A stretch of DNA of 63,645 nucleotides from an uncultured Deinococcales bacterium (GTDB lineage Bacteria > Deinococcota > Deinococci > Deinococcales > JAAFIG01): NCBI GenBank assembly GCA_964247135.1, contig CAXTTL010000005.1, positions 1 to 63,645 on the forward strand, read 5' to 3'. Both the position numbers and the translations under genes were made by a program. A model generated the notes under the pieces. It saw only the letters and a program-made list of their open reading frames with translations. It did not search any database and had not been told where the DNA came from. The stretch's first letter is position 1, and each line of letters opens with the position of its first letter. Shown here one piece after another: positions 1-63,645 of the stretch.

Positions 1-611
1 TGAAAACTTCTTGCCGATCCAAAATCGATCAAGACCACCCGCGAATCTTGGGTTAAAAAAACATTGTCGGGTTTGATGTCACGGTGCAACAAACCCGCCG
101 TATGCACCACCTCGAGCGCCGCGCACAACTCGAGCGCCAAGCGTTTGACTTCGGCTTCGGGCAGTTTTTGCTCTCGAGCCATTTTAGCGCCCAAAGTTTC
201 GCCCGTTAAAGCCTCCATCACCAAATACGCGGTGTTGTTGGCTTCAAACACCTCGAGCACCCGCACAATGCCAGGGTGGTTGAATTGCGCCAAAGTTCGG
301 GCTTCCTCAAGAAAACGCGTTTTGGCTTCCAGAAAACCCGTTGCGCCCAAACTGTTCGGCGGTATCAAACTCGAGTTTTGGCGGGTGCTGCCATCGGGGA
401 ACAATTCTTTGATCGCTACCCCGCGTTGCAAAACGGTGTCCTGCGCCAAGTAGGTGATGCCAAAACCACCTTGACCAAGCACGCGCCCGATCAAATATTT
501 CCCGAGCACGGCACCATTCTCGAGTTGAAAACCTTTGAGGTTCGCGCCGCAATTCGAGCATGTTTGGTCATTTGAGGTTGTGGGCGCGGCGCAATACGGG
601 CAAGAATCCAT
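1..611 (-). CDS. Ser/Thr protein kinase with N-terminal zinc ribbon (runs off the left edge of the window)
   Basis: Manual translation of the minus strand from ATG 611 gives MDSCPYC...CSNCG, LGQGGFGITY, VAIKE, HRDIKPDN and DFGSAR. TACACT lies 7 nt upstream. Absent from the ORF track because there is no stop in the window. Confidence 0.9.
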   Translation of the reverse strand, partial: MDSCPYCAAPTTSNDQTCSNCGANLKGFQLENGAVLGKYLIGRVLGQGGFGITYLAQDTVLQRGVAIKELFPDGSTRQNSSLIPPNSLGATGFLEAKTRFLEEARTLAQFNHPGIVRVLEVFEANNTAYLVMEALTGETLGAKMAREQKLPEAEVKRLALELCAALEVVHTAGLLHRDIKPDNVFLTQDSRVVLIDFGSARSF

Positions 612-681
612 CGAGAACAGTGTACGAGGTGAAGCACACAAAAGTTGCCAAAAAAACCACTCGAGTCAAAGCAACAATGCT

Positions 682-2115
682 TTAATCCGTTGGTAAGAGC
701 AAAATCATCATGACCACAACTTGTGCCGTGAAGGTGTATGTACCCACGCCGAAGGTCTCGAGCAATGCCGAAGGCACGAGCGCAAGCGTGGCGGCACTGA
801 TCGCGGCTTCTGCGCCCGTGCTGGCAAAACCCGCCCAGGTCGCTACTTTCTCGAGCAGCAACAAACCGAGCATGGTTCTGGTGATGCCCAAAAGCGCTGG
901 CTCGAGCGGATAATTTAAGAGGCTCGAGACGAGCAGGGCAATGACGCCAACCACGCCGATGATGGCAAGTCCTGGCAGCGTGCGCCCGAGGCTGCGTTCG
1001 CTGCTGCGAATCGGTGTGGAAATGATCGGCATGGCGGGACCGACCAGGCGCGGCAGCAAAAACCCGAGCGCCAAAGCCCGCAGCAAGAAACCACCCACGC
1101 CAGACACCGTAGAAATGCTCGAGAAGACCACGAATGCCAGTTGCAACAACAAACCGATTTGGTCAAACACGGGACGGCGGTACAAGGTCAAGGCGCTGCG
1201 CCAGGCAACCGCCAGCAGAATACTCGAGTCCAGCGCAGGCAGTGGCAAACTGCGGGTGGGGCGGATGCTCGAGACCCGACCCAACAGTTGATCGCGCAAA
1301 CGTCGGTGCTGGTCTGGGTCGGGTCTGGAACGCGCCACCAAACTCATCAGCATCATGGAGCGCAAGGATGAAAGAATTTGGGATTGCACGGCGAAACGCG
1401 GCGGATAACCACGGGTCAAACTGGCTCGAGAACCAATCACACCAAAAATCAGCAAAACAACGGGCAGCAAACCAAGAGGGTTCAAATTCCAAAAACCGCT
1501 GGCAAGCCCAAAGCCGAGCACGCCACCCGCAACGCTGGCGACAACGACCACCAAAACCAGCGCGTTCAACCAAGCTCGAGCGGCGGTGTTTTCAGTGCCT
1601 CGGGCGCTGTACGCCAACCACTCGAGGTCAACGGTCAGGGCGGCAATACAACCGAGCGTGATCGCCGCGAACGGCGTGAAAATATCAAACCAATAACTGG
1701 CAATCAGTGTCCAAACCGCACCCAAAGTAAAGGCAATCGCAAACCTGAAGACCCTGGCAAACATCAGGGGCCAGTCGAGCACCTCTCGAGCATCCTCGGC
1801 GGTGAGTGCCAAACGGTAGACATCACGCCCGTTTAAATTGATGGGCGGTGTGCTCGAGCGGCTGGCGGAAAACAACAACCACAATCCAGCCAAACTCGAG
1901 AAAATGACGGGCAGCCATTTGGTGCTGATCGGTTGTTTGAACTTGGGCAATACCTCGGCGCCAGCGATGATCGCCACGACCACCCAGCCGATCATCCAGA
2001 GGACTGTTCCCCAACCTATCGCCTTGCCAACATAAACCGCCCACGAACTGAAACCCCTCGAGAGTGACAAGCGACGGGCGAAACGCGTGGCGGACTCTGA
2101 ATGGGCGGGGGTCAT
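682..2115 (-). CDS. Polytopic membrane protein, probable ABC exporter permease
   Basis: 477 aa with many hydrophobic segments; its start overlaps the stop of the ABC ATPase (ATGA). Confidence 0.7.
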   Translation of the reverse strand: MTPAHSESATRFARRLSLSRGFSSWAVYVGKAIGWGTVLWMIGWVVVAIIAGAEVLPKFKQPISTKWLPVIFSSLAGLWLLFSASRSSTPPINLNGRDVYRLALTAEDAREVLDWPLMFARVFRFAIAFTLGAVWTLIASYWFDIFTPFAAITLGCIAALTVDLEWLAYSARGTENTAARAWLNALVLVVVVASVAGGVLGFGLASGFWNLNPLGLLPVVLLIFGVIGSRASLTRGYPPRFAVQSQILSSLRSMMLMSLVARSRPDPDQHRRLRDQLLGRVSSIRPTRSLPLPALDSSILLAVAWRSALTLYRRPVFDQIGLLLQLAFVVFSSISTVSGVGGFLLRALALGFLLPRLVGPAMPIISTPIRSSERSLGRTLPGLAIIGVVGVIALLVSSLLNYPLEPALLGITRTMLGLLLLEKVATWAGFASTGAEAAISAATLALVPSALLETFGVGTYTFTAQVVVMMILLLPTD

Positions 2116-2819
2116 GCGTTCAGTTCCTTGAGGTTCTGGGTTTCAACCCGCACCCCAACCTCGAGCGAGGTGTCCTTCAAATTCGCGTTCTCGATCAACA
2201 AGACCCGCGATTTGACATTGCCCTCGAGCATCGTTTTTGCCAGATCACCTTGGTGCGCACTGACGACCACCGCATGACCAGCTTTGACGCGATCACGCAA
2301 GGCGCTCGAGAGCAACGCCTGAGCGGGAGCGTCCAAACCATTGAACGGCTCATCGAGCACCAACAGCGGCAACTCGAGTCCCAAACACAAGGACAGACTC
2401 AGTTTTTGCCGCATTCCGCGCGAGTGAGACGACGGGAACTCGCCCAAACGACCCTCGAGATTGAATTTCTCCAGAAACTCGAGCATCCGAGCCTCCGCCT
2501 GTGGTTGCCGGTACGCCAACGCCTGAAACCGACAATGCTCAAGCAACGTCAAATCCTCGTACAACGCGGGTTCGTCGGGCACGAACGCAAACTTGGAACG
2601 CGCATCAATGCTGCGCGGCGAAAAACCCATGATCTCGACATCGCCCTTGAAAGGCAACAAACCCGCGAGCGCCCGCATCAGCGTGCTTTTGCCCGCACCG
2701 TTGCGACCCGTGAGCCAGACCAACTCGGCATTGACCGTCAAATTCACGTTCTCGAGAATTTGCGTGCGAGCCAGCACCACCTCGAGATCAACCAATTTCA
2801 GAATAGGAGCATCAGACAC
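2112..2819 (-). CDS. ABC transporter ATP-binding protein
   Basis: Walker A GRNGAGKST, signature SRGMRQK, Walker B LVLDEP. GTG 2819 chosen because TAGACT lies 7 nt upstream. Confidence 0.9.
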   Translation of the reverse strand: MSDAPILKLVDLEVVLARTQILENVNLTVNAELVWLTGRNGAGKSTLMRALAGLLPFKGDVEIMGFSPRSIDARSKFAFVPDEPALYEDLTLLEHCRFQALAYRQPQAEARMLEFLEKFNLEGRLGEFPSSHSRGMRQKLSLSLCLGLELPLLVLDEPFNGLDAPAQALLSSALRDRVKAGHAVVVSAHQGDLAKTMLEGNVKSRVLLIENANLKDTSLEVGVRVETQNLKELNA

Positions 2820-3001
2820 GAGAACGAGTCTACGCCGTAAAAGCCAAAGCGAAAAGGAAGATGGTACGGCGCGAATGAAACCCAAACCCAGAATTCTCAC
2901 CTCGAGATGCGAAAATGCGCGTCATGAACGCGATTGGAATTCTGACTCGAGGGTTTAGGGCTGTTTGTGCTGGATTTGAAAATAGGCAAGTTGTCGCGCC
3001 A

Positions 3002-3134
3002 CCCTCATCCCCGACCCTTCTCCCGCCAAGCGGGAGAAGGGAGCTTTGGTGCTATCTCGAGAAGTCAAAATTTGTTGGTTTGAATCCTCTCCCACTTGTG
3101 GGAGAGGGTGGCGAGCTTGCGAGCCGGGTGAGGG
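3002..3134. repeat. Composite REP-like palindromic element (copy A)
   Basis: Hairpins CCCTTCTCCCGC/GCGGGAGAAGGG and CCTCTCCCAC/GTGGGAGAGG. The reverse complement aligns with 18585-18736 and 9137-9174. Confidence 0.75.
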
Positions 3135-5203
3135 CTTCACGTGCGCGAAGCCTTATCCAATTTGTTTGTGCGTTAGGGTTCTTGATGTCCCCCGCCATCG
3201 CCGCACCCCTGCCTCAAACCCCAACGGACACCGCATACAAAGGCGATGCGTTCTCGAGCATCATTCCGAAACCGCAAGAACAAACCGATGCGAACGGAAT
3301 ACTGCCGCTCGAGAATCTCAGCATCAAACTTGAGGGGAATGCGCAAGAACTGACTTGGGCGGCGCGAGATGTAAATGAAGAGGTGTTCTCGAGGTTGGGC
3401 AAGACGCTCGAGATGACGGGAAAAGCGACCACGATTCGGATTGGAACGCTCGAGAATGCAGGACTTGCGACAGAAGCCAAAACCCGAGGAATTCTGCCAG
3501 ACAAAGCCGAAGGCTACGGTTTATGGGTGGATGATAAGGGTGCGGGTGTGGTTGGTTTTGATGCGCTTGGCGCGTACCGGGGCGTGCAAAGTTTAAGGCA
3601 ACTGCTCACGCCAACAGGTTTTCGCTTCTCGAGCATCAGAGATTACCCGAGCTTGCAAACCAGGGTTGCCATGATTTATTTGGATGTGTACTCCAAACCG
3701 ACCAACGATTGGTTGATCCCGATGCTTGCCAAACTGAAATTCTCGAGCGTGCTGGTGATGAGCGATTACGTGAAATGGGACAGCAGCAAGAACATTTGGC
3801 ACCCACAGGGCGCGAGCAAGGCGGAGGCAGTACGGGTGGCGGAATTGATTCGTACTCACGGCATGGATGCCATACCATTGATTGAAACGCCAGGTCACGC
3901 CAGTTGGCTGTTTTACAACAACCAAAACCGTGACATCGCCCAAGACCCAGACACCAAAGAGCCTTATGCTTACGACACACTCAACCCGCACACGTATGAG
4001 GTTTTGCTGCCAATTTTGACTGAAGCGGTGGAAGTCTTCAAACCTAAATTTGTTCATATTGGACACGACGAGGTGATTGCGGATGGACGTGGGCGTTTTC
4101 CCGCTCGAGAGAACGGTATTGCCGTGGGCTTCGAGAAATTGTTCGTGGATGACACCATCAAACTTCACGACCACCTGAAAAGCCTTGGCGTCGACACGAT
4201 GATCTGGCACGATGTTGCGCTTTCAGAAGCTTACCGTGACAAAATTCTGCCAGCACTGCCCAAAGACATTGTGTTTGCCAACTGGCATTACAGCGCTGCC
4301 GACGATTACCCAAGCATCAAATACGCCCAGTCTCAAGGCTTTCGGGTGCTCGGTGCGAGTTGGTTTCCGACGGGCAACCCCGAAAAAATGGCAGCCGCTG
4401 TCGCTCGAGAAAACGCGATGGGCGCAATCCAAACCCGTTGGACGGGATATTTTTACTCCAACATTGCCATTTACGACGGCAACGCCGAACAGGGCGCGGC
4501 GTACTTTAATGCCGCCTCGAGCTTCTGGAATGTGAACGCTCCAAACCTCGAGAATCTGGAAAGTGCCAGACGCTACCGAGACGCGTTCAAATCCAGCAAA
4601 TACGCGCCAATCAAAGGCACACTGATCGACCTCTCGAGCCTTGTCACCCGCAAACTGACCGACCGTGACGAAACCCAGTGGGTGCAAAAAGGCTCGAGCA
4701 CCGACCTCTCGGGTTTGCCCACAGGTGCAAACGTCAAACTGGGCGCGTACACCTTCAACATTTCAGGCGCGATCATGCTGAAAGGCGCTCGAGCTGCCGC
4801 CCAAGACCTGCCCGAAAAAGTCACGCTCGAGATTGGCGCACCTGCCCCCGCGATCAATTTCTTGCACACCACCGGTTGGCTTGGCACGCTGAGCAGCCCA
4901 CGGCAAAAAGTTGGCGCATACACGATCAACTATTCTGACGGCTCGAGCATGATTCAACCCCTCGAGTACGGACGCAACATCAACGTCTGGACCGAACCCA
5001 GCGTCGAAAACACGATTCGCAGCATCATCAACGATCCCGTTTGGCGCGGCAAAACAACCGACGGACTCGAGATTGGCTTGAACGTGTTCACCTGGGTCAA
5101 TCCAAACCCCACAAAAACCATCGCCAGCATCGAATTCTCGAGCGAAGGCACGCAAGCCAACCCAGCCCTGATTGGGTTGACGCTGCTCGAGAAAGCACCT
5201 TGA
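3128..5203 (+). CDS. Glycoside hydrolase family 20 (beta-N-acetylhexosaminidase-like), secreted
   Basis: IETPGHA and HIGHDEV (GH20 H-x-G-x-D-E catalytic motif); signal-like N-terminus. Start uncertain: the ORF is open from 2915 through the REP element. Confidence 0.8.
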   Translation: MRASRARSLIQFVCALGFLMSPAIAAPLPQTPTDTAYKGDAFSSIIPKPQEQTDANGILPLENLSIKLEGNAQELTWAARDVNEEVFSRLGKTLEMTGKATTIRIGTLENAGLATEAKTRGILPDKAEGYGLWVDDKGAGVVGFDALGAYRGVQSLRQLLTPTGFRFSSIRDYPSLQTRVAMIYLDVYSKPTNDWLIPMLAKLKFSSVLVMSDYVKWDSSKNIWHPQGASKAEAVRVAELIRTHGMDAIPLIETPGHASWLFYNNQNRDIAQDPDTKEPYAYDTLNPHTYEVLLPILTEAVEVFKPKFVHIGHDEVIADGRGRFPARENGIAVGFEKLFVDDTIKLHDHLKSLGVDTMIWHDVALSEAYRDKILPALPKDIVFANWHYSAADDYPSIKYAQSQGFRVLGASWFPTGNPEKMAAAVARENAMGAIQTRWTGYFYSNIAIYDGNAEQGAAYFNAASSFWNVNAPNLENLESARRYRDAFKSSKYAPIKGTLIDLSSLVTRKLTDRDETQWVQKGSSTDLSGLPTGANVKLGAYTFNISGAIMLKGARAAAQDLPEKVTLEIGAPAPAINFLHTTGWLGTLSSPRQKVGAYTINYSDGSSMIQPLEYGRNINVWTEPSVENTIRSIINDPVWRGKTTDGLEIGLNVFTWVNPNPTKTIASIEFSSEGTQANPALIGLTLLEKAP

Positions 5204-5221
5204 ACCAGATAGAATGGCTGC

Positions 5222-5584
5222 ATGACATCCGAGCAACGCAATCGTCACAGCATTCGATTGCGAAATTACGATTACACCAGCAACGGCGCGTATTTCATCA
5301 CGATTTGCGCCCAAACCCGAGAAGCATTGTTGGGTGTACTTGAGCCAGGAGATGTCGTAGGGGATGGTCTCAGACCATCCCCTAAACACGGTCTAACCGA
5401 AATCGTGAGGGCATTGAAAAGCTTTTCTGCGCGTCGCATCAATGAAGCTCAAGGAACTCAAGGGCAAGCTTTTTGGCAGCGTGGTTTTTACGATCATATT
5501 GTGCGGTTGGAAAATGATCTCGAGGATATTCGGCAGTACATTCTCGAGAATCCCAGGCGTGCATTTTTGAAGGGTTTGTCATGA
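5222..5584 (+). mobile_element. Internally deleted REP-associated tyrosine transposase (RAYT/Y1, IS200/IS605 TnpA-like)
   Basis: RHSIRLRNYDY..GAYFITIC, KSFSARRIN, WQRGFYDHIVR and YILENP are present. The HUH segment (MPNH-x-H) is missing. Confidence 0.8.
5357..5384. repeat. GTAG-type REP palindrome inside the RAYT remnant
   Basis: G-TAGGGGATGGTCT-C-AGACCATCCCCTA, with perfect 13-bp arms. Confidence 0.7.
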
Positions 5585-6501
5585 TTTCCGAAGCTCGAGT
5601 TGGTTCTCAAACCCGTTTCTGGCGCAACATTCTGACCGCGTATGGTTTCTTGCTACCAACACTTTCGTTTAAACTCCTGTTCACGTTTTGGCCCATCGCC
5701 TTCGGGATTTTTCTGGCATTCACGCAATCGAACATCATTGAAACCAAAATCATTGGCACACAAAATTTTCGGGAATTGTTCGGCACGGCAGAATTTAGTG
5801 CTCGAGGTCCCAGTCCGTATTTTTTTGAAGGCATGATTAACAGTTTGAAGTACCTGATGTGCGTGCCGGTGATTCAGTTTTTGAGCATCGGTCTGGCGAT
5901 GCTGGTGAACCGTCAAATTCCGGCGATTGGCTTGTTCCGCACGGCGTATTACGTGCCGGTCGTCACCAGTTTGAGCGTGGTGGGGTTCATGTGGAAGGGC
6001 ATGTACGATCAGCATGGACCACTGAATTACATCCTGACCGTGTTCGGTTTGATGGACGCCAAAAACCCCTCGAGCCTTTTAAACAATTCCAATTACGCCC
6101 TGTACGCCGTGATGCTGATGACGGTTTGGAAGGGCTTGGGGTATTACATGGTCTTGTACCTGGCAGGTTTGCAAAGCATTGACCGCACGCTCGAGGAGGC
6201 GTCTGTGATGGATGGCGCGAACCGCTGGCAGGTGTTTTGGAACATCACGTTGCCTGGTTTGCGCCCAACGTTGTTGGTGTGTGGTTTGCTGTCCACCATC
6301 AGCGCCATCAAGGTTTTTGAAGAAATTTATGTTTTGACGGGTGGCAGTTCTGGCACGTACACCGTGATGTATTTTGTGTACGCCAAAGCCTTCCAAGATT
6401 TTAGGTTTGGCTTCGCCGCCGCCGCAGGGCTGGTCGTGGCGTTTGTGAGCCTGATTTTTGGTTTTATTAACTTTAGACTTACGAGGGGAAATCAAGCATG
6501 A
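5581..6501 (+). CDS. Carbohydrate ABC transporter permease 1
   Basis: EAA loop LEEASVMDGANRWQVFWNITLP; several TM helices. Confidence 0.92.
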   Translation: MISEARVGSQTRFWRNILTAYGFLLPTLSFKLLFTFWPIAFGIFLAFTQSNIIETKIIGTQNFRELFGTAEFSARGPSPYFFEGMINSLKYLMCVPVIQFLSIGLAMLVNRQIPAIGLFRTAYYVPVVTSLSVVGFMWKGMYDQHGPLNYILTVFGLMDAKNPSSLLNNSNYALYAVMLMTVWKGLGYYMVLYLAGLQSIDRTLEEASVMDGANRWQVFWNITLPGLRPTLLVCGLLSTISAIKVFEEIYVLTGGSSGTYTVMYFVYAKAFQDFRFGFAAAAGLVVAFVSLIFGFINFRLTRGNQA

Positions 6502-7400
6502 TTGAGACTCGAGAATCCAATACTGTCGCGCTCGAGGCGATTCGTTTGATGAAACGAACGCGTGAACGCAACAAACTCATCACCAATATTTTGATTTACA
6601 TCTTGCTGACCGCGATTGCGTTTGTGTTTATCTATCCGTTCTTGTGGACGCTTTCGACCTCGTTTGAAACCACGGGCGGCGTTTCCGAATTTCCACCGCA
6701 TCTCATTCCGAACACTCCCAGTTTTCGCAATTACATCGATGTGTTTGCGCTCGTGCCTGTGGGAAGGCAAATTCTGAACAGCGCTTTGATTTGCTTGATT
6801 GGCGTTTCAGGCAGCGTTTTGCTGGCAACCTTGGGCGCGTATCCATTGGCAAAAATGAATTTCCCAGGACGGGATTTGATTTTTTACATCATTCTGGCAA
6901 CACTTGTTTTGCCCAACGAGGCGGGCATGATCGTCAATTACGTGACCAGCGCCAAACTCGGCTGGCTGAAATCCGATGTCGGCAAGTACGTTGCCGTGAT
7001 CGCGCCCGCACTGGCAAACGTTGCAGGTTTATTTTTGATGCGTCAAGCCTATCTCAGTGTGCCGCTCGAGCTTCTCGAGGCTGCGCGGATGGACGGCGCG
7101 AGTGAACTGACGATTTGGCGCAAGGTCATGCTGCCGTTGACTTTGCCGACGCTCAGCGCCTTTGCGATTCTGCAATTTGTCGCGTTTTGGAACACGTTTT
7201 TGTGGCCAAGTATTGTTTTGCAAGGCGACCGAAACCTCTTGCCGCTTTCGGCTGGGATGCTCGACCTCAGTTCGCAATTCAGCACCAACACCAGGGCAAC
7301 CAGTGCGGGTGCGGTGATTATGATTTTGCCGATTTTGATTGTGTTTTTGTTTTTTCAACGCTATTTCATGCGTGGACTCGAGGGTGCGGTGAAGGGTTAA
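6498..7400 (+). CDS. Carbohydrate ABC transporter permease 2
   Basis: EAA loop ELLEAARMDGASE; C-terminal FQRYFMRGL..GAVKG. Confidence 0.92.
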   Translation: MIETRESNTVALEAIRLMKRTRERNKLITNILIYILLTAIAFVFIYPFLWTLSTSFETTGGVSEFPPHLIPNTPSFRNYIDVFALVPVGRQILNSALICLIGVSGSVLLATLGAYPLAKMNFPGRDLIFYIILATLVLPNEAGMIVNYVTSAKLGWLKSDVGKYVAVIAPALANVAGLFLMRQAYLSVPLELLEAARMDGASELTIWRKVMLPLTLPTLSAFAILQFVAFWNTFLWPSIVLQGDRNLLPLSAGMLDLSSQFSTNTRATSAGAVIMILPILIVFLFFQRYFMRGLEGAVKG

Positions 7401-8323
7401 CGCAGCAGCAATTCTTTCATCAGTGGCTCGAGCAAATCCTGTCCACACAAACCCAAGCGCCAACGAATCGGTATGCCCGTAAGTCCATCTCGAATGCCTG
7501 CAATCCCGCCTGCCACGCAAGCGGTGGTGTCGGTGTCATGCCCAAGTGAAACGGCGGCTTTGACCACCGCTTCAAAATTGCCTTGCTCGAGCGCCCATTT
7601 TGCGCTGAACAGACAGTCAATCACGTACCCCGAACCTCGAGGCGTGCGTTCGGCTTCGGGACGGATGTGCGTCTCGAGGGCGTTCAAGTATTCGGGTTGT
7701 GTCGCGTAAATGGCTCTTAAAGACTCGAGCGCGGCATCCCAAGGTTTGGCGGCATTCTCGAGCGTCCGACGCGCCCAGAGGCAGTACAGGGCGCAACAGG
7801 CTTGAACAACCACATGGGCGTGGGTGACTCGAGATTGATCGTGCGCGTCTTGCACCAATTCGGCATCCGAACCCTGATGCCAAAGCGCAAGCGGCAAGAC
7901 CCGCATCAGTGAACCATTGCCCTGCGAGTATTCGCCCGTGCCGCCAGCTTTGATTGCTGGCACGCCGCGAATCAATTTTTGAATCGCGTTCGCGGTTTGA
8001 ATCCCAACATCGAAGACTCGAGTATCGACCGCCAGATACCCGTGCTCGTACCAGTTGATGAAACGATTGCCCAAATCCATCGGCTCGAGTTTATTGCAAT
8101 GCTGCAAACTTGCCAGCAAGCACAAGGCTTGAGCGCCATCATCTGACCACGTGCCAGGGGGTGTGCCGTTGTGCGCTCGAGCAAAGTTTTTTGGTGGCGT
8201 AAACTCGAGCAAGTCTTTGGCGGGTAAATCTTTTGGGTCGTGAAATTCGTAAGGCACGCCGAGCGCATCACCGATCAGCAAACCCATCAACCCGCCCGAA
8301 ATGCGTTCTTGAAAAGAAATCAC
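7397..8323 (-). CDS. ADP-ribosylglycohydrolase (DraG/ARH family)
   Basis: GDALGVPYEF, WSDDG, GNGSLMR, DTDTTACVAG. Start is GTG 8323 or 8341. Confidence 0.9.
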   Translation of the reverse strand: MISFQERISGGLMGLLIGDALGVPYEFHDPKDLPAKDLLEFTPPKNFARAHNGTPPGTWSDDGAQALCLLASLQHCNKLEPMDLGNRFINWYEHGYLAVDTRVFDVGIQTANAIQKLIRGVPAIKAGGTGEYSQGNGSLMRVLPLALWHQGSDAELVQDAHDQSRVTHAHVVVQACCALYCLWARRTLENAAKPWDAALESLRAIYATQPEYLNALETHIRPEAERTPRGSGYVIDCLFSAKWALEQGNFEAVVKAAVSLGHDTDTTACVAGGIAGIRDGLTGIPIRWRLGLCGQDLLEPLMKELLLR

Positions 8324-8438
8324 AAACCAATTATGCGCCACCTCGAGCCATCAAAGAAAAGCTGGAAGGAAAATCCAATTTGCCGTACAAAATCAAATCT
8401 TGAGAAAATATTTCATGTTCAACATGACATACTGTCTC

Positions 8439-9095
8439 ATGGCTAAAACTCGTACTACACATAGAACTATCGAGTTACCAGAATCGATTGATGAAGATGC
8501 GATCACTGGCTTTCCAGACGCAGAATTTACCAACGACGCCTGGTATCAAAATTTGTCTCTGTTCAATCTAGATCGTTCTGAACAAAAGGCTCACAAGGTG
8601 GTGTTCGAGTGTTCTCATTTGGAACGTATTTCCCTTGTAAATACACGGCTTAGCAAAGTTAGGTGGTCAGATTTGAGTCTCGAGCATTGCGATTTGACAG
8701 GATTGTTACTTGAACAGGCAATCCTCGAGCGTGTTGTTTTCAAAAACTGTCGTTTGCTCGGTTTCGGTGCGTCTGAAGCCCATTTTGAAGACGTGATTTT
8801 TGAAAATTGCGATGCGCGATACGCCAGATTGCTTGAAGCAAAGGTTGGTCCTGCAAGGTTTCTAAACGTAAACTTGTCTGAATCGTCTTTTCAAGGTGCA
8901 CAATTTTCCAATACGGTATTTTCAGGTTGTGATCTTGGTGCGGCTGATTTGCGAGATTCAAAGCTCGAGGGTACGGATTTTCGCGGCTCTAAGATTGAAG
9001 GTATTTTGGCTCAACCAAGAGATGTTAAAGGTATGGTGATCTCGCCGGATCAGGCAATTGATTTGGTGCATTTGTTGGGTGTTCAAGTGAGTTAA
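8439..9095 (+). CDS. Pentapeptide repeat protein (Qnr/MfpA-like fold)
   Basis: Repeated units such as CDLTG, CDLGA, ADLRD and TDFRG. Confidence 0.85.
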   Translation: MAKTRTTHRTIELPESIDEDAITGFPDAEFTNDAWYQNLSLFNLDRSEQKAHKVVFECSHLERISLVNTRLSKVRWSDLSLEHCDLTGLLLEQAILERVVFKNCRLLGFGASEAHFEDVIFENCDARYARLLEAKVGPARFLNVNLSESSFQGAQFSNTVFSGCDLGAADLRDSKLEGTDFRGSKIEGILAQPRDVKGMVISPDQAIDLVHLLGVQVS

Positions 9096-9136
9096 ATTTT
9101 TCAAATTGTAATTGGAAACTCGAGTCATCAAAAAAA

Positions 9137-9174
9137 CTCCCTTCTCTCCTGGGAGAGAAGGGTCGGGGATGAGA
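9137..9174. repeat. REP-like palindromic element (copy B, half unit) between convergent genes
   Basis: CTCCCTTCTCTCCTGGGAGAGAAGGGTCGGGGATGAG matches the 3' half of copy C. Confidence 0.7.
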
Positions 9175-9187
9175 GGAGACGCAAGCT

Positions 9188-10228
9188 TTAATCGTCGTCG
9201 TTGTTGCGCCGCGTCGTCGTCCCTGGGGCGCTCGAGCTTCCCGAGTCACGGCTGGTAAATCCGTGGTCTTTGCGTTTGCCAAAACCGCGTTGTTCGCTGC
9301 CGCCTTCACGTGGCGCAAATCCGCCTTCGCGGGGTTTGAAGCCACCTTCTGGGCGTGGGCTGCTCGAGTCACGGTTGAATGAGCCACCTTCGCGTGGTTT
9401 GAAACCGCCACGGTCACTGCTGCCGCCTTCACGGGGACGGAAGCCGCCGCTCGAGCTTCCACCTCGAGAATCACTGCCGCCTTCGCGTGGTCGGAATCCG
9501 CCACGGTCTCCGCCGCTTGGACGGTCACTGCCGCCGCGTGAATCGCTGCCACCGCGTGGTGAGAATCCACCTTCGCGTGGTTTGAAACCGCCGCTGCGCT
9601 CGCCGCCGTCGCGTCCGAAGCCACGGCTCGGACGGTCGCTGCTCGAGGAGGAGCGGTCTGAGCTTGGACGGTCTGGGCTTGGACGGTCACTGCCGCCGCC
9701 ACGGTCAAATTTTGGTCTGTCGCCAAAGTCGCGCTTGGGTCGGTCGTCGCCGCCACCAAATTTTGGACGGTCGCCGAATTCACGGCGTGGTGGTCTCGAG
9801 TCACGGTCACCAAATTTTGGTCGGTCGCCGAAATCGCGCTTGGGGCGGTCGCCAAAGTCACGGTTTGGACGGTCTCCACTCGGACGGTCGTCACGGCGTG
9901 GGGGTCTGGAGTCGCTGCCACGTTCTTCGATTTTTTTCGCCAGGTTGCGCACCAGGGCGTTCAGTTCTTCGATGCGGGCGGTCAACAGTCCAAGTTGAAT
10001 TTCGACGCCGCTCGGTTCGTCACTGCCCAGGATCGCAGCTTCCTCGTCGGTTGCCAGCACGTATTTGGCGGTTTCTTCGTGATGGGTTGCGTCAATCTGG
10101 TCATCCTCGAGATCGCTTTGATCGGGGGCGACTTCAACCAATTTTGGCTTGCGGGGTTTTCTGACGGTGATTGGTCCTTCGTTCACAACTGCTTTGACGG
10201 CAGTTTCGTCGATGGTCTTGCGTGGCAT
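9188..10228 (-). CDS. Hypothetical RNA-binding protein: S15-like helix plus long RG/DR-rich disordered tail
   Basis: ATG 10228 with an AGAAGGA RBS. Contains SGVEIQLGLLTARIEEL and repeats of FGDRPK and GGF(K/R)PREGG. Confidence 0.75.
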   Translation of the reverse strand: MPRKTIDETAVKAVVNEGPITVRKPRKPKLVEVAPDQSDLEDDQIDATHHEETAKYVLATDEEAAILGSDEPSGVEIQLGLLTARIEELNALVRNLAKKIEERGSDSRPPRRDDRPSGDRPNRDFGDRPKRDFGDRPKFGDRDSRPPRREFGDRPKFGGGDDRPKRDFGDRPKFDRGGGSDRPSPDRPSSDRSSSSSDRPSRGFGRDGGERSGGFKPREGGFSPRGGSDSRGGSDRPSGGDRGGFRPREGGSDSRGGSSSGGFRPREGGSSDRGGFKPREGGSFNRDSSSPRPEGGFKPREGGFAPREGGSEQRGFGKRKDHGFTSRDSGSSSAPGTTTRRNNDDD

Positions 10229-10768
10229 ACTGATCCTTCTTTCTGACGCCGAAGCGTGCTTACAGCAAACGATGAGCGCTCGGTGGCGCTCGAGTCTTAC
10301 TCTGGTGCGCCTTTTTGGCGCTCGAGTTGCCCATTGTACTCTTCTCGAGCCAGTTTCACACAGTTTTTGCGTGTGTGGTTGTCTCGAGGGAACGAAGCGC
10401 TTGCCTTGCCGTGGGTCACGGGCTGTTGCAGCCGCTTGAAGGGGGTTCTCGAACGTGAAAGAAACCTCACGTTCACTGCCCTCAGTGTCCCATGTTCGGG
10501 GACAACACCAAAGAGGCATATGCCCCGCCCCGTCTCGAGGAAACTGTGTTCAAGCATCCTCTTGTTTGGGCTTTAACCGCCTGAGTTTGGTATGCTAGGA
10601 TTCTCAGGGTTGCGAACAGGTTTGCCTGGGCGCACTTTTCATAAATCAAAGCCGCAAGCACAGTTTTGAACTCCAGGACGAAGGTTCTGGGATTTTGTGT
10701 CGAAAGTGGCAAGTAAAGCAACACTGCCGCCGGTCAGACGATTGGCGCAACAGGAAGGGAGGCAGGGC

Positions 10769-11086
10769 TTGGAATCTTCAACAGGAGTTCTCTCGGAACT
10801 CGCCAAACGTGAACAAGCGCTCTCGAGCAAGGTCGAAGCCGCGAAGGTCGAGGCAGCCAAATTGATTTCGGATGCCGAAGCCAAAGCCAAAGAGGTGCTG
10901 TCCAAAGCCGAAGCCGACGTGAAAACCTTGGCGGACGAGTTTAAGGCGCGTCGTGAAGCCGAGGAGAAGAACATTCTCGAGTCTGGCGCGGTCGCAGCCC
11001 GTTCAGCGGCGGATGCCGCAAAATCGGCAGCGCTTGGCAAGGTCGCGGATGCGGTCAAAACGATTGTGGGGCGTGTCTTACCGTGA
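10769..11086 (+). CDS. V/A-type ATP synthase subunit G (peripheral stalk)
   Basis: Ala/Glu/Lys-rich coiled coil; TTG start after GGGAGG; first gene of the operon. Confidence 0.8.
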   Translation: MESSTGVLSELAKREQALSSKVEAAKVEAAKLISDAEAKAKEVLSKAEADVKTLADEFKARREAEEKNILESGAVAARSAADAAKSAALGKVADAVKTIVGRVLP

Positions 11087-13074
11087 TCGCGGACATGGCA
11101 CAAGTATTGATTCTTGGGCGCAAACGTGATTCGCTCGAGGTGGCTCGAGCCTTGCAAAATGCGGGTGTGGTTCACATTGATCCACTCGAGGCTGGCGAAT
11201 TGCCTCGCGCTGTGCTGCAAGGTGCGGATGCCGAACGCAAAAGCATTCTCGAGCGTCAACTCGCCCGTGCCGAATCGGCGCTGGCGGCGTTGGGCGTTTC
11301 AGACGCCGTAGCCGATGAAAGCAAGCTCAAGTCAATTCCAGATTTGGGCGCGTACCTCGAGGAAATCGGGCATCGTACCGATGTGCTTTCAAAAGAACAA
11401 ACCGATTTGGCAGCCGAATTGGGCGCGATTGGGTCGTTCAACACGGTAACGAAGGCGCTGGCAGACTTAAGCGGTTCGCTCTCGAAGTCTGAGCGCGTTG
11501 GCGTTTTGGGTTTCACGTTCGTCAAACCCGAAGAACTTGTCAAGCTCGAGCAAACCCTCAAAGACGCTGGCTTGACGTATGCTTTGGGCAACAAGACGGC
11601 TGGCAACCTCGAAGCTGGAATCTTGGCGGTTAAGAAACAAGACCTGTCGTTGGCTCGTACCGCATTAACCCGCAGTGGTTTGGGTGAGGTTCGTCTGCCA
11701 GGTCGTTTTGAGAACCTTGGGTTCGCTAGCGCTGCCGAGTTGATGTATGACCGTGCCCGTACCGCTCCAGAAGAATTGCAAGGCGTGAATGATGGTCTCG
11801 AGCGTCTCAAGCGCGAACACGCGGGTGCGCTTTCCGCCTCGCGTCTCGAGTTGCGCGACGAACTTGGTCGTTACGACGCGGTGAACGCTTCGGTGGCTGG
11901 CAAGTACGGTTTTGCGATGCGCGGTTGGTTGCCCAAAAAGAACACCTACAGCCTCGAGATGGCACTCGCGCCGTTGAAGGGTCAAGTCATTTACCAGTTC
12001 GAGGATGCGCCAACGCATCATGCCGAGCATGTTCCTGTGACGCTCGACAATGCGCCTGCGGTCAAACCGTTTGAATTGCTGATGGGCATTTTTGCGCCAC
12101 CAGCCTATGGCAGCTTTGACCCAACTTGGGTGATCGCGCTGTGCTTCCCGATTTTCTTCGGTTTTGTGATCGGCGACATTGGTTTGGGTGCGATTTCACT
12201 TGCATTGGCATTTGTGTTGCGCGGCATGGCTGATAGAGGGCAGACGCTCAAAATTGATTTCATGGGTGTTGCCGTTTCAGGCGCACCACTGAAAAACGTG
12301 GCAACTGTTTTAACACACATGGCGGTCTGGAGTATCATCTTCGGCTTTGTCTACGGTGAATTTTTCGGCACACTCGGCGAGCACCTGCATTTGTTTTACA
12401 TTCCAGGTCATGAGGAAACGGGTTTGATCCCAATTCTGATCCCACGTCTCGAGAGTACCGCCACGGGTTTGATGCTGATTCTGTCACTCATTCCAGGCAT
12501 CTTGCAGATTCTTTACGGTTGGTTTATTCGCTTCCGTTTGGGATTGCAGCACGGCGATAAAAAGCACACCTTTGAAGGCATCGGCATGTTCGTTGGTCTG
12601 GTCGGTCTGATTCTGGTTTCGTACTCGTTCCGCAACCCAGGCACACCACCGATTGTCAACCTCATTGCTGCGGTTTGCGGTCTTGTGTTCGTCGCCTGCG
12701 TCTTCTTGTCGGGCGTGTTCATGATGTTTATCGAAATCATTTCCAACGGCGGCAACATCCTCAGTTACTTGCGTTTGTACGCGGTCGGTCTCTCGAGCGC
12801 GGTGCTTGGGAAACTGGCGACGGACGCGGGTTGGAGTCTGGGCATGGGTGTCGGCGGCGGTAAGGGTCTGGCGCTCGGGGTTCTGGGCGTGATTGGCGGC
12901 GTGATCGTCGCCACCCTGATTCACTTCTTAGCGATTTTGTTCACCATCATCGGTCACGTCTTGCAGCCTTTGCGTTTGCATTACGCTGAGTTCTTTACCA
13001 AGTTCGGGTTTTATGACGGTAGTGGTCGGCAGTACAAGCCATTCGCTCGCTTGAGCCAAGCGCCCAAGCCATAA
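11083..13074 (+). CDS. atpI: V/A-type ATP synthase subunit I
   Basis: DPTW..FFGFVIGD, LSYLRLYAVGL, LRLHYAEFF. Confidence 0.95.
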   Translation: MIADMAQVLILGRKRDSLEVARALQNAGVVHIDPLEAGELPRAVLQGADAERKSILERQLARAESALAALGVSDAVADESKLKSIPDLGAYLEEIGHRTDVLSKEQTDLAAELGAIGSFNTVTKALADLSGSLSKSERVGVLGFTFVKPEELVKLEQTLKDAGLTYALGNKTAGNLEAGILAVKKQDLSLARTALTRSGLGEVRLPGRFENLGFASAAELMYDRARTAPEELQGVNDGLERLKREHAGALSASRLELRDELGRYDAVNASVAGKYGFAMRGWLPKKNTYSLEMALAPLKGQVIYQFEDAPTHHAEHVPVTLDNAPAVKPFELLMGIFAPPAYGSFDPTWVIALCFPIFFGFVIGDIGLGAISLALAFVLRGMADRGQTLKIDFMGVAVSGAPLKNVATVLTHMAVWSIIFGFVYGEFFGTLGEHLHLFYIPGHEETGLIPILIPRLESTATGLMLILSLIPGILQILYGWFIRFRLGLQHGDKKHTFEGIGMFVGLVGLILVSYSFRNPGTPPIVNLIAAVCGLVFVACVFLSGVFMMFIEIISNGGNILSYLRLYAVGLSSAVLGKLATDAGWSLGMGVGGGKGLALGVLGVIGGVIVATLIHFLAILFTIIGHVLQPLRLHYAEFFTKFGFYDGSGRQYKPFARLSQAPKP

Positions 13075-13128
13075 GATTTCTCGAGTTTTTCAAAACAGAT
13101 GGTTTTGGAAGCATTTTTTGGAGGTTAT

Positions 13129-13440
13129 ATGAAGAAGTACGGATTCTTGATTTCGTTGTTGGTTCTCGCCCTCGGTTCAATCGGTTTCGCTCAAGATGCT
13201 GCGGCAGCCGCAGGCACGTCAATCGGTGGCGGTTTGGCAGCCATCGGTGCAGGTTTGGGTTTGGGCTTGGCAGCCGTCGGCGTGGGTCTGGCACAGGGTC
13301 GTATCGGTGCAGCCGCCGCTGGCGCAGTTGCCGAAAAGCCAAGCTTGTTCGGTACGCTCTTGATTTACTTGGTCATTCCAGAAACCCTCGTGATTTTCGG
13401 CTTCCTCGTGGTGATCTTCTTCCAAGGCGCAGTGAAATAA
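13129..13440 (+). CDS. atpK: V/A-type ATP synthase proteolipid subunit K/c
   Basis: Gly-rich helix GLGLGLAAVG and IPETLVIFG with the ion-binding Glu; GGAGG RBS. Confidence 0.93.
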   Translation: MKKYGFLISLLVLALGSIGFAQDAAAAAGTSIGGGLAAIGAGLGLGLAAVGVGLAQGRIGAAAAGAVAEKPSLFGTLLIYLVIPETLVIFGFLVVIFFQGAVK

Positions 13441-13443
13441 ACC

Positions 13444-14019
13444 ATGGCTGACCTAGCCACCCTACTCGAGTCCGAAGCGAACGCGGAAGTTGAGGCGATT
13501 CTCAGCGAAGCCCGTTCCAAAGCGGACGTGATCGTGCAAAACGCGAATGAGCAAGCCAAAAGCCTGGTCGATTCTCGTCGTCGCACGCTCGAGGCTGAAC
13601 TGGTTGCGGCTCAGGTTCGTGCAAAAAGCGCTGCCGATTTGGACGCGGCATCGCAACGTCTGAACGCCAACCATGTCGCCACCGAACAATCTTTCAATCA
13701 AGCCGAAACCGAGTTGCGCAACTTTACCAAAAGCGGCGAATACAAATCCGTGCTCGAGAAATTGATTCGTGAAGTTCAGGGCGCACTGAGCAACATTTCC
13801 AAACTCGAGGTTCACCCCGACGACGTGGCGGTTGCCACCGAAGCGGCGAAAAACGCGGGTTTGAACGTTGCCGTGACCGCCAACAGCGATGTTGAAACTG
13901 GAGTCCGTGCCGTTGCCGAAGGTGGTCAATCTTCGATTACCAACACCCTTTTGGGTCGTCTTGGACGCGCTCGAGATGGCTTGTTAAGCGAAGTCGCCCG
14001 AACGTTAACGGGGAATTGA
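13444..14019 (+). CDS. atpE: V/A-type ATP synthase subunit E
   Basis: N-terminal coiled coil, VHPDD, ITNTLLGRL; operon position. Confidence 0.9.
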   Translation: MADLATLLESEANAEVEAILSEARSKADVIVQNANEQAKSLVDSRRRTLEAELVAAQVRAKSAADLDAASQRLNANHVATEQSFNQAETELRNFTKSGEYKSVLEKLIREVQGALSNISKLEVHPDDVAVATEAAKNAGLNVAVTANSDVETGVRAVAEGGQSSITNTLLGRLGRARDGLLSEVARTLTGN

Positions 14020-14025
14020 GGACCT

Positions 14026-15021
14026 GTGCCTGACGATTACGGTTACATCAATGCACGGGTGCGAGTCATGCACTCCAAATTGCTCTCCTCAAAACTCGAG
14101 GAGGCGCTTTCTGCCGAATCTTACAGCGAGTATTTGCGCGTCCTAACAGAAACCGACCTTGCCCCTGACCTTGGTGATGCCACGGCTCAGGGTGCGGGTT
14201 TGAACGAGTTGGACAAAGCCCTCTCGAGGAACTTTTTTGGTGTGGCTCAAAAATTGGCTGGTCTTGGCGACGGCAATGCCGGACGCGAGATTGGTTTGTT
14301 GCTCTCCAAGTACGACCTCTTGAACCTCAAAGCCATCGCTCGAGGCAAGTTTTCGGGTCGTGGCAGCGACGAGATCGAGAAAAGTTTGATTCCCGCCGGA
14401 ACGATCAAACCCGCCGTGCTTTCTGGTTTGGCTGCCGCCCCCGATTTGGGTTCGCTGGCGCAAAACCTGAACGTGGTCGGGCATCCTCTGGCGAACAGTT
14501 TTAGAACCGCCGTGGCGCAACTCGCTGGCGACAACGATTTGCTTGCTTTCGAGGTGTCCTTGGATCAAGCCTATTACTCAGAAGCTTTAAAGCGCTCGAG
14601 CGACACCTTGACCAATTACTTCAAACGCGACATTGACGGCGCGAACATCCTGACCGCCCTCAAGTTGAAGGCACAAGGCAACCCGAGCAACAGTGACCGT
14701 TACTTTGTGGCTGGCGGTAAAGAGGTCAGCCGTGAACGCTTCGCCCTGATTGCCAGCGGCACGGGTGGACTCGATGGGCTTGCCGCCTTCTCGAGTTTGT
14801 CCGAAACCACAGACCTGGGTCAAGCCGAAACGGTGGTTCGCAGCGTTTTGTTACACGATGCCAAACGCCTTTACACCAGTGATGCGCTCGGTATCGGCGT
14901 GGTGATTGGTTTCTTGAAAGAAAAAGAAAACGAAGTCGCCCTGACCCGTTTGATCGCCAGGGGCAAGTTCTACGGCGTGCCAAGCGAAACGCTTCGCAAG
15001 GAGGTTGGCAATGGCTTATAA
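14026..15021 (+). CDS. atpC: V/A-type ATP synthase subunit C
   Basis: DDYGYINARVR, YDLLNLKAIARGK, ENEVALTRLIARGK. Confidence 0.93.
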   Translation: MPDDYGYINARVRVMHSKLLSSKLEEALSAESYSEYLRVLTETDLAPDLGDATAQGAGLNELDKALSRNFFGVAQKLAGLGDGNAGREIGLLLSKYDLLNLKAIARGKFSGRGSDEIEKSLIPAGTIKPAVLSGLAAAPDLGSLAQNLNVVGHPLANSFRTAVAQLAGDNDLLAFEVSLDQAYYSEALKRSSDTLTNYFKRDIDGANILTALKLKAQGNPSNSDRYFVAGGKEVSRERFALIASGTGGLDGLAAFSSLSETTDLGQAETVVRSVLLHDAKRLYTSDALGIGVVIGFLKEKENEVALTRLIARGKFYGVPSETLRKEVGNGL

Positions 15022-15340
15022 AATGGCAATTGTGACCGACGGCGAAACTGCCACAGGTTTCCGCCTCGCGGGTGTTGAAGTGCTCGAGGCAAGCGACCAA
15101 GCCAGCGCCATCAAAGTGCTCGAAATTGCAATCTCGAGTGGCGAATATGGTCTGGTTGCCGTGGATGAAAGCTTGATCCCCGATCCTGCCAAGTCGCTCG
15201 AGCGTCAAATGCGTGGTCGTGACTTGCCCGTACTTCTGCCAATGCCAAGCCTCAGCTTTGCATTTACCGAAGGGCAAGACGCCAAAGCCTACATGCGCGA
15301 ACTCGTGCGCAGCACCATTGGTTTTGAAATCAAGATGTAA
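15011..15340 (+). CDS. atpF: V/A-type ATP synthase subunit F
   Basis: DGETATGFRLAGV and VRSTIGFEIK. Confidence 0.93.
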   Translation: MAYKMAIVTDGETATGFRLAGVEVLEASDQASAIKVLEIAISSGEYGLVAVDESLIPDPAKSLERQMRGRDLPVLLPMPSLSFAFTEGQDAKAYMRELVRSTIGFEIKM

Positions 15341-15431
15341 ACAAAATTGATTTTTAGGCTCGAGAGAACCTCGAGATGCACAAAGCTCTCTCGGGCTTGA
15401 AAGTCCAAGAAATTTTTTTGAGGAGGTCAGA

Positions 15432-17168
15432 ATGGCAGGCAAAATCAAATCTATCGCCGGTCCTGCGGTGCTTGTTGAAGACCTTGAAGGCGCGAAAATG
15501 AACGATATCGTTCGCGTCGGTAAGGAAGAACTCGTCGGTGAGATCATTCGTCTCGACGGCAACATTTGTTTCGTTCAGGTGTACGAAGACACCAACGGTT
15601 TGACCGTCGGCGAAACGGTGTACACCACCAACTTGCCGCTCGCGGTCGAGCTTGGACCTGGCATGTTAAACGGTATTTTCGACGGCATTCAACGTCCGCT
15701 CGATAAAATCCGTGAGGCTTCAGGCGATTTCATCGCCCGTGGTATCAACGTCAAATCCTTGTCGCGCACGGCAAAATGGGCGTTTACCCCAAGCGTCAAA
15801 ATCGGCGACCATGTCGCTGGCGGCTCGAGCCTTGGCACAGTGCCAGAGTTCAGCTTCACCCACAAGATTCTTGTTCCACCGACCACCTCGGGCGTGATTA
15901 AAACCCTGAAACCCGCCGGTGAGTACGTGCTCGATGATGTCATTGCGACGCTCGAGGATGGTACGGAACTGAAGATGTATCACACTTGGGCGGTGCGTAA
16001 AGCGCGTCCAGTCAACACCAAACTCGATCCCAACCTGCCGTTCCTCACGGGTATGCGCATTCTCGATGTGCTCTTCCCGCTGACCGCAGGTGGCACGGCA
16101 GCGATTCCAGGACCGTTCGGTTCGGGCAAGACCGTGACCCAACAAAGCATTGCCAAGTTTGGTAACGCCGACATCGTGGTTTACGTGGGTTGCGGGGAGC
16201 GCGGCAACGAAATGACCGACGTGTTGGTCGAATTCCCAGAACTCGAGGACCCAAAAACGGGCAACCCGCTGATGCAGCGCACGATCTTGTTGGCGAACAC
16301 CTCCAACATGCCCGTCGCCGCTCGAGAAGCCAGCTTGTACTGCGGTGTGACCCTCGCCGAATACTTCCGCGATCAAGGTTACGCCGTGTCGATGATGGCG
16401 GACAGCACCAGCCGTTGGGCTGAGGCGCTCCGTGAAATCGCCTCGCGCCTTCAAGAAATGCCAGCCGAGGAAGGTTACCCACCGTACCTTTCATCACGTC
16501 TTTCGGCATTCTACGAACGCGCTGGTCGCGTTAAAACGCTCGAGGGTCAAGCTGGTTCGGTTTCGGTCATCGGTGCTGTTTCGCCAGCCGGTGGCGACCT
16601 TTCAGAACCTGTCACCCAAGCCACGCTCCGTATCACGGGTGCGTTCTGGGCGCTCGATGCCAGCCTTGCCCGTGCGCGTCACTTCCCAGCCATCAACTGG
16701 GCGCAAAGCTACAGCTTGTTCATGAACATCCTCGAGCCTTGGTATCGCGCAAACATCAACCAGGATTACCCAGAATTGCGCCTCGAGATTCTGACGTTGC
16801 TTCAACGCGAAGCCGCACTGCAAGAAGTCGTGCAACTGGTGGGTCCTGATGCGCTGCAAGACGCCGAACGCCTCAATTTGGAGGTTGGACGCATCATCCG
16901 CGAAGATTTCTTGCAACAAAACGGTTACGACAAGGTAGACGCCAGTTGCTCAATGGAAAAAGCCTACGGCATGATGCAAATGATGACCGCGCTCAACAAA
17001 GCTGGCGAAGCCATGCTCCACAAAGGCGGCAGCATCAACGACTTCTTGAACGATGCAAACACCCTCGAGAAAGTTGGTCGTGCGCGTTTCGTTCCAGAAA
17101 ATGAATTCCAAGCCTACATGGCGGATTACATGAAGTCGCTCGAGACTGCATTCAAAGCAACAGCGTAA
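15432..17168 (+). CDS. atpA: V/A-type ATP synthase subunit A
   Basis: [29 protein letters not shown]; 578 aa, with no intein-sized insertion. Confidence 0.97.
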
Positions 17169-17179
17169 GGAGGCATGAC

Positions 17180-18583
17180 ATGGATTTATTGAAAAAAGAG
17201 TATACCTCAGCCAGTTACGTCTCTGGACCGTTGTTGTTCCTTGATGGCGCAAAAGACCTGCCTTATGGCGCAATTGTGGACATCACCGACGGCAGCAAAC
17301 GCATTCGCGGTGGTCAGGTCATCGAAGTTTCGGACGAGTACACCGTGCTTCAAGTCTTCGAGGAAACATCAGGACTTGATCTGGCGAATACCAGTGTCAG
17401 CCTGGTCGAAGACGTGGCGCGACTTGGTGTCAGCAAAGAAATGATCGGACGCCGTTTCAACGGTATCGGCAAACCCATTGACGGTCTGCCAGCCGTGGTC
17501 GCCGACAAGCGCCTGCCGATTAATGGTAGCGCCATCAACCCTGTTGCTCGAGAGAAGCCAGAAGAATTTATTCAAACGGGTGTCAGCGCGATTGACGTGA
17601 ACATTACTTTGGTTCGTGGTCAAAAGCTGCCGATTTTCTCGGGTTCTGGTTTGCCGCACAACGAACTCGCCGCGCAAATTGCCCGTCAAGCCAAGGTCAT
17701 TGGCGAGGGCGGCGAAGGTTTCGCCGTGGTCTTCGCGGCAATGGGTATCACCCAACGCGAAGTCTCGTACTTTGTCAACGAATTTGAACGCACGGGCGCT
17801 CTTGCCCGTTCGGTCTTGTTCCTCAACAAAGCCGACGATCCAACCGTCGAACGTCTGCTGACCCCGCGCATGGCGCTCACCGCCGCCGAATACCTGGCGT
17901 TCGAGCTTGGTTATCACGTGCTCGTGATCCTGACCGATTTGACCAACTACTGCGAGGCGCTTCGTGAAATCGGTGGCGCTCGAGAAGAAATTCCTGGTCG
18001 TCGCGGCTACCCAGGTTACATGTACACCGATCTTGCTTCACTCTACGAACGCGCGGGCGTCATTCACGGTAAACCAGGTTCGGTTACCCAAATTCCGATC
18101 CTTTCGATGCCCGGTGACGACATCACCCACCCGATTCCAGATTTGACCGGTTACATCACCGAAGGGCAGATTTTCGTCTCGCGTCAACTTGCCAGCGCCG
18201 GTATTTTCCCGCCAATCAACGTGCAGCCAAGCCTGTCACGTTTGATGGGCAACGGCATCGGTAAAGGCAAAACCCGAGCCGATCACAAAGAAGTCGCCGA
18301 TCAGTTGTTCGCCTCTTACGCTCGAGGTGTGGATTTGCGTAAACTCGTCGCCATTACGGGTGAAGATGCCCTGACCGACAACGACAAAAAGTACCTGCGT
18401 TTTGCCGAAGGTTTCGAGCAGAAATTCATCAACCAAGGCGCAGCCGACCGCAGCATCGAGCAAAGCCTCAACATCGCGTGGGCATTGTTAAGCGAATTCC
18501 CACGCACCGAGTTGAAACGTATTCGCAAAGAATACATTGAAACCTATTACGGCACACAAAAAATGTCGGAATTGGTCGCGTAA
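17180..18583 (+). CDS. atpB: V/A-type ATP synthase subunit B
   Basis: [41 protein letters not shown]. Confidence 0.97.
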
Positions 18584-18584
18584 A

Positions 18585-18736
18585 CTCTCACCCGACTCGC
18601 TGAGGCTCGTCACCCTCTCTCGCAAGCGAAAGAGGGTTCAACAGTTCAAAAGTTGTTTAAGAGTAACCATTTCAACCCAACAACAAAAAACCAAAACTCC
18701 CTTCTCTCGATGTTGAGAGAAGGGTCGGGGATGAGA
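18585..18736. repeat. Composite REP-like palindromic element (copy C) between atpB and atpD
   Basis: Same two-hairpin layout as the reverse complement of 3002-3134. Confidence 0.75.
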
Positions 18737-18789
18737 GAAGAGCAAGTATCAAAGCTCGAGTTCACATCACAGCAAGGGAGGTGTAACAC

Positions 18790-19464
18790 ATGGCGGAACA
18801 AGTCAGTCCAACCCGCAGCAACCTGATTGCCAAACGCGGTCAACGTCGCCTGGCAGTCCAAGGCGTGGATTTGCTCAAACGCAAACGTGACGCGTTGATC
18901 GGTGAGTTCTTCGCGCTGGTCAAAGAGTCCCTGGCGGCTCGAGAGGCGCTGCAAAGTACCAGCAAGGACGCCTACTTCGCTCTTTTTCTGGCGAAAGCTT
19001 GGGACAGCCCAGAAGCCGTAGAATCGCTGGCACTCGCGCGTAAGGCAGGACTTAACCTCGAGCTTTCGGTCGAAAGCATTTATGGTGTGAAAGTCCCCAA
19101 GATTGTCATGCCAGAAATTTCCAAGGTGCTGCCGTTCAGCCCAATCGGGGCAGGCGCTCGCACGCTCGAGGCGGCAGGACAATTTCAGAACGTGGTCGAA
19201 GCCTTGATTAACGTGGCAGCCACCGAGAACAAATTGCGGCGTATCGGTGAGGAAATCAAAAAAACCTCGAGACGCGTCAATGCGCTCGAGCAGATTGTCG
19301 TGCCGGATATTACGGCGCAGATCAAAGGCATTTCGGATGTGCTCGATCAACGCGCACTCGAGGAAGTTACGACCTTGAAGCGGATTAAAGCCAAAATTGA
19401 TGCCGAAGCCGAAGACGCTTCTGGCAAAGCGATTGCGTCTCAGGCGGTTGGCGCAGGACTTTAA
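18790..19464 (+). CDS. atpD: V/A-type ATP synthase subunit D
   Basis: SPTRSNL, LLKRKRDAL, KTSRRVNALEQ. Confidence 0.95.
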   Translation: MAEQVSPTRSNLIAKRGQRRLAVQGVDLLKRKRDALIGEFFALVKESLAAREALQSTSKDAYFALFLAKAWDSPEAVESLALARKAGLNLELSVESIYGVKVPKIVMPEISKVLPFSPIGAGARTLEAAGQFQNVVEALINVAATENKLRRIGEEIKKTSRRVNALEQIVVPDITAQIKGISDVLDQRALEEVTTLKRIKAKIDAEAEDASGKAIASQAVGAGL

Positions 19465-19485
19465 GAATATTTTACAAGCTGTTTT

Positions 19486-19514
19486 AACCCCCAATCTCGA
19501 GATTGGGGGTTTTT
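19486..19514 (+). terminator. Intrinsic terminator of the ATPase operon
   Basis: Perfect 26-bp palindrome AACCCCCAATCTCGAGATTGGGGGTT followed by a T-run. Confidence 0.85.
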
Positions 19515-19677
19515 GGTGCTGGTGTTATCGAACGGCGTTCAAAAAGTGATGTCCTTGGGGGTGGGCATGTTAACCTGAGCAAGTGATTCATTTATGACTG
19601 TATTTTTCTGACCAAACGCACACCCATGAAAAATACAAGCATTTTCCCGCAATGTTGTTGCGGGAACAGGAGTCACC

Positions 19678-20286
19678 ATGAAACAATATCCATCCATTCC
19701 CAACGCTGGGAAGGAAATTTTTAACGCATACATTTTTGACAAACTCGACGGTTCAAATCTCAGGTTTGAGTGGGATAAAAAACTCGGTTGGCATAAGTTT
19801 GGCACGCGCCATCAACTGCTGCTCGAGACACATCCAACGTTTGGTATTGCCATTGAAATGTTCTTAAACACCCTTGCCAGTCCACTTGAGCACATTGCCA
19901 GACAAAAAGCTTGGGGCAATTTCACGGTGTTCTGCGAATTCTGGGGAAAGCAAAGCTTTGCGGGATTTCACGAAGCCGATGACCCCAAAAACTTGAGTTT
20001 GATTGACATTCAAGTTTACAAACGCGGTCTGATCGAACCCCAAGAATTTCTTGACCTTTTCTCGAGCCTTGAGACCCCACGATTTTTGGGAATTCACCGT
20101 TGGGACACGGATTTTTTGCAGCACGTGAAATCAAACAAACTCGAAGGGATCACATTTGAAGGTGTGATTGGCAAGCAAGGCAGTGGACATCAACGCCTAA
20201 TGCAAAAAGCCAAAACACAACTTTGGTTGGATCGTGTTCTGACAAAATTTGATGCCACTCAAGCGGCGGCAATTCTGAACAGTTAA
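19678..20286 (+). CDS. Minimal ATP-dependent polynucleotide (RNA) ligase-like nucleotidyltransferase
   Basis: Motif I DKLDGSN, III CEFWG, IIIa LIDI, IV FEGVIGK, V QKAK; AGGAG RBS. Confidence 0.65.
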   Translation: MKQYPSIPNAGKEIFNAYIFDKLDGSNLRFEWDKKLGWHKFGTRHQLLLETHPTFGIAIEMFLNTLASPLEHIARQKAWGNFTVFCEFWGKQSFAGFHEADDPKNLSLIDIQVYKRGLIEPQEFLDLFSSLETPRFLGIHRWDTDFLQHVKSNKLEGITFEGVIGKQGSGHQRLMQKAKTQLWLDRVLTKFDATQAAAILNS

Positions 20287-20335
20287 ACGAATGCTGCTCG
20301 AGATCAATGCCTTCAGTTTGATCTCGAGCTTCAAA

Positions 20336-21445
20336 TCAGTGAACGCCGCCTTCGGTCATGCTTGCCGCCGAGTTGATCGCAAATCGCACGTTCTTGCGAA
20401 ACTCTTGCAAATTGCTCGAGTTGACGTAGGTCATGGCGCTTTGCAAACCCTCCCGAAGTCGTGTGACGGCTTCCCCAGCGTTTTGATGGAAGGCATGAAG
20501 CGTCTGACTCGAGCCTTCAATAAAATTGCGTTTTTCGGTGACAAGGGTGCTTGCCATACCGAACAAATGCACGCCAACCAACTTGCCGCCCTCGAGCATC
20601 AACACTTCATCTTCAAAACTGCCCGAGGCAAAGAATTTGCCCATCATGACGCCCTCGGAGTAGACCAGCGCTTTGACGAAATCGCCCGCCGCGTTGACGC
20701 CACCATCCGAGATGAGTTGTGCATCAAAATACCCAAGTTCGGCTCGAGCGGCATAAATTTGCTCAAGCACGGTCAGTTGCCCCACGCCGACCCCCGTGTT
20801 GATGCGGGTGGTGCAGACCGAACCAGGACCGACGCCGACCTTGATCACAAAGTTTTGAAAACCAGAGAGTTTCATCAACCAGTACGCGAAAACAAAACCC
20901 TCCACGCTGCCGACATTGCCCAAAATGATGCCTTGTTTCACGCCCAACGCCCGAATGCGCTCGAGCAACGGCAAGACCGCGACGTTCGCACCGTGTGCAA
21001 TATCAATGCTGGCAAACGCCAGATTGGGTTCTTGAAAAACGGCTTTTAAAAAATCGTCGGTTTCATTGATGCCGAGTGCCACGCCGACCAAGGCGGGCGC
21101 ACTCGAGCGAACATCCTCGAGCCTTCCAGCGTCTGACAGTCCCACCCGAGGGAGAATATGAACCCCGCCGCGACCTTCTTCCCAGACATCTCGCGCAAAC
21201 CTGGAACGCATGAACGACATGCTTGCGCCAAAGGCGGGGAACAGCTCGAGGTCAGAATGCACGCCATGAAAGGCTTGACTGACGTTGACGCCCGTTCTGG
21301 AAAGCGCACGCGATAAAAACGTTGGCACGATGGCTTTGTCGGCGAAGGTGTAATACACCTGGCTGTGATCGAATTGATAACGGCTGAGCGCCTCCTCGGT
21401 GCGGGCAATCACTTCTGAAGTCAGGTCAAGTTTGGGTGTGGTCAT
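20336..21445 (-). CDS. IMP dehydrogenase / GMP reductase family protein (no CBS domain)
   Basis: IDIAHG, GNV, KVGVGPGSVCTTR, SDGG, GMAS. TACACT lies 6 nt before the ATG. Confidence 0.85.
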   Translation of the reverse strand: MTTPKLDLTSEVIARTEEALSRYQFDHSQVYYTFADKAIVPTFLSRALSRTGVNVSQAFHGVHSDLELFPAFGASMSFMRSRFARDVWEEGRGGVHILPRVGLSDAGRLEDVRSSAPALVGVALGINETDDFLKAVFQEPNLAFASIDIAHGANVAVLPLLERIRALGVKQGIILGNVGSVEGFVFAYWLMKLSGFQNFVIKVGVGPGSVCTTRINTGVGVGQLTVLEQIYAARAELGYFDAQLISDGGVNAAGDFVKALVYSEGVMMGKFFASGSFEDEVLMLEGGKLVGVHLFGMASTLVTEKRNFIEGSSQTLHAFHQNAGEAVTRLREGLQSAMTYVNSSNLQEFRKNVRFAINSAASMTEGGVH

Positions 21446-21495
21446 GCCTCGAGTGTAGCGCAAAATCAATATTCAAACCGTTACCTCGAGAAACG

Positions 21496-21528
21496 AAAAT
21501 GGACTCGAGGTAACCCCGAATCCATTTT
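21496..21528 (-). terminator. Intrinsic terminator downstream of the lipoprotein gene
   Basis: Minus strand AAAATGGATTCGGGG-TTA-CCTCGAGTCCATTTT then CGTTT. Confidence 0.6.
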
Positions 21529-21543
21529 TGAAAGCTCGAGGGT

Positions 21544-22422
21544 TTAGTTGCTGGTAAAGCTTTTGGTCACGGTTGGTGCGGTGCCGCAAGCGTTGAAGGT
21601 GATTTCGATAAAGCCATCACCGCTGTTGTTTGCCAGTGTGCCGCGCACTTTGCCGCCAACAAGTTTCAGGGCATCGGTGCAGGCGGGGTCGTATTGCAAT
21701 GGGCTGATGGTCGAGACGGTGTAGGTGCGGCTCTTGCCGTCGCGGCTGAAACTCCAATTGCCCGAGACGGAAGCCGTTCCCGCTGGGAGGGGTTGACCCA
21801 TGACAATCGAACCTGGCGTGCTGGCGTTAAACACGTAGTTCCAGAGGTTGGTGATGGTTGCGGTGGGTTCGTCGGTCACGCTGCGGGTCACGGTGATGTT
21901 ATGGCTTTGCACGACCTGATCGGCTGTTTTGCGCGGGCTGCGGCTGCCCTTGCGGACTTCGGTCACGGTCTTGCCCGTGATGTTGTTGGTGCGGCTTTCG
22001 GTCAGGTCGGCGGTCGCATCAAAGCCCCAAACGCCAGCCACACTCGAGGGATCGGTCACGAGCAAGGTCCCTTTTTTGCTCGAGGAATACAGAGGCTCGG
22101 TTTTGGAGCAATCGAAGGTGTAGGTTGCCGTGTCTGGCACGCCGTCGCCGTCGGTGTCAACCAACGGTGAAGGGGTTACAGTTACGCAGGCGGGGCGAGT
22201 GCGGAGGCTCGAGGATGCGCCCTGACCAAAGCTGAGGGTATTCACGGCGTTTTCGACCGTCACCAGACTGCTCGAGCTGACCAATTCGTCAGACATGGCG
22301 CTGGCGGTGGCGTTCACTTCGGCGCTGCTTGGGTTGTTGGCAATTTGCGAACCACCAGCGTTACAGGCAGCCATCATCGCGGCGAGGGTCAGAACGGCTC
22401 CGAGTTTGATCACGTTTTTCAT
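21544..22422 (-). CDS. Hypothetical lipoprotein (paralog 1) with DxDGDG Ca-binding-like motif
   Basis: Lipobox MAAC, DTDGDGVPD, Cys pattern shared with paralog 2. Confidence 0.8.
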   Translation of the reverse strand: MKNVIKLGAVLTLAAMMAACNAGGSQIANNPSSAEVNATASAMSDELVSSSSLVTVENAVNTLSFGQGASSSLRTRPACVTVTPSPLVDTDGDGVPDTATYTFDCSKTEPLYSSSKKGTLLVTDPSSVAGVWGFDATADLTESRTNNITGKTVTEVRKGSRSPRKTADQVVQSHNITVTRSVTDEPTATITNLWNYVFNASTPGSIVMGQPLPAGTASVSGNWSFSRDGKSRTYTVSTISPLQYDPACTDALKLVGGKVRGTLANNSGDGFIEITFNACGTAPTVTKSFTSN

Positions 22423-22496
22423 GGTTAATTCCTTTCACTGGACAAGCCAGCCGTGCAAGGTTTTGAGGCTCGAGATGTTCAAACCTCTTGGAATAA

Positions 22497-22564
22497 ACTT
22501 TAGAAAATCAGGCGTTCCAAGATCGTTCCAAACAAAAGCTCGAGCGTACAAATTTGCGTTCCAA
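22497..22564 (-). promoter_or_regulatory. Putative SARP/BTAD operator-promoter: TTGGAACG direct repeats plus -10 TAAAGT
   Basis: CGTTCCAA at 22513, 22524 and 22557 (multiples of 11 bp); the -10 box is 10 nt from the last repeat. Confidence 0.7.
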
Positions 22565-22612
22565 ACAAAAAACCTCCCAGAACGTGAGGTCAAGATTTCT
22601 AACCCGAGAAGC

Positions 22613-23521
22613 TTAAAAAACCCGAGATACCACAGGGTCTGTGCCGCAAGCCTGGAAGACGATCTTCACTTCGGTTTTTGGTGTGGTCAGGCGCAACTCG
22701 CCGCCGACAATGCGTTGAGCATCACAACTTGGAGCGTAAACCAATGGCACTTGGGTTGAAGTGGTAAAGACTCGAGCATTTTTATTGCTAACCGTGAATT
22801 CGTTGCTGCCAGTCAGCGTAAACGTCCCTGCAGGAAGCGGCTGATTCAGGTCAATCGTGCCGGCTCCAGAAACTTGATAGGCAAACGCCATCTTATTGAC
22901 CAAAGTCACTTTCTGACGCAAAGCCACCTGACGAACCAACGTGATGTTATGGGTTTTTGTCAGCGAAGTGTTTCCAGCTTGCGCGACTTCCCTGGTGCCA
23001 TCTCGAGTCTCGGTAAATTTTGGTTTAAACGCTGGGTCACGCACATATTTTAAAGCGGTAATGGTCTCGCGGTAACTGTGGTCTGAGACGTTGGGGCTGG
23101 TGTCCTCGAGCTTGATTTGACCGCCAAGCGTTTCTGTGCCACCACCACGAATGGCGGGAACAGTTTGAATGCATTTGGTTTCATCAAAAATATACGTGAG
23201 GCTGTCGGGAACGCCGTCAGCATCAGAATCCGTGGTTGAACCGACAATGGTCAGGCAACCTGCGGCTAAGGCTCGAGTTTGAACGGAACGGGTTTGAAGT
23301 TCGGAGACTGGAATGCTCAGTCCTCCAGCTCCTGTGATTGCATCGGAAATGCTGGTGCTCGAGGCAGCATTTTCGGTTTCGCTGATGACCGTACCACCTA
23401 AATCTTGTAGATCGTCGTTGCTGAGATCATCTGTACTGTTGTTCTGGTTGCAGGCGCTAAAACTTAAAACAAGTCCACACAAAAGAGCGGCACTGAGATT
23501 TGATTTGAGTAATTTTTTCAT
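22613..23521 (-). CDS. Hypothetical lipoprotein (paralog 2)
   Basis: Lipobox FSAC and DSDADGVPD. Shares QPLPAGT, PLxYxPxC, VGG and FxACGT with paralog 1. Confidence 0.8.
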   Translation of the reverse strand: MKKLLKSNLSAALLCGLVLSFSACNQNNSTDDLSNDDLQDLGGTVISETENAASSTSISDAITGAGGLSIPVSELQTRSVQTRALAAGCLTIVGSTTDSDADGVPDSLTYIFDETKCIQTVPAIRGGGTETLGGQIKLEDTSPNVSDHSYRETITALKYVRDPAFKPKFTETRDGTREVAQAGNTSLTKTHNITLVRQVALRQKVTLVNKMAFAYQVSGAGTIDLNQPLPAGTFTLTGSNEFTVSNKNARVFTTSTQVPLVYAPSCDAQRIVGGELRLTTPKTEVKIVFQACGTDPVVSRVF

Positions 23522-23537
23522 AACAACTCCTTAAAAT

Positions 23538-23732
23538 TTAACGTAAGCCACGGGAATTATCGGTATGACTGAAAGCTTTTAAATACTGCACCAATTCGCA
23601 AAGATCATCAAAACGGATGTGTTTGTTAGGTTCTGGACCTTCTAAAACAACGCGCCATTTTTGATCGCTGACCGAGTGCTTCATGCGGAGTTGAAAAACA
23701 ATTTCGGGCGGTGAGTTTTGGGATTTCGTCAT
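23538..23732 (-). CDS. Small hypothetical protein (64 aa) next to the BTAD regulator
   Basis: AGGAG RBS and an operator-bearing promoter; FQLRM..WRVVLEGP..RFDDLCELVQYL. Confidence 0.65.
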   Translation of the reverse strand: MTKSQNSPPEIVFQLRMKHSVSDQKWRVVLEGPEPNKHIRFDDLCELVQYLKAFSHTDNSRGLR

Positions 23733-23752
23733 GCCATTTTCTCCTAGTTAAT

Positions 23753-23787
23753 ACCCTAGGGGTAGCAGCGTTCCAAAAACGTTCCAA
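23753..23787 (-). promoter_or_regulatory. Putative SARP/BTAD operator-promoter: TTGGAACG x2 plus -10 TAGGGT
   Basis: CGTTCCAA at 23769 and 23780 (11-bp period), with the same 10-nt spacing to the -10 box as at 22513. Confidence 0.7.
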
Positions 23788-23802
23788 GACTTGAATTGAC
23801 CC

Positions 23803-26800
23803 TCAAACACCTGCATACAATTCGAGAAAAGACTGTTGCAGTTGAGGCTCTGACTCGAGACTTTGAGTCAATTCGTTGCGGTATTTTGTTAGGCTTGACT
23901 CTGCTTTCTGCGCCAAATGATCTTGTTGAAGAAACATATACGCTTTTTTCATGACAACCAGCAATTGAAAAGCCTCAAGTTTTGGGATTCTACTTGAATT
24001 GAAGAACGCATTTGTGGTTTGTAATTGCCGCCTTAGAACATCCGTGTTGATTGGCTGAGTTAATTCCGCTTGGAGTTGGATGCTTCGAGCACGCGCTTCG
24101 AGCCAAGTAGGAGCAGAAAAATCAGCAAGTGTTTGTAGAGCAACCACAATATTTCCAATTTCGATTTGCACTTGTACCAAAGTGATGACGAACATCAAAC
24201 GATGCTCAACGGGGGCTTGTTCAAGCGAATTTTTGATTTTTTCAAGCCTTATCAATGCCAATTTAGGTTCTTTATTTAGAAGTTCAGCTCGTGCTTGAAG
24301 GGTTTCAAATAGCAGCAAAAAAGCAGTCAATCCAGTTTCTTGAATCAAACTCGAGGTTTTATCAAGATGAACTCGTGCCTGTTCTATAGCCCCAAGATCG
24401 AGGTATGCGTCTGAGATAAATAACCGTTGAAGTACCTGTTGAATTGGTAATCCAAGTTCGTCACTTAACTTAAGTCCAGTTTGAGCGATTTTTAGTGCTT
24501 CTCCAAACTGTCCGATACGTCTTTTAATCTGAGCCAGCATGGTGGTGAATTGGCTTTCTCGAGCCAGTATTTTCCCGCGTGAAAGCTCTAACCCTTCAAG
24601 CACAACTTGTTCAGCAAGTTCAAAGTATCCAGTTTGAATCAGTTCTCCCGCTTGAATGACCAAAACAAAAGCCAATACCCGTTCAAACCGCATCTCCCTG
24701 GCTTGTTTTACCGCCCTCTCGAGCATTTCAAGCGCTTCTTCCGACTGTCCCATCGCGCCGAGCATCTGCCCAATTTGTGCCAGCATGGTGATTTCCGAAT
24801 CGTGCTTGCCAATTTTTTGGTACGCCGTGTGTGATGCTTGAGCGTGTTCAAGCGCTTTGGGCAGGTTTCCTTGTTGTCGGTACACTTCTTTTAAAACGCT
24901 GTGAAGTTCGCCGTACATTTCGGTGCTGGGTTGCGTCTCGAGTTTCAAACCATCCAACAAGCGCGTTTCGGCGTCACTCAAACGTCCACAGCCGACCAGT
25001 GCCGTGCCGCCCAACAGCAGGCTTTCGGCGGCGTACTTGCCGGTTGCGCCCGTCAGCTTGTGGGCGTGTTCGGCTTGCTCGAGGGCTTGGGCGTACTGTC
25101 CACGGTAAATGCCGTGTCGGGCGAGCATTAACCGTGCTTCAGCTTCGAGTTTGCTGTCTGTTGCCGCCAGTTCGAGCATGGCGGTGGCGTGTTGCTCGAG
25201 TCCGTCAAGGTTCATCAGGGTCAACTCGAGTTCGGACAGGGCTTTGTGAACCTTGAAGGCGGTTTGAGGGTCGGGTTGAAGCTCGAGGGCGCGACGGTAT
25301 TGCGCTCGAGCTTCGTAATGTGCGAACACGGCTTGGGCGGCTTGGGCAGCTTTGATCCGCCAGGCGACGGCTTCTTGTCCTCGACCTCCACCCTCGAGAT
25401 GCTCAGCAACCTGGGCTGGGTTGCTGTTTTCTTGCGCCAGGTTGTGCGCGAATTTGCGGTGAATCAAACGGCTGCGTTCAGTGCTGAGGGTGTTCTTTAA
25501 GGTTCGGCGCGTCAGGTCATGCCCGAAACGATACCCAGCGCCTTCAGAAACCAAAACGGTGGCTTGAATCGCACGCTCGAGGCTTTCGAGGTTCTCCCAT
25601 TCAGACAGCGCGGTTGCCCCCTCGAGCCAGTTGGCTTCAAAGGGTTCAAACGCAAGGCTGGCTGCCTCGAGCAGTCGCGTGCAGGCGGGTCCAAGCCGCT
25701 CGAGTCTGGTCAGCACCAGGTCGCGGACGTTTTGTGGGATCGGCAGTTCGGTGTAATCCTCGGTGGCGGTGTCAAATGGGCTGGTCCAAGTGCCGTCATC
25801 GTTTTGTTGCAGCATTTGATTCTCGAACAACCCGCGCAGCGTCTCGAGGGCGAACAAGGCATTGCCGCCGGTGGCTTGATGGAGTCGCTGGCTGAACAAT
25901 TGGGCGCGTCCGCCAGAGAGCGCCTGCACGAGGCTCAGCATGTCGCTTTGATTGAAACTGGGCAACTCGAGTTGAGATAGCAAACCGTCGCGCTCGAGGC
26001 TGGTCAACACGGTTTTGGCTTCTTTGTTGTCATTTAACTCGAGCATCCGGGCGCTGGCGATGATGCGAATTTGGTTGGCGGCGCGACGAATCAGATGGGC
26101 GATCAACTCGAGGCTGGAGGCGTCAAACCAGTGCAAATCATCCAGAATTAAAATATCGCCAGGTTGCAATGCCGCCAGCATCACACGGGACAAACCTTCA
26201 ATCAGTCGTGCGCGTCCTTCGCTCGAGGGTAAGGCGCTGCTGTCGCGCCCAGCGTCGAACTCTGGCACGAGTCGCGCCGCCTCGCGTTTCCAAACTGATT
26301 CGAGGCTGTCGGGGTTGAAGCGACCCGTCTCGAGCAACCAGCGCAACGTTTCGGCGACGGGATAAAACGGTGTGCTGGCGGCGCTTTCAAAGCCGCGCAA
26401 GGTCAGGGTTTGACCGTGCATTTTGGCAAAATCTTCGATCAAACGGGTTTTACCGATGCCCGCCTCGCCTTTGACCAACGCCAAACCTTGCGTTTTGACC
26501 TCGAGCCAAGCCCATTCGTCGTCGCGCCCAATGAACGGTGGACGGTGCAAAGCAGGCGTCCGAACGGTGGCGGAAATTGGCTCGAGTTCGGGTTGGGCGG
26601 CGTTGCTGGTTTCGATGTTTTTCAAGAGCGCCAAGGTTTCGGGCAGGGGTTTTAAGCCCAGTTCTTGCTCCAAGGTACTCTCCAAAATCTCATAGCGTGC
26701 CAGCGCAGGGGCGCGTTCACCCAAACGCCAGTGCAGCCGCATGATCTCGCGGTGAAAGGATTCTTGAAGCGGGTCAGTCTCGAGCAATTTCAGACGCGTC

Positions 26801-27306
26801 TCGAGGGCTGCGCGTAAATCACCCAATGCCTCGAGTTTGACGGCTCGAGCGATCAGCAAACGCGCAAACCTGTTTTTGAACGACTCGCGTTTCGCTTCCA
26901 GCCAATCTTCAAAGGCACCCGCGCCAGAAATCTCGACACCCGTTAAAAAATCACCGTTGTACGCCTCGAGCGCCAGTTCATCTTCAGCCTCGAGAAACAC
27001 GTTTACATCCAGTTGCACGTTTTTGATCGCCAAGCTTGAAGCGCTGACCTCGAGAAAATCGCGCAGTGCCGTCTCGCGCAACCTGAAAACCTCTTTACGC
27101 AAATTGTTCCGTGCGGCGTTCTCATCCATGTCCGACCAGAGCAAATCTGCCAGTTTGGAACGCGAGGTTGTGCCCTCGAGCGCCAGAAATGCCAGCAAAC
27201 CCAGGGCTTTGCGGGTGGCAAGGTTTAGCTCCGAACCATTCACCCGTACATGCGCCAGCCCGAGCAGTGAAAGCTCAAAGCTTGAAATGAGAACAGGTTC
27301 TGGCAT
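23803..27306 (-). CDS. SARP-type transcriptional activator (wHTH-BTAD-AAA ATPase-TPR)
   Basis: RKALGLLAFLAL..SRSKLADLLW..NLRKEV; BTAD DPLQESFHREIMRL; Walker A GEAGIGKT; LDDLHWFD; TPR-like C-terminus. ATG 27306 preferred. Confidence 0.9.
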   Translation of the reverse strand: MPEPVLISSFELSLLGLAHVRVNGSELNLATRKALGLLAFLALEGTTSRSKLADLLWSDMDENAARNNLRKEVFRLRETALRDFLEVSASSLAIKNVQLDVNVFLEAEDELALEAYNGDFLTGVEISGAGAFEDWLEAKRESFKNRFARLLIARAVKLEALGDLRAALETRLKLLETDPLQESFHREIMRLHWRLGERAPALARYEILESTLEQELGLKPLPETLALLKNIETSNAAQPELEPISATVRTPALHRPPFIGRDDEWAWLEVKTQGLALVKGEAGIGKTRLIEDFAKMHGQTLTLRGFESAASTPFYPVAETLRWLLETGRFNPDSLESVWKREAARLVPEFDAGRDSSALPSSEGRARLIEGLSRVMLAALQPGDILILDDLHWFDASSLELIAHLIRRAANQIRIIASARMLELNDNKEAKTVLTSLERDGLLSQLELPSFNQSDMLSLVQALSGGRAQLFSQRLHQATGGNALFALETLRGLFENQMLQQNDDGTWTSPFDTATEDYTELPIPQNVRDLVLTRLERLGPACTRLLEAASLAFEPFEANWLEGATALSEWENLESLERAIQATVLVSEGAGYRFGHDLTRRTLKNTLSTERSRLIHRKFAHNLAQENSNPAQVAEHLEGGGRGQEAVAWRIKAAQAAQAVFAHYEARAQYRRALELQPDPQTAFKVHKALSELELTLMNLDGLEQHATAMLELAATDSKLEAEARLMLARHGIYRGQYAQALEQAEHAHKLTGATGKYAAESLLLGGTALVGCGRLSDAETRLLDGLKLETQPSTEMYGELHSVLKEVYRQQGNLPKALEHAQASHTAYQKIGKHDSEITMLAQIGQMLGAMGQSEEALEMLERAVKQAREMRFERVLAFVLVIQAGELIQTGYFELAEQVVLEGLELSRGKILARESQFTTMLAQIKRRIGQFGEALKIAQTGLKLSDELGLPIQQVLQRLFISDAYLDLGAIEQARVHLDKTSSLIQETGLTAFLLLFETLQARAELLNKEPKLALIRLEKIKNSLEQAPVEHRLMFVITLVQVQIEIGNIVVALQTLADFSAPTWLEARARSIQLQAELTQPINTDVLRRQLQTTNAFFNSSRIPKLEAFQLLVVMKKAYMFLQQDHLAQKAESSLTKYRNELTQSLESEPQLQQSFLELYAGV

Positions 27307-27503
27307 CAGAAATCCAAATGAGCTTACCAAAACTGGCTTGTGGAATCTGAGCATTGGACTTTTGATGCTCGAGAAACACGTTTTGTTCCAGCGTTTTGCT
27401 GTGATGTGATGAATACCAGATGCTCGAGGATTGTGTTGATGAAAGCAACTTTTCAAACCCCAACGTAAGAATTCCGTGATACCCAAAAGCCCATACTTCA
27501 ACA

Positions 27504-28823
27504 ATGCACTTTCACCCACCAAAGCCAGTGTTGCTTCACCAAGTCAGCGCGGTGGCTTGCCTTAGCCTGATGGTGCTTTTGGGGGGTTGCAACACCGCAA
27601 AAATGATCGTTGCCCCAACCGTTGAAACGATCCCTTTAACCACAGCATACCCAAATCCAGACGTGATTGGCACGGTCACGCTACAAAATGCTGACACGAT
27701 TGCCAGCCTGGAAAAACGTTTGAACGGCACAGTGGTCAACTGGCAACCGAGCCAGCAATACGCCGTGCTGGGTTTTACACAGGCTGCGGCAAAAAACTTG
27801 CCAACGGACGTTCAAACTGAAACCAACATCACCTCATTTGTCGGTGGTGGAAGCCCTGCGGTCATGGACGGACGCTCGGGCATGTGGGCATTTGGACGTA
27901 GTGGGATGTGGGCATTTGGACAAACTGCAATGTGGGCTGAAGGTGTGTATCAAGCCGTGCCTGAGAATACACAACTTTGGGAACAAGTGCATTTGCAGGC
28001 AGGTCAAGCGCTTGCTGCAAACCTCGGTAAAGGCGTTAAAGTAGCAATTATCGACACTGGAATTGACCTCAAGCACTCAGCTTTTTCGGGCATTTTAGCC
28101 CCAGCAAATGAACAATGGGATTTTGTCGGCAACGATACCGTGCCCCAAGAAGAAGGCACAATGGGCATGGGCGGTTATGGACACGGAACCAACGTGGCGG
28201 GAATTGTTCGTCAAATTGCACCTAAAGCAACCATCTTGCCGATTCGGGTGCTGGATGCTGCCGGGCAAGGACGGGTTCTTGATGTGGCTGCCGCCATCGA
28301 ATGGGCAATTAAAAAAGGGGCGAACATCATCAACCTCAGCCTCGGTACTTCACAATATTCGTCAATTATTAACAATGCCATCAACCACGCCAACAACTTT
28401 GGAATTTTTGTGATTTCGTCCGCTGGCAACGACAATAGTTCCAGTGTCAGTTTCCCAGGCAACCGTGCTTACGAACGGATTGAACGGGTCAGCGTTGGCA
28501 GTGTCGAATCCAACGATCACCGCTCGAGTTATTCCAATTACGGCTGGCAAGTCGAAGTTGCCGCCCCAGGCAGCATGGTTTATGGACCCGCCCCAGAAAA
28601 TCAACTGGCAGCTTGGTCGGGCACTTCTCAAGCCGCTCCCATGATCTCGGGAGCTTTGGCATTGGCGTTGGGCGAAAAACTCAAACCCACCATCAACAGA
28701 ATCAGCTTGCTCGAAGAGCTTATGAATCACAGTGCGCTGGTGTTGCAAACACCAATCTATCAGCAACTTGGTCGGGGACGACTGGATGTTGAAGCCTTCT
28801 TAAACTGGGTGGTGTTTCGTTAG
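27504..28823 (+). CDS. S8 (subtilisin-like) serine peptidase, lipoprotein
   Basis: Lipobox LLGGC; triad IIDTG, HGTNVAG, SGTSQAAP; oxyanion AGND. Confidence 0.93.
   Translation: MHFHPPKPVLLHQVSAVACLSLMVLLGGCNTAKMIVAPTVETIPLTTAYPNPDVIGTVTLQNADTIASLEKRLNGTVVNWQPSQQYAVLGFTQAAAKNLPTDVQTETNITSFVGGGSPAVMDGRSGMWAFGRSGMWAFGQTAMWAEGVYQAVPENTQLWEQVHLQAGQALAANLGKGVKVAIIDTGIDLKHSAFSGILAPANEQWDFVGNDTVPQEEGTMGMGGYGHGTNVAGIVRQIAPKATILPIRVLDAAGQGRVLDVAAAIEWAIKKGANIINLSLGTSQYSSIINNAINHANNFGIFVISSAGNDNSSSVSFPGNRAYERIERVSVGSVESNDHRSSYSNYGWQVEVAAPGSMVYGPAPENQLAAWSGTSQAAPMISGALALALGEKLKPTINRISLLEELMNHSALVLQTPIYQQLGRGRLDVEAFLNWVVFR
27870..27941 (+). repeat. 3 x 24-nt coding repeat GRSGMWAF/GRSGMWAF/GQTAMWAE in the S8 protease
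   Basis: Read directly in DNA and protein, just upstream of the catalytic domain. Confidence 0.85.
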
Positions 28824-28828
28824 CACCC

Positions 28829-38045: not shown

Positions 38046-38531
38046 TTAGGGCAACCAATTTTTTTGAATTTGTCGCGCCGCCTCATAAGCGGCAATGCCA
38101 ACACTGACCGACAAATTCAGGCTGTGAAAACGGTGGTCGTCTCGGGGTTTGAGTTCCGCCCCCGGCATGGGAATGTTGAGGGACGGGTGAGCATTCAGAA
38201 TCTCGAGCGGCAAACCGTCGGATTCGCGTCCGAAAACCAGATAATCGTTCTCAAAAAATTCGACTTGGGTGTAAACGCTGGTTCCTTTATCGGAAAACAA
38301 CCAGATTCGCGGCTCGCTCGAAAGTGACGCCATAAACGCCTCCCAAGATTCGTGCTCGAGCATCTGCGAATCCTCGAGATAGCCCATGCTGGCGCGACGG
38401 GCATTTTTGCCAATGCTGTCAAAACCATAAGGTTTCACCAGATGCAATTTGGCGGTCAGCATGGCGCAGGTGCGGGCGATTGCGCCGGTGTTGTGCGGAT
38501 TTTCGGGACGATACAAAACAACATTGAGCAT
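38046..38531 (-). CDS. trmL: tRNA (cytidine/uridine-34 2'-O)-methyltransferase
   Basis: PENPHNTGAIARTC, VFGRESDGL, SLNLSVSV..YEA. Confidence 0.88.
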   Translation of the reverse strand: MLNVVLYRPENPHNTGAIARTCAMLTAKLHLVKPYGFDSIGKNARRASMGYLEDSQMLEHESWEAFMASLSSEPRIWLFSDKGTSVYTQVEFFENDYLVFGRESDGLPLEILNAHPSLNIPMPGAELKPRDDHRFHSLNLSVSVGIAAYEAARQIQKNWLP

Positions 38532-38584
38532 TGTTCTCGAGTTTGACACGTGTCAGCGAACTTGAACAGCGTTAGACTGAAACC

Positions 38585-39322
38585 ATGCGCTTGAAAATAC
38601 TGATTTTGATCTTGTTCGCAAGTCTTATGGTGGCTCGAGCGGCTTGGTCTGGCGCGTACTCGAGCGGCTACGAACCACTACCGAACGCCAAACTATTTCC
38701 AGTCCGAAGCTGTGAACCCGAGCAGCAAGATTCAAAGCGCCAAGAGTATGTGTGTCATTCCAAGAACCATCTCTCGAGGATAATTTTGCACAATTCAGAA
38801 CAGACAGCAACAGCAGAACTCGAGATTTTGAGGAACGACCGTTTGAAAACCCGATTTCGCTTGAGTTACGTGCATTGGTTGGATTACGCGCTCGAGGGTG
38901 ATTTAAACCGTGATGGACTGCCAGATTATGTGCTGGTCGATCCAGGTGGAGGGAATGGCTTGGCGAGCGAGTATTGCGATGCGATTTTTGTGCACTCGGC
39001 AAAATCTGGTTATGTGGTGACGAAACTGAACACGATGGGTTTTGATCCCAAAGACTTATTGCAACTTGGCTCAGGGCAAGCAAACGTGGTTCACACGTGG
39101 TTTATCAGCGCCGAAGAACCATCTCGAGATGGCAAGTACCACAGTTTTTGGGTGTATCACTTTTTGAAAGTACGTGGCACAAAACTGGTGTTTGATGCCG
39201 CACGACAACCAATCTGGATTCAGTACACCCGCAAACACAACCACACACCAACACGGCGTCTCTCGAGTGAGCAGAAAAAACGCTGGTGGGACAAACAAAA
39301 AGAGCCAATTTTTGTGCGTTAA
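38585..39322 (+). CDS. Secreted hypothetical protein
   Basis: Signal peptide; GDLNRDGLPD motif; TAGACT 6 nt before the ATG. Confidence 0.7.
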   Translation: MRLKILILILFASLMVARAAWSGAYSSGYEPLPNAKLFPVRSCEPEQQDSKRQEYVCHSKNHLSRIILHNSEQTATAELEILRNDRLKTRFRLSYVHWLDYALEGDLNRDGLPDYVLVDPGGGNGLASEYCDAIFVHSAKSGYVVTKLNTMGFDPKDLLQLGSGQANVVHTWFISAEEPSRDGKYHSFWVYHFLKVRGTKLVFDAARQPIWIQYTRKHNHTPTRRLSSEQKKRWWDKQKEPIFVR

Positions 39323-40146
39323 CCGTACAGGGTTTGCCGCAAACTCGAGCTGAGACTTTCAACCAGCTCAAGTTCCTCAAGGCTCAATTCGGCGGGGGCG
39401 ACATAACCCGTGTGGCTCGAGGCTGAATCTTTAAACGTGTTGACTTTGACATTCAAGACGCTTTTTTGGATGTTGCTTGCGCCCGTAAAAACCGAAATGG
39501 TTTGCAAGCACTGCTCGGAATTGTCAACCAAATCGGCGTAGTTGACCATCAGGACACGCTCGGCATCTTTCAGACCCAGGACAAACTCGAGGTTTTGCGT
39601 CCAAGAAACGCAAAATGCTCGCAATTCCTCGAGTGAACCGAGGTTGCCTCGGGCTTTATCGGATTTGACGCAATCGAGTAGATCACGGTGAATATAAAGC
39701 AATTTGAAAGCCGGCATCATCTGCCGCAAAGCATTCAAAACCGCAGGCGTCCAACCAGGGTATTTAAACCCCCAAACGGGTCGATTCATCTCGAGCGCGG
39801 CTTGGCGGCAGTAATCAATGCCGCCAAAACAGGCGTTGCCAAGCGCAGACAAATAGCCATCCAAGTCGGGCATCAAATCCAGAATCCAATCGTTGACCTC
39901 GCCCTGCTTGAAGCTTTGCAAACTCGAGTCGAGCTTGGCACGGTTGAACTGGTACATCATGGCGCGGTTGATAAAAAAGTTCAGGTACAAATCCAGGTCA
40001 CTCGAGCAGACCTCGCCGTAAACAATGGCGTTGTCGCTCGAGCAGAGCAGGCGTTGCAGCAGGGTTGTGCCCGAACGGGTGGTCGGCGAGGAAATAATAA
40101 TGGGGCTGAGGTTTGAAATGCCTTGTGGCAGTGGACTTGGTTGCAT
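39319..40146 (-). CDS. Sulfotransferase family protein
   Basis: PAPS-binding RSGTTLLQR, WGFKYP, IHRD, YADLV. Confidence 0.8.
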   Translation of the reverse strand: MQPSPLPQGISNLSPIIISSPTTRSGTTLLQRLLCSSDNAIVYGEVCSSDLDLYLNFFINRAMMYQFNRAKLDSSLQSFKQGEVNDWILDLMPDLDGYLSALGNACFGGIDYCRQAALEMNRPVWGFKYPGWTPAVLNALRQMMPAFKLLYIHRDLLDCVKSDKARGNLGSLEELRAFCVSWTQNLEFVLGLKDAERVLMVNYADLVDNSEQCLQTISVFTGASNIQKSVLNVKVNTFKDSASSHTGYVAPAELSLEELELVESLSSSLRQTLYG

Positions 40147-40228
40147 GTTGACCTTTCAAAATAAGCTGGGTTCAACCCAGTCTACTTTGTTGGAGGGACT
40201 CGGGCTTTCCTGGGTTTCTCGAGCAATC

Positions 40229-40627
40229 TCAAACCGCATTCTTGTTTTCGCACTGCGCACAAGACCCGTACAGGGTCAAATGATGATCCGCCACGCGAAA
40301 ACCGCCAGGCAAGACGCTGCCCGCAGGAATGCCAACCGGACACGTCTCGAGTTCAAAGACTTTATGGCAGGTCTGGCAGACAAAATGATGGTGATGGTGA
40401 TGGCGCGTGCCTGGTTCAAAACGCGCTTCCTCGCCAGGTAAATTCACCTCGAGCACCTGAGCACCCTCTTTGAGCATTGCCAGGGTGCGGTAGACCGTGG
40501 CGAGTCCCAAACCAGGAATTTCTGTGCGGGAACGCTCGAGAATCTCAGCTACGCCCAGCGGTCCTTTTGCCTGTTGAATCACCTCGAGAATCGTTTCGCG
40601 TTGTCTGGTGTTGCGCCGTGCGTTCAT
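40229..40627 (-). CDS. Fur-family transcriptional regulator
   Basis: TRQR, GLATVYRTL, HHHHHHFVCQTC, C-terminal CAQC. Confidence 0.92.
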   Translation of the reverse strand: MNARRNTRQRETILEVIQQAKGPLGVAEILERSRTEIPGLGLATVYRTLAMLKEGAQVLEVNLPGEEARFEPGTRHHHHHHFVCQTCHKVFELETCPVGIPAGSVLPGGFRVADHHLTLYGSCAQCENKNAV

Positions 40628-40690
40628 GGGCTTAGCTTACGTCAAGAAAATTAAATTCTCGAGTTTGGGAAAAGCGCACGCACTTCAACT

Positions 40691-42547
40691 TCAAGGCAAC
40701 ACCGCCGTCACCCGGGTTCCAGCCCCGACACTCGAGCGAAACTCGAACATGCCGCCCCGAGCTTGCAGGCGTTCGCGCATTTGTTGCAAGCCCAAACCGC
40801 CGACGCTCGAGACAACTCCGGTTAAGGCTTGCGGGTCAAAACCCGTGCCGTCATCGCTGATGCTCAGGCGTGTGCCGCTCGAGTCCACGCGCAAACTCAC
40901 ATTCACGGTTTTGGCTTTGGAATGCTTGGCGACGTTGTTCAGCGCCTCTTGCAAAATGCGGAACATCACGGCTTCGTTGGTCGGTGAAAGTTGCGGTTCG
41001 CCCAGAATCTCGAGCGTGGCATTGATGCTGTTCTGCTCGCCAAAATCTTTGACGTAACCTTTGATGGTCTCCAGAAACCCGAGCCGCTCGAGGTCGATGG
41101 GGCGCAGCGCAAAAATGCTGCGCCTGACCTCTTTGATTTGTTCGCGCAGGGTGTTTTTGGCGGTTTCGAGTTCGATTCGCACACGTTCGGGGTCACGTTC
41201 GAGCAACCGGCTCGAGAGGTCGAGTTTCATGGCGGTGAACGCCAGGGATTGCGCGATGCCATCGTGAATCTCGCGGGCGATGCGGTTGCGTTCGTCAAAG
41301 ATCGCCAGTTCTTCGGAGTACAAGTACGCTTTGGCGTTGCGTACCGCCAAGGTCACCTGATTGGCGAGCAAACCCAATAGCGGTAATTCTCGAGCGTCAA
41401 AGGCGTTGGCTTTGTCGTGCCCCAGCACGATCACGCCGACCAGTTCGGAATCCGCCAGCAGCGGCAAGCCAATCGCGGCTTTGGAATGGGTCAGCACGCT
41501 GTCTTCAAGGTCAAACATTTCACTGTGCTCGAGGTCGCCCACCAGCAAGCTCGAGCGTGCCACGCTGACCGCCTGCGCCAACTTGCCAACCACGTAGCCA
41601 TGCTCGAAGCCTGCCCTGACGACATTCCCCGCAGAGTCGCGCCCCCACGCCAAAGTCAGGTGGTTCTCGTCGTCGGTCAGGTAAACCGCCGTGGCTTGGG
41701 CGTTCACACGGTCCCTGATGCGCACCAAGACCGCCTCGAGCAGACGCTCGAGGTTCGATTCGGCACGAATGCTGCGGTCCACCTCAAACAGCGTTAAAAG
41801 GTCGCGGGTGCGGGCTTGGGCGGCTTCGATGGCGACCGAGAGTTCACCGACCAGAATCTCGAGCAATTCTTTGGATTCGGCGCTCGGCATTCCAGCAAAG
41901 TACAAATGCGTTGCGCCCAGAAAACGCTCGCCCCAACGCAGCGGCAAGCTTAACCTGTTGGTCGCGCCAGTCCAGCCTGAAGGGCGCTCGAGCGTGTCCC
42001 AACTGTTGCGCAAGGGTTCGAGGTCATTGACTTCACTCGGCAAGGGTTCTAGCCCGACTGAACGCACCACACCACCCTCCAGCATGATCGCGCCCGCGCT
42101 CGCACCCACGGCACTCACCAAACCCTGAATGGCTGCCTCGAGCACGGCGCCAATGTCTTGCGCCTCGGAAACGCTGCGCGTGACTTTTTGAATCTCGGCG
42201 AGCCGGCGGTGCGACTCTGAAAGCTCGAGGTACAAATCGCGCAAATCCTCTTCGGCACGTTCACGCACCTGCACTTCAGAACTGATCCAACCGATTGAAA
42301 AAAACGTCGCCAGCGGACCCAGAATGCCGTAAAACAACATCTCGAGCCAGAAGGTTTTGCGCGTCGGGTCGAGGCGCACGATCAGCATTTGATAACCGAT
42401 CACGACCAAAATAATCAGTATCGGCAAAAACGCTTGCAACAACCGTACCCGCCTGTACAACGCGCCAGGTTCGGCGTTTGGACGCAGCATGTTCACCCCG
42501 CGCCTGATCACCTCGAGCGGCGAAAAACTGCGGCGGCTGGGGGTCAT
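40691..42547 (-). CDS. GAF-domain sensor histidine kinase (HisKA_3/NarX type)
   Basis: ERNRIAREIHDGIAQ, QEALNNVAKH, DDGTGF, GLGL. ATGA overlap with the upstream methyltransferase. Confidence 0.9.
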   Translation of the reverse strand: MTPSRRSFSPLEVIRRGVNMLRPNAEPGALYRRVRLLQAFLPILIILVVIGYQMLIVRLDPTRKTFWLEMLFYGILGPLATFFSIGWISSEVQVRERAEEDLRDLYLELSESHRRLAEIQKVTRSVSEAQDIGAVLEAAIQGLVSAVGASAGAIMLEGGVVRSVGLEPLPSEVNDLEPLRNSWDTLERPSGWTGATNRLSLPLRWGERFLGATHLYFAGMPSAESKELLEILVGELSVAIEAAQARTRDLLTLFEVDRSIRAESNLERLLEAVLVRIRDRVNAQATAVYLTDDENHLTLAWGRDSAGNVVRAGFEHGYVVGKLAQAVSVARSSLLVGDLEHSEMFDLEDSVLTHSKAAIGLPLLADSELVGVIVLGHDKANAFDARELPLLGLLANQVTLAVRNAKAYLYSEELAIFDERNRIAREIHDGIAQSLAFTAMKLDLSSRLLERDPERVRIELETAKNTLREQIKEVRRSIFALRPIDLERLGFLETIKGYVKDFGEQNSINATLEILGEPQLSPTNEAVMFRILQEALNNVAKHSKAKTVNVSLRVDSSGTRLSISDDGTGFDPQALTGVVSSVGGLGLQQMRERLQARGGMFEFRSSVGAGTRVTAVLP

Positions 42548-43338
42548 TCGGTTTCCCCAGTTATTTCCTCTGAAACCCTGGGGTACGGCACCGTGCCAGG
42601 AATCCCCAAGCCCCTGGCTTTGCGCGAAGCCCACAAGCCCTGCGAGAGCAACCCCCGCACGAATGACACGTCATGCTTGGTCAACTCGGCACGGTCGAGC
42701 ATCATGCGAAAACGCCGCAAGGTGTGCGCTTGACGGTCGCTGTCCGTATAGCCAACCTCGAGCATAAACTCGAGCAGGTGCGCGTACATTCCCTCGAGCG
42801 TGGCGCGGTTGGCGGGTTCGTTCTGAAATGGTTTGGGCATCGGCTCGAGGTTGGTGCGCCCCAGCATCAGCTCGTAGACGATCACCTGAACCGCCTGCGC
42901 CAGGTTCATGCTGACGTAATCGGCATCGGTCGGAATGCGAATATGGACGTGGCAAAGATCGAGTTCTTCGTTGAACAAGCCGTGCTCCTCGCGTCCAAAA
43001 ACCACCGCGCTCGAGAAAGACCCCGCAAACCTCGGGGCGGCTTCGCGGGGCGTGATCGGCAAGCTGTGGTCGCGCCGCACCCGTGCGGTGGTCGCCGCGA
43101 TCAAATCACAATCCGCCACCGCCTCGAGGAGCGATTCAAAAATACCCGCATTCTCGATCACATCCACCGCATGAACCGCCATCATGTGCGCCTGTTCGAG
43201 GTTGCAACGCGGTTGGACAATGCGCAAATCGGTCAAACCAAAATTTTTCATGGCTCGAGCCACGCTGCCGACATTGTCAGGACCTTTGGGGCTGACCAGG
43301 ACGATGGCGGGTTTGGGATGGGCAGACGCTGGATTCAC
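42544..43338 (-). CDS. TrmJ/LasT SPOUT RNA methyltransferase
   Basis: NVGSVARAMKNFG, FGREEHGL, SMNLAQAV. Confidence 0.88.
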   Translation of the reverse strand: MNPASAHPKPAIVLVSPKGPDNVGSVARAMKNFGLTDLRIVQPRCNLEQAHMMAVHAVDVIENAGIFESLLEAVADCDLIAATTARVRRDHSLPITPREAAPRFAGSFSSAVVFGREEHGLFNEELDLCHVHIRIPTDADYVSMNLAQAVQVIVYELMLGRTNLEPMPKPFQNEPANRATLEGMYAHLLEFMLEVGYTDSDRQAHTLRRFRMMLDRAELTKHDVSFVRGLLSQGLWASRKARGLGIPGTVPYPRVSEEITGETE

Positions 43339-43392
43339 GGCTTTAGTTTACCGTTTGGAAAGCGTCAGGATTGTAGGACAAGAAGCTCGAGA

Positions 43393-43809
43393 TTATGACT
43401 CGAGCAACAATGCCCGAAAACCAGCTTGAACGAAATGACCATCCGCTGTTAGTGCTTCGTATAATCCACGTTGTTGCATGACCACAAACGAAATGCAATC
43501 CACCAAACCCCATTCTTTGTCAGAACGTTGCTGAAACAAACCAAAAGCGGCTTGGTAATCTTGCAAATTCAGTTCAATAATTTCAACCAACGGGTCAACC
43601 TCGAGCGCGTTCAACAAAGCAATTGCTGCCTGCCGGTAACGTGCCTTTGATAAAGAATTTCCGATTTCGAGCATCACGGCTCGAGTCACAATCAAACGCG
43701 TTTTGTCGTTGCGAAGTTGTTGCGCCAATGCCAAGGCTCGAGGGTGCAACTGATCCGAAACCACCGCCAGCGAAATGGCGTAAGACGTATCCAAAAACAC
43801 TTCAATCAT
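43393..43809 (-). CDS. vapC: VapC/PIN-domain toxin
   Basis: FLDTS, VDCISFVVM, LTADGHF. Confidence 0.9.
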   Translation of the reverse strand: MIEVFLDTSYAISLAVVSDQLHPRALALAQQLRNDKTRLIVTRAVMLEIGNSLSKARYRQAAIALLNALEVDPLVEIIELNLQDYQAAFGLFQQRSDKEWGLVDCISFVVMQQRGLYEALTADGHFVQAGFRALLLES

Positions 43810-44023
43810 GTTTTAGTTCGGCGTTTAAATAATCGTCTACCCGTATAGACCAATCACTTGGACCCTCAAGTTGAAGTTGTTCGGCAACGTCTAAAAAAGA
43901 AGCGCCAGGTTGATCCGAAGGGGTTTGAATGACAAGTTGTACTTTGGTATTGGCAGCCAATTTAACCGTGCCAACTGGACGAAAAACCTCACCATCAAAG
44001 GTCGCTTCGAGAACCTGAGTCAT
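43802..44023 (-). CDS. Antitoxin (AF2212/DUF104-like)
   Basis: EATFDGEVFRP, GPSDWS; overlaps the toxin start. Confidence 0.8.
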   Translation of the reverse strand: MTQVLEATFDGEVFRPVGTVKLAANTKVQLVIQTPSDQPGASFLDVAEQLQLEGPSDWSIRVDDYLNAELKHD

Positions 44024-44074
44024 GCGGTTATGCTAGCACAAGCGCAAATTCCCAATGGTTACACCCAACCCGTT

Positions 44075-44718
44075 TTACAAATCTTCCCACTCGAGTTCCA
44101 ATTCCTGACCTGCTTGTTTCTGATCGCGTCGTTTTTTGAACGCCGCAAAGATTCGCCATTCATCATCAAACCATTTCAAATGCGTCAAAGCACAGTTTTC
44201 TTTGGCAAACGCAACCATCTCACCGATTTGCCCAACCCGAGTCCAGAATCGCTCGAGTCTCCAAAGGTCTTCGGGTGTGCTTTGAGCCGCAACCACATAA
44301 GGAAAAACCTCAGCAAAAGTCGCCTGCATGTACAGCATGGTGATCAGAAAATCAGAGCAATTTGGATGTTCATCAAACCACGTCAACGCGCCCTTTTCAT
44401 CGTAGACACCCTGTTGCACGGCAGGATCGGGTTGTTGAGTGTCCAATTGAATTCCCCAGCAAACCACGCCCTGATTTTCCTCCATGAACACCAAACGATT
44501 TTGATCGACAAATATTCCTCGAGTGACAACAAACGTTGATGGGCTTGATTTAAAGTTCCCTCGAGACCAGCCACCGCGAAGTAAGCACGTAAGGCTTCAG
44601 GTAAACGATACGGAAGTTGCTCGAGTTGTATTTTGGGTACACCATGTTTGGTTTTTAACCCAAATCCAAGCTGCCCAAAAGCAGTTCGATAACGATCTCG
44701 GAAGTCTAAATCTGTCAT
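44075..44718 (-). pseudogene. Frameshifted SMI1/KNR4-like protein
   Basis: The frame RLPEALRAYF..NQAHQRLL continues as LVFMEENQGVVCWGI only after a 1-nt shift near 44510. Confidence 0.65.
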
Positions 44719-44772
44719 ATGCCGTCCTCAGTTCTGCGCGTCACTCGAGCACACTCAAGCTCGAAAAACGGT

Positions 44773-45480
44773 TTAAGCGTGACCGCTGACCAGCCGCGCA
44801 ATCAAAAACGCAAAACCTGCCGCCAAGCCGCCGACCAAAGCGGTTTGCAATGCACCGCGCCAGATCGAGACGCCCGTGAATCTGGCTTTGACCGCCCCAA
44901 AAATCAGCAGCGCGATCAGGGTCACGATCACCGAATACAACAGCGCCTGTTCGACCCGAATCGGAAACACATACGGCGAAAGCGGAATCAACCCGCCAAA
45001 AATATACGAGCCGCCAATGGTTAAGGCGCTGGTCAGGGCGCGTTTTGGGTCGGGTTGCTCGAGTCCGAGTTCTTGGCGCATCATGAAATCCACCCATTTG
45101 TCCTGGTTGTTGGTGACGGCTTTGACCGCCCCCTCGAGCGTATCGCCGCTTAAACCGTAACCCGCAAAAATCTCGCGGATTTCCTCACGTTCTTTTTCGG
45201 GAACTTCTTTGACTTCCTGGACTTCGCGCCTGCGTTCGGACAGGTAATGCTCGAATTCGCTTCTGGCTGCCAGGAAACCACCCAGACCCATCGCAATGCT
45301 GCCCGCCGCCATTTCTGCCACGCCTGCCACCAGCACCAAATTGGTCTGCGCCACCGCGCCCGATAAACCTGCCGCCAGCGCGAACGGTACGGTCAAACCG
45401 TCGCTCATGCCGATCACGATGTCGCCAACAGTTTCTGATCCGGTGAAGTGTTGCTCGAGATGCCGCGTGGTTGGAATCAT
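44773..45480 (-). CDS. VIT1/CCC1 Fe/Mn transporter
   Basis: DIVIGMSDGL, AEMAAGSIAMGLGG, FMMRQELGL. Confidence 0.92.
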   Translation of the reverse strand: MIPTTRHLEQHFTGSETVGDIVIGMSDGLTVPFALAAGLSGAVAQTNLVLVAGVAEMAAGSIAMGLGGFLAARSEFEHYLSERRREVQEVKEVPEKEREEIREIFAGYGLSGDTLEGAVKAVTNNQDKWVDFMMRQELGLEQPDPKRALTSALTIGGSYIFGGLIPLSPYVFPIRVEQALLYSVIVTLIALLIFGAVKARFTGVSIWRGALQTALVGGLAAGFAFLIARLVSGHA

Positions 45481-45996
45481 GTTGAACCCCTTTCAAAATG
45501 TTGATGCGAGATGTCTGGCATCTCCTGTAACGCCCTTTAAACCCGAGGATTTCAAAGACACGAGAATGTGGGCACAACATTTTAGCTTTAAATGGCTGAA
45601 GACATTTACTTTGAATCGGTCAAAAAATGCGATTTTCCTTGATTGGAAAGGCAAAGTGAGAAATGACCAGCGTGACGGACAAGGGCTTGTAACATAATGA
45701 GTGAAGTCAAAAACGAGCCAAGGAAATTGTTGCTCAATGAGAACCAACCTGTCAGTTGCATATCACATCTCTAATTTTCCCATTCAGATTCGGTTCAGGT
45801 TTATATGAGATTGTAACTCTGTTCGCAAAGCAGTTATGGGTTTTGCGAATTCATTCAAGACCGTACTGCTTGCGGTTGCAACTGATCTTCTTGGGGGATA
45901 TCAGCCAGCGCCCAGCACCAAAAAAGGCTTCAAGTGCAAACACTTGAACCGGTTCGCCTATTGCCCAAAATCTGCACGTACCAAGAAACGGACAAA

Positions 45997-47502
45997 ATGA
46001 AATACTTTTTCTTGACATTGATCTTTGTTCTTTCAAGCGGTTTTTGCCGAACACTTGCGCAAACCATCGGCGCACCAACCCTCGGAGAACCCAACTGGGC
46101 GAGCGATCACCTCGAGTTGCCCGTTTACTTTGCCGGCACCGGAGATTTGAGTCTTGCCCTCAGCGATGCGACCTGTCCGGTGCAATTGAGCGCCAAAACC
46201 ATCACCTTGCCTGTGGCGACCGTGATTTTTATTGCGCCCAAAGGACGTTCGGGTTGCTTGTTCAATTTAAATGCCCAGAACGATCAGGGTGACGATGCCA
46301 AATGGAAACTCGAGGTCAGCGCGACGGGCGACACGGGTTTTAGCGTGGTGGTGAACGCCGTCGGCACGCGTGACCCGAGCGCCACGCCAGCCTACGACGG
46401 CAAGGCTTCGGTCGATGTTCACGGCGGTTGGGGCGCGTTGCGGGTGGACGGCACGGTTCGTCTGGACACCACACTTGTTCCCGACGGCAATTTGTTGTTG
46501 CAATACCAAGATTCCAGATTGCAACTCGCCGACGATTCTGGCGCTCGAGATCACCCCGCCGGCGATGTCGGGCGCGGTCTGTATTTTTCGCAAGGGCTGG
46601 GTTTACCGATAGGTCAGTTTAGCCTTGGCGTGGCATTGCCGTTCGGACAGACCGTGCGGGTTGGTGCGGGTTGGCGCGGCGAATACGCCTGTGGGCAAAT
46701 CAGCAGCGACCTCAATTTTAGCGACCCGATCTTTGCCGTTCAGGCGGGCGCATCGGGCGCCCGAGGCAGCCTCAGTTACCGACCCGGCGCAGGAGAAAAA
46801 TGGGGTTTCGGACTCGAGTACCGTAACGCCGACTGGTATTTTAACGCGACCGCCACCGAGGCTCGAGGCTCGGCTAACGTGCGAGGTTTTAGCCTTCTTG
46901 ACGGGCTTGGCTGGGTGCTCGTGAAAGCCAGCGCGGGCTTTGACGGTACGAACTTTACGACCAAAGGACAAGCCGACAGCGAAAATTTTGGCATCCAGTG
47001 GGACTACAACGCCAGCAACCCCAACGTGTACCTCGAGGGTCGGCTTTTTGACCTGGGATTCCTGACCGAATTGCGTTTTGGTACGAGCATCACCTACTCG
47101 AGCACCCCAGGTTACGTGCGGGTCGAAGCGATTTACAACCCCGATGGAGCGCTCGAGATTGCCCTTGGCACCAGCATCAACACCGCCACCATCATCGGCG
47201 TGACTGGACATGTCAGTTACAGCCTGCCACTCGAGGGACGCTTGAGTTTTGGTTTGGGTTTTGACATTCCCGACGTGACCTACCGCAGCAATTACGCCCT
47301 CACGGGCAAGCTCAGTTACGGCACGGGCGGCTTTTTGGTCGCGCTCGAGGTCAATGCCCTGATTTTTAATCCCAGCCAATTCAAAGCCACACTCAGCATC
47401 TCGCAATGGTCATTTATTGGTGTCAACCCACCGACGCCAACCGTGCGATTTGTCGATGCAGGTTACACAGCCCCCATCACCTTCAGTTCCCCTTGCAATT
47501 AG
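45997..47502 (+). CDS. Secreted hypothetical protein, possible outer-membrane beta-barrel
   Basis: Signal peptide; Gly/aromatic-rich alternating beta-strand pattern. Confidence 0.6.
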   Translation: MKYFFLTLIFVLSSGFCRTLAQTIGAPTLGEPNWASDHLELPVYFAGTGDLSLALSDATCPVQLSAKTITLPVATVIFIAPKGRSGCLFNLNAQNDQGDDAKWKLEVSATGDTGFSVVVNAVGTRDPSATPAYDGKASVDVHGGWGALRVDGTVRLDTTLVPDGNLLLQYQDSRLQLADDSGARDHPAGDVGRGLYFSQGLGLPIGQFSLGVALPFGQTVRVGAGWRGEYACGQISSDLNFSDPIFAVQAGASGARGSLSYRPGAGEKWGFGLEYRNADWYFNATATEARGSANVRGFSLLDGLGWVLVKASAGFDGTNFTTKGQADSENFGIQWDYNASNPNVYLEGRLFDLGFLTELRFGTSITYSSTPGYVRVEAIYNPDGALEIALGTSINTATIIGVTGHVSYSLPLEGRLSFGLGFDIPDVTYRSNYALTGKLSYGTGGFLVALEVNALIFNPSQFKATLSISQWSFIGVNPPTPTVRFVDAGYTAPITFSSPCN

Positions 47503-47555
47503 GTACAGGCGTTCGTTCGCAAACTCAAGACTCAAACTCGAGAAGGAGAATCACC

Positions 47556-48092
47556 ATGAAAAAGACAGTCTTTTTGGCAGTATCCCTGATGGTTGGCGTT
47601 GTGTTGGCAGCCCCCGCAGAATTCACCCCAACGGGTGTCATCACCTACGAAGCCGCCGGTCCGATTGGCAAATGGAAAGGCACGAACAAAGCCTTTTCTG
47701 GCAAGTTAACCTATGACCGCGATTCGAGCAAGATTGCTGGCAGCATCTGTGTTGCCACCAAAGCCTGGAACAGTGGCGAGGGCATCCGCGACGGTCACAC
47801 CCGCGACATGTTCGAGGTTGAAAAATTCCCAACCGCCTGCTTTGCGCCCGAATCACTCGAGGGTGATGTCAAAGCCGGAAAAGTCACAATTCTCGGTAAG
47901 TTGACCATGCACGGCGTGACCCAAGAGATTAAATTGATTGGCAGCGCCAAAGACGACGGCGCAAAAGTTTCGTTTACAGGTGCAATTACCCTCAAAGTCA
48001 CCGATTACAAAATGAACCGCCCGAGCATTCTGGGCTTTACCGTTGCCGATGAAGTGCCAGTCACGATCAGTGCCGAAGCCAGCACCAAATAA
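47556..48092 (+). CDS. YceI-family protein
   Basis: RDGH...FEVEKFP, GKLTMHGVT; signal peptide; AAGGAG RBS. Confidence 0.88.
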   Translation: MKKTVFLAVSLMVGVVLAAPAEFTPTGVITYEAAGPIGKWKGTNKAFSGKLTYDRDSSKIAGSICVATKAWNSGEGIRDGHTRDMFEVEKFPTACFAPESLEGDVKAGKVTILGKLTMHGVTQEIKLIGSAKDDGAKVSFTGAITLKVTDYKMNRPSILGFTVADEVPVTISAEASTK

Positions 48093-48118
48093 ACCTCGCG
48101 GAAGCCAGCACCAAATAA
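48075..48118 (+). repeat. 18-bp direct repeat of the yceI 3' end
   Basis: GAAGCCAGCACCAAATAA at 48075 and 48101. Confidence 0.85.
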
Positions 48119-48151
48119 TCCCACCATCTCGAGCCACCCTTTAGGAACCCC

Positions 48152-48955
48152 ATGACCCCAGTTCGTTTCCTGACCATTCTGTTTTTCGCCTTGCTGTTCG
48201 GCGCTTTTGCCGCAGGCTCGAAGTCCTTGGCGTGGGTGCTGTTCGATCCGACCACCAGCAGCTACCGTCTTTCCAACGGCAACACCTTTACCAACAACGA
48301 CAACCTCGAGCCTGGACAATTTGTCGAAATCACGGGAAGCGTGGTCAAAAGCCTCGAGCAGTGGCGTTCACCGAGCGACATTGAAAAGCGTTACAACACC
48401 AGCTTCGGACGGGTCAATTTCAGTCACGAACGACACTTTGGCGCTCTGGGCGGCAAGAACTGCATCGCCTGTCACGCCGACGAAAAAGGGCTGGCAAAAG
48501 GCGAACCCATCGAAAGCAAAGCCCCGAGCGCCGACCTCGAGCCTCACGCGGCGACCTCGACGGGACGGTTTTGTTCTGGGTGTCACAACGGCAGCACCAA
48601 AGCCGCCGATGCCGCAGGCGGGCAACCAAAATTGAACGTCACGATTTATTCCGCATTCGGCAACAAAAACAGTGCCAGTTGCAACCAATGCCACGTGCCA
48701 GCCAGCCACGGCGCGGATTTCACCAGCAATCACCCCGACCTGGTCAGCGCCGCAGGTGTTGGCACGTGTACCACCTGTCACCGTGGTGGTACAGAAATCA
48801 CGCTTCAAGCCCTTGGGCAAGCCAAGACCTTCGTTCATGCGCAACAAAAACTGGCAAAAGACCCGACTGACACCAGCGCTTTTGCGGCACGACTGCCCAA
48901 CCAATTTTGTTCGTACTGTCACGCCAACCAAAGCAATTTTTTCAGCATCAAATAA
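48152..48955 (+). CDS. Pentaheme c-type cytochrome (c3/c7-like)
   Basis: CIACH, CSGCH, CNQCH, CTTCH, CSYCH; FSHERH; signal peptide. Confidence 0.88.
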   Translation: MTPVRFLTILFFALLFGAFAAGSKSLAWVLFDPTTSSYRLSNGNTFTNNDNLEPGQFVEITGSVVKSLEQWRSPSDIEKRYNTSFGRVNFSHERHFGALGGKNCIACHADEKGLAKGEPIESKAPSADLEPHAATSTGRFCSGCHNGSTKAADAAGGQPKLNVTIYSAFGNKNSASCNQCHVPASHGADFTSNHPDLVSAAGVGTCTTCHRGGTEITLQALGQAKTFVHAQQKLAKDPTDTSAFAARLPNQFCSYCHANQSNFFSIK

Positions 48956-49036
48956 AAAAACCGCTCGAGATCAGCTCGAGGTCAAAAAGACCCGCAACAC
49001 CGCTTGAGCGGCAAGAATTTTTACCGGAGGAAATGT

Positions 49037-51253
49037 ATGCAAGCAACCGTAAAAAAAGCGAAAAACCCCTTCGAGCGCATCAGCCGACGTTCTGTCCTTG
49101 GGGTCATGGGCGTGGGCATGACTGGTATATTGATCGGCTGTAACGACGATTTATCACCATTGAGCGCCACGCTCACCTCCGACATGACCGATTTGACCGC
49201 TACGGGTTCGATCACCTTGACCGCAAAATTGGACGTGGGCTATGCCAACAGCGTCGAGTTTTACGACGGCGCGACGCTGCTTGACACCGTGCCTTTACTG
49301 TTGGGGCAAGCAACAAAACAAATCACCTTGGATGCAAGCAAAAACGGCAAGCACACCTTCATCACCAAAATCACCAGCAGCACGGGCAAACAAGCCTACA
49401 GCAATCCAGTGGACGTGATGGTCAACATTGGGGTGACCCCACCACCCGTCGCACCGACTATTTCACTCTCAGCCTCGAGCGGCTCGGTAACCACCAATAC
49501 CGGCATCACCTTAACCGCCACGGCGGCAGCCACAACGGGTAAAATCACCAAAGTCGAATTTTTTGAAGGCATAACCTCTCTTGGTTCTTCTGCCATCGCG
49601 CCTTACACCTTGGTGGTGCCAGCCTTCACCACAACCAACAATGGCACCCATACTTACACGGCAAAAGTCACGACCGATGCCAGCAGCCTCAATACTGCCA
49701 TCTCGAGCGCTGTGGATGTTGTCGTCAACATTCCAGCCCCACTGCCAACAATCACGTTGGCGGCTTCTTCAAGCACCGTCACGGCGGCTGGCAATCTTAC
49801 GTTAACTGCAACCGTCGCAGGTGGCACAGTCACACAAGTCGAATTCTTTGACGGCGCAACCTCGCTTGGTCTGGGTGTGCTTGCAGGCGCTTCATATACA
49901 AAAACTGTTGCTTTCACGGCAACTTCACCAGCCTTATCACACAGTTACACCGCCAAAGGCACTGTCGCGGGCGTTGCAGCCACCGTTGATAGCGCTGCTG
50001 TAAACGTCAACGTCAACATTGGCAATAAAGCACCAACCATCACCTTGGGAAGCTCGAGTCTTTCGGTAACAGCCAATGGTTCAATAACCTTAACTGCCGT
50101 GCCAACGGCTAACATCGGTACAATTGCCAAAGTCGAATTTTTTGACTCTGCCAGCCCAACCCCGACCGTTGCCGTCAGTACCGTCACGGCTGCCCCCTGG
50201 CAATTTACACCAAGCTTTAGTGCTGCCAACAACGGAGTGCACAATTACACCGCCAAAGCCACAGACTCGAGCAACAACAGCGCGACCAGCACCCCAGCCA
50301 TTGCGGTGACGGTGAACATTCCAACCGCAGCCCCAACCATTACGTTAACCACCACCTCGAGCGCCACGATTACGGCGGCTGGAAATATTGCTCTCAATGC
50401 AGTGCCAACAGTTGACCCAAATGTGACGATCACAAAAGTCGAATTGTTCGATGGCACGACATCATTAGGTTTGCTGACGGCACCTTCTTACGGCAAAACC
50501 ATTCCAGTGACATCTGCTGACAATAGGTTGCACGCTTACACGGCTGTGGTCACAGACTCGAGTGGCAAAACCGCCACCAGCACTGCGGTGAACATTGCCG
50601 TCAATATTGCAGTCGTAGTCACGAACCCTACTGTTACACTGACCGCCACACCCACTACGCTCAGTGCGGCTGGCACAGTCGCATTGTCGGCAACTGTCAC
50701 AAAGGGCAGTGGTACGATCACCAAAGTTGAATTTTATGATGGTACAACTTTACTTGGTTCTAGCTTGAGCACGGTATCACCCTATGCGTTTACAACACCT
50801 GCCTATACCAGTGCCAATAACGGATCAAAAAGCTACACCGCCAAAATTACTGCCAGCGACGGTGGCACAGTCACCAGTGCAGTTGTGAGTGTGACAATTA
50901 ATATAGCGACTGTTACGGGTACTAAAGTTGCGAGCGTCACTGATTTTCCAAGCGTAGGTTCAAGTATCACAACTACCCTTGGTGGTTCTCACGCTCGAGG
51001 TTCAATCATTTATCGCTCTGGAACTTTGTTAACCGGTGGAATTACCATCAATGGCATGTTTTTCATTGCTTATGATCGTGCTTGTACACACAATTTTTGT
51101 GCTGTTCCAATACCTCTTGCTACCTCACATGTGAGTACATGCCCATGCCACGGTGCAACATTTAATTTTGAAACCAAAGCTGCTGGTGGTCAAGCAATCG
51201 GAATGTTACCCATTCAAGTTATTAAACCAAGCGGTACAGATATTTACATTTAA
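49037..51253 (+). CDS. Tat lipoprotein with 6 Ig-like repeats and a C-terminal Rieske [2Fe-2S] domain
   Basis: SRRSVL..LIGC; six VEF/VELF-type repeats; CTHNFC..CPCHG; GGAGG RBS. Confidence 0.85.
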   Translation: MQATVKKAKNPFERISRRSVLGVMGVGMTGILIGCNDDLSPLSATLTSDMTDLTATGSITLTAKLDVGYANSVEFYDGATLLDTVPLLLGQATKQITLDASKNGKHTFITKITSSTGKQAYSNPVDVMVNIGVTPPPVAPTISLSASSGSVTTNTGITLTATAAATTGKITKVEFFEGITSLGSSAIAPYTLVVPAFTTTNNGTHTYTAKVTTDASSLNTAISSAVDVVVNIPAPLPTITLAASSSTVTAAGNLTLTATVAGGTVTQVEFFDGATSLGLGVLAGASYTKTVAFTATSPALSHSYTAKGTVAGVAATVDSAAVNVNVNIGNKAPTITLGSSSLSVTANGSITLTAVPTANIGTIAKVEFFDSASPTPTVAVSTVTAAPWQFTPSFSAANNGVHNYTAKATDSSNNSATSTPAIAVTVNIPTAAPTITLTTTSSATITAAGNIALNAVPTVDPNVTITKVELFDGTTSLGLLTAPSYGKTIPVTSADNRLHAYTAVVTDSSGKTATSTAVNIAVNIAVVVTNPTVTLTATPTTLSAAGTVALSATVTKGSGTITKVEFYDGTTLLGSSLSTVSPYAFTTPAYTSANNGSKSYTAKITASDGGTVTSAVVSVTINIATVTGTKVASVTDFPSVGSSITTTLGGSHARGSIIYRSGTLLTGGITINGMFFIAYDRACTHNFCAVPIPLATSHVSTCPCHGATFNFETKAAGGQAIGMLPIQVIKPSGTDIYI

Positions 51254-51262
51254 TTCTGTTTC

Positions 51263-51292
51263 TGAGGGACAAGAATTAATTCTTGTCCCTCA
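51263..51292 (+). terminator. Perfect 30-bp palindrome, probable terminator
   Basis: TGAGGGACAAGAATT/AATTCTTGTCCCTCA just after the stop codon. Confidence 0.7.
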
Positions 51293-51667
51293 AAATCTTT
51301 TGATGCTTGAGTTTTAAGTACAGAATTTTATTCTTTTTTTGTATTTTATACTTCACATAGTTAAAGTAATCTCATTTTAAATTCAGCTAAACCACATGAT
51401 GTCATCAACCCACGTTTCTCTCGAGCATTACAACTGAGCCAAACGTGATTGCATGAAAAACGTTCAAAGGAGGTAGCGGTATCTGAGAGCGGCGCGGGAA
51501 GCCCGACAGCAAACCCCGCGACACCCCCAAGCACCCCAGGTCATGAGGCGTTCCTTGATTCTGTCACGGCTTTGAAAGTAACACTGTGCATTTTCGGTGC
51601 TGCCCAACAGCCAACAATTCAAAACCCTCAAAATTCAGAACTCTCAAGCAGTATTTTGGAGGTTTTT

Positions 51668-53377
51668 ATGATTCAAGACATCAACAGGCGCGTGGTTTTG
51701 CAAACCCTAGGACTTGGCAGCGCCACACTTTTGGTCGGTTGTAACATTGCCACACCGGACATTGTAGACAACACCGTTGCCGCCCTTTCAACCCAGAACC
51801 TGACCACCACCTGCCCTGGAAACATCACCCTGACCGTCAAAGTCAAAACGGGCACAACCAGCGCCGAACAACAAAAATACGCGGTCTTGAAGATCGAGTT
51901 TTACCGTGGCGCAGTCTTGCTCGGTACGATCACCACCGCACCTTACACGCTCAAAATAGACATCACACCGCAAAACCTGCCACAGTTTGAGGACGACGGC
52001 AAACCCGAACACGAAGACGAGAATGGCTTTTACGCCAAGGTCTATTACAAGAGCGGCAAAGTCCAAACCACCGACCGAATTCGCGTGATTGTCGACAAAA
52101 CCTGCACCCCAGGCAGCACCGACACCACACCACCAACCATCAGCTTGGCAAGCTCGAGCGCCAGTGTGATTGCCGACGGCAAAATCACCCTGACCGCCAC
52201 CGCCGCCGACGAAACAGGCGGGTCTGGACTCGCCAAAGTCGATTTCCTCGAGGGCGCAACCGTTTTGGGCAGCGCCACAGCCGCACCGTTTACCTTTGAC
52301 ATTGCCTTTACCGCCACCAACAACGGCACGCACAATTATATTGCCAAAGCCTACGACAAAGCCGGCAATTTCGCGCTCAGCACCCCGTCGGTCAGCGTGG
52401 TGGTGAATATTCCAGGGACACCGCCAACCGACACCACCGCGCCAACCGTGACGCTTTCAAGCTCGAGTTTGAACGTGATCGCCGCAGGTTCGATTACCCT
52501 GACCGCAGGGGCGACCGACAATGCGGGCGGCAGTGGGGTCAAACAAATTGAATTGTTCGACGGCACAACTTCGCTAGGGGTTAAAACCGCTGCACCCTTC
52601 ACCTGGACGCAAAACCTCGCCATCGCCAACAATGGCACGAAAGTCTACACCGCCAAAGCCACCGACAACGCGGGCAATGTTGGCACAAGCCCCACCGTCA
52701 GCGTGGTGGTGAACATTCCCACGCCGGACACCACCGCGCCCACCACGACCCTTGCTGCCTCGAGTTTGAATGTCACGGCTGCGGGTTCGATCACGATGAC
52801 CGCCACCGCCACCGATAACGCGGGGGGTAGCGGCGTGAAACAAGTCGAATTGTTTGACAATGGTGTTGCGGTCGGTACTGCCAAGCTGATTGCGCCCTAT
52901 GTTTGGACGATTGCCTTCACCAGCGCAGACAACAAAACCCATGTCTACACTGCCAAAGCCACCGACAACGCGGGCAATGTTGGAGCGCTCAGCGCGGCTG
53001 TGAATGTCGTGGTGAACATTGCGGTCGCACCGACCGGCACAAAAGTTGCCAGCGTCAGCGATTTCCCAAGTGTCGGCTCTGTTGTCTTGGCGACCGTGGG
53101 CGGCTCGCACAGCAACGGTTCGGTGATCTACCGCTCGGGAACGCTTTTGGCGGGTGGCATCACCATCAACGGCATGTTCTTTATTGCCTATGACCGTTCT
53201 TGCACCCACGAGTTTTGTGATGCCTTCGGCGGCGCTGCCATCACCGCAGCACACGTCGTCACCTGCCCTTGTCACAAAGCAACGTTCAACCTCGAGACAA
53301 AAGTAGCCACCAGCCCTGCCGTTGGAATGCTGCCACTTCAAGCCATCACGGCGTTCGGAACGGACATTTACATTTAA
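51668..53377 (+). CDS. Tat lipoprotein with 4 Ig-like repeats and a C-terminal Rieske [2Fe-2S] domain (paralog)
   Basis: NRRVVL..LVGC; four repeats; CTHEFC..CPCHK; GGAGG RBS before ATG 51668. Confidence 0.85.
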   Translation: MIQDINRRVVLQTLGLGSATLLVGCNIATPDIVDNTVAALSTQNLTTTCPGNITLTVKVKTGTTSAEQQKYAVLKIEFYRGAVLLGTITTAPYTLKIDITPQNLPQFEDDGKPEHEDENGFYAKVYYKSGKVQTTDRIRVIVDKTCTPGSTDTTPPTISLASSSASVIADGKITLTATAADETGGSGLAKVDFLEGATVLGSATAAPFTFDIAFTATNNGTHNYIAKAYDKAGNFALSTPSVSVVVNIPGTPPTDTTAPTVTLSSSSLNVIAAGSITLTAGATDNAGGSGVKQIELFDGTTSLGVKTAAPFTWTQNLAIANNGTKVYTAKATDNAGNVGTSPTVSVVVNIPTPDTTAPTTTLAASSLNVTAAGSITMTATATDNAGGSGVKQVELFDNGVAVGTAKLIAPYVWTIAFTSADNKTHVYTAKATDNAGNVGALSAAVNVVVNIAVAPTGTKVASVSDFPSVGSVVLATVGGSHSNGSVIYRSGTLLAGGITINGMFFIAYDRSCTHEFCDAFGGAAITAAHVVTCPCHKATFNLETKVATSPAVGMLPLQAITAFGTDIYI

Positions 53378-53384
53378 CCAGCAA

Positions 53385-53427
53385 AGGGTTGCTCGAGCGC
53401 GTATACTCGAGCAACCCTGTTTTATTT
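53385..53427 (+). terminator. Hairpin/terminator with CTCGAG in both arms
   Basis: AGGGTTGCTCGAG-N8-CTCGAGCAACCCT then GTTTTATTT. Confidence 0.65.
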
Positions 53428-53443
53428 CTCAAGGAGGTCTTCA

Positions 53444-53620
53444 ATGGGTGCACCAGAAATTTTAGGATTGATCGTGTTGGCAATCGTGCTGTTTGGCGCG
53501 AGTCGTTTACCGCAAATTGGCAAGAACTTGGGGCAGGGCATCAAGCAATTTAAAACGGGCATGTTTGAAGCCAAAGAGGAACTCTCGAGTGCCATTCAAG
53601 ACGATCCCTCAAAGCCTTAA
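53444..53620 (+). CDS. tatA: Twin-arginine translocase TatA/E (58 aa, below the ORF-track cutoff)
   Basis: MGAPEILGLIVLAIVLFGASRLPQIGKNLGQGIKQFK; AAGGAGG RBS. Confidence 0.92.
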   Translation: MGAPEILGLIVLAIVLFGASRLPQIGKNLGQGIKQFKTGMFEAKEELSSAIQDDPSKP

Positions 53621-53623
53621 ACC

Positions 53624-54691
53624 GTGTTCAAAACGTTTCTCGATGTGCTCTGGAAATCGAGCAGCCTCGCGCCGCAATTTACGCCCTCGCGCTGCTTGCT
53701 CGAGCATCATGTGGTCGGAGGTTGCGACAAGTGCTTGACGGCTTGCCCACATGAAGCCATCGAGATTAAAAACAACAGCGTCAAGCTTCTGGAGCACAAC
53801 TGCACAGGGTGCGGATTTTGCGTTCAAGAATGCCCGACCAAAGCGCTTGAGTACGACCTGAAACCGATCCTGAATTTGCTGAAAAATCAGGGCGTCGGCA
53901 CAAATCAAGACCCCGTTCAAGCCACGCTGAAATGCTCTAAAGTTTCAGGCTCGAGCGAAACCATTTTGTGCATGGGACAACTGACGCCCGCGCATTTGAT
54001 TGCCTCTGCCGCCTGGAATCAAAACCTCGAGTTGGTGCATGGTGATTGTAAAAACTGCGAGATTGGTGACAACACTGCGGTTAGGCGTTTGCAAAAAGTG
54101 CGAATCCAAGCCGAAGAATTGGTTCCAGCCAAGGGCGATGAACCGCAGGTCACATTCATTTCCTGGCTCGACAGTAGCGATTGGCTGGGTTCAGACCGTC
54201 CCAAACGACTCGAACTTGCGCCAGAACCCACACGGGTTTCGAGGCGTGACGCGCTGCAATCCCTGTTCTCGAGCGCCAAACGCGGCGTGGCAGAAATTAT
54301 TCCTGACAACCCACTGCCTGGTGTGACCGCCAAACTCGAGCCGAGCCGCATTCCAGAAGAATGGGTGTGGCGCAAACGCGCATTGCTGCGCCTGACCAAA
54401 AATTCGCAGGTCATGCGTTGGAAAACGCCAACCGTCAACGACCATTGCACCCTCTGCCAGGTCTGCGAATTTGTCTGTCCGACCAAAGCCATCACACGTT
54501 CCGAGAATATTTTGGAACTCGAAGTGTCCGCCTGTATTGGCTGTGATGCCTGTACGGTTTCATGCCCAGAAAACGCGATTCAACTGCAAAGTGAGATTCC
54601 CAGGGCACAACTCGAGCAAACCTTGGTGTTGTTCGCAAAACCACAAACAGATTTACTGTCCTCGGGCACCAATTTTCTCGAGCAAAACTGA
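53624..54691 (+). CDS. Polyferredoxin (several 4Fe-4S clusters)
   Basis: CDKCLTACP, CTGCGFCVQECP, CTLCQVCEFVCP, CIGCDACTVSCP. Confidence 0.88.
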   Translation: MFKTFLDVLWKSSSLAPQFTPSRCLLEHHVVGGCDKCLTACPHEAIEIKNNSVKLLEHNCTGCGFCVQECPTKALEYDLKPILNLLKNQGVGTNQDPVQATLKCSKVSGSSETILCMGQLTPAHLIASAAWNQNLELVHGDCKNCEIGDNTAVRRLQKVRIQAEELVPAKGDEPQVTFISWLDSSDWLGSDRPKRLELAPEPTRVSRRDALQSLFSSAKRGVAEIIPDNPLPGVTAKLEPSRIPEEWVWRKRALLRLTKNSQVMRWKTPTVNDHCTLCQVCEFVCPTKAITRSENILELEVSACIGCDACTVSCPENAIQLQSEIPRAQLEQTLVLFAKPQTDLLSSGTNFLEQN

Positions 54692-54706
54692 ATCAATCTC
54701 GAGCCG

Positions 54707-55264
54707 CTAGCGCCGCCCCTTCACGTGCCAACCCGCTTCACTGACACCCGCTCGAGCATTGACCACCCGCGCCAGAATAAACAAGAAATCCGAGAGTCGG
54801 TTTAAGTACACCGCCACCTCGTGGTTGCTTGCCTCGAACGTTTCGAGTTCGAGCACGTCCCGTTCGGCGCGGCGCGTGATCGCCCTGGCAAGATGCAGCG
54901 CACCTGCCGCAGCCGTACCGCCAGGGTGAATAAAGTTTGACCACGGCGGGCACTCCTCTTGAAACTGGTCAATCAGTTGCTCGAGGTTTTCGACATCGGC
55001 AGCGTCGATGCGTACCAGGTTTTTCTCGTATTTGGAACCCGTCGGCGTGGCAAGGTCGGCGCCGACATCGAACAGGGCATTCTGAATTTGCGCCAGCACC
55101 CCGTCAATCTCAGGGTCGCTCGAGTGTGCCCTCGCCAGCCCAATCGCGCTGTTGGCTTCGTCCACCGTGCCGTAACTCGAGACGCGTTTGGAGAATTTCT
55201 TGACGCGTTCGCCGCCGTACAAACCCGTTTCGCCCGCGTCGCCCGTTTTGGTGTAAATTTTCAT
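54707..55264 (-). CDS. PduO-type cob(I)alamin adenosyltransferase
   Basis: KIYTKTGDAGET, YGTVDEANS, RRAER, YLNRLSDFLF. Confidence 0.93.
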   Translation of the reverse strand: MKIYTKTGDAGETGLYGGERVKKFSKRVSSYGTVDEANSAIGLARAHSSDPEIDGVLAQIQNALFDVGADLATPTGSKYEKNLVRIDAADVENLEQLIDQFQEECPPWSNFIHPGGTAAAGALHLARAITRRAERDVLELETFEASNHEVAVYLNRLSDFLFILARVVNARAGVSEAGWHVKGRR

Positions 55265-55348
55265 GGCTACAGTCTACGGTGCTTCTCGAGCAATAATTTG
55301 AGGTTGAACCCAGATTAGGAATGTTACGTATCTTGACTCGAGGTGAGC

Positions 55349-55918
55349 ATGAAAACTGGAATCTTGATCGTGGCAGGTGCGGCATTGGCGACTTTGGGTG
55401 TGACACTGGCACTGAACAACTCGAGCAATAAGCCGAGCGTGACACTCGAGCAAAGTAAGAAGCTCGCGCCCGATTTTATTCTTGGCGGGCAGTGGCTTAA
55501 TTCCAAACCGCTTTCAATCAAAGACCTGCGCGGCAAAGTCGTGATCGTCAATATTTGGGTGCATTCGTGCATCAACTGTCACAACAGTTTGCCGACCTTG
55601 CGCGACTGGTACAAAAAATACAAAGACCAGGGACTCGAGATTGTCGGCGTGCATACGCCAGAATTTGAATCCGACAAAGACCTGGCGCAAACCGCCGCCA
55701 GTTTAAAAGAAGACGGCGTGACCTGGGCGGTCATGCAAGACAACGACGAAGCCACCTGGAAGGCGTACCACAACCAATTCTGGCCAGCCTTTTACATCAT
55801 TGACCGCAACGGCTTTATTCGCAGCACCCATGCGGGAGAAATCTCGAGCCGTTACCCGAACGCGATCCCTGGTTTGGAAGCCGAGATTCAAAAATTGCTA
55901 TCAGAAAAAGCGCAGTAA
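55349..55918 (+). CDS. Exported thioredoxin-like redoxin (DipZ C-terminal type)
   Basis: WLNS, CINC, GVHTPEF, WPAFYIID. Confidence 0.88.
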   Translation: MKTGILIVAGAALATLGVTLALNNSSNKPSVTLEQSKKLAPDFILGGQWLNSKPLSIKDLRGKVVIVNIWVHSCINCHNSLPTLRDWYKKYKDQGLEIVGVHTPEFESDKDLAQTAASLKEDGVTWAVMQDNDEATWKAYHNQFWPAFYIIDRNGFIRSTHAGEISSRYPNAIPGLEAEIQKLLSEKAQ

Positions 55919-55938
55919 TCTTCGAGTATGCTGAAACG

Positions 55939-56424
55939 GTGAACATGTTCTGGAAAACAATCATCACGATTTTCTGTTTGAGCCTCGGGATGGCATTTGC
56001 CCTCTCGAGCAGCAATGCCGGCATTGTTTATGCCAAACCAAACACGGTGGCGACCATCAAACTCGAGGTGCAAAACGCCAAGAACGTGCTGTTCAACCGC
56101 AAAGGCACGACCACGTTCAGCCTGAGCAATCCTTTTGGCAAAGCGGTGACCTTGGGTTTGCCAAACGGCGTCAAAGATGCCGTTGATCCTGAAGTCTATT
56201 ACTCGAGCCTCAAATCGCTCGAGTTTAAAATCAACGTTCCCAAGACCGCCAAAATCGGAATTTACCCGCTCAAGCTCGAGGTCGATTTTTACCTGTGCGA
56301 CACCAACGTTCGGGTCTGTTACAAAGAAACCGCGCTGGCAAAAGCCGAGCTTCGGGTTGGGCAAGCTGGCAAAAACATGCCCATCGTCATGAAGCTCGAG
56401 CGTGGTGGGTTGCAGATTCGTTGA
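55939..56424 (+). CDS. Secreted hypothetical protein, DsbD N-terminal-like
   Basis: Signal peptide; YLCDTNVRVCY cysteine pair. Confidence 0.6.
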   Translation: MNMFWKTIITIFCLSLGMAFALSSSNAGIVYAKPNTVATIKLEVQNAKNVLFNRKGTTTFSLSNPFGKAVTLGLPNGVKDAVDPEVYYSSLKSLEFKINVPKTAKIGIYPLKLEVDFYLCDTNVRVCYKETALAKAELRVGQAGKNMPIVMKLERGGLQIR

Positions 56425-56435
56425 GGCTCGAGGTT

Positions 56436-56696
56436 TTATTTTCGCAGCAAGAACAAACTGACCAGCACCGCCAAAACCAGACCGCAACCCGAAAGTAAAA
56501 TCGAAACGAACGTGCTTTTATCTTGCGCCCGCGCCTCGAGCGCCACCATGACGGCGCCGACCAATGGCGCGAGCACCAGAATGCCAATGCCGAGCCACAG
56601 CACGGGTTGAACGATCAAGCCAATGGCTAAGAACACCAGACCGCCAGTCAGGCTTAAACCGTAAACTCGAGCGAGTTTGGTTTCCACGGCTAACAC
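56436..56696 (-). CDS. Small membrane protein (DUF1634-like)
   Basis: Three hydrophobic segments; directly follows the TauE gene. Confidence 0.6.
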   Translation of the reverse strand: MLAVETKLARVYGLSLTGGLVFLAIGLIVQPVLWLGIGILVLAPLVGAVMVALEARAQDKSTFVSILLSGCGLVLAVLVSLFLLRK

Positions 56697-57490
56697 CCGC
56701 CTTTGCTTGCCGTGCCGAGGATGTGCCAGTATTTGTTAAATAAATCAAACGCCGAATAAAACACCAACAGCGCAAACAGCGACTTGAGGGTTTTGACCGG
56801 AACGCGTTTGGCGTAATTGCTCATGACCCTCGCGCCAATCAAAATCCCCAGCGCAATCGGTCCCGCCAGGCTTGGCTCGAGTTTGCCGCTGGCGCTTTGT
56901 ACCAGGGCGTTGGCGATGGCGGTCAGACCCATCATGAAGGTGCTGGTGGCGATGGCGGTGCGAAAGGGCAGTCCGACCAGCAGGTTTAAAACGGGGACCT
57001 GAACCGTACCGCCGCCAACGCCCAAAAGACCGCTCATGACCCCGCCGAATGCCACGGCGGGACGCGACCAGATTGATGGGATGGCGCGTTCAGTCTCGAG
57101 GCGGTTCATGCCGCGCAGCATTTCAAAACCGGTGTAAACCAGCAAAACCACGAAGACGCTGGCAACGATTTTGGGTGCCAGGACAATTAAGAGTAACGAC
57201 CCAACCACGCCGCCCAACACCGTGAACGGACTGAGGCTGTAGGCGGTCTTGATGCGCACCAGACCACCCTGGCGCAAATAACCGGCGCTCGAGGCGACCG
57301 CCACCGACAAGACCCCAATCTGCGAGGCGGCGATGATGTGCTGCAAGGGCACGCAGTGGCTCATGAATTTTGGTCCCAGAATCTCTAACGTTGGCACGAC
57401 CACCACGCCGCCCCCCAAGCCGAGCAGTGCGCCCAAACCGCCGGCGATCAGACCGGTCAGCAGCGGAAAAACAATATCCATGATTGGCAT
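56690..57490 (-). CDS. Sulfite exporter TauE/SafE family protein
   Basis: GALLGLGGGVVVVP, SGLLGVGGG..VP, AIATS. Confidence 0.88.
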   Translation of the reverse strand: MPIMDIVFPLLTGLIAGGLGALLGLGGGVVVVPTLEILGPKFMSHCVPLQHIIAASQIGVLSVAVASSAGYLRQGGLVRIKTAYSLSPFTVLGGVVGSLLLIVLAPKIVASVFVVLLVYTGFEMLRGMNRLETERAIPSIWSRPAVAFGGVMSGLLGVGGGTVQVPVLNLLVGLPFRTAIATSTFMMGLTAIANALVQSASGKLEPSLAGPIALGILIGARVMSNYAKRVPVKTLKSLFALLVFYSAFDLFNKYWHILGTASKGGC

Positions 57491-57514
57491 GTTTCGAGCA
57501 TACCGCGCCAATGG

Positions 57515-58855
57515 TCATGGTTTGTCAATGCTTGACTCGAGCCTGCCAAACTCGAGGCGCACCGTTGTTCCGACCGAAGGTTGACTGGTGATTTGCACAT
57601 TTCCCTGGTGTGCCTCGACGACCGCTTTGACCACCGCCAAGCCGAGTCCAGAACCCTCAAATCTCGAGTTTCCACGGTGAAAAGCTTCAAACACCAGCTC
57701 GAGTTCGCTGCCGTTCATGCCGATACCCGTGTCGGTCACGGACAAAATCACTTTTTGATCTCCAGCTTCGACCAGCACCCGCACCTCGCCAGCGTTGGTA
57801 AATTTCAGGGCGTTGCCGAGAATATTTTCAAGCGCCCGCTCGAGCATCAAGCGATCACCCATCAGTTTTGCGGCTGTTCCGTCAATGCTCAACTCGAGGT
57901 TTTTGCTGGCAGCGAGCGGCATCAGACGGTCGGTGACCTCGGAGGCAAGATCAGTCAAATCGAGCGCTTGCAATTGCAAATCGCGTTCGGTTTGCGAGAG
58001 TGTCAGGAGGTTATTGATCAGCCGCCGCAAGTGTTGGGCGTTGCGCCAAAAACGCTCGAGCACCGTTTGATTTTCCGTCTCGCTGCGCGGTCTGGCGCGG
58101 TGGGTTTCCAGATCGGCAAGCAACGCCGTGACAGGCGTGCGAAGCTCATGGGCGGCATCGGCAACAAAACGGTTTTGCCGCAGCCTGGAGGCTTGCAGTT
58201 CAGTCAAACTTCCTTCCAAGGCTCGAGCCAAAATGCCGATCTCGTCGGACAAACCAATCCCCGGAATGACTTCACCAGACTCGAGGTTTTCGACGCGGTG
58301 CGCCAGTTTCTCGAGCGGTTGTACGGTTCTGGCAACCACAAAAGCGATCAACAAACCCGCCAACACCGTCGCCACAAGGCTGACCACCGCCACGATGCTG
58401 ACGTACCGTTCCATGTTGCGCGTCATGATCGAAAGTGGTCGCCCCGCCTGAACCGCAAAATCGCCGGAGCGCAAACTGACAATTCGCCAATCGTTGACAT
58501 TGCTGTAGCGAACACTTTGGCTGTTCTGAAAGAACATCGAATCGAGCGGTTCGTTTGGCGCATCATATTTACCCGCACCAGATTCCAATTTTCCTTGAAA
58601 GTACAAAAAAGCAGTGGTCGAACCCGTGGCGGTCACCAAAGCATTTTCCAGATCGACTGAGATTTGAACTGGTTTTCCAAGTTTGGCTTCGTCTTTGGCG
58701 TCATCCAGAATTTGCTGGGCTTGAACCCCCAGCTCTTCGTCCAGATCACGAATCAGGCTGCGCTGCAAGAACACGCCCGTAATGACCGACAAGCCAACCA
58801 ACGCCAGCAAGGTGATGAAGCTCGAGAGCAGCGCCAGTCGAATGCGCAGGCTCAT
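57515..58855 (-). CDS. HAMP sensor histidine kinase
   Basis: DAAHELRTP, NILGNALKF, DTGIG, GSGLGL. Confidence 0.92.
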   Translation of the reverse strand: MSLRIRLALLSSFITLLALVGLSVITGVFLQRSLIRDLDEELGVQAQQILDDAKDEAKLGKPVQISVDLENALVTATGSTTAFLYFQGKLESGAGKYDAPNEPLDSMFFQNSQSVRYSNVNDWRIVSLRSGDFAVQAGRPLSIMTRNMERYVSIVAVVSLVATVLAGLLIAFVVARTVQPLEKLAHRVENLESGEVIPGIGLSDEIGILARALEGSLTELQASRLRQNRFVADAAHELRTPVTALLADLETHRARPRSETENQTVLERFWRNAQHLRRLINNLLTLSQTERDLQLQALDLTDLASEVTDRLMPLAASKNLELSIDGTAAKLMGDRLMLERALENILGNALKFTNAGEVRVLVEAGDQKVILSVTDTGIGMNGSELELVFEAFHRGNSRFEGSGLGLAVVKAVVEAHQGNVQITSQPSVGTTVRLEFGRLESSIDKP

Positions 58856-58882
58856 GACGTGCCTTTGAAATCATTTGCCATG

Positions 58883-59548
58883 TCAGACCTTGGGGAATCT
58901 GTAGCCCATGCCGACCACGGTCTCGACCACCCAAGCCCCAAGTTTGCGCCGCAAGTTTTTGACGTAAACATCGACCACGTTGGTTTCGGCTTCAAATTCC
59001 GATCCCCAGACCCGATCCGCGATCTCTTCACGCGAAAAAACCCGTCCTGGGTTGGACGCCAGCACCTCGAGAATGCCAAATTCTTTGGCGGTCAAATGCA
59101 CGGTTTGCCCCGCTTTGGTCACCAAATGCGACTGCCAATCGAGCTTGAAATCCTGATACTCGAGCACTTTGGCGACACTCGGTCTGGCGCGGCGCAACAA
59201 CGCCCGCAAACGCGCGTGCAACTCGTCAAGCTCGAAGGGTTTGACCAGATAATCGTCGCCCCCCGCATCCAAACCAGCCACACGGTCTGCCAAACTGTCG
59301 CGGGCGGTCAAGAACAAGACCGGACTGGCAAGACCCGCCTCGCGCAAGCTGGCGACCAATTCAAAACCCGCGTTGCCGCCTTCGGGCAGGCGCACATCCA
59401 TGATCAGCGCATCAAACTCGTAATTCTCGAGCAAGCCCTTTGCTTCGGAGGCGTTGGCTGCCTCGTCAACCGCGTAATTGTGCTCTCTTAAGCTCTGCGC
59501 CAAACTTTGGCGAATCGTGGTGTCGTCTTCGGTAATCAGTACGCGCAT
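58883..59548 (-). CDS. OmpR-family response regulator
   Basis: EDD, MDVRLP, LTARD, DDYLVKPF, NVVDVYVKNLRRKL. Confidence 0.94.
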   Translation of the reverse strand: MRVLITEDDTTIRQSLAQSLREHNYAVDEAANASEAKGLLENYEFDALIMDVRLPEGGNAGFELVASLREAGLASPVLFLTARDSLADRVAGLDAGGDDYLVKPFELDELHARLRALLRRARPSVAKVLEYQDFKLDWQSHLVTKAGQTVHLTAKEFGILEVLASNPGRVFSREEIADRVWGSEFEAETNVVDVYVKNLRRKLGAWVVETVVGMGYRFPKV

Positions 59549-59583
59549 GAAAACATCATAAACCCTTCAGGCTATCTCGAGCG

Positions 59584-59601
59584 TTTCATATCGATTTCAT
59601 A
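59584..59601 (-). promoter_or_regulatory. Possible OmpR-type direct-repeat site upstream of the response regulator
   Basis: TTTCATA twice with an 11-bp period, upstream of TATGAT-N6-ATG on the minus strand. Confidence 0.4.
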
Positions 59602-59862
59602 CCTTAAGAGCACACTTTGACTCAGGGATGAAACAAAACGAGATCAAAGCAGCAACGTTCGAGTTTTACATCCCAAAAATAAGATTGATTTGATCTAAAA
59701 GTTATTTTTTAAGTCAAAAAATAGATGTAAATCGTCCTAAAAAATTTAAAACAACAGTTTATTCATTGAAAAATTAACATTCTAATCATTACTCTTTATG
59801 TTTTAACTGTTTCTTCGCCCTCTCGAGCTGTTTTAAACAGCTAAAAGATCAAAGGAGTACTT

Positions 59863-60183
59863 ATGAAAATTGCTAAAAGCATTATTGTTGCCGCCACAAG
59901 CCTCTTGCTCGGAACGGGAATGTTGGTCGCCAACGCCCAAAAAACCACTGGTGCAATGACCAAAACCCCAACTGTTGCAGCCAAAATGGTAAAGATTGCT
60001 CCAGTCAATGTCAACACCGCCAACCTCAAAACCCTCGAGACGCTGCCGGGCGTGGGACCAAAGATCGCCGCCTCAATCATCAAAAACCGTCCTTATAAGA
60101 ATTCAAAAGACCTGGAAACCAAAGTCAAAGGCATCGGACCCAAGGTCTGGAGTGAAATCAAAGCCTACGTGCTGTTCAAGTAG
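59863..60183 (+). CDS. ComEA-like helix-hairpin-helix secreted protein
   Basis: VNVNTA..LETLPGVGPKIA..RPY..VKGIGPK. Confidence 0.88.
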   Translation: MKIAKSIIVAATSLLLGTGMLVANAQKTTGAMTKTPTVAAKMVKIAPVNVNTANLKTLETLPGVGPKIAASIIKNRPYKNSKDLETKVKGIGPKVWSEIKAYVLFK

Positions 60184-60222
60184 CACTTTTTTCAGGTAAG
60201 ACTCGCGGCGTCCCAAGGAAAA

Positions 60223-60256
60223 TCCCGTCAGGCTTTGGCTTGACGGGAACTTTTTT
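60223..60256 (+). terminator. Intrinsic terminator
   Basis: TCCCGTCA...TGACGGGA followed by TTTTTT. Confidence 0.7.
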
Positions 60257-60274
60257 GGTCTGTTTTCTAATGGT

Positions 60275-60871
60275 TTAACCAGCCATGTTTTTGAGCCAGA
60301 ACGTCATGGGCTTGGGCGTCTCGAGTTCTTCGCCAATTTCTTGCCACGAAAAAAACGTGGTTAATTCTGGGCGTTTTTCAAAACCTTGAGCCTGCCAAAA
60401 CGTGTCCAGATCACGGTGGGAGGCTGGACGCGACGGATGATTTGGTGGTCGCTCCACCGCACAAAACGCCGCCCAAACAAACCCACCCAATTTTTTCGCG
60501 TGATTTTCTCGAGCCTCAAAAAACTGTTTTCCCAACCCATGCCCTCGGTACGCTGGCAGGAGCACGCTTTCCGCCAGATAAAACACGGTTTTTGGGTCAA
60601 AGCCATGCTCCAGAAACGGTTGTTGCACTTCACTGGTTTCAGATTCCAATGGCAAGGCACTCGAAGCCCCAACGATTCGCGTGCCGTCACGCACCACCAC
60701 AATCAAAGCGTTTTCACACTCGAGATAGGTTTGCAAATACTTTGATTCGTAGGTGATCGAACCCGCGTACAGGTACGGAAATTCTTTGAAAACCCTGATT
60801 CTCAAGTCTGCCAAATCATCGATCACCGACGCGGTGCTCATTCCTGTCAGCGCCTCAAGGCTTACATTCAT
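60275..60871 (-). CDS. GNAT-family N-acetyltransferase
   Basis: LRIRVFKEFPYLY, ESVLLPAYRGHGLG. Confidence 0.88.
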   Translation of the reverse strand: MNVSLEALTGMSTASVIDDLADLRIRVFKEFPYLYAGSITYESKYLQTYLECENALIVVVRDGTRIVGASSALPLESETSEVQQPFLEHGFDPKTVFYLAESVLLPAYRGHGLGKQFFEARENHAKKLGGFVWAAFCAVERPPNHPSRPASHRDLDTFWQAQGFEKRPELTTFFSWQEIGEELETPKPMTFWLKNMAG

Positions 60872-61266
60872 GCGATCTGCGAAAGCCAATCAGCCAGGTT
60901 GTAATAATTCGTGACCCGAGCAATTTTACCGTCCCGCACCGTAAAAAATGCGCCCCCAGGCAGAGAATACTGTTGCCCCGTGGCTTCTGGCAGACCCGCA
61001 TCGGTGGCTTGGTACGTGCCACTGACCGTGTACTCGGCGGCGGCTCGAGAACCGTCATGGTTCACCATCACATCGAGCGGTTCGATGTGCTCCTGATAGC
61101 ACTCGTTCATTCGCGCCAGAAAAGCGCGAAAGGCTGGTTTGCCACCCTCACGGTTGCTCTCGTTGACATCATGCGCAACATCGTCGGTCAGCAACTCGAG
61201 CATTCCTTCCCAGTCGGCGGTGTTGAAACGCTGGTAATAATTCTGGATCAATTCGGTGGTTGTCAT
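60868..61266 (-). CDS. Ketosteroid isomerase-related (NTF2/SnoaL-like) protein
   Basis: YYQRFN..DDVAHDVN, TDAGLPEA, RVTNYYNL. Confidence 0.88.
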   Translation of the reverse strand: MTTTELIQNYYQRFNTADWEGMLELLTDDVAHDVNESNREGGKPAFRAFLARMNECYQEHIEPLDVMVNHDGSRAAAEYTVSGTYQATDAGLPEATGQQYSLPGGAFFTVRDGKIARVTNYYNLADWLSQIA

Positions 61267-61302
61267 CTCGAGAATTCTAACTTCTTGGTGTTACAAAGAA
61301 AA

Positions 61303-61328
61303 CCCTGTCAAGTTTTAACTTGACAGGG
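61303..61328 (-). terminator. Intrinsic terminator after slyD
   Basis: CCCTGTCAAGTT-TT-AACTTGACAGGG with a T-run on the minus strand. Confidence 0.7.
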
Positions 61329-61357
61329 CGGCAAGATTGTAAGGCGTTGCAAAAAAA

Positions 61358-61828
61358 TTAATTGTGGTGATGCCCGTCGTGCGAGTGCCCATGCTCGAGT
61401 TCATCGGGTGTGGCGTCCCGAATGCCCACAACCTTCACTTCAAACTCGAGTTCTTGCCCCGCCAGCGGGTGGTTGAAATCGACCAGCACTTGATCGCCTT
61501 CGATGGCAAGCACGTTGAAGCTGATCGGGTTGCCCTCGCTGTCCTCGCCCGAGTAGGTCTGCCCAATCTCGAGTTCGGTGTCAAAGCTCGACATGGGAAT
61601 GTTCTGCATTCCCTCCTCGTCGAATTCGCCGTAACCTTCATGCGGTTCGACTTTTACCGTTTTACTCTCACCGACCGCCATGCCCGTCAAGGCATTCTCG
61701 AGTCCGACCACGATGTTGCCGTGTCCGTGAAGATAGGAGAGCGGTTCGCCAAGGCTCTCGTCAATCACGTCACCTTCGACCCGCAACTTGTACTCGAGGG
61801 CAACGACTTTGTCTTTTTGAATGTTCAT
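61358..61828 (-). CDS. slyD: FKBP-type peptidyl-prolyl isomerase SlyD
   Basis: YLHGHGN, DFNHPLAG, His-rich tail. Confidence 0.93.
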   Translation of the reverse strand: MNIQKDKVVALEYKLRVEGDVIDESLGEPLSYLHGHGNIVVGLENALTGMAVGESKTVKVEPHEGYGEFDEEGMQNIPMSSFDTELEIGQTYSGEDSEGNPISFNVLAIEGDQVLVDFNHPLAGQELEFEVKVVGIRDATPDELEHGHSHDGHHHN

Positions 61829-61888
61829 GGAACTCCTCTTCGCACCGATTGGTGACTTCAGGAGTTTAGCAGACTATTCTAAAATTCA

Positions 61889-62908
61889 TCAGGGTGTACC
61901 CTCACGCAGCAACTCGCCCAACCTCGAGACGCAACGGGCGTACTTTTTGGCGTAGCCACCGTGTTTGTAAGACTCGAGGAAGAGGTCGGCAATTTCGCAA
62001 CCGCTGGCTGAAAGCCGAATTTCGCGGTCGTAAAGTTTATCGATAAAATGCACGAACCGCAGCGCAGCGTCTTGTTTTAAAATTGGGTTTAAACCCGTGA
62101 TAAACACGCCTTGTAGACCCTCGAGCAAACCGACGTAACGAATCGGGTGAAGTTTCTCGAGGTGGGCGTTCAAATCGCTGAACGATGCCAGGGTTTTAAC
62201 GCCCTCAAAAGTTTGAAATTGAGTCTCGAGTTGCAGGTCGCTTAACGGATGCGGGGCGCTTAAACCCTCACGGTGACGGTAATCTGGACCGTCAATCTTT
62301 AAACCCTCGAACCTGTTGGCGATGCTTTGAATCTCGCGTTTGAAATCGTCAGCGTTGAACCGTCCCTCGCCGAGTTGGTTGGGCAGCGTGTTGGAGGTCG
62401 TGACCACTCGGGTTCCGTTTGGCATCAAACGCCCGAAGAACATGGCGACCATGAGCGTATTACCCACGTCATCAAGCTCAAATTCGTCGAGGCAAATCAA
62501 TTTGTATTTTGCAAAAGCCCGCACCGCCTTTTCCATGCCGAGCGCCCCGATGGTGTAGACCAGTTCGGCAAAGCTCAGAAAAACCTTTTCGAGTTTGGCT
62601 TCAAACCAAGTCGCCGCCAGCAAATGGGTTTTGCCCACGCCAAAGCCGCCATCGAGGTACAAACTGGGGCTGATGTCAGGTTTTTTGAACAAGCCAAAAC
62701 CCTTGCGCGGCGTTCCTTCGGGTACAAAACGCTCGAGCCTGATTTTGGCGGCTTCTTGCGAGGAAAATGCAGGATTGGGCTGATAATTTGAAAACCGCAC
62801 ACCGGCAAAACGTGGCGGCGGAACAAAAGTCTCGAGCAGACGAATTGGATCAACGGCGGCGTTGCGTTCTTGAAGGTTGATGATTTGCGACGTTGAAACC
62901 TCTGGCAT
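61889..62908 (-). CDS. zapE: AFG1/ZapE-family ATPase
   Basis: YLDGGFGVGKTHLLA, DEFELDD, TSNTLP, DGPDYRHR. Confidence 0.9.
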   Translation of the reverse strand: MPEVSTSQIINLQERNAAVDPIRLLETFVPPPRFAGVRFSNYQPNPAFSSQEAAKIRLERFVPEGTPRKGFGLFKKPDISPSLYLDGGFGVGKTHLLAATWFEAKLEKVFLSFAELVYTIGALGMEKAVRAFAKYKLICLDEFELDDVGNTLMVAMFFGRLMPNGTRVVTTSNTLPNQLGEGRFNADDFKREIQSIANRFEGLKIDGPDYRHREGLSAPHPLSDLQLETQFQTFEGVKTLASFSDLNAHLEKLHPIRYVGLLEGLQGVFITGLNPILKQDAALRFVHFIDKLYDREIRLSASGCEIADLFLESYKHGGYAKKYARCVSRLGELLREGTP

Positions 62909-62939
62909 GACGCTCAAAACTAACATATTGCATTGAGGG

Positions 62940-63419
62940 CTAACGTTCACCGAGCGGGATACTGGTTTGATCCGTCCGCACCAGCATCCAAATTTGCCTG
63001 ATCGCGCCAACATGGTAAGCAACGTGAGAGGTGTTGCTCATCAATAAATTCAATAATTTTGGATTCCATTCGGTGCTCAAAGAAATCAAGGTTTTCAAAG
63101 TCTCGCACTCGGTCTGAAGTGCCGTTTTCAAAGCCTCCCAGGCATCACCATCGACGCCCGAGGTTTTCCACGCCAGACTCCAATCGGGTTGTGGCTTCTC
63201 GAGCTTGACCCAGGCGCTCACAACGTTGATCACATACCGCAGGTGCTCGCAGTGCGCGGCGATGCTCGAGCGACCAGGCGCGGGAAGCTTCGAGGCTGTG
63301 GCGGCATCAATTTGCGCCAGGGTCAGGAACAAACCTTCAAACCAACCCTCGTCAAAACGGGCGTTCAGGGCTTCATCAAAATTCTCGAGCAGGACCGCGT
63401 TCAGGGCTTCAATGTTCAT
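62940..63419 (-). CDS. DinB-family protein
   Basis: SIAAHCEHL and HVAYHVGAIRQ. Confidence 0.85.
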   Translation of the reverse strand: MNIEALNAVLLENFDEALNARFDEGWFEGLFLTLAQIDAATASKLPAPGRSSIAAHCEHLRYVINVVSAWVKLEKPQPDWSLAWKTSGVDGDAWEALKTALQTECETLKTLISLSTEWNPKLLNLLMSNTSHVAYHVGAIRQIWMLVRTDQTSIPLGER

Positions 63420-63459
63420 GGCTCGAGTTTAGAGGACAAGGGTTGCGATTTGATGACGT

Positions 63460-63645
63460 TTAAATTCTGCCCAGCGCCAACAATCGGCTGGGAATACCGT
63501 GTTCTGCGCCCCTGGTTTCCTGGCTGAGTCCAAGCAAGCGGGTGTTTTCTGGCAACCGGATAAAATTGGAACCGGCAATAAACGCCTCGAGCGGCACGGC
63601 GTGCGGATCGCGGTCGCGCAGCGTCCGGCGCACCGGCCACGCGAA
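63460..63645 (-). CDS. 3' end of a CDS entering from the right edge (function unknown)
   Basis: Open frame FAWPVRR...LLALGRI* from the window end to TAA at 63460. Confidence 0.45.
   Translation of the reverse strand, partial: FAWPVRRTLRDRDPHAVPLEAFIAGSNFIRLPENTRLLGLSQETRGAEHGIPSRLLALGRI

Follow-up and report, generated by a model that had tools for sequence, protein, structure and literature searches.

Over-representation and maintenance of the palindrome CTCGAG in an uncultured family of the Deinococcus-Thermus order

Why does one six-base palindrome, CTCGAG, occur so often in genes and spacers alike at this locus? The window, that is the whole stretch of 63,645 bases that was analysed, belongs to a metagenome-assembled genome (MAG; G000) of 5,091,702 bases in 386 contigs, which is 84% complete and whose genes were called by our own simple scoring of open reading frames. 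It contains 422 copies of CTCGAG (6.6 per kb), and in 100 shuffles preserving dinucleotides the mean was 12.26 (sd 3.25, maximum 22), none of the 100 reaching the observed count. The first-pass annotation had placed eleven sites in the first kilobase (111, 129, 173, 252, 370, 519, 660, 757, 850, 901 and 923), and each of them is found there. It had also described a high density through most of the window, in all reading frames and in intergenic DNA. The frames and spacers were confirmed, with 368 coding sites (6.51 per kb; 216 as CTC GAG, 98 as nnC TCG AGn and 54 as nCT CGA Gnn) and 54 non-coding sites (7.55 per kb), and counts per 2 kb range from 3 to 21; the exception is the region 27,390-32,868, where only 9 sites lie in 5.5 kb.

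The whole MAG contains 33,925 copies (6.7 per kb, or about one per 150 bases), which makes CTCGAG its most frequent hexamer, at about 25 times expectation. Genome-wide observed/expected ratios were 24.8, 35.2, 14.4, 3.45 and 1.24 for Markov models of orders 0 to 4, respectively, and orders 3 and 4 swallow the signal because the sub-words come mostly from CTCGAG itself. One explanation would be that codon and dipeptide preferences, passed down from GC-rich Thermus-like ancestors that favoured the codons CTC and GAG, generate the sites incidentally. GC-rich relatives and unrelated GC-rich genomes do reach 1-3.6 sites per kb through TCGA and CTC/GAG, including two haloarchaeal loci with 3.5-3.6 CTCGAG and 19 TCGA per kb, and observed/expected values of 2.4-8.9 occur in sister families. 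However, the 27,792 copies in all genes compare with 3,902 ± 33 after synonymous shuffling and 1,642 ± 32 after shuffling of codon order (10 replicates each), so that 86-94% of the sites are lost, and the 368 coding sites of the window compare with 51.5 ± 6.4 (maximum 75) in 200 synonymous-codon shuffles. The word is also denser in non-coding than in coding DNA (observed/expected 31.6 and 23.6 in the MAG), family members of GC 0.46-0.51 have the highest ratios (20-33), and CTC supplies only 15% of Leu codons where no Glu follows. The codon by-product is refuted by the shuffles of genome and window and by the denser non-coding DNA, and we give it practically no credence. The enrichment thus persists under control of codon and dipeptide usage, the control for which the first-pass annotation had called, and is a property of the DNA itself, independent of codon usage and protein sequence. 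That annotation was right in seeing here the reverse of restriction-site avoidance: palindromic hexamers are generally scarce in the MAG (median observed/expected 0.15), and CTCGAG alone departs strongly from this pattern.

Individual copies of the word resist mutational loss. In the comparison with the congener G005 (288,972 aligned columns, 86.4% identity), 1,503 of 1,878 CTCGAG sites were intact (80.0%) versus 46.3% of 279,716 other hexamers, ranking the word first of 1,864 in conservation, and identity per base was 0.92-0.95 within the hexamer and 0.80-0.89 alongside it. The third base of CTC was kept in 937 of 1,043 cases before GAG and in 729 of 1,302 before non-Glu codons, and that of GAG in 965 of 1,043 cases after CTC and 846 of 1,228 after non-Leu codons, a protection of about four-fold at synonymous positions. 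The word has also shaped the proteome: no dipeptide is more over-represented than Leu-Glu (observed/expected 2.36, n = 22,574; Glu-Leu 1.02), and CTCGAG spells 77% of these pairs, GAG making up 32% of Glu codons elsewhere. Two sites illustrate recoding into CTCGAG, the first of them purely synonymous. At 18321, where the V-ATPase B gene (17180-18583) fixes the reading frame, G000 and G003 read GCT CGA GGT (Ala Arg Gly) where the four other congeners read GCC AGG GGT, the 27 bases on either side being near-identical across the six genomes. At 2305, TCC TCn has become TCG AGn on the gene strand, switching the serine codon family.

The preserved unit is the bare six-base word, with no longer repeat around it. 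The flanks carry at most 0.125 bit of information per position, no 18-mer around the 6,053 non-coding sites occurs more than 18 times, and palindromic 8-mer extensions are disfavoured, at 0.44-0.92 of independence; the left C and right G of the TCGA core are coupled with an odds ratio of 16.5. The density of sites is flat at gene starts and ends (6-9 per kb), which argues against a site-by-site regulatory role, the sole exception being a 1.9-fold rise within 25 bases downstream of stop codons.

The excess is common to the whole uncultured family of the Deinococcus-Thermus order. It was found in 18 of 18 sampled family genomes, spanning at least five genera, with observed/expected values of 9.7-32.6 at GC 0.46-0.62; in 32 genomes of four sister families the values were 0-8.9, three of these families having weaker excesses. 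New DNA arrives poor in CTCGAG, and wider sharing among congeners goes with more sites. Within the window (Table 1) the density is 0.96 per kb in the segment found in G000 only, 2.07 per kb in the segment shared with two of five congeners and 6.9-7.3 per kb in the core, of which positions 1..27389 are syntenic with five congeners at 72-92% identity per matched piece. The accessory segment occurs only in G003 and G005, and synteny is broken there in G001, G002 and G004. The MFS transporter segment is present in none of the five; its flanks are 8 bases apart in G005, and G003 lacks it too. In the MAG as a whole, segments with at most 5 sites per 3 kb number only 24 (93 kb, 1.8% of the assembly), and the five motif-poor regions that were scanned contained conjugation genes (TraG-like and TrbC) together with a DDE transposase and an rve integrase.

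Table 1. Features of the window and their CTCGAG content
Feature	Positions	Strand	Observation
Whole window, 422 CTCGAG	1..63645		422 vs 12.26 expected; genes in three frames and spacers
Eleven sites of the first-pass annotation	1..1000		Every coordinate exact
Site present in G000 only, Ser-Ser recoding	2305..2310	-	Three adjacent bases differ from the other five genomes
Synonymous recoding into CTCGAG, V-ATPase B gene	18321..18326	+	Comparison of six genomes
Conserved core	1..27389		200 sites, 7.30 per kb, observed/expected 26.5
Accessory segment, subtilase and TPR/HD-domain protein (Pfam)	27390..30777		7 sites, 2.07 per kb, GC 0.47
MFS transporter segment (Pfam)	30778..32868		2 sites, 0.96 per kb, GC 0.44; motif-poorest part
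Conserved core	32869..63645		213 sites, 6.92 per kb, observed/expected 25.1; partial synteny

A link to methylation, which the first-pass annotation had put forward, would have an orphan methyltransferase mark CTCGAG for strand discrimination in mismatch repair, for replication control or for methyl-dependent processing of incoming DNA, and cells with more sites would fare better; we consider this idea rather unlikely. The family genomes examined each encode several predicted DNA methyltransferases, with N6_Mtase, Eco57I-type and D12-class matches in five of five and a C5 enzyme in 16 of 18, and the restriction-modification footprint is extreme (GAGCTC 0 versus 1,369 expected; GGCC observed/expected 0.02). 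A trait of all 18 genomes, however, predicts an enzyme with a family-wide, vertical distribution, and none was found among the family genomes; the methyltransferases that were traced are patchy. A 349-aa N6_N4 enzyme of G000 was found in 5 of 18 genomes, and a Dam-like enzyme in 6 of 18, with 84% identity to another genus and 76% within the genus, against kinship. No enzyme of the N6_N4 class was found in 3 of 18, including the family's one closed genome (G011), whose single C5 enzyme lacks a close family ortholog (best family match 38% identical) and adjoins ORC-CDC6-like and HD-CE defence-type genes. Families TaqI_C, XhoI endonuclease and Vsr had no match in the 84%-complete MAG, and its two weak Eco57I matches are MmeI-family type IIL enzymes, characterised members of which cleave at asymmetric sites. 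One-off states over the six positions of the word (28, 29, 16, 29, 35 and 20 versus G005) make neither cytosine a C-to-T hot spot, which argues against 5-methylcytosine. The cyanobacterial palindrome HIP1 offers an analogy in favour of methylation: it occurs together with two orphan methylases, DmtA and DmtC, methyl-directed repair was proposed for it by Elhai (PMC4390886), and according to Kamoku and Nielsen it raises transformation only if methylated. As no conserved methylase was found here, the analogy may be incomplete, or else the searches missed the enzyme; unlike in HIP1, a dedicated conserved methylase appears not to be involved.

A functionless mutational or repair bias, in which very-short-patch repair, mismatch correction or biased gene conversion would turn near-cognates into CTCGAG and restore damaged copies, is in our opinion distinctly unlikely. 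Its model is Dcm/Vsr repair in E. coli, where a repair enzyme that is coupled to a methylated palindrome biases word frequencies toward CCWGG; the effect there is modest and the T:G-derived neighbour words are depleted. CTCGAG differs in its 25-fold excess, in its undepleted neighbours and in the lack of a Vsr match in G000. The 18 words that differ from CTCGAG at one base occur about as often as expected (22,396 observed), and the deamination-type neighbours CTTGAG (1,442) and CTCAAG (1,436) are not depleted, which argues against a Vsr-like activity, since this would be expected to drain its substrates. With no mutational hot spot at either cytosine, the repair process that the first-pass annotation had suggested is thus not borne out in its Vsr form. 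In favour of a bias without function, the inferred per-site effect is weak and uniform over coding DNA, non-coding DNA and every frame, as from a genome-wide enzymatic process, and acquired DNA gains sites with residence time. Some gains alter 3-4 bases within the hexamer and leave the flanks unchanged (18321, 2305 and 20743), and among positions with at least one difference, at least three bases differ in 21% of motif versus 10.5% of control hexamers. But among strictly polarised gains only 3 of 5 involve at least two changes (P = 0.03), and one of the three is a misaligned repeat; frequent recombination, seen in the controls, can also yield multi-base gains. Close pairs of CTCGAG, moreover, are under-represented in genes at distances of up to about 36 bases (g = 0.22-0.80), a repulsion that is not expected of independent enzymatic conversion; anything similar was absent from eight control words and from the pooled one-off words. 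Another reading is a role in chromosome structuring, as the first-pass annotation had also suggested, whereby an abundant nucleoid protein would bind the hexamer as a dimer and its dense, even coverage would compact or organise the chromosome. The density is very high and near uniform, as only 7 bins of 2 kb among 2,341 contain two sites or fewer. Site counts over 50-500 bases are under-dispersed (variance/mean 0.79-0.91 versus at least 1.0 for control words), and an architectural role was proposed for HIP1 from its periodicity (PMC5861425). By our estimate, however, the under-dispersion needs no cause beyond the short-range repulsion (under about 36 bases in genes, under 12 in spacers), the pair correlation is flat (1.04-1.08) from 75 to 1,200 bases with no preferred spacing, and a candidate binding protein was not identified. 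An organising role is compatible with the data, the spacing signal being limited to the short-range repulsion, and we hold it to be quite improbable.

The explanation that we rank first, with a rough probability of 0.4, is that CTCGAG acts as a "self" word similar to HIP1 and to uptake sequences, under a weak per-site bias that most likely operates via DNA uptake or recombination. A dimeric protein of natural transformation or recombination would read the double-stranded hexamer and favour the uptake or recombination of alleles or fragments bearing it, as happens with the uptake sequences of the Pasteurellaceae and Neisseriaceae and is now proposed for HIP1. The word might then spread through molecular drive or because selection favours exchange with kin, and it would label DNA as "self". 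Each copy probably brings only a small advantage, and therefore any "function" would be cumulative rather than site-specific; a population-scaled bias of roughly 2.5-3.4 would explain the 24-32-fold excess together with a loss that is four- to six-fold slower. The data are consistent with a signal for DNA uptake, which the first-pass annotation had suggested, or for recombination. A full-length gene for the ComEC channel was found in G000 and in 17 of the 18 family genomes, but also in 13 of 13 compared genomes outside the family, in sister families without a strong excess, and is therefore non-discriminating. Proteins with a PDDEXK_1 nuclease domain are likewise not family-specific (10 of 18 family genomes, 10 of 12 outside). 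Recombination among congeners is common: 16% of 38,166 control cases show patterns of word presence that take at least two changes on the tree. It is not clear that motif-bearing alleles are imported more often than control alleles: homoplasy was 20 of 92 for CTCGAG versus the 16% of controls, and strictly polarised changes comprised 5 gains and 71 losses, a count biased by the choice of positions. Substitution patterns alone do not separate selection from biased transmission, and a six-base palindrome holds little information for an uptake signal.

Among known systems, the uptake sequences USS of Pasteurellaceae and DUS of Neisseriaceae are asymmetric words of 9-12 bases, occurring about once per kb, whose uptake bias is experimentally demonstrated and, for DUS, has a known pilin receptor. 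CTCGAG resembles them in its genic and spacer excess, protein imprint, family-wide sharing and scarcity in recently acquired DNA, in a per-site bias that is weak, in keeping with molecular drive, and in a host with competence genes; it differs as a six-base palindrome at 6.7 per kb with no receptor candidate. Chi, the signal of RecBCD and AddAB, is another short word that is over-represented, identifies resident DNA and influences recombination, but Chi words are asymmetric and oriented with replication, and CTCGAG is palindromic.

HIP1 itself was likened to Chi by Kamoku and Nielsen, and is now linked to uptake and recombination (PMC13756078; 10.1101/2024.09.10.611283). This cyanobacterial palindrome (GCGATCGC) is short and tens of times over-represented (PMC4390886, PMC5861425), and the parallel with it drawn in the first-pass annotation holds in every respect computed here: a large excess, occurrence in every frame and in spacer DNA, stronger conservation than codons and proteins would demand, and scarcity in acquired or otherwise atypical DNA. 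In both cases the host genomes otherwise avoid palindromes. The differences are that HIP1 has eight bases and belongs to cyanobacteria, CTCGAG being a different, six-base word in another phylum; that HIP1 reaches 300-2,700 copies per Mb (Elhai, PMC4390886) versus 6,660 for CTCGAG; that HIP1 is often extended, palindromic extension of CTCGAG being disfavoured; and that it has the cognate orphan methylases, no conserved one having been found for CTCGAG. Also comparable are the alternative iterated palindromes of single cyanobacteria, a GGCGCC-type hexamer, GCsGC and rCCGGy (Elhai 2015, PMC4390886), from which it is evident that a palindromic hexamer or pentamer other than HIP1 can assume this role in a lineage with similar over-representation. 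Those words are confined to single strains or small groups within a phylum that uses HIP1, whereas CTCGAG is common to a whole family.

The excess of the palindrome CTCGAG is real, strong and lineage-wide, and adds a variant form to the known highly iterated palindromes. The eleven positions reported by the first-pass annotation for the first kilobase were exact (11/11), and the window contains 422 copies versus 12.26 +/- 3.25 (maximum 22) in 100 dinucleotide-preserving shuffles. In the whole source assembly, G000 (5,091,702 bases in 386 contigs, the largest of 115.6 kb; 84% complete, 1.8% contamination, GC 52.7%), of which the window is contig C5, 33,925 copies were counted, one in every 150 bases and more than for any other hexamer. 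The observed/expected ratios (o/e) under Markov models of orders 0, 1, 2, 3 and 4 were 24.8, 35.2, 14.4, 3.45 and 1.24, respectively. The values for orders 0-2 agree with the genome-wide excess of more than about 15-fold that marks the short palindromes of the HIP1 type. The drop at high orders is an artefact, because the hexamer itself supplies the conditioning sub-words, and the maximum-order expectation was dropped as a control since the 5-mers are products of the hexamer. TCGA occurs in 54,606 copies, 62% of them within CTCGAG, and a C before it is linked to a G after it (odds ratio 16.5).

The genes of G000 (4,390, called by a simple codon-usage score and comprising 84% of the DNA) contain 27,747 sites (6.55 per kb; 27,792 in the count by frame), and the non-coding DNA contains 6,169 (7.22 per kb); relative to local base composition, o/e was 23.6 and 31.6, respectively. 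When synonymous codons were swapped within each gene, leaving its protein sequence and its codon usage intact, 3,902 +/- 33 copies were obtained versus 27,792 observed, and a codon-order shuffle gave 1,642 +/- 32. Each of the three frames exceeded the synonymous shuffle: 17,405 versus 3,058 for CTC GAG, 4,113 versus 290 for nCT CGA Gnn, and 6,274 versus 555 for nnC TCG AGn. In the genes of the window, 368 copies were found versus 51.5 +/- 6.4 after the same shuffle. The occurrence of the word in all reading frames and in intergenic DNA, as claimed by the first-pass annotation, is thus borne out, and an artefact of codon or dipeptide usage was rejected, since the excess stays with protein and codon usage fixed. 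The proteome itself is bent toward CTCGAG. Leu-Glu heads the over-represented dipeptides (22,574; o/e 2.36, with 1.02 for Glu-Leu), and 77% of Leu-Glu pairs are spelled by CTCGAG; where the next codon is not Glu, CTC makes up 15% of Leu codons, and where the preceding codon is not Leu, GAG makes up 32% of Glu codons. Ser-Ser is also over-represented (o/e 1.62) via TCG AGY.

The repeated unit is the bare hexamer. No flanking position has more than 0.125 bit of information. A is slightly favoured at -3 and G at -1, with the mirror image on the opposite side, and this preference is similar in coding and non-coding DNA. Palindromic eight-base extensions are rarer than expected (0.44-0.92 of independence). 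The most frequent 18-mer around the 6,053 non-coding sites was seen just 18 times. A mobile repeat is thus not their source, and a dispersed repeat of the REP/MITE type, which would have a longer conserved unit, was rejected. REP-like hairpins do occur in the window (arms CCCTTCTC... / ...GAGAGAAGGG); their core is without CTCGAG. The 18 hexamers that differ from CTCGAG at one base (one-off words) together number 22,396, approximately the expectation, with transition neighbours the most numerous.

The 64 palindromic hexamers of G000 have a median o/e of 0.15, with 28 below 0.1, versus a median of 0.81 for non-palindromes. GAGCTC is absent (0 versus 1,369 expected; also 0 in the window), GGCC and CTAG have o/e of 0.02 and 0.07, GGGCCC occurs once and CGGCCG three times. 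CTCGAG is the lone strong exception in a genome that avoids other palindromes, in agreement with the earlier view of it as the opposite of restriction-site avoidance. The avoidance suggests that the load from restriction-modification systems was, and still is, very heavy.

The sites are spread almost everywhere. Only 7 of the 2,341 two-kilobase bins contain two sites or fewer, and density climbs with GC content (2.7 to 7.2 per kb). Gene-centred density is flat (6-9 per kb), with the exception of a 1.9-fold peak within the first 25 bases after stop codons, and convergent, divergent and tandem spacers are similar (6.9-7.9 per kb). The pair correlation in genes is 0.22 at 6-11 bases, 0.40 at 12-17 and 0.94 by 36-49, and in spacers depletion is clear only in the 6-11 base bin (0.38); no comparable repulsion was found in eight other frequent words or in the pooled one-off words. 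A spacing of exactly six bases, which would create the forbidden GAGCTC, is never seen in G000. From 75 to 1,200 bases the correlation is flat, and no preferred spacing was detected up to 1.2 kb in this assembly of 386 contigs (largest 115.6 kb). A regular spacing of about 150 bases, first suggested by the gap distribution and by a variance/mean below 1, was rejected, as pair correlation shows short-range repulsion only; by our estimate this repulsion is enough to explain why the gaps look regular and why variance/mean is 0.79-0.91.

The sites are kept beyond codon and protein constraint, as in HIP1-type palindromes. When 400 kb of a same-genus genome (G005) was aligned to G000 (90 blocks, 288,972 columns, 86.4% identity), 1,503 of the 1,878 sites in ungapped columns (80.0%) were intact, versus 46.3% of 279,716 other hexamer positions, and CTCGAG ranked first in conservation among 1,864 words with at least 60 occurrences. 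Per-base identity was 0.92-0.95 at exactly the six motif positions and 0.80-0.89 on either side. The third base of Leu CTC was unchanged in 937/1,043 cases (89.8%) when GAG followed and in 729/1,302 (56.0%) when a non-Glu codon followed; the third base of Glu GAG was unchanged in 965/1,043 (92.5%) after CTC and in 846/1,228 (68.9%) after a non-Leu codon. With a rough multiple-hit correction, the loss rate at synonymous motif positions is five- to six-fold lower. We infer that a population-scaled bias of about 2.5-3.4, taken from a mutation-bias-drift equilibrium and not from a fitted model, would reproduce both this slowdown and the 24-32-fold excess, so each copy would matter little and the effect would be cumulative. 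A weak bias at the DNA level can distort a proteome far, with Leu-Glu at 2.4 times its expectation. A qualitative site map of rpoB, in which two rows are misaligned, has some CTCGAG positions common to the family and even to sister families. Contigs from four public read runs over window positions 10,001-20,000 had 0 differences inside sites versus about 1.3 expected, among the 40 of about 1,109 differences listed, a comparison without power; at most 0.19 of the sampled words were found in the best runs.

G000 was placed in one family (f1) of a five-family order; the A subunit of its V-ATPase has its best named match in Thermus (70% identity). Of the sister families, f3 is, at a guess based on genome size, GC and RpoB length, Deinococcus-like, f5 Thermus/Meiothermus-like and f2 Truepera-like. 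A survey of stretches of 1.7-20 kb per genome revealed the excess in 18/18 genomes of f1 (five genera, GC 0.46-0.62), with o/e of 9.7-32.6. The ratios were 2.4-6.5 in f2 (17 genomes), 2.9-8.4 in f4 (5 genomes), 2.4-8.9 in f5 (6 genomes) and 0-0.4 in f3 (4 genomes). A few-fold excess is expected in GC-rich genomes from a preference for the codons CTC and GAG, and two haloarchaeal loci had 3.5-3.6 sites per kb. Set against the sister families and this expectation, the range in f1 indicates that the strong trait belongs to that family; a weaker excess may date back to the ancestor of the order. At the other end of the range is f3, in which four 20-kb stretches (L130, L134, L138 and L274) held 0, 3, 1 and 0 sites. 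In a 20-kb stretch of an f5 genome (G022, L132), TCGA is strongly avoided save within CTCGAG (20/20), and in 21.7 kb of Thermus caliditerrae (L031) 23 of about 50 TCGA lie within CTCGAG, TCGA being otherwise strongly avoided. In Thermus-type genomes, TaqI-type avoidance seems to spare the codon pair CTC GAG. Viral contigs with three sites in about 100 bases yielded at least 131 stretches, and none of the 79 loci examined had the family signature; the densest were GC-rich contigs rich in GAGCTC and GGCC. The literature searched, from which subscription journals were largely absent, contained no report of a CTCGAG excess in Deinococcota and no paper with both 'CTCGAG' and 'highly iterated palindrome'.

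Motif-poor segments (at most five sites per 3 kb) number 24 in G000 and total 93 kb, or 1.8% of the assembly. Among the genes scanned in five such regions, conjugation is represented by a TraG-like ATPase and a TrbC pilin; a DDE transposase was also present, as was an rve integrase next to a sugar-utilisation cluster. In the window, density rises from genes without congener counterparts to the conserved flanks (see the table), and this gradient indicates that CTCGAG accumulates with residence time and that the process is current.

Location and CTCGAG content of features in the window and in related contigs (G002 and the other congeners are same-genus genomes; G011 is a closed genome of the same family)
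Location	Strand	Feature	Occurrence and remarks	CTCGAG
Window 2985-3160, 9105-9195, 18570-18765		REP-like hairpin repeats in spacers	many copies, 70-100% identity; 5/5 congeners	
Window 10697-19464		complete V/A-type ATPase operon (I, C/AC39, A, B and other subunits)		
Window 17180-18583		V-ATPase B gene	lowest density of conserved genes	just 3 sites
Window 23803-27522	-	1,239-aa BTAD + AAA_16 + TPR regulator, MalT/AfsR-like architecture	segment absent from G002	
Window 27,390-30,777		subtilase; TPR plus HD protein	2/5 congeners	2.07 per kb
Window 30,778-32,868		MFS transporter	0/5 congeners	0.96 per kb
Window, conserved flanks		core genes	syntenic with congeners where covered	6.9-7.3 per kb
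G000 C75 12-19.4 kb (L276), C17 19-26 kb (L277), C78 (L275)		TraG-like P-loop ATPase, TrbC/VirB2 pilin, DDE transposase, rve integrase by glycoside-hydrolase and ABC-transporter cluster		motif-poor
G000 C21 (L142), C192 (L143)		two MmeI-family type IIL restriction-modification enzymes, 844 and 929 aa	26% mutual identity; 844-aa enzyme with weak target-recognition-domain and N-terminal matches, no C-terminal domain match	
G011 C1:4978000-4988000 (L211)		sole C5 methyltransferase, in operon with HD-CE protein and ORC-CDC6-like ATPase		

A methyltransferase link, proposed by the first-pass annotation on the model of HIP1, did not find support. G000 was searched with methyltransferase-related profiles (Eco57I, XhoI, N6_N4, C5, N6_Mtase, TaqI_C, Vsr, D12), and phyletic patterns were traced for three enzymes of G000 or G011 and for two families. 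The genome does encode at least ten DNA methyltransferases, mostly beside candidate endonuclease genes, and weak Eco57I matches proved to be MmeI-family enzymes. TaqI_C had no match in G000 (84% complete), nor had the XhoI endonuclease, a weak negative as that model also matched 0/14 control genomes. The most orphan-looking candidate, a 349-aa N6_N4 enzyme, is present in 5/18 family genomes, and a Dam-like enzyme in 6/18, where its sequence identities are at odds with kinship. The searches found no N6_N4 enzyme in 3/18 family genomes, the closed G011 among them, and no C5 enzyme in 2/18; the sole C5 enzyme of G011, whose best family relative has at most 38% identity, belongs to an operon that looks like a defence system. 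No traced methylase was family-wide and vertical, within the limits of these queries, of incomplete MAGs and of enzymes without assigned specificity. The one-off states opposite G000 sites in the G005 alignment show no hot spot at either cytosine, which argues against 5-methylcytosine at CTCGAG. A repair bias of the Vsr type, another earlier suggestion, fares no better: Vsr (PF03852) had no match in the 84% complete G000, and the neighbour words are not drained, as CTTGAG (1,442) and CTCAAG (1,436), which would derive from T:G mismatches, are not depleted relative to about 1,240 expected by our own calculation from base frequencies. Chi words are asymmetric, oriented with replication and read by RecBCD/AddAB. 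A Chi-type hot spot was rejected, since CTCGAG reads the same on both strands and PDDEXK_1 nuclease proteins are not family-specific.

Direct writing of the motif by multi-base changes was considered in six-genome alignments of window parts (1-20 kb). Several gains involve three or four changed bases inside the hexamer, with unchanged flanks and tree-incongruent distributions; at 18,321, GCC AGG GGT became GCT CGA GGT in G000 and one congener (G003) only, with Ala-Arg-Gly kept, and at 2,305 TCC TCn became TCG AGn on the gene strand in G000 only. Among positions that differ at all and at which one genome of a pair has CTCGAG, 21% differ at three or more bases, versus 10.5% in controls. Strict polarisation gave five gains (1, 1, 2, 3 and 4 changes; the four-base gain falls in a REP region that is misaligned) versus 71 losses, with biased ascertainment; 3/5 gains had at least two changes (P = 0.03). 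However, recombination, common in controls too, can give the three- and four-base pattern, and the two-fold excess of larger differences is possible by sequential change in fast-evolving DNA. Presence homoplasy in control words with 2-4 carriers was 34-44%; this and the strict polarisation weakened motif writing as a finding, and it was kept as a lead.

By elimination and by analogy, a DNA-uptake or recombination signal ranks first among the possible roles of CTCGAG, with a probability of about 0.4. DNA uptake sequences (USS/DUS) are asymmetric words of about 9-12 bases, whereas CTCGAG is a six-base palindrome with flanks of at most 0.125 bit. A single full-length ComEC gene (PF03772) is present in G000 and in 17/18 family genomes, but it also occurs in 12/12 genomes outside the family and is not discriminating. 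In the six-genome alignment, CTCGAG presence was homoplasious in 20/92 cases, not clearly more than the 16% of controls, and recombination among congeners is evidently frequent. HIP1 has been proposed as a DNA-uptake or recombination signal (PMC13756078; 10.1101/2024.09.10.611283), and HIP1 on donor DNA, when methylated, is described as enhancing natural transformation (10.1101/2024.09.10.611283). In a more specific and rather doubtful form of the uptake or recombination reading, CTCGAG would be the recognition word of a kin-discriminating system that recognises the bare six-base palindrome without a dedicated methylase, making it a second independent 'genomic self-tag' on the HIP1/USS model; molecular drive would keep its approximately 34,000 copies, with enough force to have changed about 13,000 dipeptides. 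In a bolder version, hinted at by gains of three or four bases between intact flanks, a short-patch process that sets down all six bases at once may account for part of the accumulation.

Within a single order the excess thus forms a graded series (almost none in the Deinococcus-like family, 2-9-fold in three families, 10-33-fold in f1), a natural experiment that could support a phylogenetic-correlation study of the kind done for HIP1. CTCGAG is also a sharp compositional marker, which may serve in MAG binning, in spotting acquired DNA, and in the design of donor DNA if a member of the family is cultured.

Highly iterated palindromes have puzzled researchers since the 1990s. The literature searched treats them as a cyanobacterial peculiarity. 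HIP1 is accompanied by DmtA and DmtC, which have a vertical, family-wide pattern, whereas no such methylase was found for CTCGAG. A second case would allow a comparison, with another word, in a distant phylum, two to twenty times denser and with no conserved methylase found. Traits not common to both lineages, notably orphan methylases, would not be required, and traits common to both, for example natural competence, a heavy restriction-modification load or frequent recombination among kin, would be candidate causes.

Follow-up and report, generated by a model that had tools for sequence, protein, structure and literature searches.

A cluster of seven co-oriented genes in an uncultured Deinococcales bacterium looks like a seemingly undescribed route by which electrons could cross an unusually wide cell envelope. 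The window, the whole stretch of 63,645 nucleotides that was analysed (contig CAXTTL010000005.1), contains genes for a secreted beta protein, a YceI-family protein, a cytochrome with five CxxCH motifs, two stalked lipoproteins designated IgR1 and IgR2, TatA, and a polyferredoxin; an ORF and motif check recovered all seven genes and their motifs where an earlier, sequence-only reading of this DNA had placed them. A synteny check showed that the core of the cluster recurs in 6/364 genomes of the phylum (G000, G004, G008, G011, G197, and G193), which represent two families; this core comprises the beta protein (a predicted outer-membrane barrel), YceI, the cytochrome, and one or more Rieske lipoproteins. 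Its distribution is that of a patchy, accessory cluster, present in 3 of the 18 other genomes of the organism's own family and in 2/68 of the second. We tentatively favor, with somewhat less than even confidence, the interpretation that these genes specify an accessory, stress-regulated extracytoplasmic electron relay for the outer envelope, serving protection against metals and lipid radicals rather than respiration.

The two lipoproteins combine signals for Tat export and lipidation with a C-terminal Rieske domain that follows a series of Ig-like repeats. IgR1 (49037..51253, forward strand) probably starts at the ATG at 49037, yielding a protein of 738 amino acids; the start chosen earlier, 49004, is a TTG further upstream. 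Its signal (RRSVL...LIGC) precedes six Ig (Big_7) repeats, each detected at E <= 1e-31 by an HMM made from IgR1's own repeats, and the Rieske boxes CTHNFC..CPCH; its only cysteines are that of the lipobox and the four of the Rieske boxes. IgR2 (51668..53377, forward strand) starts at the ATG at 51668, downstream of a GGAGG, and its 569 amino acids include the signal RRVVL...LVGC, four Ig repeats, the first of which is divergent and bears a Cys pair, and the boxes CTHEFC..CPCH. The repeat HMM and motifs confirm the earlier description of two putative Tat-exported lipoproteins bearing 6 and 4 Ig repeats. The paired arginines and lipobox occur in 18/18 of those members of the 23-member family in which the scan detected an N-terminal signal. 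The Rieske ligands are invariant in 23/23 members, which argues for a working [2Fe-2S] cluster, and a confident model of the IgR2 head (pLDDT 95.5) predicts a Rieske fold whose top fold matches are all Rieske proteins. The Pfam Rieske model scores 28.3 bits with IgR2 (cut-off 20.3) and, with IgR1, 18.7 bits by hmmscan and 22.6 bits in the genome scan. The proposal that the redox centers lie at two distances from their anchors accords with the family as a whole, in which the spacer clearly varies in length: some members have between 3 and 8 Ig repeats, others a proline-rich linker or Rieske domains in tandem.

The assignment of these heads to the high-potential bc-type, as first suggested, is rejected. 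The disulfide cysteines of the two window copies have no counterpart in either of the orthologues from the sister genome G004 or in the greater part of the family, and the two hydrogen-bond positions adjacent to the cluster are occupied by Ala and Phe, as in the cyanobacterial lipoprotein PetC3, rather than by the Ser and Tyr of bc1. The heads do share with the bc1/b6f Rieske proteins and AioB of arsenite oxidase a Tat-exported Rieske fold and the CxH..CxxH motif, and AioB ranks first among the structural matches when TM is normalized to the query (0.73, rmsd 2.9 A). They differ in having a lipid anchor rather than a helix and no adjacent gene for cytochrome b or a molybdopterin subunit; the earlier reading noted no adjacent cytochrome b, and PF00033 is in fact absent from the whole window, the genome's matches being located on contigs C326 and C37. 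Furthermore, the NCBIfam QcrA/PetC models score only 19-21 bits against cut-offs of 154-275. PetC3 (PDB 5CXM) is the closer analog: it is exported, anchored by a lipidated N-terminal Cys, and encoded apart from cytochrome b, and it is the best, if distant, sequence match among solved structures (E 1e-7), with a TM of 0.75 to the head model. Ala/Phe substitutions are named for the low-potential C. tepidum and PetC3 proteins in one report, which gives PetC3 an Em of +135 mV (PMC10172866), and a second describes PetC3 as related to cell envelope homeostasis (PMC12341915). By analogy, the potential of the heads described here is predicted to be low to middle. PetC3 differs in consisting of one small domain joined to its anchor by a short tether. 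Here, anchor and head are separated by six Ig domains in IgR1 and four in IgR2 (3-8 in the family), and the genes belong to a fixed cluster that also encodes a barrel, YceI, and a pentahaem cytochrome.

One reading of such carriers, which we consider unlikely, is that the Rieske lipoproteins and the pentahaem cytochrome are tethered carriers of the ordinary respiratory chain. Anchored to a membrane in the manner of cytochrome c_y, they would stand in for soluble cytochrome c where the periplasm is very wide and would link a periplasmic dehydrogenase or bc complex to an oxidase, with the barrel and YceI only loosely related. The genome contains 13 Rieske matches, among them three tandem small Tat-Rieske genes, and relatives of the stalked head occur in 154/364 genomes at E <= 1e-8, indicating that periplasmic Rieske carriers are widely used in the lineage; moreover, AioB, to which the heads are nearest, is an electron donor to soluble cytochrome c (entry 8ed4). 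The stalked form, however, is always accompanied by the barrel, YceI, and cytochrome, no dehydrogenase or oxidase gene adjoins the cluster at any of the seven loci, and its rare and patchy occurrence (6/364 genomes) is unlike that of core respiration.

The beta protein encoded by the first gene (45997..47502, forward strand; 501 amino acids) has no family match in Pfam or NCBIfam. Its AF2 model (pLDDT 78.7) predicts an N-terminal beta-sandwich and a barrel of approximately 24-26 strands, with about 26 strands across residues 113-486, and the top Foldseek matches of the model are all outer-membrane barrels. The structure prediction that had been recommended for this protein thus points to a large outer-membrane barrel, nearest to pilus-usher barrels and MtrB: structure alignment (VIA) gave Z scores of 16.9 for FimD and 16.0 for PapC (319 residues, rmsd 5.4-5.6) and 14.4 for MtrB (334 residues, rmsd 8.6). 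Full-length relatives are found in the same 6/364 genomes that carry the core.

Pilus ushers pass Ig-fold subunits, and the barrel might accordingly export or display the Ig-repeat proteins as surface fibers or adhesins, the Rieske end being a cap or sensor and the cytochrome and YceI a separate neighboring unit. We regard this non-redox explanation as highly improbable. It draws on the usher matches, on the hairpins that set IgR1 and IgR2 off from their neighbors, and on the homology of the barrel profile to the middle of a 929-amino acid outer-membrane protein in G040 (hhalign probability 97.6, E 3.8e-12), a protein surrounded by small secreted beta proteins. Unlike FimD and PapC, however, the barrel has no plug, usher N- or C-terminal domains, or Pfam Usher match, and the cluster contains no chaperone or pilin gene. 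Additionally, in G193 the barrel is found with YceI, the cytochrome, and a lipoprotein that has tandem Rieske domains, but there is no Ig-repeat protein, so that the barrel does not depend on Ig cargo, and the invariance of the Rieske ligands speaks for a functional cluster.

The likeness to MtrB bears on a more serious, though still rather unlikely, alternative, the one put forward in the sequence-only reading. The Mtr and Geobacter Pcc clusters bring together genes for a large outer-membrane barrel, a secreted multihaem cytochrome, and a redox lipoprotein, a layout that the present genes mirror, as they do that of PioAB/MtoAB. The barrel would sheathe or dock the pentahaem cytochrome in a porin-cytochrome conduit for respiration or lithotrophy, and the stalked Rieske lipoproteins would form a periplasmic or surface relay to or from Fe(II), Mn(II), Fe(III), or electrodes. 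The predicted strand number and the MtrB alignment are consistent with this arrangement, and iron-handling neighbors occur in two lineages. An Ig domain is about 4 nm long. On that assumption, the spacers would measure approximately 16-24 nm, on the scale of the envelope gaps of D. radiodurans, for which distances of 18 nm from outer membrane to S-layer and 30 nm from outer membrane to cell wall are reported (PMC9388160). The barrel lacks an MtrB_PioB Pfam match, however, and fits the ushers better. In further contrast to the known conduits, the haems number only five against ten, a predicted [2Fe-2S] center on an Ig stalk takes the place of the lipoprotein's haems, and the cluster includes no further cytochromes and no CymA/NapC-type inner-membrane quinol dehydrogenase.

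The oldest part of the module, in our tentatively favored interpretation, would be the pair formed by the YceI-family periplasmic lipocalin (47556..48092, forward strand; Sec signal; PF04264, E 8.8e-23) and the secreted pentahaem c-type cytochrome (48152..48955, forward strand). The YceI gene lies immediately 5' of the cytochrome gene in 9/9 loci read. Five CxxCH motifs and five further His residues are invariant across 6/6 cytochrome orthologues, and the protein matches PF14522 (cytochrome c7, E 1.1e-10) and PF22113, the pentahaem MtrC/MtrF domain II/IV model (42.6 bits, cut-off 30), the latter a point in favor of a conduit. Against it, the pair occurs in 33/364 genomes of the phylum and is barrel-free in 27 of those 33. 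At three such loci that were read (G217, G021, and G033), it lies 3' of a DUF5666 lipoprotein gene and 5' of genes for a response regulator and kinase.

YceI proteins in characterized relatives carry isoprenoid quinones. One study describes genetic linkage between BcnA, a YceI-family protein, and a cytochrome (b561), reports that BcnA shields the envelope against lipid peroxyl radicals, and notes that ubiquinone-8 is bound by a homologue; in the BcnA-LcoA model presented there, the cytochrome re-reduces the lipocalin-bound quinone, which quenches periplasmic radicals (PMC9113575). The two systems share a secreted YceI lipocalin conserved beside a cytochrome gene and a similar stress-linked context. 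The analogy is one of role rather than family, because the partner here is a soluble, secreted c-type pentahaem protein and not a membrane b561; moreover, the present system adds Rieske lipoproteins and an outer-membrane barrel, and no partner of the aldehyde reductase kind was seen in it. Given the PetC3-type Rieske lipoproteins and YceI-cytochrome pairs already described, the architecture, which the earlier reading did not recognize from characterized systems, is not wholly without precedent.

TatA and the polyferredoxin, which the initial description listed with the other genes of the cluster, are optional members rather than constant ones. The extra TatA paralogue (53444..53620, forward strand; PF02416, 47.6 bits, cut-off 21) scores 52.0 bits with TIGR01411, just short of the cut-off of 53.9, brings the genome's complement of TatA/B/E genes to three, and is found at 5/7 loci. 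The cytoplasmic polyferredoxin (53624..54691, forward strand), predicted to hold 2 x 2[4Fe-4S] in modules at residues 33-76 and 257-323, contains an internal SRRDAL motif, has a paralogue of 44% identity on contig C291, and is cluster-linked at 3/7 loci.

The seven genes may constitute more than one transcription unit, as suggested by terminator-like hairpins after IgR1 (51263..51292, forward strand; 13-bp stem) and after IgR2 (53385..53418, forward strand; 13-bp stem with 8 G-C pairs and a T-rich tail) and by an AT-rich gap of 414 bp ahead of IgR2. Both hairpins are consensus matches only, and terminator-like sites in the region show no excess over shuffled sequences (18 versus 15.2 +/- 3.5). 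Upstream of the first gene, approximately 220 bp (45780..45996, forward strand) are near-identical to G004, while more distal sequence does not align; this region contains a TTCAG..TTCAG direct repeat and the palindrome TTCAAGTG-CAAA-CACTTGAA (~45929-45948), a candidate element that a hairpin scan picked up independently.

The neighboring genes fit envelope defense against metal and oxidative stress at least as well as they fit metal oxidation or extracellular electron transfer. The VIT1-family Fe/Mn transporter gene (44773..45480, reverse strand; PF01988, E 4.5e-71) is divergent upstream, as originally described, and is retained only in G004, a genome of the same genus; a secreted Dps-like ferritin gene accompanies the cluster in G011, and two copper P-type ATPase genes flank the YceI-cytochrome module in G021. 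Each of these is confined to one lineage. A TlpA/ResA-like periplasmic thioredoxin (NF002854, E 6.2e-22, under its cut-off) and a small secreted two-Cys protein are encoded at 55343..56424 (forward strand), with conservation within the genus only. A two-component system is the immediate neighbor of the cluster in G011, G008, and G197 and adjoins the barrel-free pair in all three such loci read. In the window it lies 3 kb away (57515..59548, reverse strand) and consists of a response regulator with PF00072 and PF00486 and a sensor kinase whose best match, like those of the G011 and G008 kinases, is the heavy-metal sensor subfamily (TIGR01386; E 1.4e-53, 5.2e-55, and 2.7e-61, respectively, all under the cut-off, the window kinase scoring 182.5 bits against 292.55). 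Among these kinases, orthology is limited to the pair from G011 and G008 (55% identity) and does not extend to G197 or the window, which weighs against the stress reading. A dedicated stress-type system of this kind would be more typical of defense islands than of a respiratory conduit. As further counterpoints to the stress reading, the supporting neighbors vary from locus to locus, every kinase match to the heavy-metal subfamily is under the cut-off, the cluster encodes no electron source or sink at the inner membrane, and a 24-26-strand barrel with a multihaem cytochrome is also what a respiratory porin-cytochrome conduit needs.

Synteny, the predicted barrel, the predicted Rieske fold, and variable spacers thus stand from the sequence-only reading, while the bc-type potential, the constancy of TatA and polyferredoxin, and the lack of precedent do not. 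The analysis shows which genes are present, how their domains are arranged, how far they are conserved, which folds they are predicted to adopt, and what lies nearby; the electron-transfer steps, anchor location, direction of flow, and physiological role of the proposed protective relay are inferred. In this lineage, a YceI-cytochrome core would have been joined by a large barrel of the usher type in the outer membrane and by Rieske [2Fe-2S] proteins, one to three in number, that are exported by Tat and anchored by lipid. The Rieske heads would be assembled in the cytoplasm and exported in folded form with the help of the extra TatA, and the redox head would be kept off the anchoring membrane by 3-8 Ig domains, by a proline-rich rod, or by an additional Rieske domain. 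The heads would then trade electrons one at a time with the pentahaem cytochrome and a YceI-held quinone at or near the outer-membrane barrel, so that a quinone or metal ion in the outer envelope would be held in a harmless redox state, with regulation by a two-component system responsive to metal or envelope stress. The likeliest purpose of such a relay would be to protect the envelope from redox-active metals (Cu, Fe) and lipid radicals, with energy-conserving respiration the less likely role.

The candidate electron-transfer cluster lies on the plus strand at positions 45997 to 54691 of the window. The window itself is contig C5 from a draft genome that totals 5.09 Mb, is split into 386 contigs and is 84% complete. 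The sequence-only reading had described seven genes here, and open reading frames, motifs and domain matches bear out every item of that description. The first gene encodes a beta-rich protein of 501 aa that carries a Sec-type signal and matches neither a Pfam nor an NCBIfam family, the second a YceI-family protein (PF04264, E 8.8e-23), and the third a 267-aa cytochrome with a signal peptide and five CxxCH motifs. Two Rieske lipoproteins follow, IgR1 (738 aa, likely start ATG 49037) and IgR2 (569 aa, likely start ATG 51668 with GGAGG upstream). The TatA encoded by the sixth gene matches PF02416 at 47.6 bits (cut-off 21) and falls slightly under the cut-off of TIGR01411 (52.0 against 53.9 bits); as the third and weakest-scoring of the three TatA/B/E genes of the genome, it is an extra copy. 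Finally, the seventh gene encodes a 355-aa polyferredoxin with a two-cluster ferredoxin module at either end and an internal SRRDAL motif. A VIT1 gene is divergent, upstream of the cluster. Hairpins with 13-bp stems lie 3' of IgR1 and of IgR2, and an AT-rich gap of 414 bp separates IgR2 from the gene before it, so that the seven genes may form two or three transcripts; overall, terminator-like sites are no more numerous than in shuffled sequence. Sequencing runs gave small shares only (0.07-0.11, in 5 runs from 3 studies), with no RNA run among them.

The regions flanking the cluster hold several further features. About 220 bp immediately 5' of the first gene (45780-45996) are nearly identical in G004, a genome of the same genus, where the distal spacer has diverged. 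This segment contains a perfect palindrome with 8-bp arms, TTCAAGTG CAAA CACTTGAA, and a TTCAG..TTCAG direct repeat, both of which are candidate operator sites. On the minus strand upstream of VIT1 (43393-44023), overlapping ORFs of 138 and 73 aa look like a putative PIN-toxin/antitoxin pair. The segment 55343-56424 encodes a secreted TlpA/ResA-like thioredoxin and, after it, a secreted protein of 161 aa that contains a C-x6-C motif and resembles the N-terminal domain of DsbD. The two may constitute a periplasmic thiol-reducing pair, which is kept in G004 and in G001, another genome of the genus, and is not conserved in G011, which belongs to a different genus.

IgR1 and IgR2 share an N-terminal twin-arginine motif with a lipobox cysteine (RRSVL...LIGC and RRVVL...LVGC, respectively) and a C-terminal Rieske domain of 116 residues. 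The Ig repeats between them, Big_7 in Pfam, number six in IgR1 and four in IgR2; an HMM built from these repeats and seeded by a phmmer step (E 2.5e-7 to 3.7e-62) detected each of them at E <= 1e-31. The Rieske domain of IgR2 scores 28.3 bits against PF00355, and that of IgR1 falls on either side of the 20.3-bit cut-off, at 18.7 bits by hmmscan and 22.6 bits in the genome scan; only model positions 36-83, the half that binds the cluster, are matched. The ligand residues C59, H61, C80 and H83 do not vary among 11 aligned heads. We tabulated 23 proteins, made up of members from the HMMER search, genomic orthologs and extra Rieske lipoproteins, and the CxH...CxxH ligand motif is present in all 23. 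A twin-arginine motif and lipobox were found in 18 of them; three of the remaining five are fragments missing the N-terminus. The signal of a proline-linker protein from G008, a genome of a third genus, was missed by the scan, which took the longest ORF, and is legible by eye as SRREAM...LSAC; the tandem-Rieske entry of G197, from a different family, was matched from a second RR that precedes the likely start.

The architecture is rare. Among 5.8 billion proteins searched by word index, with hits restricted to a similar length, the IgR2 head matched five, two of them the window's own. An exhaustive HMMER search with the 116-residue head against 1.84 billion cluster representatives returned 34 proteins at E <= 1e-3. 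Eleven of these are at least 400 aa long, of which ten consist of Big_7 repeats with a C-terminal Rieske domain and one is a DoxD/DoxX-Rieske fusion, as judged by a Pfam scan of 17 of the 34 matches and precomputed domains for one protein (P0004). The Ig-bearing members have from three to eight repeats. Alignment of the Rieske head confirmed no related loci in the genome or metagenome contigs searched. The domain-architecture search proposed from the sequence thus recovers a small but real family, whose spacers vary.

Small Rieske proteins also occur apart from the cluster. Contig C278 of the window's genome (L020:1375-3150) carries three tandem Tat-signal Rieske genes adjoining a response regulator; their products are 175, 175 and 206 aa long with CTHxGC..CPCH boxes, and one has a proline-rich linker. 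A gene of this kind lies about 7 kb from the cluster of G011 (L016:2782-3318), next to a kinase and a regulator that is orthologous to the C278 regulator (68% identity). Free periplasmic Rieske proteins seem to be in wide use in this lineage.

To our knowledge, Rieske centers are known almost solely from bc-type complexes, oxygenases and arsenite oxidase. The window's heads had been likened to high-potential bc-type proteins on account of the extra cysteines that form a disulfide. Those cysteines (CTHxxC..CPCH) are indeed present in both proteins; the class assignment does not hold. Both boxes contain the disulfide cysteines in only 9 of the 23 members, and they are absent from the other 14, including both orthologs in G004 of the same genus (CTHAGT..CQDH), the proteins of G011 and G197, and every extra Rieske lipoprotein. 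Alanine is invariant in the family at +2 from the last ligand, and the window's proteins have phenylalanine at +4 (CPCHGATF and CPCHKATF), just as in the cyanobacterial Rieske lipoprotein PetC3 (5CXM, CPCHGAEF); tyrosine is retained in some relatives (HGATYN). Excerpts of a published comparison (PMC10172866) state that Ser-to-Ala and Tyr-to-Phe changes remove hydrogen bonds and go along with low potentials, and give +160 mV for C. tepidum, +135 mV for PetC3 and approximately +300 mV for bc1/b6f. Because of the Ala and Phe positions and the loss of the disulfide in most members, the heads are, by sequence, better called PetC3-like than high-potential bc-type.

Structural comparison agrees on the fold. 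An AlphaFold2 model of the IgR2 head (pLDDT 95.5, pTM 0.88) retrieved Rieske proteins throughout the Foldseek matches listed, among them PetC3 (TM 0.75) and AioB (TM 0.73, rmsd 2.9 A), and the same two are the closest solved chains by sequence (PetC3 5CXM, E 1e-7; AioB, E 1.3e-7). Like PetC3, the window's proteins have a twin-arginine signal followed by a lipobox cysteine and are not encoded with cytochrome b; PetC3, however, is a single small domain on a short tether, whereas four or six Ig repeats precede the head here. That cytochrome b is not adjacent, as originally noted, is confirmed for the window's neighboring genes, the PF00033 matches of the genome being on contigs C326 and C37 only. 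Unlike the Rieske subunit of bc1/b6f, these proteins have a lipobox anchor rather than a helical one, and no cytochrome b gene nearby. The families NF050121, NF010001 and NF045928 gave 19-21 bits against cut-offs of 154-275 with the window's Rieske proteins, and the molybdopterin subunit AioA is absent from the cluster and from the related loci. Arsenite oxidase and a bc complex were discarded because their partner subunits are missing. That the stalked proteins are tethered carriers of the ordinary respiratory chain is improbable in our view.

The sequence-only reading had asked whether the genes are found together elsewhere. The phylum, which we read as probably Deinococcota, is represented by 364 species genomes, all but one from a single order; loci were compared by tblastn, with the window's proteins as queries against the genomic regions concerned. 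Among 40 relatives, four genomes gave matches that cover the Ig repeats as well as the Rieske end: G004, G008, G011 and, as a fragment at a contig end, G001. The barrel, YceI, cytochrome and a Rieske lipoprotein occur together in 6 of the 364 genomes, which are related rather than independent and several of which are incomplete. G004 preserves the order VIT1, barrel, YceI, cytochrome, IgR1, IgR2 and TatA, after which the gene of a secreted, lipoprotein-like protein (703 aa, one CSECH heme motif) and a Uma2-family gene replace the polyferredoxin (L012:5371-8023); this pair is a local replacement inside one genus. In G001 an IgR gene is followed by TatA and directly by a PduO gene. The locus of G011, on one closed contig, encodes the barrel (33% identity), YceI (56%), cytochrome (51%), a single IgR with six repeats, TatA and the polyferredoxin (47%). 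That of G008, on two contigs, has a Rieske lipoprotein whose proline-rich linker is about 90 residues long, the barrel, YceI, cytochrome, an IgR, TatA, the polyferredoxin and 2-oxoacid:ferredoxin oxidoreductase genes. In G197 (99% complete, three contigs) a lipoprotein with two tandem Rieske domains accompanies the barrel (27%), YceI (44%), cytochrome (46%) and a three-repeat IgR; TatA and the polyferredoxin are absent from this locus. G193, of the same genus as G197 and also 99% complete, has the tandem-Rieske lipoprotein, barrel, YceI and cytochrome, and lacks the Ig protein. Since a profile search found full-length relatives of the barrel in exactly six genomes, namely the window's own, G004, G008, G011, G197 and G193, the core of the system comprises the barrel, YceI, the cytochrome and at least one spaced Rieske lipoprotein. 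TatA, at five of seven loci, and the polyferredoxin, at three of seven, are both optional, and the polyferredoxin was discarded as a constant member.

A second polyferredoxin, 44% identical to the cluster copy, is encoded on contig C291 of the window's genome. Copies of this type are present in all five genomes of the genus (42-44% identity), located 2.2 kb after tatA in G004 and 2.4 kb after tatC in the congeneric G005. There the order is tatA, tatC, DAHP synthase and polyferredoxin (L019:3169-7377 in G005; C157:37566-40892 in G004), and this copy is a housekeeping paralog. A role in maturing Tat substrates has been proposed for NapF. The polyferredoxin family thus occurs twice near tat genes, which by analogy with NapF gives a lead, and only a lead, to a role in maturing Tat cargo. 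In the protein atlas the polyferredoxin matched generic 4Fe-4S clusters only, with Deinococcota the commonest phylum among its relatives. In G008, genes for the alpha/gamma and beta parts of a 2-oxoacid:ferredoxin oxidoreductase follow the polyferredoxin on the same strand (L013:4931-7635), where it may serve cytoplasmic metabolism.

The first gene had been proposed to encode a barrel, with structure prediction of 45997-47502 as the check, and that prediction now points to an outer-membrane barrel. The AlphaFold2 model (pLDDT 78.7, from a 12-sequence alignment) has an N-terminal beta-sandwich at residues 28-108 and approximately 26 hairpin-connected strands at residues 113-486. Foldseek returned outer-membrane barrels throughout, at E of about 1e-6 and low TM. 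With a full aligner the top matches were the ushers FimD (Z 16.9) and PapC (Z 16.0), over 319 residues at an rmsd of 5.4-5.6, followed by porins and then MtrB (Z 14.4, 334 residues, rmsd 8.6), with porins and MtrB within 2.5 Z units. In the model, the nearest fold therefore appears usher-like rather than specifically MtrB-like. No Pfam family matched at E <= 0.01, MtrB_PioB and Usher (PF00577) included, and the protein atlas gave no usable match. A prediction of a barrel-cytochrome complex, run without controls, scored 0.00 and has no bearing either way.

Two alternatives turn on this barrel. One is a porin-cytochrome conduit, in which the barrel would sheathe or dock the cytochrome and which would serve metal oxidation or the transfer of electrons to or from the cell exterior, the functions that the sequence-only reading had offered by way of example. 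The cytochrome does match the pentaheme MtrC/MtrF domain II/IV model (42.6 bits, cut-off 30) as well as cytochrome c7 in Pfam; it has five CxxCH motifs, however, and is not of the decaheme MtrA type found in MtrAB/PioAB conduits. By sequence it matches no solved structure at E < 0.027. We regard the conduit as unlikely. A display system for Ig fibers, in which the usher-like fold and the Ig repeats would belong together, is very improbable: in contrast to chaperone-usher ushers, the 501-aa protein has a sole N-terminal beta-sandwich, and the plug and terminal domains and a chaperone gene are absent. No clear match to the defining features of porin-cytochrome clusters or of usher barrels emerged from these comparisons.

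In G040, an outer-membrane protein of 929 aa has a mid-section homologous to the barrel profile (hhalign probability 97.6, E 3.8e-12, 289 columns); this protein has no Pfam family of its own and sits amid small secreted beta proteins. Outer-membrane proteins of 929-1070 aa with such a mid-part are encoded in G040 (L022:1338-6507) and G291 (L023:3876-9560), and the small secreted beta proteins beside them end in similar C-terminal motifs and likewise have no Pfam families. These loci may represent an undescribed usher-like fiber system in Deinococcus-like genomes.

The cytochrome extends beyond the barrel. Full-length relatives were found by profile in 33 of the 364 genomes, namely the six barrel genomes and 27 without a barrel from two other groups of genera, and the linkage of YceI and cytochrome is conserved in all nine loci examined. 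A barrel-less module is shared by G217 (L025:4906-10682), G021 (L026:5338-11381) and G033 (L027:1457-7541), in the order DUF5666-repeat lipoprotein, YceI, pentaheme cytochrome, response regulator, kinase and a secreted low-complexity protein that is charged or His/Met-rich. The same trio of regulator, kinase and charged protein adjoins the cluster of G197, and the module of G021 lies between two copper-type P-type ATPases (TIGR01511 at 601 bits, cut-off 397; a CopA match). In G011 and G008 a response regulator and kinase are divergent beside the cluster. The two kinases are orthologs with 55% identity, a relationship that does not extend to the kinases of G197 and the window. The heavy-metal sensor family TIGR01386 is the best match of the window, G011 and G008 kinases, all under its cut-off. 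A single heavy-metal kinase governing all loci was discarded, as orthology is limited to the G011 and G008 kinases. Other neighbors include a secreted Dps-like protein 3' of the polyferredoxin in G011, VIT1 in the window and G004, and the TlpA/ResA-like thioredoxin with its small two-cysteine partner in the window's genus. The neighbors vary by lineage, yet all relate to envelope metals or redox stress.

For Rieske proteins, export after cluster assembly is established; together with the Tat signal, this implies that the heads must receive their cluster in the cytoplasm and cross the membrane already folded. They would then be lipid-anchored, with four to six Ig domains between anchor and head. 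One Ig domain is about 4 nm long, and on this estimate four and six domains span approximately 16 and 24 nm. In D. radiodurans, according to excerpts of a cryo-tomography study (PMC9388160), the periplasm measures 121 nm, the outer membrane lies 30 nm from the cell wall, and the S-layer lies 18 nm from the outer membrane. If the organism is built like D. radiodurans, the stalks would be too short to reach from membrane to membrane and would fit the two outer gaps, an analogy that favors anchoring in the outer membrane, next to the barrel. Because the polyproline rod of G008 and the tandem heads of G197 and G193 fill the same role, it is the reach of the head that appears to matter, not the Ig fold.

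The likely electron partners of the heads would be the pentaheme cytochrome and the YceI lipocalin. According to PMC9113575, YceI relatives are linked to a cytochrome, include a homolog that binds quinone, and have a part in quenching lipid peroxyl radicals in the envelope. The BcnA-LcoA system likewise links a YceI-family lipocalin to a cytochrome gene; its partner is a membrane cytochrome b561, whereas here it is a secreted c-type pentaheme protein. This precedent and the inseparability of cytochrome and YceI in the nine loci lead us to favor, tentatively, a stress-regulated electron relay serving the outer envelope, which would hold a lipocalin-bound quinone or metal ion in a harmless redox state. 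A bolder reading takes further the original proposal of redox centers held at two distances across a thick envelope. Iron-sulfur heads on rigid stalks, at a set distance from the membrane, would form a trans-envelope wire with the barrel, cytochrome and YceI. The Ig or polyproline stalk would thread through, or dock under, the usher-derived barrel; the distance of the [2Fe-2S] cluster, set by four or six domains, would match the S-layer or cell-wall gap of Deinococcota; and the pentaheme cytochrome and quinone-loaded YceI would complete a quinol-oxidizing relay that dispenses with cytochrome b. We consider such a wire rather improbable; if true, it would represent a novel kind of electron conduit, extracellular or in the outer envelope, and would give stalked Rieske proteins their first assigned role.

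The architecture had not been recognized from characterized systems. That judgment stands for the stalked design and the cluster: a full-text literature search, which covered few subscription journals, turned up neither Rieske lipoproteins on Ig or proline stalks nor a barrel-YceI-pentaheme cluster. It does not extend to the single parts, which have precedents in PetC3-type lipoproteins, BcnA-LcoA pairs, porin-cytochrome clusters and usher barrels. What seems new is the stalked Rieske architecture, the fixed partnership of barrel, lipocalin and pentaheme cytochrome, and the interchangeable spacers. These define a small family in which a PetC3-like head is carried on spacers of widely differing length and chemistry and gains fixed partners, with a conserved regulator alongside in the loci examined. 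G197 and G193 resemble the genomes of cultivable strains, so that genetics may be possible. The cluster and its relatives offer a handle on the function of the YceI-cytochrome pair, on PetC3-type lipoproteins and on how electrons move within very wide envelopes, and a concrete system for asking how bacteria whose periplasm is about 100 nm across bring redox chemistry to their outer layers.
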